The notes: generated by a model not told the origin, from the sequence alone. Counted from the first letter of the stretch, positions 1 to 64,000 are shown. The stretch is DNA of 64,000 nt from an uncultured Acidobacteriota bacterium (GCA_963827655.1 CAWHCF010000023.1:128001-192000), one strand, 5' to 3'. Made by a program: numbers and translations.

Positions 1-2
1 CG

Positions 3-356
3 CCGGGAGAAATCTTGAAAACCTTCTGGGAAATGAACCAGCAGCCCGACAAGGTGCGGCAGTTCGCCAACGAACTATTCCAGGGGAGCATCGCGCAGCT
101 TCAGGAGATCGACGACGTTATCCAGCAGCACACGCAGAACTGGCGCCTCAGCCGCATGGCTGCGGTCGATCGTAACATTCTCCGCGTGGCTGTCTACGAG
201 CTGATGTCTGACTGGCGGACGCCCAGAACCGTGGTCATCAACGAAGCGCTCGAAATCGCCAAGAAATTCTCCACCAACGAGTCCGCCCAGTTCGTAAACG
301 GCATCCTTGACAGCATCAAGACCAACCTGGCACCGGCGACGGGGCGTGGAAAGTAG
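3..356 (+). CDS. nusB: Transcription antitermination factor NusB (5' end probably outside the window)
   Basis: Motifs WRLSRMAAVDRNILR, VVINEALEIAKKF and FVNGILD; the frame is open to the window edge. Confidence 0.93.
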   Translation, partial: PGEILKTFWEMNQQPDKVRQFANELFQGSIAQLQEIDDVIQQHTQNWRLSRMAAVDRNILRVAVYELMSDWRTPRTVVINEALEIAKKFSTNESAQFVNGILDSIKTNLAPATGRGK

Positions 357-423
357 GACAGACAAGATTCTTCGTGTTTCTTCGTGTCTTTGAGTCTTAG
401 TGGTATTTGTTTAGGGAATAGGG

Positions 424-1932
424 ATGGACCAACCGACTGACCCCTTGGCCCAGCGCCGTCATAAATTGCGAGAATTGAAAGGGCTGGGCTACGAGCCTTA
501 TCCTCGGAAGTTCGAGTACAGCCACACGGCGGCCGGGATCCGCGCTCAATACGCCTCCACGACGGCGGCCGAGCTTGAGGCGCAGAAGGTCATGGTCCGG
601 ACCTGCGGCCGGATCATGCGCCTGCGGCCACACGGAAAAGCGGGCTTCCTGGACATCTCAGACGGGGAGCACAATCTACAGGTTTACGTCCGTCAAGATA
701 CCGTGGGCCAGGAAGGATTCAAGCTGTTTGAGCTCCTCGACCTGGGAGATATCATCGGCACGGAGGGGACTCTGTTCCGGACACGCACGAACGAGTTGAC
801 GGTGCTGGCCGCTACGCTTCATTTCCTGTCGAAGAGCCTGCTGCCGCTGCCGGAAAAATGGCACGGCCTTACCGATATTGAGACCCGCTTCAGGCAGCGA
901 TACGTGGATCTGATCGTCAACAAGGACGTGCGCGAGGTCTTCGTCAAACGGAGCCTGATCGTCCGCGAGATCCGCAATTTTCTGGACGCGCGCGGTTATC
1001 TCGAAGTGGAGACCCCCGTGCTGCAAGGCGTCGCGGGGGGAGCCATGGCGCGTCCCTTCAAGACTCATCACCACGCACTCGATATGGAACTCTACCTGCG
1101 CATCGCTCTGGAGCTTCATTTGAAGCGTCTCATCATTGGAGGTATCCCGCGAGTCTATGAACTGAGCCGTATTTTTCGCAATGAAGGGATTTCGACGCAG
1201 CACAATCCGGAATTCACGATGCTGGAGTTCTACCAGGCTTACAGCGACTACCGTGACTTGATGGACCTCACTCAAGTGATGTTCACGCGGGTGATTGAAT
1301 CCGTCGTCGGTTCGCTTGAAATCCCCTTCCAGGAGCACACCCTGGATTTTCGTCAATGGCAGCGCTACTCGATGAAAGAGGCGATCCTGCGCTTCTGGCC
1401 CTCGGACGGACCTCGAATCTCCGAGACGGATCTCGCAAACCAGGACAAACTTCGCGAGCTCTTGCGAGGACTCAACGTTTCCTTCGAGCCGGGGGACGGG
1501 CGCGGCAAGCTGCTGGGGTCTTTGTTTGAGACCGTGGCCGAGTCTCACCTGATCCAGCCGACGTTCATCTACGACTATCCTACCGAGATTTCTCCACTGG
1601 CAAAGACCAAGCCCGATGATCCGGAAACCGTCGAGCGTTTCGAGCTCTACATCGGGGGCATGGAGATTGCCAACGGGTATTCGGAATTGAACGATCCAGC
1701 CGAGCAACGGACACGGTTTGAGGAACAGCTCAAGAGTAGAGAGCTCGGAGACGAGGAGGCTCATGCAATGGACGAAGACTATCTCCGAGCCCTGAGCTAT
1801 GGCATGCCGCCAACCGCCGGTGAGGGAATCGGAATCGATCGTTTGACCATGGTGCTCACGAACTCGCGGTCGATTCGCGATGTGATTCTGTTCCCATTGC
1901 TGCGCCGGGAATCGGAACAGGAGAGGCAGTAA
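424..1932 (+). CDS. lysS: Lysine--tRNA ligase (class II)
   Basis: OB-fold N-terminus, [44 protein letters not shown]. Confidence 0.97.
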
Positions 1933-2019
1933 GCAGTATCAGGATTCTGCCTGGTCGTGCTGTTCGCAATTACGCTAACGTTCGAAGCTGAGGCCGAAAG
2001 GCATAGGTCCGGCGTAAGA

Positions 2020-2125
2020 AGTGTGAAAAATTGGTCTGTGGCGGTCATCAGACTGTTACTCGCCCGGTCATGGCGACGTGCTTACCCGTCCGTTCCGTCG
2101 ACGTGCGGGGCTATTCATTGCCGGC
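2020..2125 (-). repeat. Degenerate copy of a dispersed MITE-like family (also at about 32650, 55550 and 59980)
   Basis: tgtggcggtcatcagactgtt..actcgcccggtcatg..gtgcggggctat is the approximate reverse complement of atagcccgtccgcacatgaaccgggcgagt..caacagtct..gacccgcgccaca. Confidence 0.6.
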
Positions 2126-2199
2126 CCTAGGCAAAACAGAGCCGCTCTGCCCAATACGTTAGCGTATTTATGAACCAGCCGACTTAGTGCCTACTGCCT

Positions 2200-3455
2200 A
2201 TGCCCTTCGAGCTCTTTGTCGCTTTTCGCTACCTCAAGGCTAAACGGAAGCAGACGATGGTTTCGGTGATTTCGGGCATATCGATGCTCGGGATCACCGC
2301 CGGCGTGATGGCGCTTGTCATCGCGCTGGCCCTCTCCACCGGATTCAGAGAGGACATCCAGGGCAAGATCATCGGAGCAACGTCTCACATCAATCTCATA
2401 CGGCTGGATGGCACGCCTCTCTCGAACCACGAGGAGCTTGCAGAAAAACTTCGAAGCGTCCCCCACGTCACAGGAATAGCGCCGGCCATTTTCAATCAGG
2501 TTCTTGCCGCCAGCGCGTTTCGCAGTCAGGGAGCCGTGCTTAAAGGCGTGGACCTGCGGCGGGAGAGTGAGGTCTCCGACTTCTTTGCGCACATCGTCGA
2601 GGGAGACCCCAGGCTGATCGAGAAACCGCGGGCCTCCGACGACCCGGAGGCGCCCCCCGCTCCCGAACACTTGATCATGGGAAAAGAAATGGCTCAGACG
2701 CTGGCCGTCAAAGTCGGCGACACGCTCAGGTCCTCGTCCCCAAAGGAAGGCTCACTCCCTTCGGCATGTCGGCCGGGGTGAGAGTCTTTCGCGTGGCGGC
2801 GATATTCGAGTCCGGTCTCTGGGACTATGATGCCAACTGGGCCTACACCAGCCTTGAGACCGCGCGCCGGTTCTTCGCGCTCCCGCCGGGGTCAGTTTCC
2901 GTGCTGCAATTCAAGACCGACGATCTCGAGGGAGTCGAGGAAATCGCCGGGGCTATCCGCTCTGCTGCCGGTGCGGGATACACGACCACGACCTGGATCG
3001 ATCTCAACAAACCGCTCTTTTCGGCCCTGAAGCTGGAAAAACTCGCGCTCTTTATTACGATCAGCCTTATCGTATTCGTGGCTTCATTGAGCATCGTAAC
3101 CACCCTCATCATGATGGTTCTGGAGAAGCAGCGGGACATAGCGATTCTCACGGCCATGGGAGCGTCACAGAAGACCATCATGAAGATCTTTATGCTGCAA
3201 GGTCTGGTTATCGGCGTGGCGGGAACAATCTTGGGAGCTATTCTCGGGGTAGGCGCGTGCTGGATTCTGGATACTTACAAACTGATCCGCCTGCAGGCCG
3301 AGGTCTACAGCATCCCCTACGTTCCGTTCCACGTCAGAATCTGGGACGTGGCGCTCGTTTGCGCAACCGCCTTGCTGATCAGTTTTCTGGCCACGCTCTA
3401 CCCTGCGCGGAATGCGTCAAGACTGGATCCGGTGGAGATACTCCGATATGAGTGA
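2200..3455 (+). CDS. lolC: Lipoprotein-releasing ABC transporter permease LolC/E, split by one frameshift near 2730-2765
   Basis: ORF 2200-2781 (FVAFRYLKAKRKQ, MacB periplasmic domain) and ORF 2766-3455 (FtsX domain, [21 protein letters not shown]) form one protein. Confidence 0.88.
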
Positions 3456-4143
3456 ATTGCTTGTCGTGCAGGATCTCTGCAAGGCCTACACGTCAGGGAA
3501 TCAGCGGCTCCAGATTCTGGTCAACCTTTCACTGATAGTCTCGAAAGGAGAAATGGTGGCTGTCACCGGAGTCTCCGGCTCCGGCAAAAGCACACTACTG
3601 CATCTGCTGGGAGGCATGGAACGTCCCGACCATGGATCGATTCAGATCAACGGGACGGAGATCTCGAAACTAACCGCGTTGGAGCTCTCCTCCTTCCGCA
3701 ACACAACCGTCGGTTTCGTGTTCCAGTTCCATCACCTGCTGCCGGAATTTACCGCCCTGGAAAATGTCGTCATGCCACTCCTGATCCGGGGAGAGCCGCC
3801 GGCCAAGGCCGCGATCACCGGCAGGACACTCCTGGAGCAAGTGGAGCTGCAAACGCGCAGCCATCACAGGCCCGGCGAACTTTCCGGCGGCGAGCAGCAG
3901 CGCGTGGCGTTGGCGCGCGCGCTGGCCGGAAACCCCCGGTTGTTGCTGGCCGATGAGCCGACCGGCAATCTCGATCAGCACACCGGCGAAGAGATCAATC
4001 TCCTCATCCATTCCTTGCACCAGCGCCATGGACTGACGTCGGTATTGGTGACTCACAACGAGAGATTGGCGAGCGCGTCCGATACGGCGTATCGACTGGA
4101 AAACGGTCGTCTAAAGGCAGTAGCAGTAAGCAGTAGGCAGTAA
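3448..4143 (+). CDS. lolD: Lipoprotein-releasing ABC transporter ATPase LolD
   Basis: [47 protein letters not shown]; ATG 3448 overlaps the lolC end. Confidence 0.92.
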
Positions 4144-4203
4144 ACAGCTGATTTACTCCGGTACTGCCTACTGCCTACCGCCTACTGCCTACTGGTTTTT
4201 TTT
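4115..4203 (+). terminator. Hairpin built from inverted heptamer arrays (AGGCAGT)n / (ACTGCCT)n followed by a T run
   Basis: aggcagtagcagtaagcagtaggcagta ... tactgcctactgcctaccgcctactgcctactgg then tttttttt. Confidence 0.55.
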
Positions 4204-4251
4204 ATTCTCTATCCGTATAATGCATAATCATTTAGAAATGAGCGCAATCCT

Positions 4252-6693
4252 ATGTTCGAAAAGTATACGGAGAAAGCACGCCGAGTAATATTTTTTGCAC
4301 GGTATGAAGCGAGTCAGTTCGGCAGCCCTTACATAGAAACGGAGCATCTGCTGCTCGGGCTGATTCGCGAAGACAAAAGCCTCACCAATCGCTTCTTTCC
4401 CAAGGCCAACGCCACCATAGACAGCATCCGGAAAGACATTGAAGGCCGGACCCTGATTCGGGATAAGGTATCGACCTCGGTCGATCTCCCCTTCTCCGAC
4501 GAGAGCAAGCGAGCCCTCAACTGCGCCGCAGAGGAATCCGAGCGCCTCTCGCACAAGCATATCGGCACCGAGCACATCCTGCTCGGTCTGCTGCGCGAGG
4601 AGAAATCGGTCGCGGCGGAAATCCTGCGTGAAAGAGGGCTGCGGCTCGGGATGGTACGCGAAGAGCTGGGCCGTGGATCGGGCGACAAACATGCTCAAGG
4701 CCGGACCAAGGAGCCGCTCAGCCTGGTAGAGTTTTCCCGGGATCTCACCGAAGCGGCCATGAATGACGGCCTGGATCCGCTCATCGGCAGAGAGAACGAG
4801 ATCGAACGCATGATCCAGATTCTTTGCCGGAGGACCAAGAACAATCCGGTTCTCATCGGCGAGCCCGGAGTGGGGAAGACGGCCATCGTGGAAGGCCTGT
4901 CGCAGAGAATTGTCAATGGCCAGGTTCCGCCTCAGCTCCTGGACAAGAGGATTCTTGCCCTGGACATTTCACTCATCGTGGCCGGAACGAAATACCGCGG
5001 GCAGTTCGAAGAACGATTGAAGACGATCATGAAGGAGCTGGTGGAGAATCGGAACTTGATCGTTTTTATCGACGAGCTGCACACGCTGGTAGGCGCCGGT
5101 TCCGCCGAAGGATCCCTGGACGCGGCCAATATTCTCAAGCCGGCGCTGTCGCGCGGGGAAATTCAGTGTGTCGGGTCGACTACGCCGTATGAATACCGCC
5201 GCTCCATTGAGAAGGACCGCTCGCTCGAACGCCGATTTCAGGCCATCAAGGTGATCCCTCCCACCGAGCGGGAAAGCGTCACCATACTTCACGGCATCAA
5301 GGAAAAATACGAAAGCTTCCATCAACTCAAGTACACCGACGAGGCTCTGGAAGCGTCCGTGTATCTCTCCAACCGCTACATCCCCGATCGCTTCCTGCCT
5401 GACAAGGCCATCGACCTGATCGATGAGGCCGGAGCTCGGGTCAAGCTGCGGGCCACGGCGATTCCGGAGGAGATGATCAATATCCAGCGGCGCATCCGAG
5501 TCATCGATGGCCGAATCGAAAGCGCCATTTCGGCCCAGGAATTCGAGAAGGCCGCGCGCTACCGGCTCGAAGAAGACATGGAACAGGAGAACCTTCAAAT
5601 CATCAAAGAGCGCTGGAAGCTCAAGACCACCGTCCCTCTGAAGGTCCTGCGCGAAGACATCGAGGAAGTCATCGCCAAATGGACCGGAATCCCGATGTCT
5701 TCCATCCATGAAGAGGAGATGTCGAAGCTGGTTCGGATGGAAGAAGAGCTGCACAAGCGCATCATAAGCCAGGATAAAGCCATCGCCGCCCTGAGCAAGG
5801 CGATCCGCCGCTCGCGCGCCGGCTTGAAGTCGCCCAAGCGGCCGGTCGGGTCGTTCTTGTTTCTGGGACCCACCGGCGTCGGAAAGACCGAGATGGCAAA
5901 ATCTCTCGCCGCTTTCCTGTTCGGAAGCGAAAACGCCATGATCCGGCTTGACATGTCGGAATACATGGAGAAGCACTCGGTCTCCAAGCTCATCGGATCG
6001 CCTCCCGGGTACGTCGGGCATGAAGAAGGAGGACAGCTCACCGAAAAAGTGAAGCGCAACCCTTATTCGGTCTTGCTGCTGGACGAGATCGAGAAGGCCC
6101 ATCCGGACGTTTACAACATTCTGCTGCAAGTCTTCGAGGACGGCCAGCTCACGGATTCCCTGGGCAACGCGATCGACTTCAAGAATTGCATTATCATCAT
6201 GACTTCCAATATCGGGGCCCGCTTCCTGGAGAAGCGTGGACACATGGGCTTTCGCACTACCTCCGATTCAGACAACAAGAAGACCGAAGAGCTGATTCAG
6301 GGTGAGGTAAAGCGGACATTCAACCCCGAATTTCTCAACCGCCTGGATGAAATCATCCTGTTCGAGGCGCTGACCGACGAGGATCTGGAGAAAATCGTCG
6401 ACCTGCTCATCCGGCACGTCAACGAGGTCATGAGCCAGAAGAAAATTTCCATCTCGCTGCGCCCGGAAGTCCGGAAATGGATTGTAGTGAAAACGTGCCA
6501 CGACCGTTCTTACGGCGCCCGGCCGCTCCGGCGCGCGATCCAGCGATACATTGAAGATCCGCTCTCGGAATCCCTGATACAAAACCGAATCCAGCCCCAT
6601 TCCGCTATTGAGATTTCTCTTCAAAAGGACGATTCCCTGGAATACAACGTCGCGAGTGAGCCTGTTGAATCGGGCGACAAGCTGAGCAGCTGA
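4252..6693 (+). CDS. clpC: ATP-dependent Clp protease ATP-binding subunit ClpC
   Basis: Clp-N repeats, two AAA+ modules ([16 protein letters not shown]), UVR-like middle domain, MGF ClpP-binding loop. Confidence 0.94.
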
Positions 6694-6786
6694 TTCTTCG
6701 CCGATCACGCGCGCCGCCGAAAGACGCGAAGAAAAAATGAAACCTCCGATCGAAGTTGAAGTCTAACAACTCCAGGTGAGTTCCAT

Positions 6787-6878
6787 ATTAGCGTTTCCTC
6801 GAGTCTTCGTGTCCTAGAGGTTGGTTTTGTTTTGCCGCACCAACCACGAAGTCTCCAAGACACGAAGAAACGCCAAAG
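6787..6878. repeat. Inverted pair of the 9-bp-period CTTCGTGTC intergenic repeat
   Basis: ttagcgtttcctcgagtcttcgtgtcctagaggttgg ... ccaaccacgaagtctccaagacacgaagaaacgccaa. Confidence 0.7.
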
Positions 6879-6964
6879 CTCGACTTGGGCTGGATTTCGA
6901 CTCGTGTTTCGTCTAACATTCTCCCCATTCCGATTGCGGATTGAAGACTGGAGCTGGAGGACCG

Positions 6965-9550
6965 ATGTCTGGTTTTAGAAAAACAGGGTTGATTTTCGGG
7001 TTTTTTCTGATGAGCCTGCCGGCTCAGGCCCAGCAACCCGAAAGACCAACAGTTCAGAGCATCGATGTCCGCGGGAACCGTCGCATCCCCGAAGACACAA
7101 TTCGCTTCTACATCCAGTCGCGGCCGGGAGACCCGTACGATCCGGGACGTCTCGAACTCGATTTGAGGGCCTTATACAAAGCCAATTTCTTTGAAACCAT
7201 CGAGGTCGATGAGCGCGATGGAGATACAGGCAAGATCATCACCTTCATATTGAAGGAAAAGCCTCTGATTCGCACCATCAAGTATGAAGGAAACAAGTCA
7301 TTCACCGAATCCAACATCCTGGAGCATTTCAAGGAACGTAAGGTCGGACTGACGGTAGACAGTCAGTACGACCCCGCCAAGATCCGGATGGCCGAACGCG
7401 CCCTGAAGGATCTCATGGAGCGCAACGGGAAACCGCTGGGGACGGTCCGTACTGAAATCGAGCAGGTGCCTCCGTCAAGCGTCAACGCTACCTTCATCAT
7501 GGATGAGGGTCCCAAGGTCCGGATCGGCGAAATCAAGTTCGTCGGTAACAAGGTATTCAAGGACAGCGAGCTCAGGGATGCCCTGAAGCTCACCAAGGAA
7601 CGCGGAATGTTCAGCATTTTCAAGGGGACCGACAAGTTCCACAAGGCCAAGCTCGAAGCCGACATTGAGATGAACCTCAAGGCGTTCTACAAGGAGAACG
7701 GCTATATTCAGGTCCAGGTGGGCGAGCCGGTAACCCGCATATTCGAGGGTTCCCGCGGGTTCGTCCCCATGTTCCGCAAGACCAAGCAACAGTTCTTCGT
7801 GGAAGTCCCGGTCGACTCGGGCGAACAGTACCGGGTGGGTGAATTGAAAATCGAGGGGAGCACGATCTTCAAGAACGACGCCTTGACCAGAGTGTTCGGC
7901 CTGGAACAAGGGGACGTGGTAAACCACAAGAAAATTAAGGACGGCCTGGAGAACATCAAGAAACTATACGGCAATCTCGGTTACATCAACTGGTCCTATC
8001 TTCCGGAGCAAACCTTCGACGAGCAGAACCGGACCATGAACCTGAAGTTCAACTTCGTCGAGGACAAACAGTTCTTCGTCAACCGGATTCACTTTGCGGG
8101 AAACACCAAGACCCGGGATAAGGTGATGCGCCGGGAGTTCGCGCTCGAGGAAGGAAATGTCTTCAGCAGCGCGGCCCTGGATCTGTCGGTGTTGCGCCTC
8201 AACCAATTGGGATTCTTTGAAAAAATCGAAGAGAAGGACTACACGGTCACGCCGGACGCGAAGAACGCGCAGGTGGATGTCACCGTGAAGGTCAAGGAGA
8301 GAAGCCAGCAGTCCATCGGGCTGACCGGCGGGGTGAGCGGGATTTCCGGGAGTTTTCTCGGGCTCAACTATACGACGAACAACTTCCTGGGGCGGGGCGA
8401 GACCCTCGAATTCGCTGTCACCGGGGGGACGCGCACCACGGACTTCCTCATTTCATTTACCGAGCCCTATCTGATGGATTCGCGGTGGAACATGGGCCTT
8501 TCCGTGTTCAACCAGCGCTATCGCTTTGATACCTACAGCCTTTACGGATTTACCGGCGCTCTTACGGGCGGGGATCCCGTCGAGCTTTTCACGCGGCGCA
8601 CCACCGGTACCACGATTTCGCTCAGCCGTCCCCTTGGATATTCGTTCTGGAGACTGGGAGCGAGCTACTCCTACCAGAAGATCGGAATCGGTCGAATCGC
8701 GCCGGGATTCGAGCCCTTCGCCCTGGGGCAGCTGGTCGGATTTGCCCCCGGGGGAAACGCCGCCCAAGCCCTCGAGGGCATTATCCGCAGCGAGGTCACT
8801 CCCACGCTCTCCTACAACACGACCAACCACTACTTCAACCCCACCCGGGGCATGGCCTTGACTATATCGTCGGCCGTCGCAGGCGGCATCCTGGGCGGCG
8901 ATTTCAGCATGATTCGCCCCCTGGTCGAATATCGGCACTTTTTCCCCGACAGATTGATCAGCAAGGGTCGAAATACTTTTGGCTACCGGTTCCTGGGCGA
9001 ATACATCAAGGCGTTCGACGATTCCGTCATACCGTTCTTCGAGCGCTTCTTCATCGGGGGCGAAACCACGCTGCGAGGATTCGACATCCGGTCCATCAGC
9101 CCGCTGGCCATCGCGTCCACGCCCGCTCTGGATCCTCTGGGAAGTCCCGTGATCGACCTGAACACCGGGCTTCCGCGCATCGACCGGAATATCACACCGA
9201 TCGGGGGTGACACTATGGTCATGTTCAACGGAGAGTATCGCATTCCGATCGCCGGCCCTTTGTCAATGGCGCTGTTCTACGACGTGGGCTTCTCGGGCGT
9301 GACCTCGCTGAACAATATAGGAAACCTGGGCAACACCTCGATAAATCTGATCGAGGCGACCAACAACGTGATCCGAGGCTCAAGCGGGGTTGAGATCCAA
9401 TTCTTGTTGCCGGTCGTGAGCGCGCCATTCAGGTTGATCTTTGCCTTCAACCCGCACACTTTCAACGACACCATCCTGGTAGGAACCACGCCGCTTCAGA
9501 TCCGGGAACCGAGAAGAGACATCAAGTTCACCATCGGTCGTAGTTTCTAG
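6965..9550 (+). CDS. bamA: Outer membrane protein assembly factor BamA
   Basis: Signal peptide, POTRA repeats (GNTKTRDKVMRRE), TLRGF loop-6 motif, terminal Phe; GGAGG RBS before ATG 6965. Confidence 0.95.
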   Translation: MSGFRKTGLIFGFFLMSLPAQAQQPERPTVQSIDVRGNRRIPEDTIRFYIQSRPGDPYDPGRLELDLRALYKANFFETIEVDERDGDTGKIITFILKEKPLIRTIKYEGNKSFTESNILEHFKERKVGLTVDSQYDPAKIRMAERALKDLMERNGKPLGTVRTEIEQVPPSSVNATFIMDEGPKVRIGEIKFVGNKVFKDSELRDALKLTKERGMFSIFKGTDKFHKAKLEADIEMNLKAFYKENGYIQVQVGEPVTRIFEGSRGFVPMFRKTKQQFFVEVPVDSGEQYRVGELKIEGSTIFKNDALTRVFGLEQGDVVNHKKIKDGLENIKKLYGNLGYINWSYLPEQTFDEQNRTMNLKFNFVEDKQFFVNRIHFAGNTKTRDKVMRREFALEEGNVFSSAALDLSVLRLNQLGFFEKIEEKDYTVTPDAKNAQVDVTVKVKERSQQSIGLTGGVSGISGSFLGLNYTTNNFLGRGETLEFAVTGGTRTTDFLISFTEPYLMDSRWNMGLSVFNQRYRFDTYSLYGFTGALTGGDPVELFTRRTTGTTISLSRPLGYSFWRLGASYSYQKIGIGRIAPGFEPFALGQLVGFAPGGNAAQALEGIIRSEVTPTLSYNTTNHYFNPTRGMALTISSAVAGGILGGDFSMIRPLVEYRHFFPDRLISKGRNTFGYRFLGEYIKAFDDSVIPFFERFFIGGETTLRGFDIRSISPLAIASTPALDPLGSPVIDLNTGLPRIDRNITPIGGDTMVMFNGEYRIPIAGPLSMALFYDVGFSGVTSLNNIGNLGNTSINLIEATNNVIRGSSGVEIQFLLPVVSAPFRLIFAFNPHTFNDTILVGTTPLQIREPRRDIKFTIGRSF

Positions 9551-9563
9551 AGTCGGGCCTTAA

Positions 9564-9719
9564 GGGCTCGCGCAGAAATAACTTCACATTCTGGCGCTAG
9601 GTCGGTGGTCAATCATGAACCGGTTTTTGTTTAGTTACCGCATGCTGAGGATCGCGCCCCTTCGGGCTGCGGCCCGCAGGGGCCTGCAGCAGAAGGCGAA
9701 CTTATTTCTGCGCGAAACC
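9564..9719 (+). mobile_element. MITE, 156 bp, 18-bp terminal inverted repeats, TAA target duplication (internally deleted copy)
   Basis: taa-GGGCTCGCGCAGAAATAA...TTATTTCTGCGCGAAACC-taa; second copy in reverse orientation at 37546-37778. Confidence 0.85.
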
Positions 9720-9969
9720 TAAGGTCACCACAAAGTCGCAACGCAATCCTTGCTCGCGACGATGTTTTCGTGCCTCTTTGTGGTTGACTCTGTTCCGTCG
9801 CTCTCATCGCGCAGACACGACGAATAATCTTAGAAATTCAGAGTTTGACCCCTTGTTCCTTCCGTGAAACTATCTTAAACTCGTTTGGTTTGGGGCTTTA
9901 CGATTTCGGGCGCCAGTCCTGCGCCACGGCTTTCGAGAGACCCAAGAACGAAAAAGGAGAATACAATCG

Positions 9970-10635
9970 ATGCTTCAAAGATCGCTCTTCAGCCTTTTTT
10001 TCACCATTGCGTCTCTGACTCTGCCAGGACTTGCGCAGACTCCCTCTGCTCAGCAACCGGCGCAACCAGGTCAGCAGCCGGCACAACCCGCGGCGCAGCC
10101 CAGTCAGCAGCCTCCCCAGAAGCCGCCGGCAGCCCCTACAACACCGGCCGTGATCGGTCCTGCCAAGGTCGCCTGGCTGCATCTCGAACAGGCCATCGTC
10201 ACGTGCGACGAGGGGAAAAAAGAATTCGGAGAAGTGCAAAAATTCGTCGAGAAAAAGAATGCGGAACTGGAGGCCCTTCGCAAAGAGACGGAAACCCTCA
10301 AGAACCAGATGAATGTTCAGGGAGCGAAGCTGACCGACGAGGCGCGGGCCGATCTCGAAGAACAGATCGAAACCAAGGAAACAATCCTCCAGCGCTTTAC
10401 ACAGGATACGCAGAAAGAGATTGACGCCCGCCGCAACCGCTCTACCAATTTCATCGGACGAAAAATGCTTCCGGTCATCGAGAAACTTTCCAAGGAGAAA
10501 GGTTTGAGCGCCGTTGTCTATATCAATCCGACACGCGACGCCTGGGTTGACCCTTCTCTAATCATCACGGAAGAGGTAATCAAGGCTTACAACGCCGCCT
10601 ATCCCGCGGCAGCGACCGCCCCGCCCAAGAAGTGA
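9970..10635 (+). CDS. skp: OmpH/Skp periplasmic chaperone with a Gln/Pro-rich N-terminal linker
   Basis: Signal peptide, coiled-coil body, IEKLSKEKGLSAV..ITEEVIKAYN; follows bamA. Confidence 0.85.
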   Translation: MLQRSLFSLFFTIASLTLPGLAQTPSAQQPAQPGQQPAQPAAQPSQQPPQKPPAAPTTPAVIGPAKVAWLHLEQAIVTCDEGKKEFGEVQKFVEKKNAELEALRKETETLKNQMNVQGAKLTDEARADLEEQIETKETILQRFTQDTQKEIDARRNRSTNFIGRKMLPVIEKLSKEKGLSAVVYINPTRDAWVDPSLIITEEVIKAYNAAYPAAATAPPKK

Positions 10636-10653
10636 CGCTTCTGGCACCATCGC

Positions 10654-10689
10654 GGGGATGGCAGCGCGAGTGCTTCCATCCCCTTTTTT
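10654..10689 (+). terminator. Rho-independent terminator after skp
   Basis: ggggatggcagc-gcgagt-gcttccatcccc followed by tttttt. Confidence 0.75.
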
Positions 10690-10721
10690 GTGCGCGCCTC
10701 GACCGGCGGACTTAAGGAGTC

Positions 10722-11165
10722 ATGGATAGCATTCACAATATCCGTGAAATTCTGAAACTCCTCCCGCACCGGTATCCCTTTCTTCTGGTGGATCGGATCA
10801 TCGAATCCGACGGCTCCCTTCGCATGGTTGGAATCAAGAACGTCACTATCAACGAGGCGTTCTTTCAGGGACACTTCCCCGAACATCCGGTAATGCCCGG
10901 CGTTCTTCTGGTGGAAGCTCTGGCTCAAGTCGGTGTGATTCTGCTTTTCAGCGGCGATGAGAACCGCGCATCGAAGCTGGTTTATTTCTCGGGAATCGAC
11001 AAGTGCCGATTTCGCCATCCCGTCATACCGGGCGATCAGCTCCGTCTGGAAGTCACAGTCCTCAAGCACCGGGGCCCGTATTACAAGATGAAAGGGGAGG
11101 CACGAGTAGGGAATACCCTGGCGGCTGAAGCCGAGCTTTCGTGCGCGGTCGTGGATCGCAACTAG
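10722..11165 (+). CDS. fabZ: 3-hydroxyacyl-ACP dehydratase FabZ
   Basis: LPHRYPFLLVDRI, FFQGHFP, PVMPGVLLVEALAQ. Confidence 0.96.
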   Translation: MDSIHNIREILKLLPHRYPFLLVDRIIESDGSLRMVGIKNVTINEAFFQGHFPEHPVMPGVLLVEALAQVGVILLFSGDENRASKLVYFSGIDKCRFRHPVIPGDQLRLEVTVLKHRGPYYKMKGEARVGNTLAAEAELSCAVVDRN

Positions 11166-11166
11166 A

Positions 11167-11946
11167 ATGGCCATCCATCCGACCGCCATTATCGACCGGA
11201 CCGCGCAGATCGGTTCAAACGTCAGTATCGGACCCTATTGTATCGTCGGCCCTCACGTTCAAATCGGGAACGGTTCCGTTCTCGACTCTCACGTTCAAGT
11301 CTACGGATGGACCACCATCAGCGAAAATTGCCGTTTCTATAGCTTCGGCTCTATCGGGAGCGACCCGCAAGACCTGAAGTACCAGGGCGAGGAAACGTTT
11401 TTACGCATGGGCAAGGGGAACGTGTTTCGCGAGTTCGCGACCGTGAACCGCGGGACTCGCGGGGGCGGGGGAATCACGACTGTGGGAGATAACAGCTTCT
11501 TCATGGCTTACAGCCATGTGGCCCATGACTCCCATATCGGAAATCACGTCATCATGGCTAACTCCGCCACCCTTGCCGGACATGTCAGGGTGGAGGATCA
11601 CGCAGTCATCGGAGCTTTTTCCGCCGTCCACCAATTCTGCCGGGTCGGCCCTCACGCATTCATCGGCGGGTTTTCGGTGGTTACACGCGATGCCTTGCCC
11701 TACATCAAGACCGTGGGGGACCGGAACCAGGCCAAGATTTACGGAATCAACACCGTCGGCTTGCAGCGAAAAGGGATTCCTGAAAGCTCGATTGACGAGC
11801 TGAAGCAGGCCTACCGCGTCTTGTTCCGCTCGAAGCTCAACACGCATGACGCGCTGGCCCACGCAAGAGAGAGAAAATGGGCGGCTCCGGAAGTCGAGAC
11901 CCTGCTCCGATTCGTGGAGACGTCGGAGCGAGGGTTCATCCGGTGA
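11167..11946 (+). CDS. lpxA: Acyl-ACP--UDP-N-acetylglucosamine O-acyltransferase LpxA
   Basis: Hexapeptide repeats, PQDLKY, TVNRGT, SHVAHD, VHQFCRVG. Confidence 0.95.
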   Translation: MAIHPTAIIDRTAQIGSNVSIGPYCIVGPHVQIGNGSVLDSHVQVYGWTTISENCRFYSFGSIGSDPQDLKYQGEETFLRMGKGNVFREFATVNRGTRGGGGITTVGDNSFFMAYSHVAHDSHIGNHVIMANSATLAGHVRVEDHAVIGAFSAVHQFCRVGPHAFIGGFSVVTRDALPYIKTVGDRNQAKIYGINTVGLQRKGIPESSIDELKQAYRVLFRSKLNTHDALAHARERKWAAPEVETLLRFVETSERGFIR

Positions 11947-11978
11947 TTGCGGATTGCGGATTTCAGATTGCGGATTGA
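11946..11978. repeat. Heptamer tandem repeat (ATTGCGG)n
   Basis: attgcgg attgcgg atttcag attgcgg attga between lpxA and lpxI. Confidence 0.75.
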
Positions 11979-11985
11979 GAAAGGA

Positions 11986-12804
11986 ATGACCGAGAAATTC
12001 GGGTTGATTGCGGGAAATGGGCAATTCCCCTTCATTGTCCTTGAATCGGCCCGCGAGCAGAGTGTCGACGTGATCGTCGCCGCAATCCGGGAGGAGACCT
12101 ATCCCGATATCGAATCGTGCGGTTTCCCGGTCCACTGGCTCGGGCTGGGCCAACTGGGAAAACTGGTCAAGCTGTTCAGGGACGCCGGCGTGCGCAAGGC
12201 GATCATGGCCGGGCAAGTCAAACATGCCCGGATCTTCGGTTCCTCTTTGCCCGATCTCACCATGATCAGGATGCTCGCGGGGCTGAAAGAGAAGAATACC
12301 AATGCACTGATCGGCGGGGTCGCCAGAGTGCTGGAGGAGGCAGGAATCACGCTGCTGGATTCGACGGCCCTCCTGGGATCTCATCTGGCTCCCGAGGGAA
12401 CGTTGACGCGCCGCGGCTTGAATCCGCGCGAAACCGCCGATCTGGAGTATGGGCGGCCATTGGCCTGTTGGATCGCACGCATGGATATTGGGCAGACGAT
12501 CGTGGTGCGAGATCGAGCGGTAGTCGCCGTTGAAGCGATGGAGGGGACCGATGCGGTCATCCGCCGGGCCGGAGAGCTGGTGGGCAAACGAAATCTCACC
12601 GTGATCAAGGTCAGCAAGCCGAAGCAGGACATGCGCTTCGATGTGCCGGTAGTGGGAACTCCAACCATCGAGAACATGGTCGCAAGCGGGGCCACGGCTC
12701 TGATCATCGACGCGCATCGGACATTGCTGTTAGGCAAAACCCGCTTCACTACACTGGCTGACGAGAACGACATCGCGATTCTGTCTCTCGCGCCCGTGGA
12801 GTGA
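11986..12804 (+). CDS. lpxI: UDP-2,3-diacylglucosamine diphosphatase LpxI
   Basis: GLIAGNGQFP, DIGQTIVV, AVEAMEGTD, KPKQDMRFDVPVVG; AAGGA RBS before ATG 11986. Confidence 0.9.
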   Translation: MTEKFGLIAGNGQFPFIVLESAREQSVDVIVAAIREETYPDIESCGFPVHWLGLGQLGKLVKLFRDAGVRKAIMAGQVKHARIFGSSLPDLTMIRMLAGLKEKNTNALIGGVARVLEEAGITLLDSTALLGSHLAPEGTLTRRGLNPRETADLEYGRPLACWIARMDIGQTIVVRDRAVVAVEAMEGTDAVIRRAGELVGKRNLTVIKVSKPKQDMRFDVPVVGTPTIENMVASGATALIIDAHRTLLLGKTRFTTLADENDIAILSLAPVE

Positions 12805-12864
12805 CAGAGGGCGCGCTCCAAAGTCGCTCTTGGAGTGCGGCTAGCTCAAAGGAGCAGGGCAGTC

Positions 12865-13824
12865 GTGGACAAGATCCGAGTGGGGGTGGTCGGGGTTGGG
12901 GCATTGGGACAGCATCACGCCAACGTGTACGCCTCCCTTCCTGAAGCATCCTTGATCGGGGTCGCCGACACTCTTGCCGGAAGGGCCGAAGAAGTTGCCA
13001 GGCCACTTGGGATCCAATGCTTCGCAGATTATCGGCAGCTTTTCGGTAAGGTGGATGCCGTCAGCATTGCGACTCCCACTTCGCTGCACGCCGAGATCGG
13101 GCAGCAGTTCCTGGATCAGGGCATCGATGTGCTGGTAGAGAAACCAATCAGCCGCTCGCTGGACGACGCCGACCGCCTGATTCGGGCAGCGGCTCGCAGC
13201 GGCCGCGTCTTACAAGTCGGCCACCTGGAGCGATTCAATCCTGCGGTCCGCGCCGTCCGGCAAATCGTCGCGCGACCACGCTTTTTCGAGGCCCATCGAA
13301 TGGGTGTATTTTCCCCGCGAAGCCTCGATATTGATGTGATCCTTGATCTTATGATCCACGACCTCGACGTTATCGCGCTGCTCGTCCCCTCACCCGCGGC
13401 TCACATCGACGCAGTCGGAATCCCTATCCTGACCGATCGGATCGACATCGCCAATGCAAGGATTCGATTCGCCGACGGTTGCGTGGCCAACGTCACGGCG
13501 AGCCGGGTGTCTATGGAAAAGATACGTAAGCTGAGACTGTTTCAGGAACAGGAATACATATCGCTGGACTACTCCCTCCAGCAGGCGGCAATTTTCCGCC
13601 TGGCCGCCGGAAAAGACGGCGATGTTCCGCAGATTATCGGCCGCCGGCTGGAACCGGCTCCCGCCAATCCTCTGGAGGAGGAGCTGCGAGCCTTCCTGGC
13701 CGCCAGCCGGGGGTTGGGCCCGGTCGAATGTACTGGAGAGGACGGGAAAAAGGCTCTGACCCTGGCCCTGCAGATTCTGAAACAAGCTGAAAAGGCTCAA
13801 GCAGTTGCATTTGACAGGCACTAG
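12865..13824 (+). CDS. Gfo/Idh/MocA oxidoreductase, GnnA-like (putative UDP-GlcNAc 3-dehydrogenase)
   Basis: GVGALG, LVEKPI, QVGHLERFNPA, DVILDLMIHDLD; located in the lpx cluster. Confidence 0.8.
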   Translation: MDKIRVGVVGVGALGQHHANVYASLPEASLIGVADTLAGRAEEVARPLGIQCFADYRQLFGKVDAVSIATPTSLHAEIGQQFLDQGIDVLVEKPISRSLDDADRLIRAAARSGRVLQVGHLERFNPAVRAVRQIVARPRFFEAHRMGVFSPRSLDIDVILDLMIHDLDVIALLVPSPAAHIDAVGIPILTDRIDIANARIRFADGCVANVTASRVSMEKIRKLRLFQEQEYISLDYSLQQAAIFRLAAGKDGDVPQIIGRRLEPAPANPLEEELRAFLAASRGLGPVECTGEDGKKALTLALQILKQAEKAQAVAFDRH

Positions 13825-13884
13825 GCCCATTTTTTATACTTCAAGCTGTCGCTTGCAGTTGAAGGGCTGCCCGCGTCCAAGAAA

Positions 13885-15153
13885 ATGTTTGAATTTGCCA
13901 TCTCCCAGCACCAAAGGCGTCCGCTCTCAAGGCGTTTCCGGACCGCCGCAGCCGTCTCCATCCTGGCGCACTTAGCGGTGCTGATCGTGCTCATTCTGTC
14001 CCCTGCCGGACCCTTTCCAGGACTCGGTTCCTGGCTTCGTCCGGTGGCGTTCCTGGCCCTGGCCTACTTTCTTGTACTTCTAGCTCTCGCTCGTGGTGGA
14101 CGGGCTGCCAGCGAAAAGGAACTATTTGAATTCGCCATCTCCCAGCACCAGAGGCATCCGCCCTCGAGGCGATTCCTCCGCGCCGTAGCAGTATCCATCC
14201 TGGCGCACATAGCGGCCGTGGTCCTGCTTATTCAGTTCCCTTCCTTACTGCTGCCCGGACTCAGCTCCTGGCTTCGCCCTCTGGCGTTCCTTAGGGTCAC
14301 GGTGAAAGAGACGGACTGGCGTATGGTTTCCATGATAGGCTCATCCAGGATGCAGATGCCTTCGGCCGAAACCTTAAGAAAACTGTTGCCGAAGCGGAGC
14401 GAGGAGGGAACCGGCAGCCAAAAAACATCGGTACCGATACGCTGGGGGGATGAAAAGCTCGTAGCGAGCGCCCGCGCTCCGGTCCCGCGGCCCTTGAGCA
14501 AGCCAGTGCCTGGAACCGAGGAGCCCAAACCCGAGCCGGTGACACAGCCGGGTGAGACGGCAGGCGCCGGCGATCCCGCCAGGAGCGGCGGCGCCGGACA
14601 ATCTGCCGGTGTCGGGGTTGCCGGCACTCCCGGTGCGCCGGAGAGAAAAACCGTCCCCCTGCCGCCTCCGTCCCCAGAACCAAAGCAGATACCCAAGAAA
14701 GTGGAGGAGGTGGCTGAGAGCAAACCCCCGACTACAATCCCTTCGACTCCGGAGGTTCCGCCCGACCCTGTCCCGGGGAAGCAAGATCCGAAAGTCTTCG
14801 AGAACGTGCAGAAGGCGATACAATCGGAGGGAACCGGCTTTTTCGACACCAAAGGTTTCCCTCTCGGAGAATATGCAACGCTTATCATCGAGCGCATCAA
14901 AGGAAACTGGTTCATTCCGTCGAATCTTCGGAATAACCAAGGACGCTCCACGCTTGTGTTCTACATAGAAAAGGACGGTCAGGTTACTGGAATCCGTGTG
15001 GTCAGTTCGTCGGGCAGCAAATCCCTGGACGACTCCGCTTATCAATCCGTCTGGGTGTCTAAACCGTTTCCCCCCTTACCCAAGGGTTTTCCCGGAGAGC
15101 ATGTAGGGGCAAAGTTCGTTTTCTCCTACAACGAAGTCTCCATGGTTCGCTGA
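13885..15153 (+). CDS. TonB/TolA-family energy transducer with a duplicated N-terminal anchor
   Basis: Two SILAH helices, Pro/Lys/Glu-rich linker, TonB_C-like end (IERIKGNW..SSGSKSLDDSA..PFPPLP). Confidence 0.82.
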   Translation: MFEFAISQHQRRPLSRRFRTAAAVSILAHLAVLIVLILSPAGPFPGLGSWLRPVAFLALAYFLVLLALARGGRAASEKELFEFAISQHQRHPPSRRFLRAVAVSILAHIAAVVLLIQFPSLLLPGLSSWLRPLAFLRVTVKETDWRMVSMIGSSRMQMPSAETLRKLLPKRSEEGTGSQKTSVPIRWGDEKLVASARAPVPRPLSKPVPGTEEPKPEPVTQPGETAGAGDPARSGGAGQSAGVGVAGTPGAPERKTVPLPPPSPEPKQIPKKVEEVAESKPPTTIPSTPEVPPDPVPGKQDPKVFENVQKAIQSEGTGFFDTKGFPLGEYATLIIERIKGNWFIPSNLRNNQGRSTLVFYIEKDGQVTGIRVVSSSGSKSLDDSAYQSVWVSKPFPPLPKGFPGEHVGAKFVFSYNEVSMVR

Positions 15154-15289
15154 ATCCAATGTAGAGAAGCTCTAAGTCTTTGCGGCTTCGTGGCTCGATT
15201 CTGCTCATCGAAGGCGCAAAGCATCAACGCGGCACTTTCAACGGGACTTCCGATTGTTCAGCAGGGTGCGCTACATTCCGGGCTCCATC

Positions 15290-17644
15290 ATGCGAACGGC
15301 GGTTAGAATACCTGTACGTTTCGTCCGAGTGCCCACCCGCTTTACCAGGATAGTTGCCTTATTACTGCAGTTCTCGGTGACAGCCTGCGGCCATAAGTCT
15401 CGTGTCTCGCCGCCGGTCGTTTCTCAGATTCCAAGTCCTCCTGCCGCGTCAGCGCCTCCCCCGGCCACCAGCCCGGTTGCTGCCATGGCTTCGGCGCCGG
15501 GAGGTCCCGGCCCCGCAATCCGAATCGGTCTCACTACCACGGCACGAGAAGTTCGCATCTCTGCCGCCGCCGGCGACTTCCAGGTGGTCGAGAAGATTGC
15601 GGAGGCTTCAAGACAAACGGTTCGAGGCGAGCTGCAAGTCCGTCTGGAACAACAGCCGGAAGAACAGCGGGAGATCTTTCGCGTCCAGGTGGCTGCGATC
15701 GCGAGCAGGGAGGCGGCCGAAAACCTGGGGCGAAAACTCGCCGCGCAGTTCTCCGTCCCTGCCGTCACGCGGGACCACCTGGCCACCAGTACCGTCCAGG
15801 TCCGCCTGGGAGAGTTCTCCGGGCGCGAAGAAGCCCAGGCCTTCGCCTCTGGGCCTTTGACGGCCGCCGGGTATGCGAAATCTTTCGTCGTGCGCGAAAG
15901 CGGCCCGCGCGGAGGGGGAGAGGCCAGGCTCGCGATTCGAGGTCCGGAGAATTTCTTTCGGGTAAACCGAACCGGTTACCTGTTCTTTCCATCCTCCTCG
16001 GCGACGTTTCTTCGTCTGGATGGAAAGTCCTACCGGGGCGTCCTGGACATCAGCCTCAACAAGGCCGGTCAAATCACGGTGGTGAATCAGCTGGGCCTGG
16101 AAGAATATCTCTATGGCGTGGTTCCCGCGGAAATAAGTCCCACGATTTATCCGGAACTTGCGGCTCTCGCGGCTCAGGCGATAGCTGCGCGCACGTACGC
16201 CTTGAAGAACATGGGAAGATTCAGTGCGGACGGATTCGATCTCACGTCGGATATCCGCACGCAGGTTTACGGCGGCGCGTCGATCGAAAAGGAGGCCACC
16301 ACCGCAGCCGTGCAGCGCACCTACGCAGTGGCGGTCTACTACCTCGGCGGTCCGATCAACGCGATGTACTCTTCCACCTGCGGTGGAAGGACGGAAGATT
16401 TCTCCAATGTTTTCGGCGGCCGTCCGGTTCCCTATTTGACCAGCGTGTTCTGTACCGTGGAAAGCGGTACCGCGACCGCAGTCGACTTGAAGCTTAGAGG
16501 CGAGCATGAACTCGACCAGGTCGTTTTTGCGGCTGACGGCATGATGGCCAACCGAAACCTGGAGCTGGCTGTGGTACTGGACCTGGTGCAAAGCGAGGCG
16601 TTAACCCCCGAGTTCCTGACCGGCGCCGCAGAGAAGTCTGAAATTCAGGCGTGGGTGCAGAAGGCGCGAGTTCTGGCCAATCGGACTTCGGATGCCGAGA
16701 CCAAACCGCGGGACATAACCACGCGCGCCGGCTTCATTCAGTTTGCAGTCGAGAGTTTTTTTGGAAGCGGCGAACTCAGCCGCCGCATTTCGCCCAGCGA
16801 TGTTTCCTATTACCTCTCCAATTTAAAGGACGGAGAGCAGGTGCCTGAGGCTGCGCGCCCGGCGACGGCGCTGGTCATCCAAAAAGGTCTCTGGCGTCCC
16901 TACCCGGATAACAGCGCCCGCCCTCTCTCGCCCATCCGGCGTTGCGACGCACTCTCGATGCTGGCGCACTGGATCGAAGACTCGCGCCCCGATCTTCTAA
17001 AACGCGGCGTCTTGCAGTCTCTGGAGCAGCGCAACATCCTTGTAAAAGGGTCAAACAAGACAGAGCAACTGGGCCTGGCCGACGACGTGCGGCTTTTCCT
17101 GGTTGCGGATGGGCGCCGCACTCCGGTCGATTCCCTTCGAATGATAGGCAGCGAAAAAATCCGCTTCCATTTGCAGCCGGGCGGAAAGATTGATTTTCTG
17201 GAAGTCGAGCTCAGTCCGGCGGGCGCGTCCAGCGATCGATTCTCGCCGCAGACCTCCTGGCAGACTACGATTGCCGGGCGAGTCGTGTCTGAAAAACTTC
17301 GTCCGCTGACCGGCAACATCGGAGAGGTCAGCGACCTCGTGCCCGCTCGATTAGGCAATTCAGGCCGCGCGGTCGAGATCCAGGTTGTGGGAACCCAGGG
17401 TTCAGTGTCGCTCAATGGATACAGAGTGCGCACGGCCCTCGGTCTGAAGGACACGCTGTTTACTCTCTCACGCGCCGCAAACCCGGATGGGAGCATTGAG
17501 GCTTTTACATTCACGGGACGGGGCTGGGGCCACGGCATAGGGTTATGCCAGGTCGGCGCTTTTGGGATGGCCCGGGCAGGTCGCAGCTACGAGGAGATCC
17601 TCAAGACCTACTATCGCGGGGTGGAGTTACGGAAAGCATATTGA
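15290..17644 (+). CDS. SpoIID/LytB-domain lytic-transglycosylase-like lipoprotein with SPOR and SLH-like regions (start uncertain)
   Basis: Lipobox VTAC, SPOR-like FRVQVAA..VRLGEF, LEEYLYGVVPAE, AQAIAARTYA, GRGWGHGIGLCQVGA. Confidence 0.85.
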   Translation: MRTAVRIPVRFVRVPTRFTRIVALLLQFSVTACGHKSRVSPPVVSQIPSPPAASAPPPATSPVAAMASAPGGPGPAIRIGLTTTAREVRISAAAGDFQVVEKIAEASRQTVRGELQVRLEQQPEEQREIFRVQVAAIASREAAENLGRKLAAQFSVPAVTRDHLATSTVQVRLGEFSGREEAQAFASGPLTAAGYAKSFVVRESGPRGGGEARLAIRGPENFFRVNRTGYLFFPSSSATFLRLDGKSYRGVLDISLNKAGQITVVNQLGLEEYLYGVVPAEISPTIYPELAALAAQAIAARTYALKNMGRFSADGFDLTSDIRTQVYGGASIEKEATTAAVQRTYAVAVYYLGGPINAMYSSTCGGRTEDFSNVFGGRPVPYLTSVFCTVESGTATAVDLKLRGEHELDQVVFAADGMMANRNLELAVVLDLVQSEALTPEFLTGAAEKSEIQAWVQKARVLANRTSDAETKPRDITTRAGFIQFAVESFFGSGELSRRISPSDVSYYLSNLKDGEQVPEAARPATALVIQKGLWRPYPDNSARPLSPIRRCDALSMLAHWIEDSRPDLLKRGVLQSLEQRNILVKGSNKTEQLGLADDVRLFLVADGRRTPVDSLRMIGSEKIRFHLQPGGKIDFLEVELSPAGASSDRFSPQTSWQTTIAGRVVSEKLRPLTGNIGEVSDLVPARLGNSGRAVEIQVVGTQGSVSLNGYRVRTALGLKDTLFTLSRAANPDGSIEAFTFTGRGWGHGIGLCQVGAFGMARAGRSYEEILKTYYRGVELRKAY

Positions 17645-17674
17645 GCCGGGGCGGGTGTCCGATCGAGCGTGTCA

Positions 17675-17827
17675 ATGTCAGAGAGAAAGCCCTCACCCGT
17701 TAACTCGCCGGCATCCGACCGCTGTCGCGAGCAGGATCGTCAACGCTCCCAGATACTGGGAATCTCGGTCATCGCCCTGGTCACGCTGCTCCTCGCCGGC
17801 ATCCGATACTATTTCAACCTGGGATAG
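17675..17827 (+). CDS. Small membrane protein, 50 aa (below the ORF-track cutoff)
   Basis: MSERKPSPVNSPASDRCREQDRQRSQILGISVIALVTLLLAGIRYYFNLG; one TM helix; fills the gap between the SpoIID gene and miaA. Confidence 0.55.
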   Translation: MSERKPSPVNSPASDRCREQDRQRSQILGISVIALVTLLLAGIRYYFNLG

Positions 17828-17832
17828 ATTTC

Positions 17833-18819
17833 TTGGCGCCTTCGCGTCCTTGCCCTGAACGAGGTTTCGCCCTCGAATCGTATCCGCTCGTCATCGTCGC
17901 AGGTCCCACCGGTTCCGGCAAATCTCAAATCGCAATGCAGCTGGCCAGGATGTTTGACGGAGAGATCGTAAGCTGCGATGCGCTTCAGGTCTATCGCGGG
18001 ATGGACATCGGAACCGCCAAGGCAACTCCGTCCGAGCGGCAGGCGGTGCCGCACCATATGCTCGATTTGCAGGATCCCGGCGAGGACTTCACCGCCGGCG
18101 ACTACCAGCGCCTGGCGCGGCAGGCCCTGGATGGGATTCGCCGCCGCGGCCGCATTCCTTTCGTAGTAGGAGGCACTGGTCTATATCTGCGAGCGCTCCT
18201 GCTCGGCCTTTTCGAAGGGCCCGGGCGCAGGAAAGAATTGCGCGCCCGGATGCAAAAGATCGCCCGAAGCAGAAAAGCCGCTTCCCTGCACCGGATTCTG
18301 CTGCGGGCCGATCCCATGTCCGCAGGCCGTATCTCGGTCGCCGACACGGCCCGGATCATCCGCGCTCTTGAAGTCTATTTCCTGACCGGGAAGCCGATAA
18401 GCTGGTGGCAAAACCAGCCGGCGCAGCGGCTGGCCGGCTTTCGCTGGTTGAAGCTTGGCATTCACTGGCCCCGTGAATTGCTCTACCAGCGAATCAACGC
18501 CAGAGCGAACGCGATGTTCGAAAGAGGACTGATTGAGGAAGTTCGGAAGTTGCTGGATAAGTTTCCCCGTGATTGCAACGCCTTCAAGGCTATTGGATAC
18601 CGCCAGGTGTCCGACTATTTCGCGAACAAACTAGGTTTCGAACAAACTATAGAAGAGGTGCAGCGCCAGAGCCGCCGATACGCCAAACGCCAGCTTACCT
18701 GGTTCCGCGCCGATCCGGAGATCGTCTGGCTAGACGGCGCATCGGGCGAGACGAGCCTCACGCTGGAAGCTAGCGCGGCGGTTCACACTTTCATCGAGTC
18801 TTCGCGTCTTGATGGCTAA
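17833..18819 (+). CDS. miaA: tRNA dimethylallyltransferase MiaA
   Basis: GPTGSGKS, DALQVYRGMDIGTAK, VGGTGLYLRAL, RRYAKRQLTWFR. Confidence 0.96.
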   Translation: MAPSRPCPERGFALESYPLVIVAGPTGSGKSQIAMQLARMFDGEIVSCDALQVYRGMDIGTAKATPSERQAVPHHMLDLQDPGEDFTAGDYQRLARQALDGIRRRGRIPFVVGGTGLYLRALLLGLFEGPGRRKELRARMQKIARSRKAASLHRILLRADPMSAGRISVADTARIIRALEVYFLTGKPISWWQNQPAQRLAGFRWLKLGIHWPRELLYQRINARANAMFERGLIEEVRKLLDKFPRDCNAFKAIGYRQVSDYFANKLGFEQTIEEVQRQSRRYAKRQLTWFRADPEIVWLDGASGETSLTLEASAAVHTFIESSRLDG

Positions 18820-19146
18820 TGCCGAGACGCGGAACGTCCAGGAGAGCGCTGCGGGATGTAGCCGGGATCTCACGTGCCGCCGAGTCCTCGAACTCCGTGG
18901 TTCCCTCAGCGGCTTGAAATCTCCGCAGCGCCCCGGGATTGCCAGGTGCACATGGTGTGCCAATCTCGAGAGCGCTGGAGTGGGCAACAGGAAATAGCTG
19001 CGAAGCGGCGATTTACATGGCTGGTGTCAGGCTCGTTTCGACGCTCGGGTCGGACGAAAGTAACCGAGCTTACTCACTTCTCGTTGTTTTCTTAGCGTTT
19101 CTTCGTGTCTTCGTATCCTGGAGGTTGGTTTTGTCGCGAACGCATT

Positions 19147-19728
19147 TCAGTCCAGATTCAACGATTCGATGCGCTTTGCCGCCTCTTCGCGAATCCTGCG
19201 GTACAGGCTGTTCCCATGTGAATCGATGGCAACGATCAGGGGTCCGAAGTTCCTGACGCGGAACTTCCAGAGGCATTCAGGCATCAGGTCTTCCCACCAG
19301 ACATCCACGATTTCTTCGATCTGGTTGGTCTCGAGCGCAGCCGTTCCACCGACGATCGCAAGGTATACGGCCCCATAGTCCTTCATCGCATCGACGGATC
19401 CCTGCAGCAGTCCACCCTTTCCTACCAGTGCGCGGACGCCGTAGGTGTTCAGCAACCCGGGAACGAAGCGATCCATCCGCGTACTCGTGGTCGTGCCGAT
19501 CGAGAGTTTCTCAAACTTGCCGTCGGGTCTCTTCCTTACCCCGGGAGCGGTATGAAGACAGACCGAACCGGTCAGATCGACCGGGGGAGCGACTCCCTCG
19601 TCAAAAATTCGTATCTGTGTAGCATCCCGTATGCCGAAGATCGTCCCGTCAATTCGGACGGTATCCTCGAGCTGGAGCCTTCGAACATCGCTCTCCGACA
19701 GAGGCGTCGTCAGAACATGTTGGCCCAA
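19147..19728 (-). CDS. Class I fumarate hydratase / tartrate dehydratase beta-type subunit (divergent)
   Basis: GIRDAT, GTTTSTRM, VGKGG, FGPLIVAIDSHGNSLY; TTG start after GGAGG (the ORF extension is translated repeat DNA). Confidence 0.85.
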   Translation of the reverse strand: MGQHVLTTPLSESDVRRLQLEDTVRIDGTIFGIRDATQIRIFDEGVAPPVDLTGSVCLHTAPGVRKRPDGKFEKLSIGTTTSTRMDRFVPGLLNTYGVRALVGKGGLLQGSVDAMKDYGAVYLAIVGGTAALETNQIEEIVDVWWEDLMPECLWKFRVRNFGPLIVAIDSHGNSLYRRIREEAAKRIESLNLD

Positions 19729-19746
19729 GAAATCCTCCCACCTTCC

Positions 19747-19935
19747 AATTGACGATTTACGATTGACGATTGACGATTGACAATGCATTGGCAGATGGTA
19801 GGGCAGACGCTGGCACGCGACATGGCATTTGAGTTGCCTTCCATGGACAACTCAGATGCCGTGTCGCTGCCAGCGTCTACCCTACAATCTGCCAATGCAT
19901 TTCAATCGTCAATCGTCAATCGTCAATCGTCAATT
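19747..19935. repeat. About 190-bp near-perfect palindrome capped by inverted (ATTGACG)n arrays
   Basis: Left arm aatgcattggcagatggtagggcagacgctggcacgcgacatggcatttgagttg pairs with right arm caactcagatgccgtgtcgctgccagcgtctaccctacaatctgccaatgcatt. Confidence 0.9.
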
Positions 19936-19936
19936 C

Positions 19937-20827
19937 TCAACCGTAGGTTATTTTTCCGTCCGAACCGATAGTGGCCGCCGCTCGCTCGCCCCGCCAGCAC
20001 TGCATGTTTACCGCCACTGGATTCTGGCTGATATGAGTGTGGGCCCATTCGATGTTCACGGCCAGCGCCGTCGTGATTCCGCCCAGCCCTTGCGGACCCA
20101 GACCGGTTGAATTGATTTTTTCGAGAAGGTCCCGCTCCAGCTGGGCCACCTGCGGATCCTGGCTGAAAGAACCAATCTTGCGGAAGGTGCTCGCCTCCTT
20201 GGCCAGATTCATCGCGAGATCGGAAGTCCCGCCCAGGCCGACGCCGACTATCACGGGCGGGCAGGGGCAAGCGCCGGATTCAAGCACGCAATGAAGCACG
20301 AATCGTTTAATTCCCTTCACTCCCTCGCCGGGATTGAGCATCTTCAGGAAGCTCATGTTCTCCGAGCCCGAGCCCTTGGGAGCCATCTGAATCTCGATGC
20401 GGTCGGAATCGGGAACGAAATCGACCTTGATGATCGGTATGCCCTGTCCCGTATTGGTGCCGGTATTCTTGCGCGTCAACGGATGGACCGAGTTCGAGCG
20501 CAAGGGGTGTTCCAGGGTCAATCTTTCGCAGGCTATCCGGATCCGGGACTTGATTTCAGCGCCGTCCAGTTGCAACCTCCCCCCCAGTAGAACCTTATAG
20601 ATCGGGATGCCGGTGTCCTGGCACACGAGTGTGCGCTCGCTGTCAGCGACCTTGATGTTTTCAAGGATGGTGAACAGAACCTCGGCCGCGGTATTGTTGC
20701 CGGAGCTACGCTCGGCCTCGAGGCCTTCTCCGAGCGCGTCGCGCACATCGTGGGGGATATCGCTCAGCGCCCTGAGATACAGGTTTCGGGCCGCCTCTTC
20801 GACGGAGTCATATATTGATGGATTCAT
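19937..20827 (-). CDS. Class I fumarate hydratase / tartrate dehydratase alpha-type Fe-S subunit
   Basis: [33 protein letters not shown]. Confidence 0.9.
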
Positions 20828-20857
20828 CTCTACAATACCTCTAAGACACGAAGAAAA

Positions 20858-22582
20858 CTATGAACGGCTCGCCGGGAGTTCAGGCGGCTTGAGACGCATG
20901 AACTCAACCGGTCGAACCGAAAACCTCATCTGACCCTGATCCGGAGCGATAACGATGTTTCTCAGCCAGGCCGGGTCGGGCGCGGGATAGTCCGATCGAT
21001 AGTGCGCTCCCCGCGACTCCTCCCGCATCAGCGCGCTTCCAGCAATCATTTCGGCAACCAGAGTCATGTTGATCACGTTGATCGCCTCATTCCACTTCGA
21101 ATTATAGATCGTGTCGCCGGACGACTCCGTGTCTTCCGCGCACTTCCTCAGGCGCCCGATGGTCTCGATCGCGGCTTTGAGATCGTGCCCGTTTCGGACC
21201 AGCCCGACTTTTTCCCACATCAGGTCTTCCAGATTTCGCCGCAGCTCGAACGGATTCTCTCCCGAGCCCCGATCAAGCGGACCGGCCCAGTATCGGCATA
21301 GTTCGCGCGTCCGATCCGGGGAAATCCCGCCCAATCCGACGCTACCGGCGTACTCGGCCATAGCATCCCCCGCGCGAGCGCCAAAGACAATCGAGTCTGC
21401 GACGCCGTTGCCGCCCAGTCGATTCGCGCCGTGCACTCCGCCGGCATCCTCTCCCGCGACAAACAGTCCTTCGAGATTCGAGCGGCAGTCAAGATCGATC
21501 CCGACTCCACCCATATGGTAATGCGCGCTGGGCGAGACCTCGACCCGTGAATGAACCAGATCAAAACCATAGTCGCCGCATCGCTCCACCATGCCTGGAA
21601 AATTGCGCATCAGAAAGTCCTCGCCCAGATGCGTGGCGTCGAGCAACACACCTCCGTTCTGTGTTCCCCGGCCCGCCATGATTTCCAGATAGCTGTAGCG
21701 CGAAACCACGTCGCGAGTGGCGCGCTCGAGCTTCACCGGCTCCCATTTTTCCATGTAGCGCTCGCCCAGGCCGTTGAAGAGACGGGCGCCGGCGCCGCGC
21801 AGCCCTTCTTCCAGCAATCCCCCGGTCGCCATGGAGCCTCCCACCAGCAGGCCGGTCGGATGAAACTGCATCATCTCCATGTCGACGAATTCGGCGCCGG
21901 CGCGAAAGGCCATGGCCATTCCGTCGCCGGCCTTCTCGAGCGAGGGAGAAGAAATCCGATACATGGTGGCACCCGCGCCGGTGCAAAGCAGAATCGCCTT
22001 GGCCCGGGCGGCGATGAATTTGCCGCGCCGGTTATCAAGCAGCAGCGCCCCGCAAACCCTGGAACCCTCGGTCAAAAGGTCCAGGCCGCGGCACTCTTCC
22101 AGGACCAGGATCTCCTCTTCCAGGATGTAGTCCCTGAGGTTGGACATGATCTCAATGCCGGTCAAATCTCCCTTGTGGACGGTCCGATCAAAAGATTGCC
22201 CGGCGAACGGCTTCTGGTGGATGGTTCCGTCTTCGTTTCGGTCGAACAGGCAGCCCACTTTGTTTTCCAGTTCGATAACGCGTTTCGGCGCATCTTCGAC
22301 CAGAACCCACGCCAGCCGCTGGTTATTCAGAAACGCGCCTCCCTTGACCGTGTCCTCAAAATGCCGTTCCAAAGAATCGGCCGGATGAAGCACGGCGTTG
22401 TATCCGCCTTGAACCATGCGAGTGCAGCCGCTTTGCCCGAGCAACCCCTTGACCACGATGGCGATTTTCAGGCGCCGGTTCCTTTCGTGGGCATGCAAGG
22501 CTGCCAGGAGGCCCGCGCCGCCCGCTCCCAGAATAAGAATATCCGCCTCCAGCTCGTCGCAGCCAGTCAAGGAGCGCCTCAC
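20858..22582 (-). CDS. Succinate dehydrogenase/fumarate reductase-family flavoprotein, non-canonical
   Basis: GAGGAG, SGCTRMVQGG (no FAD-linking His), QFHPTG, LLEEGLRG, TRDVVSR, HYHMGG, HGANRLGGN, REESRGAHYR. Confidence 0.9.
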   Translation of the reverse strand: MRRSLTGCDELEADILILGAGGAGLLAALHAHERNRRLKIAIVVKGLLGQSGCTRMVQGGYNAVLHPADSLERHFEDTVKGGAFLNNQRLAWVLVEDAPKRVIELENKVGCLFDRNEDGTIHQKPFAGQSFDRTVHKGDLTGIEIMSNLRDYILEEEILVLEECRGLDLLTEGSRVCGALLLDNRRGKFIAARAKAILLCTGAGATMYRISSPSLEKAGDGMAMAFRAGAEFVDMEMMQFHPTGLLVGGSMATGGLLEEGLRGAGARLFNGLGERYMEKWEPVKLERATRDVVSRYSYLEIMAGRGTQNGGVLLDATHLGEDFLMRNFPGMVERCGDYGFDLVHSRVEVSPSAHYHMGGVGIDLDCRSNLEGLFVAGEDAGGVHGANRLGGNGVADSIVFGARAGDAMAEYAGSVGLGGISPDRTRELCRYWAGPLDRGSGENPFELRRNLEDLMWEKVGLVRNGHDLKAAIETIGRLRKCAEDTESSGDTIYNSKWNEAINVINMTLVAEMIAGSALMREESRGAHYRSDYPAPDPAWLRNIVIAPDQGQMRFSVRPVEFMRLKPPELPASRS

Positions 22583-22926
22583 AGGTTCTTGAAGGCCTGG
22601 ATCCCAAGATACGCCCAGTAAACCCCGGCCGCCATCAGGATCGCGGTGCAGACTCGAGCCGCCTTCTTTCCGATTCGGCTGTAGTCCAGGATGATATTTC
22701 GCAATCCGTTCAGTCCGTGGTACAGGGCGATAACCAGAAACGAAATGTCGATGGCCTGCCAGTAGGGGTTTGAGATTCGGTCAAGGATCGCAGCATAGGT
22801 GAGCTCCCCCCGCCTGAGCGGAGCCGTCATGAAATGCTCCACCCAGAAATGGGCAACCAGAAGGACAAGCAAAAGAGCTCCGGTGATTCTCTGCAGATAC
22901 CACTCGATAACGCTTCGATACATCAC
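22579..22926 (-). CDS. SdhD-like hydrophobic membrane anchor
   Basis: WYLQRITG, VAHFW, LYHGLNGLRNIILDY; three TM helices. Confidence 0.85.
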   Translation of the reverse strand: MMYRSVIEWYLQRITGALLLVLLVAHFWVEHFMTAPLRRGELTYAAILDRISNPYWQAIDISFLVIALYHGLNGLRNIILDYSRIGKKAARVCTAILMAAGVYWAYLGIQAFKNL

Positions 22927-22940
22927 TTTCAGGTCCCGGC

Positions 22941-23330
22941 TCAGATGCGCAGGATGGAAAAGAGAAATATCGGGATGGCTCCGGCCAGAAAAATCAGGCC
23001 GCCGATCCCGAGCGCGAGCAGCCAGAACAGCTGTCGCTGTTTTTCGTGCCCCATTCCAAGGTCGATCAGCGTGATACGAATGCCGTTCAGAGCGTGCAGG
23101 ACCACGGTTCCGAGCAGCGCAATTTCCAGAAGCTTGAAGGCCGGTCTTTGGAAGAAACTCATGGCCTGGTCGAAAGCAGCCGGCCCCTGGCTCAGCTTGT
23201 TGATCGTGAGCACGTGCAGAAAAAGATAGAACAACAAGAGCAGGCCGCTCACGCGCTGGATCACCCAGGCCAGCATGCCGCTGTACTGCCAGCTATACTT
23301 CCGGACCAGAAGTCTCGCTGAGTTTTTCAC
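22941..23330 (-). CDS. SdhC-like cytochrome b membrane subunit
   Basis: AWVIQRVSG, LFLHV, LHALNGIRITLIDLG; three TM helices. Confidence 0.85.
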   Translation of the reverse strand: MKNSARLLVRKYSWQYSGMLAWVIQRVSGLLLLFYLFLHVLTINKLSQGPAAFDQAMSFFQRPAFKLLEIALLGTVVLHALNGIRITLIDLGMGHEKQRQLFWLLALGIGGLIFLAGAIPIFLFSILRI

Positions 23331-24042
23331 GGAATCTCCCGGGTCTCAACATCGCTCTTTTCATCCTGGCGATAGAATCGGTGAGATCGATGCCTTTGGG
23401 ACAGGCGGCCACGCAGTTGAACTGGGTATGACAGCGCCAGATTCCTCCGAGTTCATCATTGACGACCCGGAGACGTTCTTCGACCGCCCCGTCGCGCGGG
23501 TCCATCAGTCGCAGGTATGCCTTGTTGATCGCCGCCGGCCCGAGGTATCGGCGATTTGTTCCCGTAACACCGCAAGCCGAAAAACAGGCGGCGCACGTGA
23601 TACAGTCGCGCTTTTCCCGGGCCTGCCGCCCGAACTCGGATGACGGAGGGATGCGCGCCAATTCCTGGGAGTTCCGGCCGGAGAAATGAAAAGCCGGCCA
23701 GACCCGCTTCCATTGCGCGAAAAAGGGCTCCAACGAGACGATCAAGTCCTTGAGTACCGGAAGGTGGGGGAGAGGTTCGACGGTGATGGTTTCCGACGCC
23801 AGATTCTCGATTCCGGTCTTGCAGGCCAGGCGCGGAATCCGATTAATGTACATGGCGCACGTCCCGCACATGGCAACCCGGCAGGAATAACGAAAGCAGA
23901 GGGACGGATCTTGCTCGCGCTGGATGGCAAACAGACCGTCCAGCACCGTCATCCTTTCCTGTATGGCAACCCGGAACGATTGAACTTGTTTCGACGCGCC
24001 ACCGGGAGCGGAACGGCTGACCTTGAAGAAAACCGAGTTCAT
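23293..24042 (-). CDS. SdhB/FrdB-like iron-sulfur subunit
   Basis: SCRVAMCGTC..LAC (2Fe-2S), CITCAACFSAC (4Fe-4S), CHTQFNCVAACP (3Fe-4S). Confidence 0.9.
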   Translation of the reverse strand: MNSVFFKVSRSAPGGASKQVQSFRVAIQERMTVLDGLFAIQREQDPSLCFRYSCRVAMCGTCAMYINRIPRLACKTGIENLASETITVEPLPHLPVLKDLIVSLEPFFAQWKRVWPAFHFSGRNSQELARIPPSSEFGRQAREKRDCITCAACFSACGVTGTNRRYLGPAAINKAYLRLMDPRDGAVEERLRVVNDELGGIWRCHTQFNCVAACPKGIDLTDSIARMKRAMLRPGRFREKLSETSGPEV

Positions 24043-24052
24043 TATATAGAAC
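24037..24052. promoter_or_regulatory. Putative IclR-type operator 1, overlapping the sdhB-like start codon
   Basis: GTTCATTATATAGAAC; same 16-bp pattern at 29396 and 36526. Confidence 0.65.
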
Positions 24053-24075
24053 ACCTTTTTTATTTACGAAACAAG

Positions 24076-24105
24076 ATCATAGAAAACCGAATCCTGGGGT
24101 GTCAA
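24076..24105 (-). promoter_or_regulatory. Sigma70 promoter of the sdhBCDA-hydratase operon
   Basis: Minus strand TTGACA-N18-TATGAT, then an AAGGTG RBS. Confidence 0.65.
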
Positions 24106-24163
24106 GGCCGCCTCGACTCTTGATGTTTCTTCGTGTGTGGTTGTTTTGTTAAGATGTCGATCC

Positions 24164-24640
24164 GTGAAAACTACCCGCCGGTACATTCGCCTGACTTTCG
24201 TCACGGGGGGAGAGTCCGTCGTGGCGGAAATGCTCGATGACGAGGCCCCGGAAACCTGCCGCCTGGTCTGGCAGCTCCTGCCGCTGGAACACAAGGTAGT
24301 CCACGGACAGTACTCTGGCGCCGAAGTCTTCATCCTGCTCGATAATCCCCAGCCGTCTGCGCGTGAAAATCTGGCCCAGATTCCGCTTCCGGGAGAACTC
24401 CTTTACTTCCATGACCCGGGCGGGAACGTCATCACCGGTCCCCGGTCTATGTCCGAGATCTGCCTGGTATATGGCCGCGGCGTGGTGTTGCGCGCTCACG
24501 AAGGCGTCCCGACCTATGCCACATTGTTCGCGCGCATACCGGGTGACTGGAAGTATGACTGGACCGCTTTTGCCCAGGCCTGCCGCCGGGCACGATCCGA
24601 CATCCCCCAGCGCCTGCGCATCGAGCGAGTCGATTCTTAG
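24164..24640 (+). CDS. DUF3830 family (cyclophilin-like fold) protein
   Basis: APETC..LP....HGQYSGAE...EN....P.PGELLYF...EICLVYGRG; GTG start just after a TAAGAT box (possibly leaderless). Confidence 0.75.
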   Translation: MKTTRRYIRLTFVTGGESVVAEMLDDEAPETCRLVWQLLPLEHKVVHGQYSGAEVFILLDNPQPSARENLAQIPLPGELLYFHDPGGNVITGPRSMSEICLVYGRGVVLRAHEGVPTYATLFARIPGDWKYDWTAFAQACRRARSDIPQRLRIERVDS

Positions 24641-24804
24641 TGTTTCTTCGTGTCTTCGCGTCTTAGACGGTAAGTCGTTCGCAGCGCTAACCACTGACAT
24701 GAAGACGCTAAGGTTCGTTCAGCGACTTCAGCATACAGATGACGAAGGCCCGTTCGCGAACGCCGATAGCATGTAGCGTCTGATACGCTTATCGCTGACA
24801 GCGA

Positions 24805-25920
24805 CTACCGGATTCGGAAGTGCTCGACTTTATCGTCGTCGAGCTCAACCCCGAGGCCAGGCCGTTCAATCGGCTGAGCCTTTCCGCCGGCGATCTGAAG
24901 AGGTTCGGTGAGCAGTTCCGCTTCATAGTAAAGCGGACCGAGGATGTCGCAGGGAAACTCCTCGGCTGCAATCCCGGGCGTCGAGATCGCCAGGTGAATC
25001 ATGGCGGCGCTGGCCACTCCGAGCTCGAGGTTACTGCCCACGGTAGCGCTCAAGCCGGCAGCCTCGGCCACGGCCGCGATCTTTCGAGCCGGGCCCAGGC
25101 CTCCCCCTTTTCCCACATACACCGAGAGAACATCCGCGGCGCCCGCCCGCGTGATGCGCATCGCATCCTGGAGAGTGTAGACGCTTTCGTCGGCGATCAC
25201 CGGCACGTCGACCTGGCTTCGAACTTCCGCCAGAGAATGCAGGTCATCCGGGGCGACCGGCTGCTCGGCAAAATAAATGTCGCACTCGGAAAGCCGACGA
25301 ATCGTCTTGATCGCCGTCCGGCAGGTCCAGCCGCCATTCGCGTCCACTCCCAGCCGTACCGCCGATCCAATGGCTTTCCGTACGGCCCGCACTCGCTCAA
25401 CGTCCTGGTCTGGGTCCATCCCGACCTTTACCTTCATGGTCTTGAACCCCTGGCTGGCCGCCCAGGCAGCAATCTCGGCGGCCTTGCCGGGTTCCAGGCC
25501 GGAAACCGACCACTTCGTCGGGACGAAGTCGCGCACCGCACCGCCCAGGAGGCGATACACAGGAAGTCCGGCGGTCTTACCCAGAATGTCCCAGAGCGCC
25601 ATCTCGACGGCCGATTTCGTGAAAGGATTCTGCGCTATCGCCAGGCTCAGCTTGCCGCCAAGCCTCTCGATGTCGGTAGGGTTTTCGCCTGCGAGAAGCG
25701 GGTCGAAAAACTTTTCGATGAAGTGAGCCGCGGTGAATTGATCCTCGCCACTCCATCGAGGGGTGCATGAAACCTCGCCCAGGCCGGTGATTCCCTCGTC
25801 GGTATGCACCTTGATCAGCAGGAATGGAGACGTGGTGTGATAGCCGCGCGCGCCCTTGATGGCAAGCTGGGGCTTGATCGGAACCTGAACCGGGATGCTT
25901 TCAATTCGGGTGATCTTCAT
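24805..25920 (-). CDS. Enolase-superfamily (muconate-lactonizing subgroup) enzyme
   Basis: GLGE, MALWDILGK, KVKVG, DAN/EQP/DES metal ligands, PGLGVELD. Confidence 0.88.
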   Translation of the reverse strand: MKITRIESIPVQVPIKPQLAIKGARGYHTTSPFLLIKVHTDEGITGLGEVSCTPRWSGEDQFTAAHFIEKFFDPLLAGENPTDIERLGGKLSLAIAQNPFTKSAVEMALWDILGKTAGLPVYRLLGGAVRDFVPTKWSVSGLEPGKAAEIAAWAASQGFKTMKVKVGMDPDQDVERVRAVRKAIGSAVRLGVDANGGWTCRTAIKTIRRLSECDIYFAEQPVAPDDLHSLAEVRSQVDVPVIADESVYTLQDAMRITRAGAADVLSVYVGKGGGLGPARKIAAVAEAAGLSATVGSNLELGVASAAMIHLAISTPGIAAEEFPCDILGPLYYEAELLTEPLQIAGGKAQPIERPGLGVELDDDKVEHFRIR

Positions 25921-26008
25921 GCCGTTGAGACTTCGCGCTTAGTTCGTGGCAACAAAACCAACTACCAAGACACTAAGCCACGAAGAAACGCTAAGAACCT
26001 TGTCGAAG

Positions 26009-26073
26009 CCGACCACGTCTACGAGCACGTGCACGTCAACGTGGACGTTGACGTGGTCGCGCGCGTGGACGGC
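26009..26073. repeat. Hexamer-period (CACGTN)n quasi-palindrome
   Basis: ccgaccacgtctacgagcacgtgcacgtcaacgtggacgttgacgtggtcgcgcgcgtggacgg. Confidence 0.7.
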
Positions 26074-26128
26074 CATTGCTGACACAAACTTAAAAAACAA
26101 GAAGTACCCGCTAGCGCTCGAAAGGACG

Positions 26129-29100
26129 CTAGAACACGATTTTCAGCGCAAACTGCATCTGCCTGGCTGGACCTGCGCCGGTGATCACCCCGGTCGTCAT
26201 CTGATTGATGGTGACGTTCGGATTCTCCAGATTTACGTGGTTGAGGGCGTTGAACAATTCCCAGCGAAATTGCACGTAGCGCTGCTCGCCGAAATAAAAG
26301 TTCTTCATCAACGAGGTATCGAGAATATGGGCGCCCGGGCCGTCAATAAGCCCGACTCCGGAATTCCCGAAGGTGAAGTCTGCCGGCCGTCCTAGAGCGG
26401 CCGGATTGAACCAGAGGTTCGCGCTGGGATCGTCAAGCTTCAGATTGCCCACCAGGTCGGGACGGGCATTCAAACCGTTTCCAAGAGTGGCTCCCGGCAC
26501 GACGAAGGTCAGAGGCGTCCCGGAAGCGAAATCATAGATCCCCGAGAACTGCCACCCTCCCAGAAACGCATTGGCTACCGGGTGCAAGTCGCTGGCGTAC
26601 GGCTTTCCCCGGCCGAAGGGAAGCTCCCAGATGGAGTTCAAGTTCAACACATGGCGGGTCTCGAGTTGAGAGCGGCCGCGATCGTACCCCTCGGGCGCAA
26701 ACGGAGTGGGCCGGTCGGTAAGCAGGGCTCCGAATTCATCGATATTCCGGGCAAATGCATAGGCCAGCGAATACGACAACCCGCGGGTAAACCGGCGCTC
26801 GAATTTCAGCTGCATCGAGTCGTACCAGGAAGAACCCAGGTTATCGTAAAGACGGACAGTCCCCAGTCGCGGGTAGGGCTTGGCCGCCTGAAGGTTGGTA
26901 TAGCGTCCCGGAGCGACCTCGTTGTGGTCCTGCTGAGTGACGAGATCCCGGCCGCGATTTCCGACATAGGCCAGGGTCAGCGCCGATTGCAGAAAGGGCA
27001 GCGATTTCTGCACCGAGAGGTTCCATTCATGGATCTTCATCGGCCTGGCGTCATGGACCACCGCGGCCACCGACGGCAGGGTGAACTGCTGCGGGTCAAG
27101 CGGGAAGGCCGTCTCCCACCTTTGCAAGGAGGCCCGGGCGAATGTCTGGCGCTCGATACTCCAGTAAGGCGGCCCGATGATCGCAGAACCGACGACATTC
27201 CCATTGAAGCTGGTGGGAAACAGTCCGTATCCGCCGCGGACCACCAGGTCCGTGTTTCCCATCGGACGCCATGCTATCCCGACCCGGGGTGAAAAATGCC
27301 CGTCGGCTTCGAACAGTCCCCGCGGCATTCCGGCTTCGTCAGCCGTGATCCAGAGTCCCTCCGTGGCTTTGGCAAGAAAGGGCGCGGTGGCCTGCGCGGT
27401 CAGGTCGACGTTGCCGGATCCATCCTGGGCCGCGACCGACTTGCCGCGCGTGAGATCAAACGTGGCGCCGTTGTTACGAACGAAGGCCTTTTCGTGCCAG
27501 TGATCGTAGCGCAGCCCAAGGCTCAACGTCAGGCTGGGATGGAGCCGCCAGAAGTCCTGCACGTAAAACGCCGAATAAGGAGAGTGGGCCATGCCGAAGG
27601 TCTTGAGCGGAAAATTGCGGGCGTCGGAGGCCAGCATCCCCAACAGATAATCGGCAAAGCCGTTTCCCGTGTACTGGCCGTTGAAGGTAAAGGTCCCGCG
27701 GCTCGACTCAGACGCATGACGGGCCAGGGTTCTCCGGTCGTTGTATTCATAGCCGAACCCCAGGGAATGCTGCGCGCGGATCAGGTTGATGCTTGCCTTC
27801 CCATTGATGTCCTCTCGACGAAAGACGCCGGGGAAGTTGTTGGGCAGGGAGAAACCGGAATATCCCGGTGATCGCGACATTGGGCAGGCCCACGGCCTCC
27901 GCTCTCCCCTCGGTGGAGAATCCCTGTATTCCCGCTTGCTGGGTCAAGTTCTCTTTCCCGATCGAGGGCGAGTTCTGGAACGTATCCGAATGCAGGTACC
28001 CCAGAGCCAGATCGAAAAGCGTTTTCGGAGTGATCGTCCAGTTGTAGTTCAGCCCGACGTTGTGCTGAAACAGATCCAGGTCCTGCACGATTTCGGGCCG
28101 GTATCCAAGCGCCGCCTGGTCCTGACCCACGCGAATCCATCGAACATAAAGCCGCTGCTTGCTGGTCAACTGCTGGTCGAACCGCAGGGAGAAGTTACTG
28201 AGGTCGTTCGAAGTCGGCGCTACCGCCTGAAAGCGGTTACCGGCCGCGTTGGGTAAAAGCAGATGGGGGAAAAAGAACTTCGACGCGCTCGAGAAACGAT
28301 TGGCCGGGATCTGGTTGCCCGGGAACGGAGCGTTGGTAACCGGATCGGTGATGGTTCCCGGCAGCCTGGAGAAGTCCCCTTCCAGCATCTCAGGGAAGAT
28401 TGTGACCGCGTTGTAAATCCTTTCCTCCCGATTCTTGGTTCCTTCAAAGCTGGTAAAGAAAAATGTCCTGTTCTTGACCACCGGGCCGCCGACGGTAAAC
28501 CCGTACTGGTTTCGAATCAACTTGGGTTTGGTTGCGGCAAAGGTATTACGAGCCGCCAGAGCGTCGTTGCGATGAAATTCCCACAGGGTGCCGTGAAACT
28601 CATTCGTTCCCCCTTTGGTCACCAGGACTACCTGAATGGGATTCTTGCCATTCTCGGCGGTGAAATTCGACGTCAATACGCTGAACTGCGCGACCGTGTC
28701 GAGGTTGGGAAACGCAATTCCCTTGTCGTTGCTCGGGTCGTTCGAGTCGATCCCATCCACCAGGAATCTGGTTTGATCGTCTCTCTGGCCGAGTCCTTGA
28801 ACCGTATGCTCACGCGCGAGGCCGGCCGACACCCAGAAAGCGCATCCCGGGAACTAGATTCACGAGGGCGATGGCATTCCTTCCATTCAGCGGGAGATCC
28901 CGTATCTGCTTCTCTTCGACCACGCCTTCCACGGAGGCCTTCTCGGTCTGCACCAGCTCCACTCCGCCCTCAACCGTCACTTCCTGGGTTACGTCGCCGA
29001 CCGCCAGAACCGGGGAGATCCGTTTCTGCTCGCCCACGGTCAGCTCGAGGCTCTGCAGGCGCCAGGTCTTGAATGAAGCAAGCGACACGGCGGCCGAGTA

Positions 29101-29331
29101 GATTCCGCGCGGCAGCGCCAGAATCTCGAAGTGCCCGTTAACATCCGAAACGGTCGTCTTGGTGAGACCGGTTTCGAGATTCCTGACCGTGATCTCGGCG
29201 CCGGGAACGACGGCGCCCGAACCGTCCCTTACCGTACCCAGAATGGAGCCATCCGTACCTACCTGGGCGAGCATGCTGGGCACCGCCAGCCAGACAAAGA
29301 ACCAGACCGACAAGAATGAGCTTCTCCTCAC
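26129..29331 (-). CDS. TonB-dependent receptor (Oar-like, CarboxypepD_reg N-domain), frameshifts near 28820 and 27865
   Basis: DLPLNGRN, TKGGTNEFHG, RNQYGFTVGGP, FYVQDFWR, LGLRYD, RQMQFALKIVF distributed over three consecutive ORFs. Confidence 0.88.
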
Positions 29332-29395
29332 AACACCCTCCGCGTCAATTCGCCGTCCCTTCCAACGGATGCCAGGAAACACCGACAGACTATGT

Positions 29396-29411
29396 GTTCA
29401 TCTTATTGAAC
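29396..29411. promoter_or_regulatory. Putative IclR-type operator 2, upstream of the TonB receptor
   Basis: GTTCATCTTATTGAAC, 65 bp upstream of the GTG start. Confidence 0.65.
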
Positions 29412-29519
29412 CAGAAATCGATTACATGAATGATATCATAACCCGTCGAGCCAAGACTACATAATGGATCATTTGCGCCGATGGTTGCGAGACCTCTAAG
29501 TCTTCGATCGATCGCAACG

Positions 29520-29590
29520 ACCCGAGCACGTGCACGACCACGTCAACGTGCACGTTGACGTGCACGTGATCGTGGACGTCGTCGTGATCG
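29520..29590. repeat. Hexamer-period (CACGTN)n quasi-palindrome, second copy
   Basis: cccgagcacgtgcacgaccacgtcaacgtgcacgttgacgtgcacgtgatcgtggacgtcgtcgtgatcgg. Confidence 0.7.
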
Positions 29591-29746
29591 GCTTTCTCAT
29601 CTGGATGCGGCCGGTGGGCTCTTTACCCGGCCTTACGGCCCTGATGCGCTGCAGACACTTCGCGTCGGGTCTTCGTGGTTATACATGTTTTAGTTTTCGA
29701 CGGGAGCGCATGTCCGGCGCGATCATTTCCTGGAAAGCCATCACTT

Positions 29747-32251
29747 ATGAAAATCATTCTCTTCTGCGGCGCCTGTCTGAGCGGGCTGCTCCTCTCCTTC
29801 TCGGTCACGCCAGACAAATTCCCCATCCGGGATGAGAAAGCAGCGACCGCCATAAAGCAGCGTTTTGTCGCTCTCACCGATGGCTGGGCGAAAGAAGCAA
29901 TCTTAACCCAAACCGAAAAGGAGGCCATGCAACGAGGACGCCAGTGGGAGACTCTGATGACCACGGGCCTGGATGATCCACTGGCCCGGAGAATTCTGGA
30001 AGCCGGCGAGCCTTCGTACGACGCGCTCGCCGGTTCCTATCCCGGAAAAATCCTCGATCGAACCGTGCTCGGCTCGTACTCGGATCCCGGTCGCAGAACC
30101 AAGACCTCTGATAACGAGTTCGTCGTCTGGTGGAACGGAGCGATTTCAGCTCATCTCATCGAAGGACAGCAGAGCGAAAGAATGCGCATAATTGCCGCCA
30201 ATACGAATGTCGTATTTCGCGTCGGGCCCTCCGCCGAGATGTTCGGCAAGTACGGCGAAAGCTATTCGCGCATCGGGTACGAGGATGGTTATCTCCCGAT
30301 GGTGCGCGCGCGCTACGAACACGACGGAATCCGGTACGAAGAGACGGTGGTGGCGGCCAATCGGGAGGGAGAGACCACCGGGGAAGACACCTGTTACGTA
30401 AGGTTTCAGCTCACCAATGCATCCGCGTCGGCACGCCGCGCGGCGCTTCACGCAGAGATTGTCTTAGCCGACGGCAGCAAGCTGAAATCATCGGGACAGA
30501 GCCTCCTCAACGCTTCGGGGGCCTTGATTCTGGACCACAGTGACGCCGGAGCCGCCTTCGATCAGAACACGCAGCGAATCACCCATGGCCTCGAACTGAA
30601 GCCGGACGAGACGGCGGCTGTCTTTTTCAGGATCCCCTATCTGCCAGACCCGGTGAGAAACGCCGCGCCGCCAACTGCGGCCGAGTTTGATTCCGTCTTC
30701 CGCCGCACGCGCGAGTTCTGGACCGACCTTCTGTCGTCGAGCATCAAGATCAACGTTCCTGAAGAGCGGGTCAATAAGATCTGGCGCGCGCTGCTGCTTC
30801 AGAACTTCATCCTTGCAGACGGCCCGCGATTCACGTACGGCGCCGGGCTCTGGTACAACAGCTCCTACTTTCCGGTCGAGAATGGCATGGGGACCAACGA
30901 TTTCGCCTTTTATGGCTTCGGCGACTACTCCCATGCTCTTTTACCCTTCTGCATGCAGACCAGCATCCATCCGGATCAGGCGGGGCGAAAATATCAGAAT
31001 CGCCGCGGGGTCGCTCTCCATCATCTCTACGAGAATTACCGCCTGGCGCGAAAAATGGATGTCTTCAATCAATACCGAAAGGACCTGTTCCGGGTAGCGG
31101 ACGAAATCATCGCCGATCGTAAAAGCACGATGGTGGAGCAAAACGGCAAGCGACCTCTTCACTGGGGTTTGCTTCCGCCCGACCGTCCGGGAGCCGATGA
31201 CCTGGGCGGGAAATATACCATGTACGTTCTGGCTCACAACATCACGAGTTGCCAGGGTCTGCAGGATTTCGGAAATCTCCTGGTCAAGAGCGGCGCGGAC
31301 AGGACGCGCGGCGAGAAGTATCTTCGAGAAGCGGATGATTTTCGCAAGACGATCTTAGCCGCCCTCAAAGCCAGCGTGATTCGGTCTCAAGGGCGGCCCC
31401 CCTTCGTGCCCCTCGAAACCCTTTATTTCAAGGAGACGCCCGATTACGGACCCGAGCCCTATGACGACCTCGCCCGCGGCCGGGTCCAGGGAACTTACTA
31501 TCACTACTGGGCCGATATGGAGCTGGGCTACAACTTCTTTGATGCCGACGACCCATTAGCCCGCTGGATTACAGATTACCTCGAAATGATGGGAGGGTTT
31601 GTACTGGGCTGTACCCGGAGCCGACACCGGCCCGCGCAGGAATACGGCTGGATCAACAACGTGTATAACTCCGGATACTACAATTTCATTCTTCGACGAG
31701 GCGAGATAGACAAATTCCTGCTCGGTTTCTATTCACGGTTCGCTTTCGGCATGTCCCGTCATGCCTACGTCGCGTCCGAGGGTTCCCCTCTTATCGGTTA
31801 CAACACCAGGAACGGAGGATTTGTCGGCGCGGATTACTCGTTCCCGAATTCGGCGGCCAATTCTGAAACCTTGCGAATGCTGCGCGCGATGCTGATCCTC
31901 GAAGAGTTGAAGAATAATGAAGAGACCGGCGACATCTATCTGGCGCGCGGCGTTCCGCGCGCCTGGTTCGATCAGGGAAAGAGAATCGAGGTTGCTGACG
32001 CCCCGACCTATTTCGGCAATCTCTCGTTCACCATTGAATCCAGGATCTCCGAAGGACTGATTCGAGCCACAATCAGACCTCCGGCGCGCGACGCCTACAG
32101 GAACATCGTGATTTCTGTGCGTCACCCCGGGAAGATCGCCATGCGCGAAGTCAAGGTCAATGGCAAGCCACACCGCGATTTCGATTCACGGGAGGGGTGG
32201 GTGCGGCTCCCTTCCGGGTCCAAAGAATTCGCCGTCGAAGCTTTCTTTTAA
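29747..32251 (+). CDS. Secreted hypothetical protein, probable six-hairpin glycosidase-like fold
   Basis: Signal peptide MKIILFCGACLSGLLLSFSV; W....KINVPEERVN; C-terminal LARGVPRAWF...APTYFG.LSF beta-sandwich typical of (alpha/alpha)6 hydrolase-like proteins. Confidence 0.6.
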   Translation: MKIILFCGACLSGLLLSFSVTPDKFPIRDEKAATAIKQRFVALTDGWAKEAILTQTEKEAMQRGRQWETLMTTGLDDPLARRILEAGEPSYDALAGSYPGKILDRTVLGSYSDPGRRTKTSDNEFVVWWNGAISAHLIEGQQSERMRIIAANTNVVFRVGPSAEMFGKYGESYSRIGYEDGYLPMVRARYEHDGIRYEETVVAANREGETTGEDTCYVRFQLTNASASARRAALHAEIVLADGSKLKSSGQSLLNASGALILDHSDAGAAFDQNTQRITHGLELKPDETAAVFFRIPYLPDPVRNAAPPTAAEFDSVFRRTREFWTDLLSSSIKINVPEERVNKIWRALLLQNFILADGPRFTYGAGLWYNSSYFPVENGMGTNDFAFYGFGDYSHALLPFCMQTSIHPDQAGRKYQNRRGVALHHLYENYRLARKMDVFNQYRKDLFRVADEIIADRKSTMVEQNGKRPLHWGLLPPDRPGADDLGGKYTMYVLAHNITSCQGLQDFGNLLVKSGADRTRGEKYLREADDFRKTILAALKASVIRSQGRPPFVPLETLYFKETPDYGPEPYDDLARGRVQGTYYHYWADMELGYNFFDADDPLARWITDYLEMMGGFVLGCTRSRHRPAQEYGWINNVYNSGYYNFILRRGEIDKFLLGFYSRFAFGMSRHAYVASEGSPLIGYNTRNGGFVGADYSFPNSAANSETLRMLRAMLILEELKNNEETGDIYLARGVPRAWFDQGKRIEVADAPTYFGNLSFTIESRISEGLIRATIRPPARDAYRNIVISVRHPGKIAMREVKVNGKPHRDFDSREGWVRLPSGSKEFAVEAFF

Positions 32252-32289
32252 CCCGTTCTGAAGCGCTTCATGGAGTGCGGTAGCTTGCT

Positions 32290-32586
32290 CTGAACTTTAC
32301 ACGCATCTTTGTATTCGTCAGAACAAATGGTTACGCCAGCTCGCGCCCTGAAAGGGCGAAAGAAATTAGCCGGGGGCAAGCGGAGCGCTGCCCCCCGGTC
32401 ACACACAACCAAAGAGACGCGCCCCGGAGGGGCGCTGGACGCTGCCCTTCAATGCTCCTGCGCCCCTTCAGGGCGCATCGACTATAAACTCCAAACCCCG
32501 GGCTGCGCTTCGCTTGCCCGGGCTAATTTCCGTCGCCCCCTCCGGGGCGAAATCGCCGAGAGCGATGAGATGCGTGTAAGGTTAAG
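32290..32586. mobile_element. 297-bp MITE-like element with 19-bp TIRs and an 8-bp TSD, inserted in a GGAGTGCGG REP-like hairpin and carrying an internal GCCCTGAAAGGGC palindromic unit
   Basis: agcttgct-CTGAACTTTACACGCATCT...AGATGCGTGTAAGGTTAAG-agcttgct. Confidence 0.75.
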
Positions 32587-32649
32587 AGCTTGCTACCGCC
32601 TTGGAATGGCGAAGCTTGCTTCGCCATTCCCGCAGCGACCGGCCTGATG

Positions 32650-32730
32650 AGGGAGCCGGACCGGCTTGATAGCCCGTCCGCACATGAACCGGGCGAGTTT
32701 CTGCAACAGTCTCGAATGACCCGCGCCACA
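32650..32730 (+). repeat. Partial copy of the dispersed MITE-like family
   Basis: ggcttgatagcccgtccgcacatgaaccgggcgagtttctgcaacagtctcgaatgacccgcgccacaa matches about 55653-55722. Confidence 0.75.
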
Positions 32731-32779
32731 AGGAGCAAGCAAGCTTGCCGAGTGGGTTGATAGCCGTCCCTACTGTCCG

Positions 32780-33848
32780 TCAAGCTGGCGCAAGGCATAT
32801 TGAGGTGAGTTCGAGCTCGACTTGATCCGGCAGGTCCACCTTCGGTAGCTCGCGATTGAGCCAGTTGAGGGCCTGCCCTGACAGCCGTTGACGCTCGTAC
32901 CTGAGTTGCTCCGGATGGAGGGGTGGGTATACCGCCGGTGATGCGACGAGAACCATGCTGCAGAAGAGCGACGGGATGAGTTCCGGCAATTTGTCGTTGT
33001 CTTGAAGTAGTCGCGAATCGTCAGAGCGAGCAGCAGCTTGTCGCTGAGAAAGCGAATTCTCGGGTCCCATTCAGGACGCAGCGGGCACGGAATGCTAAAC
33101 AGCAATTGTTTTCGAAACCACGGTCCCGGCGACAGGAAGTGAGCCAGACTACCGAGCCCGCAATACTTCAGAATTTCTTCGAAATCCTGGAATCGGTCCC
33201 AAAGGTCCATAGACCACAGCACGCTGGCCCAACTTTGAACCAGGTCCCGGTTTTCTGCGCGGTACAGGTAAGGGCCAAACCGGCGCGCGCATTCGATAAG
33301 CGTCGCTTCGGCAAACACCCTGATAAAAGCGTGCAGATCGGAAGCAGCGGCCCTGTTGTGTACCGCCAAAAGAAGAGCCGACCGCTTATCGGGATATTGC
33401 AGATCGCTGTAGTTGAGCCAGATGTTTGGGTCCTTGTGAAATTCAGTCACTTTCCGGTCGTAATAGTTCCCGCCTGATTCATCCGGTGTCTTGGGTCCGG
33501 GTGGCACGGGTACAGTCACCTGAAGGAACGGATTCTCGGGAGGCCGCATCTCTCCTGTAGGAACCGGGCCCAGTCCGCCCGCAAGGTAGGCTCTTCGAAT
33601 CACCTCCCGAATCTGATCGAGGTTTGCGAATGCGAACTCGTCGCCATTCGCGTCGCGGAAGCCGTCCTGGAAGTTCGCGCGATTGGCGCGAAGCGCCGTG
33701 GAAATCCGCCGACAGGAACCGCTTCAAGATCAGGAACGGTGAGGAACACAGTGGCGGCGCTCGCAATGCTGTCGGCAGGGCGCTGCGACACAAAAGCCAG
33801 CCCGTCTCTCACTGCCCACGCATCGAAGTACCACTGGCTTATCTCCAC
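32780..33848 (-). CDS. Hypothetical protein, about 355 aa, reconstructed across two frameshifts (near 33675 and 33000)
   Basis: GTG (VEISQWYFDAWAV) overlaps the upstream stop; continues as ANFQDGFRDANGDEFAFANLDQIREVIRRAYLAGG and ends ...LNWLNRELPKVDLPDQVELELTSICLAPA. Confidence 0.5.
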
Positions 33849-34672
33849 TGATACCCCCGGCCATGTAGCGTCACGATTCGATACCGGATGCCCCAATCTT
33901 CGAGCGCCCTGATCACACGCTCGCGTTGCTGACACCATCGAAGCTCTACTGCGGTTAACGGGAAACCCTCCTGGCTCCTGTTGATGATGCGAGATTCCAA
34001 GGCTACTTCATCCGGAGATTGCCGTACCTCCTCGAGGAGCTTGGGCGTGATCGTGCCAGGACGATGGACTTCGACAAACTCCTGGTCGTGCAGCGTAAGC
34101 TCGGATACGGTTCCGGTGGTAATCAACCGGTTCGCGTAGCGCAATTCGGGCAGCAGCTTCAACACCAGCATGTCGATAACATCCTTGGCCCATGTCCCTC
34201 CAAGCTGGCTCACCAGCTTCTTCGAATCCAGGCCGGACAATGGAGCCATGAGGAGATCATAAGAATCGCGATCGAAGAGTCTCGTGTCTGGCGGGATCTG
34301 GTCGGGCGCGAGCACCATGCAGTACTCACCGTAAAAGCGGACGCCGGTTCCTCCGAGCGCCACCGCTCCAAAGTAAGTGTCTCGGGCCTGTGCGCCAAAA
34401 CCTAAAAGACTGTCGACCTTCACACGATCCGGCGAAGGCGTTCGGCGTTTGCCGCCAATCACAGGCTCTTCATAAAGATTTCTGTAACGACCATCGGCCA
34501 GGAAACTCAGGAGAGCATCTGAAGAAATGTTAATGACCACGCGCAGCCCGGTCTCGGGATGCTCCATGATCTGTCGGATGATCTGAACGTTCCCCTCGAG
34601 AAACGGATTGGCGTTGCCGTCCTCTTTCTCTCTTTGAAGCCATTGCTCAACGCGCTCTTTCCAGTCGGTCAT
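33839..34672 (-). CDS. Hypothetical protein resembling DUF3626 (possible ADP-ribosyltransferase-like fold)
   Basis: DGRYRNLYE, YFGAV....G..FYGEYCMVL, EFVEVH..G.I....LEEV recall the DUF3626 YGAL..G..YG and YIEAQVHG pattern (from memory). Confidence 0.55.
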   Translation of the reverse strand: MTDWKERVEQWLQREKEDGNANPFLEGNVQIIRQIMEHPETGLRVVINISSDALLSFLADGRYRNLYEEPVIGGKRRTPSPDRVKVDSLLGFGAQARDTYFGAVALGGTGVRFYGEYCMVLAPDQIPPDTRLFDRDSYDLLMAPLSGLDSKKLVSQLGGTWAKDVIDMLVLKLLPELRYANRLITTGTVSELTLHDQEFVEVHRPGTITPKLLEEVRQSPDEVALESRIINRSQEGFPLTAVELRWCQQRERVIRALEDWGIRYRIVTLHGRGYQWR

Positions 34673-34735
34673 GAGAAAAGTAGAGATCGTCCATAGGTTA
34701 CTTCGCGTCTTCGAGTCTTCGCGGTGAGTTTGATC

Positions 34736-36493
34736 CTATCCGACCCCTGCCGCGCCTGAATTCCCGCCCGACCGAACCTTCCGCTCGCGCTTGAGAAACT
34801 CGGCGCCGTGCGCCCCCATTACCAGCCCGGGAACCGGCTTCAATTCGTGCCCCATGGAAACCAATTCCTTGACGATGGAAGGTTCGAGAGAGTTGGCTAC
34901 TTCTCCAGGTTCTTTCGCCTGTATCACGAGTCGCGGCGCCGCTGTCGCCTCGGAGACCGTCGACTTGAAGTCGATGATCCGTTGAGCAAGCTGGGCGCTG
35001 ACGTTGACAATCCGGCGGCCGCCGCGCAAGCCCAGCGCGACATCCCGGTCTGGGAGGCGCACGATCGTGGGAGACACATTGTTGAGCGGCCGTTTGCGCG
35101 CTCCCACAGAATTGACCAGACCCGGATGAGGATCAAACCGGCACATTCCATGACCCAGCGTGATTCCGGTCCCTGGAACCGTAAGGCAGGAACCGAATAA
35201 GCCTCCGTGCGAAATTGTTATCGCAACCAGGTTCCCGGTCTTATCCGCCGCCGAGACATGCATGGTCCCGTGTGGAGAGGGCTCAGGGAGAGCCGGGACA
35301 AGCCGGTCCACATGATTCGGAAACTGCCGGATCGTCTCAGTGCGGCCGGCTGCGTACTCCTTGTTCAACAGCCGGGCAACCGGCACTGTCGCGAAATCGG
35401 GATCCCCGACGTATGAGAGGCGATCACGCCAGGCGAGTTTGAGAATCTCGGCGAGCCGGTGCCAGTACGCCGCGGTCCTGTCCGGGACCGGTTCGAAGCA
35501 TTCCAGCATGTTGAGGATCTGGAGGCTCGACAATCCACCGTTAGGAAGAATAGCCCCGAAGACCTTCGCATCCCGGTAAACGATCTGATAAGGCTCGCTC
35601 ACCCGTGGGTCGAAGCGGGACATATCCTTTCGGGTCAAGATGCCGCCCAGACCCGCAACGTAGTCGGCAATCTTCTGTCCGATCTCCCCCTCGTAGAAGT
35701 CACGCCATCCCGAGGCTGAAATTCGCTCCAGGGTCTTTTTCATATCCGGCCTGTGCCAGATCTGGTCCTTCCCCGGGACCTTCCCGTCGGGCAAGAGGTG
35801 GCGGACACTGGGTTCGTAGCGCCGGATCATGGGCTCCTTTTGCTTGATGGCCTCTGCCGTGGGGCCGAAGGCAAAGCCATTTTCCAGCAGCGTGAGCGAC
35901 GGGGCGACAATCTCAGACCACTTCAAGCTGCCCCATCGCTCCCAGAGTCGGCCAACTCCACCCAGGGTTCCGGGGACGCCCACTGCCAGCGGACCGTACA
36001 CATTGGCGTTGTTTTCGATCCGGCATCCATACTCGTTTTCATTGATGTCTCGAGGCCCTTCCGCCAGCGGGAGCACCTTGAACATGCGTTCGTGAGCGGC
36101 TTCCGGCGCCACGGAGTTCGAGTCCAGCGACCAGACTCGATCCGCCTTGGCCTCCAGCACAACTGCACAGCAGACATATCCTCCGAGGTCCGACAGGTGC
36201 GGCTGCATTATGCAGCCTGCCAGACAGGCCGCCGCCGCTGCATCCATGGCGTTTCCGCCGCGTTCCACGATGCCGGCGCCCACACGAGCGACTTCCTCGA
36301 GCTCGGTGGCGACAGCTCCGGCGCCCGAGATCACCTCCTGCGCCCAGACGACCGATGGCGACGCCAGGGCTCTCGCTCTGGGCAAGCTGGAGATAAGTGC
36401 CGCGCCCGCCACGGTGGCGCCGACGCGGGAAGAGCTCTGCACAAATTCACGACGCGTCAGGCCAGTTCTCTTCTCGCTCCTCTTTGATTTCAT
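34736..36493 (-). CDS. Tat-exported gamma-glutamyltransferase-family (Ntn) hydrolase
   Basis: TRREFV Tat signal, GGNAMDAA, VGVPG, HGTMHVSAAD nucleophile Thr, FGS..VPGTGI. Confidence 0.88.
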   Translation of the reverse strand: MKSKRSEKRTGLTRREFVQSSSRVGATVAGAALISSLPRARALASPSVVWAQEVISGAGAVATELEEVARVGAGIVERGGNAMDAAAAACLAGCIMQPHLSDLGGYVCCAVVLEAKADRVWSLDSNSVAPEAAHERMFKVLPLAEGPRDINENEYGCRIENNANVYGPLAVGVPGTLGGVGRLWERWGSLKWSEIVAPSLTLLENGFAFGPTAEAIKQKEPMIRRYEPSVRHLLPDGKVPGKDQIWHRPDMKKTLERISASGWRDFYEGEIGQKIADYVAGLGGILTRKDMSRFDPRVSEPYQIVYRDAKVFGAILPNGGLSSLQILNMLECFEPVPDRTAAYWHRLAEILKLAWRDRLSYVGDPDFATVPVARLLNKEYAAGRTETIRQFPNHVDRLVPALPEPSPHGTMHVSAADKTGNLVAITISHGGLFGSCLTVPGTGITLGHGMCRFDPHPGLVNSVGARKRPLNNVSPTIVRLPDRDVALGLRGGRRIVNVSAQLAQRIIDFKSTVSEATAAPRLVIQAKEPGEVANSLEPSIVKELVSMGHELKPVPGLVMGAHGAEFLKRERKVRSGGNSGAAGVG

Positions 36494-36525
36494 GCCATCT
36501 CCCCGATTTGACATAACGAAAACAC

Positions 36526-36541
36526 GTTCAGTAAAATGAAC
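36526..36541. promoter_or_regulatory. Putative IclR-type operator 3, between the divergent GGT-family and iclR genes
   Basis: GTTCAGTAAAATGAAC. Confidence 0.7.
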
Positions 36542-36612
36542 ACAGTGTTTGCGGGATGTCGTCGGTCAAGTTTACTTAATCTCCTGTCGCCGCGAGGCAT
36601 AAAAAAGCGGGC

Positions 36613-37404
36613 GTGCTCAAGACGCGAAAGCCCAAAACCTATTCGGTTCCGGCGCTCAACCGCAGTCTCGACATCATAGAACGACTGGTCACTGAGGAGC
36701 GAGGATTGAGTATCACCGAGGTGAGCCACCGGTTCAAAATCCCTAAAAGCTCTGCCTTCGGAATCCTGCAGACCCTGAAGGCGCGGGGCTATGTCGAAAA
36801 AGACAGCGATGATCGCTATTCCCTCACATTGAAGATCTTCGGCCTGGGGAGCGCGCTCATTGATGCGCTCGATTTGCGAAAACAGCTCTACCCTCTGCTC
36901 AAGGAACTGACCGATAAGAGCAGGATCACGGGACACATCGCCGTTCTCGACCAGGGTTACGCCGTGTACGTCGAGAAGGTCGAGGTATTAGGAGCCGTTC
37001 GACTGACCACTGGAATCGGAAAACGGATGCAGGTTCACTCGACGTCGATAGGCAAGGCGTTGATCGCCTACCAACCCGCCTCTGAAGTCGACCGCATTAT
37101 CGCGGAGCGCGGTCTTCCTCGCCAGACCGGCAGAACCGTTTCCAGTGTCCAGGAGTTGAAAAACGAACTGGTCCGGGTGAGGAACCTGGGATATGCGGTC
37201 AGCAACGAGGAAAATGAAGAAGGGGTGCGGGCCGTGGCGGCGCCGATCTTTAACCACTCGGGCAAAGTGGCTGCCGCGGTGAATCTCGGGGGGTCGACGC
37301 TCCAGATCAAGATGAAGGATGTTCCCTCCCTGGGTGAGCTGGTTCGTTCTTACGCTGGCCAGATGTCGCGCAAACTCGGCTACCGGCCGACGGTGGGCGC
37401 CTAG
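36613..37404 (+). CDS. IclR-family transcriptional regulator
   Basis: VPALNRSLDIIE HTH, HSTSIGKAL, GYAVSNEE..GVRAVAAPI. Confidence 0.93.
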   Translation: MLKTRKPKTYSVPALNRSLDIIERLVTEERGLSITEVSHRFKIPKSSAFGILQTLKARGYVEKDSDDRYSLTLKIFGLGSALIDALDLRKQLYPLLKELTDKSRITGHIAVLDQGYAVYVEKVEVLGAVRLTTGIGKRMQVHSTSIGKALIAYQPASEVDRIIAERGLPRQTGRTVSSVQELKNELVRVRNLGYAVSNEENEEGVRAVAAPIFNHSGKVAAAVNLGGSTLQIKMKDVPSLGELVRSYAGQMSRKLGYRPTVGA

Positions 37405-37545
37405 TACTTCGGGTCTTTGCGTCTTGGAGAAGAAGCCCTGGCCCGCTGGATTCGACGGCACAGTTTCCCAGCCTCGACGACTTCGAATCGCGAACAGCCA
37501 GGCTCACCTGCCGATATGAATAGCGGCCTGGGGCGCGCTTTCTTA

Positions 37546-37778
37546 GGGTTCGCGCAGAAATAAGTTCGCATTCTGCTGCAGGCCCCCAGGCCCGCTGGCG
37601 AGGCGCGAGCGACGATGCGTACCCGGTGCGGTACGTGAGGAGCGAGCAACAAAGCCAGCGGGCCTGCGGGCCGCAGCCCGAAGGGGCGCGATCCTCAGCG
37701 TGCGTAGCTAACAAAAACCGGTTCATGATTGACCGCCGCCTCTCGCGCCAGAATGTGAAGTTATTTTTGCGCGAGTCC
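37546..37778 (-). mobile_element. MITE, 233 bp, 18-bp TIRs, TTA target duplication (longer copy)
   Basis: tta-GGGTTCGCGCAGAAATAA...TTATTTTTGCGCGAGTCC-tta; the right TTA is the stop codon of the next gene. Confidence 0.85.
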
Positions 37779-38759
37779 TTAAGTGCCGTTACTATGGTCA
37801 ACGGTTAATACGACTTTCCCTCGCGCATGTCGTTCTTCAAGATAACGTAGAGCATCGGCTGCGCCGCTCAACGGATAACGTCTATCTATGACAGGCGACA
37901 CTTTTCCCGCGGCAAGAAGATCTTTCAGAAAAACCAAATCCTTCTGGTTTGCTTTCCCTATAAAGAAACACGTTTTCTTGCTCCCGATCAGTGACAGTAA
38001 TGGTCCCACTAACATAGCTTGGAAAACTTGAACCAAACCACCTCCGACCAGGACATAAATTCCTTCCTGACTCAGCGCGCGCCTGTAATCGAAAATCGAA
38101 TGATGGGCATTCACACCCATGATCAGATCGTAACGCTGCCCGCTCTGCGTGAAATCTTCTCGAGTGTAATCAATGACATGGTCTGCGCCAATCGATCGCG
38201 CCGTGTCCATATTCCTCGTGCTGCACACGGCAGTGACTTCAGCCCCGAACGATTTGGCAATCTGGACCGCAAACGTACCCACACCACCAGACGCGCCATC
38301 AACCAGAACCTTCTGGCCTTGCTGGATCCGTCCCTTATCACGAAGGCCCTGAAGGGCGGTGATTGCCGCCACTGGTACGGCTGCTGCGTCCTCAAGCGAT
38401 ATGTTGGCTGGCTTCAGTGCCAACTTATCTTCAATAGCACACACATACTCGGCAAACCCTCCCCCATCGAAACCTGTTACCCCGAACACCTCGTCGCCTG
38501 GCTGAAACTGCTTTACGTGTCCGCCAACCGCTTCCACTCGCCCTGCGATATCACAGCCGAGGACCTGGTGTTTTGGTGTGCGCAGTCCCGGGATCAGGCG
38601 GATCAACGGCGCACCTCTCATGGAGAACAAATCCAGTGGATTTACCGATGCCGCGTAGAGCTTTATCAAGACCTCATTGTCCTTGGGGGTAGGTTTTTCT
38701 ACCTCCGTGAACTGCAGCACCTCCGGTGGTCCGTATTGTGTGCGTACAATTGCTTTCAT
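37779..38759 (-). CDS. NAD(P)-dependent MDR-family oxidoreductase (quinone-reductase-like)
   Basis: AASVNPLD, GASGGVGTFAVQIAK, IGADHVIDY, HARGKVV. Confidence 0.9.
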   Translation of the reverse strand: MKAIVRTQYGPPEVLQFTEVEKPTPKDNEVLIKLYAASVNPLDLFSMRGAPLIRLIPGLRTPKHQVLGCDIAGRVEAVGGHVKQFQPGDEVFGVTGFDGGGFAEYVCAIEDKLALKPANISLEDAAAVPVAAITALQGLRDKGRIQQGQKVLVDGASGGVGTFAVQIAKSFGAEVTAVCSTRNMDTARSIGADHVIDYTREDFTQSGQRYDLIMGVNAHHSIFDYRRALSQEGIYVLVGGGLVQVFQAMLVGPLLSLIGSKKTCFFIGKANQKDLVFLKDLLAAGKVSPVIDRRYPLSGAADALRYLEERHARGKVVLTVDHSNGT

Positions 38760-38882
38760 GAGTGCTCTCCAAGAGTGCTTCCGTCGGATCGTGCCGCGTT
38801 CTTGTGGACGTACAACTGGCGGAGCATCCGCAGGGAACGGGCCCAGTTCCTCCCCTTCTCGGGTAAGCCGTCGAACGACGCT

Positions 38883-39738
38883 CTACTCGACTATCTTTCC
38901 GATGAGCCACATATGCCCGAAGGGGTCCACCAGGGCACCTTGCAGCATCTTCTTGATCGGGCGCGGTCCAGTCATAGAGTGCTTGTGTTCGCTCACCGGA
39001 CTTCGCTCGACAGCTCCGGCGGCCAAAGCGCGCCTGTGCACCGGCGACGGGGTCGTCAACGAAGAGCTCGATCCTGACGGTCGTGAAGCCGGCGGCGGCT
39101 GGCCCTCGTGTCCCGTGAGGGGGCGACTCGTGCGCGATGAAGAATTTGGCGCCGTGAACCGAAAGTCCAGCGACGACGTGTCCACCGCTTTCCAGGTGCC
39201 ACAGGACGGATGCGCCGAATGCGGCTTTGTAGAACTCGATGGCAGCGCTCCCGTCGCCGACGGCCAACATGGGAGAGATTTGAGGCGTCATGACCGCGGG
39301 CTGGGAAACCGTGGCTCCCCACTCGTCAGGGCTCACGTCGCGAGCATGCCGCGAAAACAGCCAATGATGGCCAGCGAGATCCTCGGCTCCGTATTGTCGC
39401 TCACCGTACACGGTTTCGTTGAGATCCTCCACGATCTTGGCGCCTGCGGATTTCGCCTTTTGGAAATGGGCATCCACATCGTCGAGGAACACACTCAGAC
39501 TCTGGGTTCCGTATCCCATTTGCGCCGGACTTGCGCTGCCTGGCCCGGCTCTTTTGAGCATGATCCATGCGTTGCCGAGATGCATTTGTGCTCCGCTGAC
39601 CGGTCCACCAGGTTCGCCGTACCGATAGTGTTCGCTGAACCCGAATGTCTTGGTCAGCCAAACAATAGCCTCGACAACGTCCTGATAAACGACGTGCGGC
39701 AGCAAAGTGTCGGTGGGCACGGAGCGATTCGATATCAC
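38883..39738 (-). CDS. Two-domain VOC/glyoxalase (PhnB-like) protein, frameshift near 39045
   Basis: YGERQYGAEDLAGHHW, AAIEFYKAAFGA, LVDPFGHMWLI; GGAGG RBS before GTG 39738. Confidence 0.8.
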
Positions 39739-39924
39739 TAGACTTGCCTCCTGATGAGGATTCGGAAAAGCCCTCATCCTAGTTCAGATTTCAGCCGTTC
39801 ACGATACGAGGGCTGTCACAAATCCACAATACGGCGCGTGGACGGTATCCACAGCGCATCCTGAATTCCGGTTGACGTACTTTAATAGCGTGCTCTCGGG
39901 CCTCGCGACCTCAGCGGTCGATCA

Positions 39925-40728
39925 TTAGACTGTCGGCACGGTGCCGCCGTCGATGACGTATTCCGTGCCGGAGATCGAGCCGGCGCGCGGGGAGACGAGA
40001 AAGGCAATCAGATCCGCTACTTCCCCGGGTTGGGCCGGGCGGCCGATCGGGATGCCGCCGAGCGAGTCCATCAAAGCTTTCCGGGCGCCATCGTAGTCAG
40101 TGCCTTTGTTTGCCGCCAACTCATTGACCAGGCCCACGGCAGCTTCTGTCTCGACCCAGCCAGGGGAAACCCGGACCACGCGAATGCCCTTCGGGCTCAC
40201 CTCCTTGGACAGACCCTTGCTGTAGTTCGCGAGTGCCGCCTTCGCCGCTGCATAGGCGATGGTGGCTTCGGGCAGCGGCATCACGCGCTGGATGGAAGTG
40301 ATATGAATAATCACGCCAGAGCCCTGATTGAGCATCATCGGCAAGAGCGCCCGATCCAGACGGACAGCCGGGAACAGATTTAGCGAGAGTGCGCGATGCC
40401 ACTCGTCATCGTCCAGTACCGAGAAGCCGCCAGCGGGCGCTGACGATCCCCCGACGACATGGACAATGATGTCAACGCCGCCGAGGCGTTTGCGAACCGC
40501 ATCGGCCACGGCCGCGCATCCTTCGGCAGTGGTGATATCCGTCGCGACGAATAAATCCGTATCGGTAAGATCGCGGGGTTGCCTGCGGGCGGTGATGAGG
40601 ACCGTCGCACCGCCCTCGCGCAGTCGGGCCGCCACCGCCTGGCCGATCCCTTTGGTGCCACCCGTTACGAGAACTCGCTTGCCTTCAAACTCGTGGGCAT
40701 CGACAGTGAATTCATGTGGATTGGGCAT
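39925..40728 (-). CDS. SDR-family oxidoreductase
   Basis: [28 protein letters not shown]. Confidence 0.92.
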
Positions 40729-40856
40729 CAATGTATCTCCAGAGGTGCAATTTTGCCGGCTGCAAGACCAAAGCGCCATCGAAGGCCTGACCGCCATCAA
40801 GGAATGGAAGGCTGAAACCCAGGCGAAATACTCAGTATGGAGGTTAAGCTTAGCTC

Positions 40857-41243
40857 ATGGCAAGAACACACAAAAAAGTAAGGTACTCACCTAAAGGTAA
40901 GCGAGCTGACCTGACACCGACCTCCGCGGCTGAAGGTGTTGAGGACGCTCTCAAGATTCTGGAAGGCAGGTGGAAGCTGGTAATCTTGTTTCACCTGTTC
41001 GGTGGCAAGGTGCTCCGCTTTTCGGAACTCGAACGGGCGATCCCGGCAGTGTCTCAGAAGATGCTCATCCAGCAGCTTCGCCAGATGGAAGCCGATGGAA
41101 TTGTCCGGCGCATCCTCCACCCGCAGGTTCCGCCCAAAGTCGAGTATTGTCTTACAACGTGGGGACAAGCGTTGTGCCCGGCGCTCGATGCCCTGCTGAA
41201 ATGGGCGGCGCTGCGCGACAAGATGCCTGGTGCTACCGATTGA
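40857..41243 (+). CDS. HxlR-family winged-helix regulator
   Basis: GRWKLVIL, RFSEL, SQKMLIQQLRQME, VPPKVEY; divergent from the SDR. Confidence 0.92.
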   Translation: MARTHKKVRYSPKGKRADLTPTSAAEGVEDALKILEGRWKLVILFHLFGGKVLRFSELERAIPAVSQKMLIQQLRQMEADGIVRRILHPQVPPKVEYCLTTWGQALCPALDALLKWAALRDKMPGATD

Positions 41244-41500
41244 GCGAAGATGCGGCCGAGCAAGGAAGTCACTATTCCGTTTTATTCCATGAAGACGGCC
41301 GGCAGAATCGGAGTCGAGGAATCAGTGGTTTAGTTGCCACGTATCAACCGTCTTAGACGCGTAAGTAACCTGCCCTGGCAAAGCAAACGGCGAGGTTCTG
41401 GCAAGGTACAAGTGAAGGCAAATTAAGCGGTCGGAAAGATGCAAGTCCCGCCACCTGGTGTAGCACTACGGAACTGAACTCTCCGGTTGCTCGTCTGTAA

Positions 41501-42787
41501 TCACGGGAGTATCCTAAGCTCTAATGTGGAAGACGCCGAACCATAAATCTTGCCGGCTTTCACGGTAGCGACCGGGACCAGCTTGAGATTCCCGGTCCGC
41601 TTCTGATTCATCGCATCTACGAATTCAAATTTCCCCTCGGTCAGCGAGAATACCGCCACGTCGGCCTCGGCCCCCTCGCGCAAGGTGCCCAGCCCGTCTG
41701 GAAAGCCAAAGGTGCGGGCAGGGTTGGTCGCGGCACGCTCGATCACCTGATCCAGAGTCAATCCCATGAGCATAAACTTCGAGAGCGTCGTTGCCAGATC
41801 ATACACAGGACCGTTCACGTTAAACTGATGCACGTCGCTCGAGATGGTGCCGGGAAGCAGATCCTGCTTGATCGCCTTCTCCGCCACATCGAAGGCGAAG
41901 CTTCCGCGCCCGTGCCCGACGTCGAGTCGCACACCGCGGCCGACCGCGGCGCGTACTTCGGGCAATACACGGCCGCCTGAATCCAGAATGCCGCCTTGGT
42001 TTCCGTGAAAGGTGTGGGTAATAACGTCCCCCTTGGTCATTACCGGAAGAATGTCGCTGAGCTGCGTGCTGGTGTTGCCGATGTGCACCATCAGAGGAAG
42101 TTTGACGGCATCGGCTGCCTCCTTGGCCAACCGGAGGGCGGAAAGATCATGTTCACCGGCAATCTGTCGCGAGAGCCTGACTTTGACTCCCAGGATCACG
42201 TCCCGGTTCTGCTCTATGGTTCGGATCGCGAGTTTGGGGTTGGCATAGCGCAGATCGAGCAGCTCGCCGTGCGGGTTGTCGTCGGACAGCGTCGATTGAC
42301 CGACCACCGAAATATTCAGCAACGCGTAAACCCGGGTGTCGACTACGTTGATCACGTATTTGCGCAGGCCCGGAAATGTGTGGGCTCCGGCTGAGCCGGC
42401 ATCGAGTACGGTGGTAACTCCCTTCGCGATGCAGTTCGGGTCGGCCGGAATGCCCAGCGGCGCCACACCGTCGTAAACGTGGACATGAACATCGATCAGC
42501 CCCGGAGTCACGACCTTGCCGCGGGCGTTCAGCACATGGCGCGCCTCCGTCTCCTGGATCCCGGCGGCAACCCGGGCGATCTTCCGGCCCGAAACGGCGA
42601 TATCCAGCTCGCCGGAAAGTTGCTGGGACGGATCTATCACCCGCCCCCCCTTGACCACCAGATCGTAGCGCGGCGCGGGCTGGGCTTGAGCCGCAAGCAG
42701 ATCGCGCCCGGCTTCCGCCAGGCTGCACACCAGCCAGGATCCGATGGCTGTTTGGTGCAAGAATTCTCGCCGGGTAACATGGTGCAT
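41501..42787 (-). CDS. Tat-exported metallo-amidohydrolase (dihydroorotase-like/deacetylase family)
   Basis: TRREFL, PGLIDVHVH, GVKVR, MVHIG, DVGHGRGSF, ISSDVH. Confidence 0.88.
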   Translation of the reverse strand: MHHVTRREFLHQTAIGSWLVCSLAEAGRDLLAAQAQPAPRYDLVVKGGRVIDPSQQLSGELDIAVSGRKIARVAAGIQETEARHVLNARGKVVTPGLIDVHVHVYDGVAPLGIPADPNCIAKGVTTVLDAGSAGAHTFPGLRKYVINVVDTRVYALLNISVVGQSTLSDDNPHGELLDLRYANPKLAIRTIEQNRDVILGVKVRLSRQIAGEHDLSALRLAKEAADAVKLPLMVHIGNTSTQLSDILPVMTKGDVITHTFHGNQGGILDSGGRVLPEVRAAVGRGVRLDVGHGRGSFAFDVAEKAIKQDLLPGTISSDVHQFNVNGPVYDLATTLSKFMLMGLTLDQVIERAATNPARTFGFPDGLGTLREGAEADVAVFSLTEGKFEFVDAMNQKRTGNLKLVPVATVKAGKIYGSASSTLELRILP

Positions 42788-42881
42788 GATGACAGCCTCC
42801 TTCGCGTCTTCGTGGTTGTGTGATTCTGTAACACATTAACCGCGAAGCGGCAAAGACGCCAAGAGATCTTCGAAACTTTTT

Positions 42882-42910
42882 GGAACTTTAAGGCGCCGCC
42901 GGAGGAATAA
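42882..42910 (+). promoter_or_regulatory. Candidate ECF-sigma autoregulatory promoter
   Basis: GGAACT-N17-GAATAA, 24 bp upstream of the ECF sigma start. Confidence 0.45.
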
Positions 42911-42934
42911 CATATGGATCGCACATAACAGACA

Positions 42935-43543
42935 ATGACAGCACTAGCCGACGCCAGCACCAACCATCTCCTGAGCCGGATGCAAGCCGGGGACGAGGCG
43001 GCCTTCGCCGAGCTTTACCGGCGGCTGCAAGGGAAAATTTACTGTTTTGCCCTTCAGATGAGCGGATCCGCCAGTATTGCCGAGGAGGTCACACAGGAAG
43101 TCTTTCTCACGCTGATCCGAGATCCGCGGCGCTACGATGCGCGGCGTGGACCTGTATCTGGATACCTCTACGGCATCGCCCGAAACTGCGTTCTTCGCTC
43201 ATTACAAACGAGGCGATCGGATACGCCGATCGAGGAAGAGGGCTGCGCCGAGTTCCTGATGGTTCAGGAGAACCCGCTCGGCGATCTGACGCGAAAAGAA
43301 ACGATCGAAGAGGTGCGCCGAGCCGTGCTGAGTCTGCCCGGGCATTATCGCGAGGTCGTCGTCCTCTGTGATTTGCATGAAATGGATTACGCCGAAGCAA
43401 GCAATGTGCTTTCCTGCTCGGTGGGGACCGTTCGCTCGCGCCTGCACCGCGCGCGCAAGCTGCTACTCGATAAACTCAAATCGAGAAGCGCCAGCTCCCC
43501 AGCCGGAGTGACGCTTCAACATCTGGCGAGGTGTACACGATGA
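42935..43543 (+). CDS. ECF RNA polymerase sigma factor
   Basis: GDEAAFAELY, AEEVTQEVF, YLYGIARN, SVGTVRSRLHRAR. Confidence 0.92.
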   Translation: MTALADASTNHLLSRMQAGDEAAFAELYRRLQGKIYCFALQMSGSASIAEEVTQEVFLTLIRDPRRYDARRGPVSGYLYGIARNCVLRSLQTRRSDTPIEEEGCAEFLMVQENPLGDLTRKETIEEVRRAVLSLPGHYREVVVLCDLHEMDYAEASNVLSCSVGTVRSRLHRARKLLLDKLKSRSASSPAGVTLQHLARCTR

Positions 43544-44300
43544 ACTGCCAGGAATTCGATGCCATCGTCCTCGACCTGGTCCGCGGGAATCTGAAGGCGA
43601 CTGCCGCCCGCCGGGACGGCATGGCCCACGCATCGAATTGCCGTGGGTGTGCCGAACGGCTTTCCCAGGAACGTGTTTTAAGCGCCGGGCTCCAGGCCTG
43701 GGCCGAAAGTTCAGGCCGCGAGCCAGGCGCCGGAGCGGCTCGAAGCCGCGCTGCTCGCTGCCTTCCGGGCTCAGGCGCCGCTGCGTGCCGCCCACAGAGA
43801 CACGGAGAGCCGTCCGGCAAGGTTGAAGCTCGCCGCAGCCGGCATCCTGATACTCCTGGGAGCGACTCTGGCATTCCTCGAGAATGGCAGAGTCCGCGGC
43901 CCTTCACCATCCGCCGGCCGGAAAACTCTCTGCCGGCCCTGTCGGGGCTGCGCCACAGATCGAGTCTGAATCCGAGCGCAGGCCTGTCAAGGAGACTGCG
44001 CAACCCCGACCGGCAGCTCAGGCGAAACGCCAGATCGCCCGGCCTGCCGGCGCGCGTGTGGCGTCGAATCGGGTTGAGGAAATCACCACAGGCTTCATTC
44101 CTTTACCGTATGGAAGCGGTTTGAATCTGTGGGAAGACGGCCCTGCGGCAAAGATCCATCTCATACGGATGCGGCTTCCCCGCTCGGCGCTGCTTACGAC
44201 AGGTTTGCCCATGAACGAAGAGCGCGCCGATGAACCGGTCCTGGCCGACGTACTCTTCACGGAGGATGGCCTGGCGCGAGGAATCCGCTTTGTTAATTGA
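43540..44300 (+). CDS. Putative zinc-finger anti-sigma factor, frameshifted
   Basis: MNCQEF..HASNCRGC (HxxxCxxC), then C-terminal FIPLPYG..RMRLPRSAL...VLADVLFTEDGLARGIRFV in another frame. Confidence 0.7.
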
Positions 44301-44346
44301 ATGACCGGTCTTAACATAAACACTTAAACAACGAGGAGAAGGAGAA

Positions 44347-45277
44347 ATGAATACTCCGAAAACCATGATGATGGCCGCACTCGCCATACTGAGCGGCGCG
44401 GGCGGTATGTTCGCGCAGAAGGTCGAGGTAGCCGGACCCGAGGCCGACTTCACCTTGATGAAGGAGAAGGTCTGGATGGCTGCCGAACTGAGCTATGGGA
44501 CCAAACCCATCAAGGGCGCCCCTTATTCGGCGCAGGCGGTCAAAGAAATTGAACAGGTGCTCATCGATGGCAATCGCATCTACCGCCGAACCGCGTCATC
44601 GATCTACCGCGACAGCGAGGGACGGACGCGGCACGAGCAAAGCCCGATCGGGATCGGACCCTTCGCGGCCGGTGACGAAACTCTCGTCTTTATCAACGAC
44701 CCCGTTACGAGTGTCACCTATGTCCTGGAACCGCGGAGCCACACAGCGCGAAAATCAACTCACGTGGTGCTTGCCGGGCCGCCGGGAGAGCGAGCTGGTA
44801 TGGCTGTGTTCGGCGCGGTCGGGTCTAGCGCGGTCGGCGTCTGGCGCGGTCGCGTCTGGTGTGGCGTTTGGCGGGCAGCCGGGAGAGCTGCCGCGAGCGC
44901 ATTTCAAGGCACGTCTGGAGGGCGGCCCGAGTAATGTTCGACGCGAATCGCTTGGGAAGCAGATGGTCGAAGGCGTGGAGGCGGAAGGAACTCGGACGGT
45001 GATTACGATTCCCGCCGGACAAATCGGCAACGAACGAGCGATTGAGATAATTTCCGAGCGTTGGTACTCCGATGAACTGGCGGCCGTCATCATGAGCCGC
45101 GAGCTCGATCCACGCTCCGGCGAGACTCGCTATCGCCTCACCAACCTCAGCCGCGCCGAACCTCCGCGCGCGCTCTTCGAAGTCCCCTCGGACTACACGA
45201 TCGAGGATGGCGGCAGCCATCCGGGACACTTCCAGATGTTTGTTCCGCCCGTCAAGTTCGCCGGCCCGAAGCCTTGA
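44347..45277 (+). CDS. Secreted hypothetical protein of the ECF cassette, frameshift near 44830
   Basis: Signal peptide, GAPYSA...DGNRI...YRDSEGRTR, ESLGKQMVEGV..GTR...GNER..ERWYS.EL..DPRSGE. Confidence 0.75.
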
Positions 45278-45315
45278 ATGTTCAGTATATTTGGCGGGAG
45301 TAAGGCGCTCTCTTG

Positions 45316-45388
45316 ATAGGGGCAGGGGCGGGCGTTCGCCGCCCCTCCCTCCGAACCGTGCAGGCGGTTTTCCCGCACACGGCTCTCC
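45316..45388 (-). ncRNA. Group II intron 3' remnant (domains V and VI)
   Basis: Minus strand GAGCCGTGTGCGGGAAAACCGCCTGCACGGTTC-GGAGGG-AGGGGCGGCGAACGCCCGCCCCTGCCCCTAT: AGC triad, domain VI hairpin, AY end. Confidence 0.8.
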
Positions 45389-45399
45389 AAAGCACGAAA

Positions 45400-45620
45400 A
45401 CTGCTTCATTTCCTCGTCTGTCACTTTGATCCCTGTGCTGTATTTCTTTCTGATCAGGCAAGCGGTCACTGTCAGTCCCTGCTCGGTGTTCGTGCGCCGG
45501 ATGTAGTTCAGCCGTACCATAGCGGTCGAGCGGGCGGCCCGCCCATTCCTTGCTGATTTCGCTGAAGAGCCGGTGCTCGATGATATTCCACTTGGATGCA
45601 CCGGTGGGATAGTGTCGCAT
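45400..45620 (-). pseudogene. ISAzo13-family transposase C-terminal fragment
   Basis: HYPTGASKWNIIEHRLFSEISKEWAGRPL then YIRRTNTEQGLTVTA...YSTGIKVTDEEM in a shifted frame. Confidence 0.8.
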
Positions 45621-45720
45621 TCAGTCCGCTGACCGAGCAGGCATTGACAACCAACGCGTTTGGCCATAGAATGCCCGTTCCTCAAACCGAAGTTTCTCCA
45701 TCCTGAAAGGAAAGTTGCGC

Positions 45721-46398
45721 ATGCAAAGAGCTTTGATGTTGTTTGCCTTGGTGTGCCTCGCCTTGACTCCCGCGTTGGCCCAGGATCCCGTGAAAGTGGC
45801 GGCGAAGCAATGCAAGGTGGCGCTCGAAAACGAATACGTACGAATTTTGCATTGGACCGTCAGCGCGAACCAAAAGACCCCCATGCACGAGCACCCCGCT
45901 CTGGTGTCGATTTCGCTGTCCTCCGGCAAGACTCGCTTTGCGACTCCCGACGGAAAGACAACGGAAGTGGAGACCAAGGCCGGTCAAGCGACGTGGAGCG
46001 ATTCGGAAAAACATTCAAGTGAGGAATTGAGCGGCAAGGCGGGCGAAGTCATTCAAGTAGAACTGAAGAAGAAACCGTCTGCCGCCATGACGGCCGTCCC
46101 AGCCTCCGAAGATTCCCTCAAGGTGGATCCAAAACACTACAAAGTTGAATTCCAGAATGACCAGGTCCGCGTCCTACGGATCAAATACGGGCCGAAAGAA
46201 AAGTCCGTAATGCATTCGCATCCGGCAAACGTTGCCGTTTTTCTCACGGACGGACAGGGGAAATTCACCTTAGCCGACGGCAAGACACAGGAGGAGAGTT
46301 TCAAAGCGGGGCAGTCGCGGTGGGCGGACAAAGATAAACACCTGCCGGAGAATCCCACCGCCAAACCGTTTGAAGTGATTCTGGTCGAGTTGAAATAG
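45721..46398 (+). CDS. Secreted bicupin-like protein
   Basis: Signal peptide; two repeats ENEYVRIL..PMHEHP..H..E and QNDQVRVL..VMHSHP..H..E, each ending V/ELK. Confidence 0.75.
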   Translation: MQRALMLFALVCLALTPALAQDPVKVAAKQCKVALENEYVRILHWTVSANQKTPMHEHPALVSISLSSGKTRFATPDGKTTEVETKAGQATWSDSEKHSSEELSGKAGEVIQVELKKKPSAAMTAVPASEDSLKVDPKHYKVEFQNDQVRVLRIKYGPKEKSVMHSHPANVAVFLTDGQGKFTLADGKTQEESFKAGQSRWADKDKHLPENPTAKPFEVILVELK

Positions 46399-46659
46399 AA
46401 GTTTCGAACAATCAACACGAGGCTGGGGGGAAGGGCAATCCATCTTTCGCCACAGTTGGGTACTTGGAGGCCGGCCCGGCCCAGTCGCTACTTGCTCGGG
46501 GATGGAGCGCGTCGTGGCAGCACTTCATATCGAATCCTGCTTCATTCCCTGGAGCTTGAGGATCGGAATAACGTGTCGCGGGGCGCTCAGGCAGTCCGCT
46601 GGGCGGCCGCGGAGAATATCGCACTCGACGATCCTGCGGCCAACGGTTAGAATCTGATC

Positions 46660-46869
46660 ATGCGCATCACACAAGGCAAAGTAACGGGTGGGCATATCGT
46701 CGTGGAAGGTGAGTCTCTAAGGGAGGGGTCGACCGTTACGATCCTGGTACCCGATGAAGGTAGCTTCACCCTGAGCAAAGAGGACGAAGCTGCCCTTCTC
46801 GAATCGATCGCTGAGGCGGATCGGGATGAGTTACTCGACGGTAGAGATGTCCTGAACCAGCTTCCCTAA
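46660..46869 (+). CDS. Small acidic protein, probable antitoxin
   Basis: 69 aa, GKV.GG.IVVE..L.EG..V beta region and LLESIAEADR helix; 6 bp before a RelE/ParE-like gene. Confidence 0.6.
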   Translation: MRITQGKVTGGHIVVEGESLREGSTVTILVPDEGSFTLSKEDEAALLESIAEADRDELLDGRDVLNQLP

Positions 46870-46875
46870 CCGGCA

Positions 46876-47171
46876 ATGCTGCCGATCAAGGTCACCCGCC
46901 GTGCTGCTGCCCAGATACGAGAGGCGGCAATCTGGTGGTTGACAAACAGGCCGGCGGCTCCGGAAACTCTCAAGGAAGAGATTCGACGAGTGTTCGACCT
47001 CATAGCCCAGCAGCCTGCCATTGGGGCTCGCGCTACGAACATCAGGTTAACGGGAATTAGACGAATCCATCTCAGCCGGGTTCACTATCACTCTACTATC
47101 GGGTTCGGTCGACCCGCATCGAAGTTGTGGCATTGTGACATACAAGCCGCGCGATCGGTCCGTACGTGTAA
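46876..47171 (+). pseudogene. RelE/ParE-family toxin with a frameshift and an in-frame TGA
   Basis: VTRRAAAQIREAAIWW..IAQQPAIG..IRRIHL.RVHY, then shifted LYYRV..IEVVAL*HTSR. Confidence 0.7.
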
Positions 47172-47689
47172 AGCCTGCCGAACGCCGTTTCGGATCGTCT
47201 GCTCCGTGCTGCATCGCATCGTGCTTTACACGGCTTTGCTGAGCCGCTTATAATCGCCTCTGTTGCCGGGTGGTTGCCGCCCCTCTGGAAATCGCGCTCG
47301 CACCCGTACCACACAATTGAACAAAGAAACTGCTACCCTGGCTTCCTGTGAGAGGCACAGCGGTGTCAATTTCTGCCACTCTCGTTCATATCGGCGCCTC
47401 CCTCCCCCGGGATGCTGGCCACGGCGCTCAATAGCAGAGGGTTGGTCCCGGCCGTCGAAGCTTTCGATTGCGCTAAGGGCGCTTTCATCTCGTCACGATC
47501 AAATGTGTCGAAGCCGATCATGCCGCCGCGCCTCAACAGGCTGATCTTGGATCGGGAATCGGAAGCCCGGCCGCACCGAGCGGCTTTCGAAGATGAACCT
47601 CCCATCTCCGGCATTGTGGGCCAGACCATGCGCTGGGTTTTGGGGTACGATCGCCCCTACATCGCACCCAAGACCGGGAATCAGTGACC

Positions 47690-48023
47690 ATGTCCAACCC
47701 TTTCTTCGACCACCCGATCCTGAACTCCCCTTACGATAACCCGCAACGGCACTGGGAGTTGGACTCTTCCGGGCAGCCGACACAGCGCATCATCGAACGG
47801 CGCCGTCGTGCAGAGTTCATTACGCCGATTCCGAAGCCCAAGAAGCGAAAATCCAAGGGGGCACAGCCAGGACTGGTCTTCGACGAAGGAAAAGGGCTCT
47901 CGACAAAGGAGCAGCAATACGAATCCTACCTCCATCATCAACGACGTGCGCGGGCAGGTCGCCACCTGGCGAGAGTTGCCTCGCAGCTCATGGCAAGTTA
48001 CGCCTGAATCCGCCCGGCTGCTT
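47690..48023 (+). pseudogene. N-terminal fragment of a type III restriction endonuclease-like (BPTD_3080-type) gene
   Basis: MSNPFFDHPILNSPY.NPQRHWELD..GQPT..RRRAEFITPIPKPKKRK...PTSIINDVR..V..WR...WQVTPESARLL. Confidence 0.7.
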
Positions 48024-48673
48024 ATCCGCGGGCGAGCCAGGACCCTACGCATCAACTACCGCACCTCCCACCAGATACGGCAACAGGCCGACCGCCTGCT
48101 CGGTCCGGAAATGACCGATGTGGACGGCAACGTGGAGTACCGCAGCGACGCCATTTCCGTCTTCAACGGCCCGGCGCCCATCATAAGCGTCGTCGGGAAC
48201 GAGGGTGAAGAAATCAGAGTCGTCGGAGGATGGCTTTCCGAACAGGCGAAAGCCGGAATTCAGCCGCATGAATTCGGCGTGTTCGTGCGCTCAACCGGGC
48301 AACTGGAGCGCGCCCAGGACGCCGTTAAGGAAGCCGGGTTGCCGTTCAAGATTCTCGACGAGCGCGTTGAGACGACCAGCGGTCATGTTTCCATCAGCAC
48401 GATGCACGTAGCCAAAGGGTTGGAATTCCGCAGCGTGGCGGTGATGGCCTGCGACGACGAAATCATTCCCCTGCAGGAGCGTATCGAGGCGTGGGCGACG
48501 ATGCGGACCTACAAGAAGTTTACGACACGGAGCGCCACCTCCTCTACGTCGCATGCACACGCGCGAGAGATCATCTGCTTGTGACGGGCGTCATACCCGC
48601 GTCTGAGTTCTTGGATGACTTGAAGACGAAACCCTCCAGGCTCGCTAACAGCTTGCCGACCCCTGATTCTTAG
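48024..48673 (+). pseudogene. C-terminal fragment of a UvrD-like SF1 helicase, fused in frame to the preceding fragment
   Basis: IRGRARTLRINYRTSHQIR, STMHVAKGLEF, ERHLLYVACTRARDHL (motifs IV-VI only; no Walker A/B). Confidence 0.75.
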
Positions 48674-48840
48674 CGTTTCTTCGTGTCTTTGCGTCTTTGT
48701 GGTGGCTTTTGGTTTTTCCGTCCTTCCCATCGAAAATTCAAAATTCAACGTCTGACCTCTCGCTTGTTGGCGTACAATCTCCCGCACTAGTCGGTAGCGG
48801 GTCATTTTCACGGACAGCCTAATCCGAAGGGGAATACTGT

Positions 48841-51800
48841 ATGAGAATGCGACCTTTCCTGTGCGCCCTCACGACTCTCTTTTGCCTGGCAACTTCGGCT
48901 CTCGCGCAAGTCGACACCGGGACCATCACCGGCACCGTCACGGATCCCTCGGGCGCCGTGCTTGCCGGCGCCAGCGTGATCCTCACTCACGAAGAGAGCA
49001 AGACTTCCCGGACGATTCTGACCAACGAGGTCGGGTATTACGCCGCCCCCAATCTTCACGCTGGCTCGTACTCGATCAGGGCCGAGCTCTCCGGATTCAA
49101 AACCCAGGAACAGAGAGGAATCGTGCTCCGCCTCCAGGATCGGCTGCGCGTCGATTTCCGATTGCAGATTGGCGAGCTGGCCGAGGTGGTGTCGGTGACC
49201 GGCACGCCTCCGATTCTAGAAACAGAGACTTCGAACCTGGGGCAGGTGGTGGAGCAGAAGACAGTCGAAAACCTCCCGTTGAATGGGCGCAACTTCGTGC
49301 AGCTTGCGCTCCTTTCGGCCGGAGTGACCCCTTCACACCGCACGGTTCAGCGCGACACATTCGTATCGAACGGGATGCGGCCGATCCAGAACAGTTACAT
49401 CGTGGACGGCATGGAGAACAAGACCCACGTGACGGGTTTTGACGATTCAAGCGCCCAGGCCCATCGCCCTTCGATCGACGCCATTCAGGAGTTCAAAGTT
49501 CAGACCAGCACATTTTCTGCGGAGTACGGGCAGGGCGCAGGGGCGGTCTTGACCGCGACCATCAAGTCAGGCACCAACGGCTTTCATGGCAGCGCCTTTG
49601 AGTTTCACCGCAATGCCGTGCTCGACGCCACGCCCTTCTTTCAGCCGCCGGATACAGACAAACCCCAATTCATCGAAAACCAGTTTGGCGGAACGTTAGG
49701 CGGGCCGATCCGGAAAAACTCCGCATTCTTTCTTTTTCAGCTATGAGGGGACGCGTATTGTGAGCGGCGCTCCCCGCATCGGGACCGTCCCGACTGCGGA
49801 CATGCGCGAGGGGCGCTTCGGCACCCGCCAGATTTACGATCCGGCCACTGTCCGCCCGAACCCGACCGGCACGGGTTCTATTCGAGACCTCTTTCCCAAT
49901 AACTCCATTCCCGCCGCGCGCTGGGATCCGGTCGCCGTGAAGGTGCTTCAGCTGGCTCCGCTCCCCAACCTGCCCGGCGCGGTCAACAATCACTTCTACA
50001 ATCCGAGGCAAACGGTGATCGAGGATAGCGTGGACGCCCGAGTGGACCTCAAGCTCGGGACCAACGACAGCTTGTTCGGGCGCTTCAGTCTGTCCAATGG
50101 CGAAAACCTTCTCCCGCCTCCTCTGCCGGCGCCGGCCAATGACCCTTCGACGGCGTATCCCACGGGTCGCTCGTTCGTCATGGCTTATACCAGAACCCTC
50201 AGCTCGAAGGTTGTGAATGAGACTCGCTGGGGATTCAATCGCAGCCTTCTGGTGCAAGACATCGAGACCCCGCGGCTCTTCGAGGAGTTTGGCATCAATG
50301 AACCGGCGAAGGACCCGGCGGTCAAGGGACTCCCCGAGTTTGCTATTTCAGGCTTCTCCACGCTCGGCACCGCAGCTCCTGCCGCGGGCCTTCCGCTGCA
50401 GGTGACCGGCAGCGGCTAATCTCCCGATAAAGAAGGCCGGCATGGGAACGACTCTGTCCGACGTCGTCTCGATTCTTCACGGCAATCATTCTTTCAAGCT
50501 CGGTGCGGAAGTCTGGTGGAACCAGCTCAACGCCAACGTCACTCTGACGGCCCGTCCCAATTTCAACTTCAATGGCGTCTATACCCAGAATCCCCAGAAT
50601 CGCACGGGCAACGGGCACGCATTCGCCGATTTTCTGCTCGGGCTGGCGAATAACGCCACGACGAGCACCCGCGGGATAAGCGGACTGCGGAATCGCAACT
50701 ATCTCTTCTTCCTCCAGGATGACTGGAAGCTCACCCGCCGCTTCACACTCAACCTGGGCATTCGTTACGAGCTGGTGACCCCTTACTATGAAGTGAACAA
50801 CCGGCAGAGCCAGATCCTGTTCGAAGGCTCCGCGCTTCGCCTGGTTACGGCCGGGTCGGGCGGAGATTCGCTCTTCGATCGCGCCTTTGTGCGGCTGGAT
50901 CGGAACAACTTTGCGCCCCGTATCGGCCTGGCCTACCAGGCGCGGGAGAAGACCGTCGTGCGTGCCGGCTTTGGCGTGTTTTACGGACGCGACGAAGACA
51001 TCGGCGTATCGCGTCGTCTGGTCAGCAATCCCCCCTGGTTCGTGCGCACCACTTTCCCCAGCGATCAGATCAATCCCAGTATCAAACTTTCCACCGGCAT
51101 ACCCGACGGCACCCTCGATCCGAGCAGCGTGCGCAACCCCGAGGTCAATCATTATCCGGAAGAATCTCCGCTTCCCTATGTTCTGCAATGGTCGCTCAAC
51201 ATCCAGCAGGAGCTTCCCCACGACTTCCTCTTCCACGTCGGCTATACCGGCTCCGTTTCCCAGAAGCTTTATTTACCGGTGAACATCAATCGACCTCTTC
51301 CAGGTCCCGGAGCCGTTGACCCGCGCAGACCTTACCAGGGCTACAGCAACATCTTCGTCTACGGACCCGGCGTGCGCGGAAACTACCATTCTCTTTTCGT
51401 CCGCGCGCGAGCGCCGGTTCTCGGGCGGCTACAGTCTCCTCACGAGCTATACTCTGGGCCACAGCATCGATACAGGGAAGTTTCAGAACGAGGGGGGCGC
51501 CGACATCCAGGACTACCTTGACAGCAACGCCGAGCGCGCCAGTTCAAACAACGACATCCGTCACCGCCTGGTCGCGAGCTTCATTTACGAGTCCCCGTTC
51601 GGTCGAGGGCGGAAATGGGCCCAGTCAGGTCCGGCGGCCGTGCTTCTCGGAGGCTGGCGATGGACCGGCATCTCCAGCCTGAACAGCGGCCTACCCTTCA
51701 GCATCACGATGCAGACCGATACCTCGAACTCGCTGGCTCCGCTGCGTCCCAATCGCGTGGGAGACGGTAATCTCTCCCGTTCCGAGCAAACCCTGGAGCG

Positions 51801-52092
51801 TTACTTCGATCTGGACGCCTTCGTAGCGCCGGCGCCATTCACGTTCGGTAACGCGGGGAGGAATATCTTGCGCGGACCCGGCACCGTCAACTTCGACTTT
51901 GGGGTTCATCGAGACTTCCGAATCACCGAGGGAGTTTCCTTTCAATTCCGCGCCGAGCTCTTCAACGCCTTCAATACGCCTCAGTTCAATGACCCTGCTT
52001 CAGTGCTGGGTAACGCTCAGGCGGGAGTGATTGGATCGCCGACGCGGGGGACGGAGCGGCAGATCCAGTTCGGGGCACGACTCGCTTTTTGA
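48841..52092 (+). CDS. TonB-dependent receptor (Oar-like), frameshifts near 49735, 50415 and 51405
   Basis: LPLNGRNFVQL, IKSGTNGFHGS, NQFGGTLGGP, FLQDDWK, GIRYE, RQIQFGARLAF over four ORFs. Confidence 0.88.
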
Positions 52093-52134
52093 TCTCTTAG
52101 TGTTTCTTCGAGTCTTCGACGCCTTAGTGGTTTT

Positions 52135-53601
52135 TTATTTCCGGAGCCAGTAGGAGTTCGGACCGCTCATCTTCGTCACGCGCCCGTCCGGACCGACGGT
52201 GAACGTGACCAGTTCGCCTACCGCCCCATAGCTCGCCCCGGGACTTGTCATGCGAAAGGTGTGCAGGCCCACCGGTTCGAGCACGGAGCGGGATTCCCAG
52301 GGGTTATCCGTTTCCGGAACAATCACCATCAGGATGCCATTCAGAATCCGGACCTCGACGTCCGAATGCTTCCACGTGTATGTGCCGGTATATTTCTCCC
52401 AGGCCGGATCCGGAGCCGCTGTCACCTTCGGCGGCGCGGTCGCCTGTTTGACGGCGGGGGTCAGGATTGTGAATGCCTGGTCGACGTAGCGAATCGGATC
52501 GCCGTCATTGGCATTGGTCAACACGATGATGCCGAGCTTGTCGGCGGGCGCGATCTCGATCTGGGTGCGATGGCCGGGAAGACTGCCGCCGTGTCCGACT
52601 CTGACCTGCTCGCCGGACCGCCGGACCGAGAAGCCCAGTCCCCAGCCGCTGCGCCAATCCGGGCGCAGCCACTGCACGCGGTGCATCTCACGCAAGGTCG
52701 ACGTTTTCAAAATCTGGTTGCCGCCCAGCGGCTTATCCCGCAGCTGAAGCGAAACGAACTTCGCCAGGTCCTCAACGTTCGAGGCCAGGTTTCCCGCGGG
52801 ACGGACTCCATCAATATCGACGAAAGGTTCCAGGTCGCGCGCAGCGCCGGGCACACGCCGTCCATAACCGAGGGCCAGCCCGGGCGTGTCCGCCTTCGGG
52901 AGCGCAAGGGTAGCGGTCATCCCGAGGGGCTGGAGAATATGCTTGTCAACGTATTGAGGCCAGGGCTCCCCTGAGACTGCGGCAACCACTTCGCCGGCGA
53001 GTGAGAGCGCGAGGTTCGAGTACTTCCACTCCGTCTCGGCTGGAAAAACCGTCTCCTGCTCGGCCAGACGGCGGACCATCTCGTCGCGCGTCGGAAAGGT
53101 GAGGTCACTCCAGTTGGTACCCCACGCCTCGCGCGGCAGTCCTGAAGTATGGGTAATTAGGTGCCTGATGGTAATCACAGGACCCGCATGTGTCTGGCGG
53201 AGCTTGAACCAGGAAAGGTGCTTCGCAACCGGGTCATCGAGTTGCAGCTTGCCTGAATCTCGCAGCTGCATGATTGCGGTCGAAGTGAAGAGCTTTGAAA
53301 TCGAGGCGATGCGATAGAGCGTCGCAGGCGTGGCCGGGGTCTTCTTCTGCAAGTCGGCAAACCCGTATCCTTTGGCCCAGATCAGATCCTGGTCGTGAAC
53401 GACGCCGATAGAGAGTCCGGGTTGCTCGCGAGTTGCGGCGGTAGCCACAACCCAGGAATCCAGCACCTGCAGCGCCGCCGACACTTCGGGCCGCTGCGCG
53501 AGTCCCCTGCCCGCCGGTTCGTCGGCCTTTCCCGGACGCAACCCGGGAGAAAGGGCCGCTACCAGGATGGCGCCTGCAAAGAATCGAGAAAGATGTGCCA
53601 T
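52135..53601 (-). CDS. Serine hydrolase, beta-lactamase class C / AmpH-like family, with a C-terminal extension
   Basis: Signal peptide, ASISK (SxxK), YSN, HGG. Confidence 0.9.
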   Translation of the reverse strand: MAHLSRFFAGAILVAALSPGLRPGKADEPAGRGLAQRPEVSAALQVLDSWVVATAATREQPGLSIGVVHDQDLIWAKGYGFADLQKKTPATPATLYRIASISKLFTSTAIMQLRDSGKLQLDDPVAKHLSWFKLRQTHAGPVITIRHLITHTSGLPREAWGTNWSDLTFPTRDEMVRRLAEQETVFPAETEWKYSNLALSLAGEVVAAVSGEPWPQYVDKHILQPLGMTATLALPKADTPGLALGYGRRVPGAARDLEPFVDIDGVRPAGNLASNVEDLAKFVSLQLRDKPLGGNQILKTSTLREMHRVQWLRPDWRSGWGLGFSVRRSGEQVRVGHGGSLPGHRTQIEIAPADKLGIIVLTNANDGDPIRYVDQAFTILTPAVKQATAPPKVTAAPDPAWEKYTGTYTWKHSDVEVRILNGILMVIVPETDNPWESRSVLEPVGLHTFRMTSPGASYGAVGELVTFTVGPDGRVTKMSGPNSYWLRK

Positions 53602-53790
53602 AGAATCCTCCCTTATCCGGCAGGCAATATACCACTCCTTGTGCCTGAGGGTCTCCCGAGGCTCAAAGATTATGGTGTACGCTGCATAGTGGATGGCCTA
53701 CAATCCGCCGGACGCCTGAAGCTTGGACGCGATCCTCTTAATGGTTAACGCCATTCTCACGAAAAATTGGAGGAACAAAGTTTAGCGAAT

Positions 53791-55503
53791 ATGGGAATAA
53801 GCAACAATCATGCGATCTGGAAAGCAGAGGCCGAAGGGATCGATCTCCTGAATACAACGATCGGCGATCTCCTCGATCAGCAGGCGGCGGCGATTCCCGC
53901 CAAGGAAGCGCTGGTCTACAACTATCCCGAATTGGGCCTGAATCTCCGCCTTACCTATCACCAATATCGCGAAGAAGCCGATCGGCTGGCGAAGGGGCTC
54001 CTGGCACTCGGCATCGAAAAAGGCGAGCACGTAGCCGTGTGGGCGACCAATCTTCCGGAATGGGCGCTGCTCGAGATGGCCGTCGCCAAGATCGGCGCGG
54101 TGCTGGTGACGATCAATACCAATTACCGAACCGCCGAACTGGAGTATGTGCTGCGGCAGGGGGACATCACGACCCTGTTCATGATCGAGGAGTTTCGCGG
54201 CAACTCTTACCTTGATGCGATCTACAGCCTGCTGCCAGAACTGAAGAGCCTGGGAGACCCGGTTCACGAGCCGGTTCTGAGCGCCAGCCTGCCCTGCTTG
54301 AAGCGAGTGATCCTGATCGGCGAGCGTCTGCAGCCCGGTCTTCTTCCTTATTCGCAGGTTGCCGCGCTGGGGGAGAATCTTCCGGACGAAGCGCTGAGAC
54401 GGCGTCAGAAGAGCGTGGAGCCCCAGGATGTCGCCCAGATGCAGTACACGAGCGGGACGACCGGTTTCCCCAAGGGCGCCACGCTGACTCATCACAGCCT
54501 CGTCAACAACGTGTTTCTGTTTGCAACGCGAGGAAACATCGGTTCCGAGGAGCGTTACCTGACTGCGATGCCGTTCTTCCACACGGCCGGGTGTGTCATG
54601 GGCGTTCTGGCGGCTCTGGTCACGGGAAGCACCTTGATTCCCTTGATTGCCTTCGACCCGGTCAAGGAACTCGAGCTGATTGCGGCCGAGAAGGCGACGT
54701 TTTCTCTTAACGTGCCGACGATGTTTGCGGCCATGCTTAATCATCCTCGCTTTCTTGCCGGTGAGTTCGATACTTCTTCGCTGCGCCACCTGGCTTGCGG
54801 CGGCTCGCCGGTGCCTGTGGCCTTGATGGAGCAGGTCAAGAACCGAATGGGCGCCGACACCTGGGTCGCGTATGGTCTCACGGAAGCCAGTCCGATCATC
54901 ACCCAGGCGATCCCAGCCGACAGTTTCGAGCTGCGATCCGCTACGGTTGGCTTGCCCCTCCCTCACACGGATGTCAAGATCATCAACCCGCAAACGGGCG
55001 AACCGGCACTCCTGGGCGAAGCCGGCGAGCTGCTGACTCGCGGCTATCTGGTGATGCAAGGGTATTACAAGATGCCGGAGAAAACCGCCGAGTCGATAGA
55101 TGCCGAAGGCTGGCTGCGCACCGGAGACCTGGCCACCATGAACGCGCAAGGCTATATCAATATCGTCGGGCGAGTGAAAGACATGATTATTCGAGGCGGC
55201 GAGAATCTATTCCCGGCCGAGATAGAAGCATTTCTGATGCGCTATCCCAAGGTCGCCGAGGCTCAGGTCGTGGGTGTGCCGGACAGCCGTATGATCGAAG
55301 AGGCCGCAGCGCTGTTGAGACTCAAACCCGAAACCAGCGCCGACGAGAACGAAATTCGGGAATACTGCCGGAAGGGCATCAGCCGACACAAGATTCCAAA
55401 GTACATCAGGTTCGTGACCGAGTTTCCGCTCACTGCCAGCGGCAAGGTAAAAAAGTTTGAACTGCGGGCACAGCTCATCCGGGAGCTTGGACTGGAGCAC
55501 TGA
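53791..55503 (+). CDS. AMP-binding acyl-CoA synthetase (ACSF2/YngI-like)
   Basis: YTSGTTGFPKG, AYGLTEASP, GWLRTGD, RVKDMIIRGGEN, PLTASGKVKK. Confidence 0.93.
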   Translation: MGISNNHAIWKAEAEGIDLLNTTIGDLLDQQAAAIPAKEALVYNYPELGLNLRLTYHQYREEADRLAKGLLALGIEKGEHVAVWATNLPEWALLEMAVAKIGAVLVTINTNYRTAELEYVLRQGDITTLFMIEEFRGNSYLDAIYSLLPELKSLGDPVHEPVLSASLPCLKRVILIGERLQPGLLPYSQVAALGENLPDEALRRRQKSVEPQDVAQMQYTSGTTGFPKGATLTHHSLVNNVFLFATRGNIGSEERYLTAMPFFHTAGCVMGVLAALVTGSTLIPLIAFDPVKELELIAAEKATFSLNVPTMFAAMLNHPRFLAGEFDTSSLRHLACGGSPVPVALMEQVKNRMGADTWVAYGLTEASPIITQAIPADSFELRSATVGLPLPHTDVKIINPQTGEPALLGEAGELLTRGYLVMQGYYKMPEKTAESIDAEGWLRTGDLATMNAQGYINIVGRVKDMIIRGGENLFPAEIEAFLMRYPKVAEAQVVGVPDSRMIEEAAALLRLKPETSADENEIREYCRKGISRHKIPKYIRFVTEFPLTASGKVKKFELRAQLIRELGLEH

Positions 55504-55529
55504 AAGAAATGAGGACTGCGTAAGACTTG

Positions 55530-55786
55530 AAGTGCGCTAGCTTGCTTAGAGGATGTGAAAAAATTCGGTCTGTGGCGCGGGTCATCAGACCCGTCGCAAG
55601 TAACGTGATCGGGAGGATTTAAAGTTCTTTTGTGCCACTAGGGGGCCGGACGGGCTTGATAGCCCGTCCGCACATGAACCAGGCGAGTTTTGCAACAGTC
55701 TCAATCAGACCCGCGCCACAAAAGCCAAAGGGTTGGCGTTCAATCGAGAGCGCAACACAAGGCGCAAGCAAGCTTGCGCACTCCAA
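55530..55786. repeat. Nested repeat: REP-like arms enclosing a MITE-like unit
   Basis: Outer agtgcgctagcttgct...agcaagcttgcgcact; middle tgtggcgcgggtc...gacccgcgccaca; inner agacccgtcgcaa...ttgcaacagtct. Confidence 0.65.
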
Positions 55787-55891
55787 GGGGAGTGCTTCGC
55801 GAGTTCCAATTCAGGTGTTACACTTCACTAGCCAAGCCGCGCGATATCGCGGGTGATTGACGAGTCGAAGAAACCAGGAGGTTCGATTGCG

Positions 55892-58800
55892 ATGAAAAGG
55901 AACCTTGTCCTTCCTGCGCTCATCCTGGCTGCGGGATTCTCGATCTTGACGTTCAAGGTCAGCTCCCAGGGGCCGGCAGTACTCGAACTCAAGAAAGGGG
56001 ACAACATCTGCATCGTCGGCAACACGCTGGCCGACCGGATGCAACACTCGGGCTGGTTCGAGTCGCTGGTTTACTCCGCGTTTCCCGGTTACGATCTCGT
56101 CTTCCGCAATCTGGGCTTCGCGGGCGATGAGCTGACGGTGCGGCAGCGGTCCGAGGGCTTCGGCTCAACCGACGATTGGCTCAAGCATGAGAAGGCGGAC
56201 GTCGTCCTCGCGTTCTTCGGTTACAACGAATCGTTCAAAGGGGCCGCTGGTGTGGCGGCGTTCAAGAAAGACCTCGAGAAGTTCGTCAAGGAGACACAGA
56301 AGCAGAATTACAGCGGGAAGGGAGCGGCGCGCGTCGTGCTCTTTTCCCCCATCGCCGCCGAGAAACATACCGATCCGAATTTCCCCGATCCGGCGCCGCT
56401 CAACCGCAATCTAGAGCTCTACACCGCCGCAATGTCAGAGACGGCCAAATCATGCGGCGTGCCGTTCGTTGACCTCATGGCGCCGTCGGCCGCCGCCTAT
56501 GCGAAGTCAGGAGAGCCGCTGACGGTCAACGGCGTCCACCTGACCGACGAGGGTTACCGGGCGCTTGCGCCGGCGATGTTCGAGGCCCTTGTCGGCAAGA
56601 GCGCGCCCCCGATGAAGGGAGAGGCTTTCGAGAAGCTCCGCGCGGCAGTTAACGCAAAGAATTGGGTATGGCACTCGCGCTACCGCACCATGGACGGTTA
56701 CAACGTATATGGCGGGCGGTCGCACCTGAAATACGAAGGCGTGAAAAACCGTGACACGATGCAGCGCGAGATGGAGATGCGCGACGTGATGACGGCCAAC
56801 CGCGACAAGCGCGTCTGGGCCGTCGCGCAAGGGAGAGACATCGAGGTCAGGGACGACAACCTCCCGCCGCCCGTCGAGGTAAAGACGAACAAGCCGGGGC
56901 CCAATCCCGACAAGACGTTTCCGTTTCTGGGCGGTGAAGAGGCGATCAAGCGCATGAAGCTTCCGCCTGGCTGCAAGGTGAACCTCTTCGCCTCCGAGGA
57001 GCAGTTCCCCGACCTGGAAAAACCCGTTCAGATGGCGTTCGACACGCGCGGGCGGCTCTGGGTGGCGGTGTGGCCCAACTACCCGGAGCGCACGCCACAA
57101 AGCACGAAGGGTGACAGCCTGCTCGTTTTCGAGGACACCAACGGCGACGGCCGGGCCGACAAGGCCACGCCTTTCATCACGGACCTGAATTGCCCGACGG
57201 GATTCCAGTTTTACAAGGACGGCGTGCTGCTTGTGCAGGCCCCTAACCTGTGGTTCCTGCGCGACACGGACGGCGATGGCCGCGCGGACTCGAAGCAAGT
57301 CGTGCTCAACGGGCTGGACTCGGCCGACTCGCACCACACCTCCAATTCGGTCGTGCTCGATCCGGGCGGGGCGATCTACTTGAGCGACGGAGTCTTCCAC
57401 CGCACCCAGGTCGAAAGCCCCTGGGGGCCGCCCATCCGAAACATCGACGCCGCGATCTTCCGCTACGAGCCACGCGCGGGCAAGTTCGAGACGTACGTTG
57501 CCTACGAATTCGCCAATCCCCACGGGCGCGTGTTTGATTACTGGGGCAACGACCTGGTCACCGACGCGACGGGAAACCACACCTATTTCGGCCCCGCCTT
57601 CAGTGGCCGCATTGACTTCCCGGCGAAGCATGCCGCCTTGCGCCAGTTCTGGGAGCGCCCCATGCGTCCCTCCCCCGGGACCGGTATCCTGTCGAGCCGC
57701 CATTTTCCCGAGGATTTCCAGAACAATTTTCTCAACCTCAACGTCATCGGCTTTCAGGGTATTTATCGCGTTCGCATGCGGGAAGAGGGATCCGGGCTCT
57801 GGGGCGACATGATCCAGCCCCACCTGGTTGAATCCGACGATCCCAACTTCCGGCCTGCTGCCATTGACGTCGCGCCCGACGGATCGCTCTACTTTCTCGA
57901 CTGGCAGAACCCGATTATCGGCCACATGCAGCATCACCTGCGCGACCCGAACCGGGACCACAGCCACGGCCGCATTTACCGCATCACGTATGAAGGACGG
58001 CCGCTGCTCACCCCCGCGCCCATCGCGGGGCAGCCGGTCGACAAGCTGCTCGAACTGCTCAAGGAACCGGAAAACGGCGTCCGCACGCGGGCCAAGATCG
58101 AGCTGGGAGCGCGAGACCCGGGCGAGGTCATCGCCGCAGTAAAGAAGTGGTCGCGCCAGTTCGACGCCGCGAAGCTTGAAGACCAGCATCATCTGCTCGA
58201 GGCCCTGTGGGTCCATCAGTGGCACAACGTGGTGGATGAATCGTTGCTGCGGCAGATGCTCAAGTCGCCCGAACCACGCGCGCGGGCGGCGGCGGTGCGC
58301 GTGCTTTGCTACTGGCGCGACCGCGTGAGCGACTCGCTCGCGCTCGTGCGACTCGCGGTCAACGACCCGTCCCCGCGAGTCCGGCTCGAGGCGATCCGCG
58401 CGGCCAGTTTCTTCCAGGGGACGCCCGCCATCGAGGCGGCCTGCGATGTCCTGAAACACGAAATGGACTACTACCTCGATTACACCTTCAAGGAAACAAG
58501 GGAGCAGTTGCAGAAGTCGGTCAAGGGAGTTTTCCTTCCCAGCGATCCCAAAGCGCTTACCGCGCTTCCGTCCCGCCTGTCGGACAAGGACCTGCTCGAT
58601 GCTCCCGGCGTGGAGCCGGTTCTCATCGAGCGTCTGGAGCGCCCATTCCTGGACATCAAGGTCCGTACGGCCTCGCTGACGGCCCTGGCGGAAAGCCGCA
58701 AGAGCAACCCGACACTCGAGGCGATTGCGATTCTCAAGCGCCTCGACGCCGGACAGCGCTCTGCCTCGGCGGCCGAGAACATCGGCTATCTTCTGGCTGC

Positions 58801-59893
58801 GCTGCCCCCCGCCGACCTGGCGAAGTCACGCTCGACGTTGGGGGGTCTTGCGGCAGGCGGGAAGAAGATTCCGGTCCGCCGGGCGGCCTACGCCGCGCTT
58901 GTGGCTGCGGACGGCAAACCGGATGCAGTCTGGGCCGACACGGCGAAGGATCCCGCCTCGCGGGTTGTGCTGATTGATTCCATCGGGCTTCACCCGGATG
59001 CCGACTTCCGTGCCGCCTTCGGACCGCTTTTGGACCAGTCGGCCGCGGACGCCTCGACGCCCGCCCGCGTCCGCACTTCGGCGCTGCTCGCCCTGCCCCT
59101 CATGGGACCGAAACGCGCGAGCGCGGCCTTCCGAGTGCTCGCGGAGAATCTTCGCACCGGACGCGACCTGGCTGCTTCCTCGCGCGCGATCATGCAGCTA
59201 CCCCGCGCTTCCTGGTCCTCCCAGGCGGCCGGACCGGCGGCCGGCGGCATTCTTGCCTGGGCCAAAACCGTTCCGGCAAACAAACGCATGAACGACGATT
59301 TCGTGGTGACCGTGCAGGCGGGGCGCGAACTGGCGGCCCTGCTTCCGCCAGTCGAATCGCTCCGGCTGCGCAAGGAGCTCCTCGCCCTCGGCGCCCAGGT
59401 CTTTTCGCTGCGCGCCGTTCGTGAGCAGATGCGCTATGACGTGGCGCGCATCATCGTAGAGGCGGGCAAGCCGTTCCAGATTATGTTCGAGAATTCCGAC
59501 ATGATGCCGCACAACGTGGCGGTTGTGGAGCCGCGCGCGCGTGAGGATATCGGCCGGAAGGCCGACGCGATGCCCGCTGTGGCCGACAGACGGGGCCGCC
59601 TCTTCGTGCCCGACGACAAGCGCATCCTGGCCGCGACCGAGATGGTCGAGCCCGGCCGCATCGCGACCCTCAAGCTGGTCGCGCCGCAGAAGCCCGGCGA
59701 CTACGAATACGTCTGCACGTATCCCGACCACTGGAAAACGATGTTCGGGCAACTTCTGGTAGTGGATGACCTGGAGGCCTTCATGAAGAGCCCGAAGGCC
59801 ATGGAGCCGCCGCGTCAGACCGCGGCCGCGGCTCACGGGAAGAACCATGCCGCGCCTGCCGACTCGCCTCGGCCCGCCAATACTCCACGGTGA
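55892..59893 (+). CDS. PVC-type multidomain protein: SGNH-like, glucose/sorbosone-dehydrogenase-like beta-propeller, HEAT repeats, cupredoxin
   Basis: VGNTLADRMQ..FFGYNE..NGVHL; FDTRGRLWV, EDTNGDGRAD, GRIYRI; PRVRLEAIRA; MPHN...CTYPDHWKTM. Confidence 0.8.
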   Translation: MKRNLVLPALILAAGFSILTFKVSSQGPAVLELKKGDNICIVGNTLADRMQHSGWFESLVYSAFPGYDLVFRNLGFAGDELTVRQRSEGFGSTDDWLKHEKADVVLAFFGYNESFKGAAGVAAFKKDLEKFVKETQKQNYSGKGAARVVLFSPIAAEKHTDPNFPDPAPLNRNLELYTAAMSETAKSCGVPFVDLMAPSAAAYAKSGEPLTVNGVHLTDEGYRALAPAMFEALVGKSAPPMKGEAFEKLRAAVNAKNWVWHSRYRTMDGYNVYGGRSHLKYEGVKNRDTMQREMEMRDVMTANRDKRVWAVAQGRDIEVRDDNLPPPVEVKTNKPGPNPDKTFPFLGGEEAIKRMKLPPGCKVNLFASEEQFPDLEKPVQMAFDTRGRLWVAVWPNYPERTPQSTKGDSLLVFEDTNGDGRADKATPFITDLNCPTGFQFYKDGVLLVQAPNLWFLRDTDGDGRADSKQVVLNGLDSADSHHTSNSVVLDPGGAIYLSDGVFHRTQVESPWGPPIRNIDAAIFRYEPRAGKFETYVAYEFANPHGRVFDYWGNDLVTDATGNHTYFGPAFSGRIDFPAKHAALRQFWERPMRPSPGTGILSSRHFPEDFQNNFLNLNVIGFQGIYRVRMREEGSGLWGDMIQPHLVESDDPNFRPAAIDVAPDGSLYFLDWQNPIIGHMQHHLRDPNRDHSHGRIYRITYEGRPLLTPAPIAGQPVDKLLELLKEPENGVRTRAKIELGARDPGEVIAAVKKWSRQFDAAKLEDQHHLLEALWVHQWHNVVDESLLRQMLKSPEPRARAAAVRVLCYWRDRVSDSLALVRLAVNDPSPRVRLEAIRAASFFQGTPAIEAACDVLKHEMDYYLDYTFKETREQLQKSVKGVFLPSDPKALTALPSRLSDKDLLDAPGVEPVLIERLERPFLDIKVRTASLTALAESRKSNPTLEAIAILKRLDAGQRSASAAENIGYLLAALPPADLAKSRSTLGGLAAGGKKIPVRRAAYAALVAADGKPDAVWADTAKDPASRVVLIDSIGLHPDADFRAAFGPLLDQSAADASTPARVRTSALLALPLMGPKRASAAFRVLAENLRTGRDLAASSRAIMQLPRASWSSQAAGPAAGGILAWAKTVPANKRMNDDFVVTVQAGRELAALLPPVESLRLRKELLALGAQVFSLRAVREQMRYDVARIIVEAGKPFQIMFENSDMMPHNVAVVEPRAREDIGRKADAMPAVADRRGRLFVPDDKRILAATEMVEPGRIATLKLVAPQKPGDYEYVCTYPDHWKTMFGQLLVVDDLEAFMKSPKAMEPPRQTAAAAHGKNHAAPADSPRPANTPR

Positions 59894-59980
59894 CTTCGCG
59901 CGCAGCCGGAGATGCGGGAGTTGCATATGATATTGGCTCAGACATGTTTCGCGAGCACCCTGTGGCGACGGGCCATTGGC

Positions 59981-60072
59981 CCGTTGCAAGTAACGTAATC
60001 GGCATGCCTTAACCTTAAAAAGTTCAGTTTGTGCCCCTCGGGGCGCAGGACTTGATAGCCCGTCCGCACATA
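59981..60072 (+). repeat. Partial copy of the dispersed MITE-like family
   Basis: ccgttgcaagtaacgtaatcgg...ttgtgcc...cttgatagcccgtccgcacat matches about 55591-55675. Confidence 0.7.
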
Positions 60073-60306
60073 TCGGGGTGCGTATCTTCGGCCTGTCCCA
60101 CACAAGTCAAAGGTCTTCCGGTCAATGGAGGCCATTCGCGCAATTTCTTTCACACCCTTTGAGCGGCGGCGCCTTTTGTGCATTTCGTATCCGGCAGACG
60201 CATCGGCCGGACCGTCTTGTGACCCGTAAAGGACCGGGCTATCCTTGCCGCCATCTTACACACTGGGAGACTCAGTGCATCGGACTCGAGAATCGGAGTT
60301 ACCGTT

Positions 60307-61052
60307 ATGAGCGAAATCGGGTTGACGCGCCGTGAGATTCTGCGGCTCATGGGCGCGCCGTTTCTGGTGAATCTTTGGTTGGGGGAAGATCCATGGCTGC
60401 GCCTGAAAAACTGATATCCGCGACCAATGCCGTGGATCATCTTCTGCTCGGGGCTTCCGATCTCGATCAAGGCATTGCCTGGGTCGAGAAGACAACCGGC
60501 GTAAAGGCCGTTGCCGGCGGCAGCCATCCCGGCGTCGGCACGCGCAATGCGCTGTTATCGCTGGGCGGAAAACAGTATCTCGAAATCATCGCGCCTGATC
60601 CGGCGCAGACCGCGTTCAACTTTCAGATTGATGTCAGGAAGCTGGCTGTGCCTCGATTGATCACCTGGGCGGCGGTTACCACAGACGTCAACGCGGTTGC
60701 CAAAATCGCGCGAGAGGCGGGCCATCAAATCTTCGGGCCGCGCGACGGTTCGCGCGCAAGACCAGATGGAAAAACCCTCAAATGGAAGACGATGGGAGTG
60801 ATGAATACTCTCGGCGTTCAGGGTGTCGAACCGGTTCCATTCTTTATCGAATGGGCTGCGGACTCGCTCCATCCGTCCCAGGATTCATCAAAAGGATGCC
60901 GGCTGAGTTCGATTGAGTTGGAACATCCTGACCCTGCTGCCGTGCGGGAGATGCTGGGGAAACTCGGCATCGAGATCGAGGTGAAACCGGCGAAGGAAGC
61001 GCGCCTGAAAGCCGCGCTCGATACGCCCAAAGGGAGAGTCGTACTGAGCTGA
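60307..61052 (+). CDS. VOC/Glyoxalase_3 protein with a probable Tat signal, frameshift in the G run near 60383
   Basis: MSEIGLTRREILRL, then VDHLLL..GGSHPGVGTRNALL..YLEIIAPDP..PFFIEW. Confidence 0.8.
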
Positions 61053-61104
61053 TTTTAAACAACTACCACCAGGACACCAAGACACGAAGAAACAAGCGCA
61101 CGCT

Positions 61105-61900
61105 TCACCGCCCGGGGTCCCGCCGGGCCTTGCGTCCGTAGCCCAGTTCCGCGCCGCCCGAAAGAATGTGATCCACGCCCGTGGTAAAGGTCGCCTCCGC
61201 CGCAATGAAGAGGCACAGCCTGCCGGCCTCCTCGATGGTGCCCATCCGACCGAACAGCTGGGCCGCATCACCATCGGCGCGGCACTTTGCCGGATCGGGC
61301 GCGGCATCGATCGCTTCCTGCCACAACGGCGTATAGATATTCCCCGGCGACACTGAATTGACGCGCACCCCGTGGATGGCTTCATCGATTGCGAGAGCCT
61401 TGGTGAAACCCGTGATCGCGCCCTTGGTCGCGACATAGGTTGTGGCATGGAGCTGGCCCATGGCTTCCTACCAGGCTCGACATATTGATGATGTTGCCTT
61501 TGGATTTGCGCAGGTGCGGGAGGGCGAATTTGCACGCGGCAAAGAGGCTGACCAGGTTGAGCTCGAGAAGATCTCGAAAATCCTGGATCGAGAATTCATC
61601 AATCGCTTTGTGGGGCGGGTGCCAGCCGGCATTGTTGACCAGACAGTCGATGCGCCCGAATCGGGCGACCGTTGAATCGATCAGGTTGCGAACATCCTCC
61701 ACCTTCGAGACATCGCATTGGACGAAGTGGGCCTGGCCGGGACCTCTGGCGTTCAGCTCTTCCGCCAGGGCGTCCCCTTCGTCCTTCCCCCGCGAGCAGA
61801 ACACCACTTTCGAGCCCGCCTCGACAAACACCTGCACGCAACCCTTGCCAATCCCCTTGCTGCCGCCGGTGATGACTGCGACCTTGTCCTGATACCGCAT
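61105..61900 (-). CDS. SDR oxidoreductase, HSD17B14 / L-fucose dehydrogenase-like, frameshift near 61462
   Basis: TGGSKGIG, NNAGWHPP, YVATKGA, SPGNIYTPLW, SGGAELGYG. Confidence 0.82.
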
Positions 61901-62083
61901 GCCCTTCATCTTCGCAGACCCTCTCAGCAACGTAAACGCCGATTCGGAGCCCAACCACACCCCGACGCAGTTTGAAGAATTAGCGACGGCGTCATTGTTG
62001 TCGGTGGATGCAAGCATACACGAAGGGCCCACTGCGAATCGCATCTTATCGTGCCATCTCGCTTGCGAATTCCTGGGTACTCA

Positions 62084-62345
62084 GTAAAGCCGATCGATAC
62101 GGCGCCCTTCTACGCGGCCCAGTTCTTTCCCATCACGCGCAAGAGCATGGGCGGGGTCGACGTGGATCTCGACTGCCGCGTGCTGGACATATCGGGCAAG
62201 ATGATTCCTGGTTTCTACGCTGTGGGCGAGGTCACCGGCTTCGGCGGGATCAACGGAAGGGCGGCGCTCGAGGGCACGCTCCTGGGCCCGGGCATCTACA
62301 TGGGTTGGATTGCCGGGCGCAGGATTGCACAGGGGCTCGCGTCGC
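62084..62345 (+). pseudogene. C-terminal fragment of an FAD_binding_2 dehydrogenase
   Basis: PFYAAQFFPITRKSMGGVDVD..RVLD..G..IPGFYAVGEVTGFGG..G...LEGTLLG; no N-terminus. Confidence 0.65.
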
Positions 62346-62439
62346 GCCCGCCTCCTCAGCCGCCTTTTTCCGACAGAACCGCCCGGACCGGCGCCGGCGG
62401 GCTCCGCCGTCGAGCCGGTGGTTCCCGCCGGGTGGGACC

Positions 62440-62660
62440 ACGACCGCGCGGCGGCCGCCGTCTCGACCTTGCGCGCAAACTCCGCGGGGTCGGCGCGGAT
62501 CAGGTCGAACGTGTCGTAGTGCATCAGGATGTTCACGCGCGCGCCATGAGGAACTCCGTCGCCTTGACCGCGTCGTCGATCCCCATCGTGAAGTTGTCGC
62601 CGATCGGCAACAGCGCTGCGTCGAGCGGGCCGCAGGTCTCGGCGATCAGCTTCATGTCGT
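62440..62660 (-). pseudogene. C-terminal fragment of an MBL-fold metal-dependent hydrolase (UPF0173-like)
   Basis: [34 protein letters not shown], then NILMHYDTFDLIRADPAEF. Confidence 0.65.
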
Positions 62661-62665
62661 CTTGA

Positions 62666-62762
62666 GCTGGAAATCCAAATCGATGCGCTGGATGCTGCCC
62701 ACGCGCAGGGCATCATCACGGCCACGGCGACCTCAAGCCGGCGGACATCTTTGTTACCCAGC
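62666..62762 (+). pseudogene. Short degenerate fragment of a Ser/Thr protein kinase catalytic loop
   Basis: [15 protein letters not shown]..(H)GDLKPADIFVT resembles DALDAAHxxGIIHRDLKPANIFVT. Confidence 0.55.
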
Positions 62763-64000
62763 GCGCCGCCGCGCAACGATCAGATCGACCGGAATACCTC
62801 CAGCATCCACTCTTCGGGTGGAGACGATCTTCAGACCGTGAATTCCCGAAAGACCTGGGGGCCGGAAGACGACCAGCCACCCGTCATCGAGCAATACGTA
62901 GAGAGCCAGAGAATTCAATGCGGCATGGAGTCTGCGGGCCGTAGCGACGTTAGCCACGCGTCGTCCGTAGGGAGGATTTGTCAGGATAATATTCACGCGC
63001 CGACTTAGCCATTGCCGGCCGGCATCGGCCTGGGTCAGGATCACCCGGTTGAACCCCCGAAGGTTCTGACTTGCTGCTTCGAGCGCTGTCACGTCAATGT
63101 CGCCGCCAATGAGTCGGTCATAAGGACCACGAAGGGCGCGCTCGGCGAGCAGAACGCCGCTGCCGCAGAACGGGTCCAGGACGATATCCGTCGCATCCAC
63201 AGGCACACAGCGCGCCGCCGCTGCCGCCAATGTAGGGTGAAGGGAAGCAGGAATGTCGGCCTCTCGATAAAGGAATCGATCATCTTTCACCATCGGTCGG
63301 CAACCCAACAAAATGCCTCGTTTGTACCGTCGAACAATGATTTCCCAGGAGTAGCCAGTCGCCGCATTCACCAAGCCGCGACACGCAGCGGCAAATTGTG
63401 AAATCCAATCCCGCTTCCGAGGCCGCCCAGGAAGTACGTTCTGCAGCGTGAGTCGGTAACGCGGAGTGTCCGATCCGGTTAGTCTGGCAAGTTCTTTGGC
63501 GGCAGATGATGAAGAAAAATGCTGACCTAGAACCGAGGGGTCGAGAGCATCATCTTCGAAGGTGATTACTGGGAAGAGCGCAGTTCGAATCGGCAGAAGC
63601 TGAGCCAGAGTTGGCGCGCCACCGATCACGACTCTATCGACTCCAGTCGCCCTCACTTGGAGACTTCGGTCGACAACTTCCTCTGCCACCAGATTGCCGA
63701 GTCCGCTACGACACCATAGTTCCACACCGGCTCCTAACTTGATGGCGATCTGGGTATCTATAGGGTCGGCCACACCAGCCGCACCGCGGAAACGGTCGAA
63801 TACCTTCTGAACGGCGGCCTTTTCACTTTGCGTGTCGAAATCGATCGACTTCAGAATCGTGACATCTTCCGCTAATGCGACCTTTCCGAACGCCAGGACC
63901 AACGATACTCTGACTCGCTCGTCAGTTTCCTTGTTCAGTGCCTCGACAATATGGGCTAGCGATGCTCGATCTTCCAGTTTTCCCAGACCTACCGCCGCAT
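62754..64000 (-). CDS. HEAT-repeat plus THUMP/UPF0020-type SAM methyltransferase (5' end outside the window)
   Basis: AAVGLGKL..ALNKETDERVRVSLVLAFGK; YREADIPASLHPTLAAA, LDPFCGSG, GGDID, TNPPYG. Confidence 0.8.
   Translation of the reverse strand, partial: AAVGLGKLEDRASLAHIVEALNKETDERVRVSLVLAFGKVALAEDVTILKSIDFDTQSEKAAVQKVFDRFRGAAGVADPIDTQIAIKLGAGVELWCRSGLGNLVAEEVVDRSLQVRATGVDRVVIGGAPTLAQLLPIRTALFPVITFEDDALDPSVLGQHFSSSSAAKELARLTGSDTPRYRLTLQNVLPGRPRKRDWISQFAAACRGLVNAATGYSWEIIVRRYKRGILLGCRPMVKDDRFLYREADIPASLHPTLAAAAARCVPVDATDIVLDPFCGSGVLLAERALRGPYDRLIGGDIDVTALEAASQNLRGFNRVILTQADAGRQWLSRRVNIILTNPPYGRRVANVATARRLHAALNSLALYVLLDDGWLVVFRPPGLSGIHGLKIVSTRRVDAGGIPVDLIVARRRAG

Follow-up and report, generated by a model that had tools for sequence, protein, structure and literature searches.

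An accessory island of an uncultured Acidobacteriota bacterium pairs an altered complex II paralogue with a class I hydratase

The 64,000-nucleotide stretch of DNA analysed here, in the following called the window, comes from a soil bacterium and carries a patchy, accessory and paralogous module in which genes for a complex II-like enzyme with an altered, conserved active site stand beside genes for a class I hydratase. We suggest that this module is the core of a composite accessory island under a single IclR-type repressor: SdhB-C-D-A and HydA/HydB would constitute a membrane-bound, quinone-linked complex II paralogue and a class I Fe-S hydratase dedicated to it, and they would catalyze the desaturation and then the hydration of a succinate look-alike rather than of succinate. 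Tentatively, we propose 3-sulfopropanoate as a possible substrate: The altered SdhBCDA would convert it to 3-sulfoacrylate and pass the electrons to quinone, and HydAB would add water to yield 3-sulfolactate. The second half of the island (TonB receptor, secreted six-hairpin enzyme, Tat-exported GGT-like amidase, enolase-family enzyme, DUF3830 protein) would take up and process an amide-, peptide- or glycoside-type compound, and a GTTCA-N6-TGAAC operator would allow its induction along with the core.

The block follows miaA (17833-18819). As had been predicted, sdhB-C-D-A and both hydratase genes are all present downstream of miaA, on the minus strand between positions 19147 and 24054. They encode HydB, the beta subunit of a class I (Fe-S) fumarase-like hydratase (19147-19788; PF05683, E 2.5e-31), its alpha subunit HydA (19937-20827; PF05681, E 2.5e-86), an SdhA/FrdA-like flavoprotein (20858-22582; PF00890, PF02910), an SdhD-like membrane anchor of the Sdh_cyt type (22579-22926; PF01127, E 1.2e-14), a second, SdhC-like anchor of the cytochrome b556 type (22941-23330; PF01127, E 1.8e-16; TIGR02970, 69.6 bits, passing the cut-off of 52.3), and an SdhB-like iron-sulfur subunit (23293-24054; PF13085 and Fer4 families). 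Three Cys clusters can be read in the SdhB translation, which scores 227.8 bits against the NF004616 cut-off of 228 and probably starts at the second ATG. The start of hydB is uncertain: Its first 14 or so codons overlap an array of heptamer repeats (19748-19781).

Two substitutions distinguish the flavoprotein: In alignments with E. coli FrdA and both mycobacterial SdhA chains (7D6V, 6LUM), Cys53 takes the position of the FAD-linking His and Glu258 that of the active-site Thr, and the remaining catalytic His/Arg/His/Arg columns are retained. Both changes occur in 71 of 71 subfamily rows and neither occurs in any of the 11 canonical rows, so that the altered active site claimed in the original prediction is conserved across phyla; the 70 related loci come from many phyla, and in the tree the subfamily forms a single clade (68 rows, support 100). 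The flavoprotein reaches no NCBIfam cut-off, its top match being TfrA (NF004900) with 571.5 of 718 bits. Two points weigh against the oxidation of 3-sulfopropanoate. If the FAD-linking His is missing, the flavin may be bound non-covalently, which favours reduction over oxidation, and this may count against assigning an oxidation to the altered SdhA. Moreover, a Glu beside a sulfonate is no obvious fit; an amino or amide group would suit it better.

The hydratase, in contrast to the flavoprotein, does not deviate from its family. HydA aligns with the solved fumarase chain 7XKY_A (E 4e-70) and keeps CQDTG, CPP and QCW; HydB aligns with 7XKY_B (E 2.8e-35) and keeps TTSxRM and GKGG, and KGSGSEN is retained as well. 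HydA passes the equivalog cut-off of the 'fumarate hydratase' family NF004885 (302 bits, cut-off 276) and HydB that of TIGR00723 (160 bits, cut-off 145). Since all fumarate-binding motifs of 7XKY are kept, the substrate should be a fumarate-shaped di-anion, as sulfoacrylate is. Apart from HydAB, no class I hydratase was detected in the genome.

A search for separate sdh and fumarase genes agrees with the view that the block is a parallel set and not the housekeeping one. The genome has three SdhA-like genes: In addition to the one described here, contig C40 carries a canonical sdhCDAB set and a further SdhAB pair, and both of its SdhA proteins keep the usual His and Thr ('SH-T', 'TEG'). A class II gene elsewhere is ambiguous between fumarase and aspartase (GSSIMPGKVNPV). 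The module has no ortholog in any of 50 same-family genomes (best identity 39%), and only three of the 401 genomes in a phylum sample hold it, which leaves 398 non-holders. The expected recurrence of the gene set in other genomes was found for the pairing of sdh and hydratase genes, which is seen in many of them: SdhB is encoded in 61 of the 70 subfamily loci, and a HydA relative in 29 at an identity of at least 45% and in 41 at an identity of at least 30%. The 18-kb block as one conserved unit did not hold up: Orthologs of the enolase-family and DUF3830 proteins are present in just three of the 70 flavoprotein loci, a GGT-like gene in five, and the 858-aa protein in none. One 25.6-kb contig of another genome does combine the IclR gene, hydAB, sdh, the receptor, enolase-family, DUF3830 and 858-aa genes.

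The sulfonate-bearing acid that had been named as an example of a substrate agrees with the gene neighbourhoods in other phyla. A split SuyAB-like lyase is encoded in 11 of the 70 loci (Bacillota, Actinomycetota, Chloroflexota and one relative from the window's own clade, L052), where the module sits among SuyAB-like, ComC-like and TauE genes; the putative SuyAB-like members are 55-65% identical between phyla and 83% between two Nocardioidaceae loci. In Bacillaceae, the SuyAB-like genes form a same-strand operon with sdhB, an anchor, the altered sdhA, hydA, hydB and TauE, and this operon also encodes an Ldh_2 protein, for which L-sulfolactate dehydrogenase is the best NCBIfam match, as well as a sulfate exporter of the YeiH type. 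The SuyAB-linked form is also present in cultured bacteria, among them Bacillus sp. FJAT-29937, Paenibacillus allorhizoplanae and Aeromicrobium sp. SuyB orthologs occur in four of 16 genomes of the window clade vs four of the 398 non-holders. The other 12 clade genomes, in which no SuyB ortholog was found, argue against 3-sulfopropanoate, and in this genome, which is 90% complete, neither SuyB (best match a fused UxaA-like gene with 31-35% identity) nor Xsc (best 247 of 676 bits) was found, nor is there a sulfonate gene beside the island; sulfolactate would thus have no visible fate. According to a 2024 paper, the degradation of 3-sulfopropionate by bacteria was as yet unreported; a thesis cited there proposes a pathway that runs through sulfoacrylate and then sulfolactate (PMC11489063). 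Sulfoacrylate has been shown to be handled by members of the aspartase/fumarase superfamily (PMC9457059).

The remaining predicted genes, for the enolase-superfamily enzyme, the TonB receptor, the secreted protein, the GGT-family protein and IclR, are each present. The DUF3830 (cyclophilin-like) gene, which had been described as co-oriented with sdh, lies on the plus strand (24137-24640; PF12903, E 2e-21; PDB 3KOP, E 1.2e-11), divergent from sdhB; a 183-aa minus-strand ORF over this region is a shadow frame. The enolase-superfamily enzyme belongs to the muconate-lactonizing/racemase subgroup (24805-25920, minus; PF13378, PF02746); it scores 253 bits in TIGR02534, below the cut-off of 335, its best PDB match is 2P88 (E 1.3e-60), and the named motifs of the family, read directly in the translation, are canonical. 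The TonB-dependent receptor gene (CarboxypepD_reg/OMP_b-brl_4; 26129-29382, minus) spans three frames, which change near positions 27867 and 28828, but matches an intact 1074-aa relative end to end; independent soil contigs are one base shorter at both places, in two runs at 27867 and in one run at 28828, and the frame breaks are probably assembly errors. The secreted 858-aa protein (29675-32251, plus; likely start at the Met at 29747) belongs to a family without a Pfam model and has no Pfam or PDB sequence match. It has a signal-like N-terminus and 164 relatives at E <= 1e-5. Its AlphaFold model (pLDDT 84) combines a beta-sandwich with an (alpha/alpha)6 barrel, nearest to GH94, GH15 and GH65 (best Foldseek match 8HOB, E 6.8e-15, TM 0.48-0.51), and predicts a glycoside hydrolase/phosphorylase-like protein. 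Between 32252 and 34735 there are only ORFs that lack a Pfam match, and the one tested (33839-34672) has no relative in the 50 same-family genomes. The Tat-exported GGT-family Ntn hydrolase (34736-36514, minus; PF01019, E 1.4e-103; TRREFV motif) reaches 288 bits in TIGR00066 (cut-off 358) and stays below both NCBIfam GGT equivalog cut-offs; judged from an alignment to 4Y23, its substrate pocket probably deviates from the family. Thus, of four enzymes said to depart from their textbook motifs, the flavoprotein does and the GGT-like protein probably does, but the hydratase and the enolase-family protein do not. Taken as a whole, the observations of the original prediction are partly confirmed and its interpretation is partly supported.

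The palindrome said to be common to three transcription units is real and marks three promoters. It is perfect between the receptor and 858-aa genes (GTTCATCTTATTGAAC, 29396-29411) and between the GGT-like and IclR genes (GTTCAGTAAAATGAAC, 36526-36541), and has one mismatch where it overlaps the sdhB start (GTTCATTATATAGAAC, 24037-24052); each of the three is located either at a gene start or between two divergent genes. With up to one mismatch the window contains nine matches vs 1.8 expected, and nine were reached in none of 100 shuffles. In L051, L052 and L055, a similar site is present where sdhB starts, and L009 has one upstream of its receptor gene. The IclR-family regulator (36613-37404, plus; PF09339, PF01614), which would bind this palindrome, has BhcR as its best NCBIfam match (184 bits, below the cut-off of 350), and orthologs with 57-69% identity adjoin the module in L009, L052, L055 and G296. 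Three observations link the two halves: They share the palindrome, both here and in one relative, they are adjacent in four genomes, and they co-occur at the level of genomes. Metabolites may flow between them, and periplasmic hydrolysis might feed the oxidase.

The second half also gives rise to a different reading of the same architecture, which we regard as rather unlikely: The substrate would be a nitrogen-bearing C4 acid delivered by the uptake and hydrolysis genes, such as an acid resembling aspartate or 3-hydroxyaspartate, or an amide of the N-succinyl/succinamate type, and the Glu would bind its amino or amide group. The enolase ortholog is a stronger genomic partner than SuyB, as it is present in nine of the 16 clade genomes vs none of the 398 non-holders, although related genomes are not independent, and it adjoins the module in the window and also in L009, L058 and L012. 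Its best solved relative, 2P88, is presumably an N-succinyl-Arg/Lys racemase, and the genes commonly found around it are those of amidases and peptidases (creatininase-family, DMFA2_C-like, peptidase) and of TonB receptors rather than sulfonate genes. The GGT-like genes in five loci, the argininosuccinate-lyase/XcbC-like genes that adjoin the flavoprotein gene in L023, L026 and L039, the similarity of the regulator to BhcR and, in L052, a gene beside sdhB for a BhcC-like 3-hydroxyaspartate aldolase homologue point in the same direction. However, a nitrogen-bearing acid does not account for the operons with SuyAB/ComC/TauE genes in Bacillota and Actinomycetota even though the active-site motifs are identical there, none of 33 metagenome loci (of at least 8 kb) around enolase orthologs contains sdh or hydratase genes, the hydratase pocket appears suited to a plain fumarate-like di-anion, and L-aspartate oxidase, which binds an amino acid, presumably retains the Thr.

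It is doubtful that the two halves are unrelated neighbours from different pathways, with the palindrome being a coincidence or a general site. The absence of sdh/hydratase genes from the 33 enolase loci fits this idea, as do the three of 70 flavoprotein loci with an enolase gene, the receptor-enolase pair that recurs alone in 12 of the 33 loci, and an enolase operon 30 kb away from the module in G447. It is opposed by the genome co-occurrence, with the same reservation about related genomes, by the operator-like sites that the window, with its excess of matches, has at just these three promoters and L009 at its receptor promoter, and by the full set including the 858-aa gene on the 25.6-kb contig. 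It is very unlikely that the module is simply one more succinate:quinone or quinol:fumarate oxidoreductase that, together with a fumarase of its own, interconverts malate, fumarate and succinate under particular redox conditions: The retained Fe-S, anchor and four catalytic features, the HydA score, the sole class I hydratase beside an ambiguous class II gene and the loss of the FAD-linking His that occurs in enzymes only reducing fumarate would fit, but no canonical row lacks the Thr and no subfamily row has it, two canonical sets exist already, the module is absent from all 50 same-family and 398 of 401 phylum-sample genomes, and it has its own IclR and putative operator and is interleaved with sulfolactate genes in other phyla.

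The proposed conversion of 3-sulfopropanoate to sulfolactate touches several known systems. The sulfolactate degradation set SuyAB, ComC/SlcC and TauE/SuyZ is known from Paracoccus, Chromohalobacter and Cupriavidus; its homologues flank the same flavoprotein and hydratase in the 11 loci, whereas with the queries used none was found in the window or the genome. With the bacterial coenzyme M enzymes XcbC and XcbD, sulfoacrylate has been shown to serve fumarase-superfamily enzymes as a fumarate mimic (PMC9457059); the class I hydratase belongs to a different superfamily, and the XcbC/XcbD pathway is biosynthetic, not catabolic. Like the two-subunit class I fumarate hydratase of Methanocaldococcus jannaschii (7XKY) and the L(+)-tartrate dehydratase TtdAB, the hydratase is encoded by two genes and has the complete set of Fe-S and substrate motifs; HydA is above the fumarate hydratase equivalog cut-off, but HydB stays below those for fumarate hydratase (166 of 269) and TtdB (159 of 264), and the hydratase genes stand with those of the altered complex II in the block and are part of sulfolactate operons in other phyla. 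The thiol:fumarate reductase TfrA, the best-scoring named family though below its cut-off, is a true fumarate reductase in archaea, and here the flavoprotein is partnered by membrane-anchored SdhBCD instead of TfrB. With tricarballylate dehydrogenase TcuA/TcuB there is a precedent for the desaturation of a succinate analogue by an SdhA-like flavoprotein, with transfer of the electrons to the membrane, but its subunit make-up is different and it has no dedicated hydratase. A close relative is complex II itself (E. coli SdhCDAB, 1NEK, and FrdABCD, 1KF6; M. smegmatis Sdh1, 7D6V, the top match among solved structures): The block shares the FAD_binding_2 and Succ_DH_flav_C flavoprotein with its catalytic His, Arg, His and Arg, the three-cluster Fe-S subunit and the two small Sdh_cyt anchors, but it has a Cys for the covalent-FAD His plus one extra residue (SGCT vs S-HT), a Glu for the hinge-loop Thr and RGAGA for RGEGG, and it is accessory, arranged in the order B-C-D-A, linked to IclR and paired with a hydratase.

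The central feature of the block is an altered complex II. Its flavoprotein, SdhA* (20858-22582, minus strand), has the FAD_binding_2 and Succ_DH_flav_C domains (PF00890, E 1.4e-73, and PF02910, E 7.6e-27), and the catalytic His/Arg/His/Arg columns are kept (MQFHPTG, ATRDVVSR, SAHYHMGG, HGANRLGGN). Two further positions are changed: Cys53 aligns, with one extra residue in SdhA*, with the covalent-FAD histidine of E. coli FrdA (1KF6), 6LUM and 7D6V, and Glu258-Glu259 align with the hinge-loop T-E of all solved chains shown, i.e. FrdA and two mycobacterial SdhA proteins. In FrdA, His44/45 is the residue carrying the 8-alpha-N3-histidyl FAD, and the hinge-loop pair is numbered Thr244-Glu245. SdhA* remains below the cut-off of every SdhA, FrdA, NadB and TfrA model of NCBIfam among the best 25 of the 30 models matched (top score 571.5 of 718 bits), and NCBI names the proteins of its subfamily merely 'FAD-binding protein'. 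The other subunits are encoded on the same strand: SdhB (23293-24054) matches PF13085 and Fer4 families, with the 2Fe-2S, 4Fe-4S and 3Fe-4S cysteine motifs read in the translation, and the two small Sdh_cyt anchors (22579-22926 and 22941-23330) each match PF01127.

The two exchanges are a fixed property of a large subfamily. From 80 related loci, taken from one-genome-per-species contigs, and from the two canonical sets of the same genome we aligned 79 and two proteins of at least 400 aa, respectively, with SdhA*; the protein of locus L051, being too short, was excluded. GCT and EE occur in each of the 71 subfamily rows (70 loci and the window), H-T and TE in each of the 11 canonical ones, and the two patterns are never mixed. 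The subfamily spans 47-79% identity and occurs in Acidobacteriota, Planctomycetota, Gemmatimonadota, Verrucomicrobiota, Chloroflexota, Bacillota, Actinomycetota, Armatimonadota, Nitrospinota and Pseudomonadota as well as in two haloarchaea. In a quick maximum-likelihood tree of the 79 rows that were left after dropping the proteins of L013, L042 and L046 (below 500 aa), it forms one clade of 68 rows (SH-aLRT 100), and the window lies within a 16-row clade of Acidobacteriota, Gemmatimonadota and Planctomycetota (support 100).

What this enzyme may act on is suggested by its neighbours, counted over the 70 subfamily loci with identity thresholds that we set ourselves; the counts are floors since many loci are short. 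SdhB is found in 61 loci, hydA (19937-20827, minus strand, in the window) in 29 at no less than 45% identity and in 41 at no less than 30%, and hydB (19147-19788, minus strand) in 28 at no less than 45%. The window, like further loci, thereby combines the Cys/Glu-type flavoprotein with a class I hydratase of its own. SuyB-like genes occur in 11 loci (at least 50% identity), SuyA-like genes in 12, TauE in seven, Ldh_2 in six and a YeiH-type exporter in five; the corresponding numbers for the other genes of the block are three for IclR at 45% identity or more (18 at 28% or more), three each for the enolase ortholog and DUF3830, five for GGT-like genes, one for the receptor and none for the 858-aa protein. 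The arrangement in Bacillaceae and Paenibacillus is exemplified by locus L019, where sdhB, the anchor gene, SdhA*, hydA, hydB, TauE, SuyA-like, SuyB-like, Ldh_2 and GntR genes follow each other on one strand; in L018 the exporter gene lies between hydA and hydB. Among NCBIfam models, the Ldh_2 protein matches L-sulfolactate dehydrogenase best (293 bits, cut-off 500), and the exporter matches the putative sulfate exporter YeiH best. Between phyla, the SuyB-like proteins encoded in Bacillus, in Nocardioidaceae and at L052, a locus of the window's clade, share 55-65% identity. The TauE family matches 13 of 14 control genomes and is uninformative by itself. Other settings exist: an argininosuccinate-lyase-like gene that also resembles XcbC adjoins the flavoprotein in Nocardioidaceae and haloarchaea, and the betaproteobacterial loci have CoA ligase, enoyl-CoA hydratase and PrpD-like neighbours and no hydratase.

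Since the desaturase and the hydratase sit within operons that cleave sulfolactate and export sulfite, we tentatively propose 3-sulfopropanoate as the substrate: complex II would desaturate it to 3-sulfoacrylate, to which the class I hydratase would add water to give 3-sulfolactate. According to a 2024 paper, degradation of 3-sulfopropionate by bacteria was unreported at that time; the paper refers to a thesis in which sulfoacrylate and sulfolactate are put forward as the intermediates (PMC11489063). Fumarase-superfamily enzymes that take part in coenzyme M synthesis in bacteria have been proven to use sulfoacrylate as a substrate (PMC9457059). Our full-text literature searches returned no description of genes for sulfopropionate/sulfopropanoate dehydrogenase or sulfoacryl compounds, PMC11489063 alone when these terms were combined with succinate dehydrogenase or suyAB, and zero mentions of 'DUF3830'.

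The window's own genome (8.18 Mb, 53 contigs, 90% complete; the window covers 128001-192000 of contig C23) argues against 3-sulfopropanoate in this bacterium: neither near the block nor genome-wide does it show a SuyB ortholog of the split (SAF plus GD_AH) sulfolactate sulfo-lyase, the nearest gene being a fused UxaA-like one on contig C13 (31-35% identity), no Xsc scores above the cut-off, and no sulfonate genes are seen beside the island. Among the 16 genomes of its flavoprotein clade, SuyB orthologs occur in four (G447, G449, G296 and G458), as compared to four of 398 phylum-sample genomes without the flavoprotein, the latter number being a floor since it was counted under a stricter filter. 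Two of the four, an Acidobacteriaceae and a Phycisphaerae genome, have compact clusters of SuyA-like, SuyB-like, Ldh_2 and 2-hydroxyacid dehydrogenase genes (L093, G447:C16, 8835-12338, adjoining an SSF transporter; L095, G449:C133, 1910-5611, adjoining a GntR regulator).

The enolase-superfamily gene (24805-25920, minus strand) is a stronger genomic partner of the module than SuyB: its ortholog is present in nine of the 16 clade genomes and in two of 401 phylum-sample genomes, both of which hold the flavoprotein, even if such co-occurrence ratios overstate the case because related genomes are not independent. The protein has the N- and C-terminal MR_MLE domains and the motifs MKVKVG, DANGGW, FAEQP, IADES and GKGGG, which we take to be the KxK, the D/E/D metal ligands and the second Lys, and it stays below every equivalog cut-off. 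Elsewhere its neighbours include amidases and peptidases. In the 41 of 80 fetched enolase-centred metagenome loci that reach at least 6 kb, the commonest partners are a creatininase-family gene (20), a TonB receptor (13), a TPR protein (13) and a DMFA2_C-like amidase (13), and peptidases, Opp transporters and amidohydrolases are also nearby. Together with the enolase-family gene, the receptor, TPR, DMFA2_C-like and creatininase-family genes form a recurrent cluster in the metagenome loci (L098-L177), a cluster that has no described function. The block itself encodes a GGT-family protein (34736-36514, minus strand) with a twin-arginine motif, TRREFV; its Pfam score is strong, it falls below both GGT equivalog cut-offs (TIGR00066, 288 versus 358 bits), and in the alignment with 4Y23 it has Thr at the expected cleavage site, presumably the Ntn nucleophile, and GH...CRF at the NN...DDF stretch, which we assume to bind the gamma-glutamyl group. 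A nitrogen-bearing C4 acid tied to this amide/peptide module would account for such partners; yet no sdh or hyd gene lies in any of the 33 enolase loci of at least 8 kb, and we regard this substrate as doubtful.

The same loci bear on a separate question, namely whether the two halves of the island belong together at all. In the 33 loci, the receptor lies just upstream of the enolase gene in 12, DUF3830 is present in seven and a creatininase-family gene in five, and the remainder of the enolase module (creatininase, SSF transporter, SDR, SMP-30 and ceramidase-like genes) has no match above 41% identity in the window's genome. In G447, the contig that holds the module also carries, 30 kb away from it, an operon of DUF3830, SSF transporter, GGT (48% identical to that of the window) and enolase genes, and in G413 a single 25.6-kb contig holds IclR, hydBA, sdhADCB, receptor, enolase, DUF3830, the 858-aa gene and an SSF transporter. 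Co-occurrence in the clade genomes, the enolase loci devoid of sdh and hyd genes and the arrangements in G447 and G413 together lead us to view the island as two separable modules that tend to share genomes, and it is unlikely that the halves are unrelated neighbours. The original prediction of a single 18-kb pathway finds only partial support. A bolder scheme would join the modules: the Cys/Glu complex II would be a respiratory dehydrogenase of a new kind, perhaps carrying 8-alpha-S-cysteinyl FAD, it would with the Fe-S hydratase represent the genes still lacking for the aerobic degradation of 3-sulfopropanoate, and in the window's bacterium and its closest kin, where no SuyAB was seen, the co-inherited enolase-superfamily enzyme (with DUF3830) would perform the last step by taking the alpha-proton from sulfolactate and expelling sulfite, as a non-homologous replacement of the sulfo-lyase. 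We consider this combination very unlikely. Seven of the 16 clade genomes have the enolase only, two SuyB only, two both and five neither, and since these counts are as expected for independence, the idea that the enolase replaces SuyAB gains no support.

The genes left of 18.8 kb are housekeeping genes (nusB, class II tRNA synthetase, clpB-like, bamA, lpxA/lpxI, tonB, spoIID-like and miaA), and the sdh-plus-hydratase module is an accessory and patchy addition: a search of 50 further genomes from its family found orthologs of neither the flavoprotein nor hydA (the closest proteins reaching 39% identity in both cases), and the flavoprotein is found at 67% identity or more in three of 401 phylum-sample genomes (G000, i.e. 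the window's own, G413 and G296). Three SdhA-like genes are present in the genome. Contig C40 carries a canonically ordered sdhC-sdhD-sdhA-sdhB set and, on the opposite strand, another sdhA-sdhB pair; both C40 flavoproteins retain 'SH-T' and 'TEG'. The suggestion that the set runs parallel to housekeeping genes was thus borne out. For sdh, the block is not the only set of the genome; for fumarase, HydAB is the sole class I hydratase found, and the only class II fumarase/aspartase-like gene (locus L004, contig C6, 1402-2877), which contains GSSIMPGKVNPV, falls between two families, scoring 547 bits against the fumC model (cut-off 665) and 541 bits against an aspartase subfamily model (cut-off 510), and may encode either a fumarase or an aspartase. 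That the block encodes an ordinary SDH/QFR with its fumarase, to which the kept catalytic columns could be fitted, is highly improbable: paralogy, the altered conserved site and the recurring neighbours support well the originally predicted parallel complex II and hydratase for a succinate analogue, the identity of which, 3-sulfopropanoate in our proposal, we infer.

As an observation, the original prediction was largely right in its gene content; three details need mending, i.e. the strand of DUF3830, the frame of the receptor and the motifs of the hydratase. DUF3830 (24137-24640) is encoded on the plus strand, where the frame matches PF12903 (E 2e-21), and is divergent from sdhB rather than co-oriented with it. 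The minus-strand 183-aa ORF at 24149-24700 is a shadow of this gene and not a real one: it is devoid of a Pfam match even at E 10, has zero relatives among 5.8 billion proteins, and its cross-genome tblastn matches contain stop codons. The TonB-dependent receptor (26129-29382, minus strand) is related over its full length to an intact protein of 1074 aa at locus L009, yet spread over three frames. In contigs from independent soil and rhizosphere sequencing runs, which are about 94-99% similar, one base is missing at 27867 (runs X1 and X2) and at 28828 (X2), exactly the two shift zones. Because the contigs of these relatives are one base short at each shift and other genes of the window are split as well (a MacB/FtsX-type permease at 2200-3455 and a second TonB receptor at 48841-51521, in at least three pieces), we read the breaks as probable assembly errors and not as decay; the assembly seems to be prone to frame errors. 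A further split case is a truncated SDR beside a FAD_binding_2 fragment at 61382-62665.

The block also contains short tandem arrays. Two mutually inverted arrays of 7-base units, ATTGACG x4.9 (19748-19781, overlapping the annotated hydB start) and TCAATCG x4.7 (19902-19934), flank the hydA-hydB junction. Arrays of partly self-complementary 6-base units (ACGTGG / GCACGT) lie downstream of the receptor gene (26015-26071) and upstream of the 858-aa gene (29526-29586), with 12 matches to the pattern versus 0.04 expected. The summed metagenome contig depth is 40-342 over 26000-26116 versus 0-40 (mostly below 20) in the remaining bins of the stretch covered, which shows that the element has multiple copies in soil metagenomes.

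The regulator of the island is probably the IclR protein (36613-37404, plus strand; HTH_IclR and IclR_C domains). Perfect copies of the palindrome GTTCA-N6-TGAAC lie at 29396, where the site faces the 858-aa gene at a distance of 14 bases from the receptor start, and at 36526, where it separates the GGT-like gene from IclR; a copy with one mismatch covers the first sdhB codons at 24037. Similar palindromes lie at the sdhB start in loci L051, L052 and L055, and locus L009 has one upstream of its receptor gene. IclR orthologs (60-69% identity) adjoin the module in L009, L052 and L055, and none was seen in the 5.3-kb locus L051. From this pattern we infer that IclR binds GTTCA-N6-TGAAC as a candidate operator.

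The 858-aa protein (29675-32251, plus strand) had been described as six-hairpin-like and secreted. It has neither a Pfam nor a PDB sequence match, and 164 relatives, mostly from Acidobacteriota, were found at E <= 1e-5 among 8000 scored candidates. A structure model built from 37 sequences (pLDDT 84.4, pTM 0.87) consists of a beta-sandwich, an (alpha/alpha)6 barrel and a C-terminal beta-domain, and its nearest Foldseek matches are GH94 phosphorylases and GH15, GH65, GH95 and GH116 enzymes (best E 6.8e-15, TM 0.48-0.51); the predicted barrel and this placement support the description. The relatives (P0001-P0120) form a family of secreted proteins of about 810-860 aa, devoid of a Pfam model and with a predicted (alpha/alpha)6 glycoside-hydrolase-like fold, that is common on Acidobacteriota metagenome contigs; longest contigs of the same size (25611, 38701, 14361, 14961, 39737, 53141 and 8941) suggest that several members may share contigs with flavoprotein relatives. 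A partial match exists in G099, an unpublished genome. The 2.5 kb between the 858-aa and GGT-family genes hold ORFs that lack a family assignment: three minus-strand ORFs of 277, 112 and 277 aa lie in three different frames within 32252-34735, their codon-position GC is only weakly gene-like, they have no Pfam match (ORFs at 32770-34672 included), and a search of 50 genomes from the family gave no relative of the ORF at 33839-34672.

3-Sulfopropanoate arises when sulfoquinovose, DHPS and homotaurine are degraded; should it be the substrate, the module would provide the genes still missing for this product, and an abundant pool of organosulfur would be linked directly with quinones. With a Cys strictly conserved where the flavin is normally attached, it becomes directly testable whether a complex II can work with a cysteinyl or a free flavin, and how this affects its redox bias. 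The island shows the module in combination with uptake and hydrolysis genes under one putative IclR operator. Complex II and fumarase rank among the best known enzymes, and the Cys/Glu-type line, seen in at least 70 loci of about a dozen phyla including haloarchaea, would be a widespread uncharacterised sister of complex II whose active site is remodelled and which has a hydratase devoted to it. This hydratase had been thought to deviate from its family motif. By its family features, it is a class I (Fe-S) two-subunit fumarate hydratase: HydA and HydB have the Fumerase and Fumerase_C domains with the three cluster cysteines, TTSxRM and GKGG, HydA passes NF004885 (302 versus a cut-off of 276) and HydB passes just the subfamily-domain model TIGR00723. 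Compared with the solved fumarase of M. jannaschii, HydAB shows no departure at the cluster and substrate motifs.
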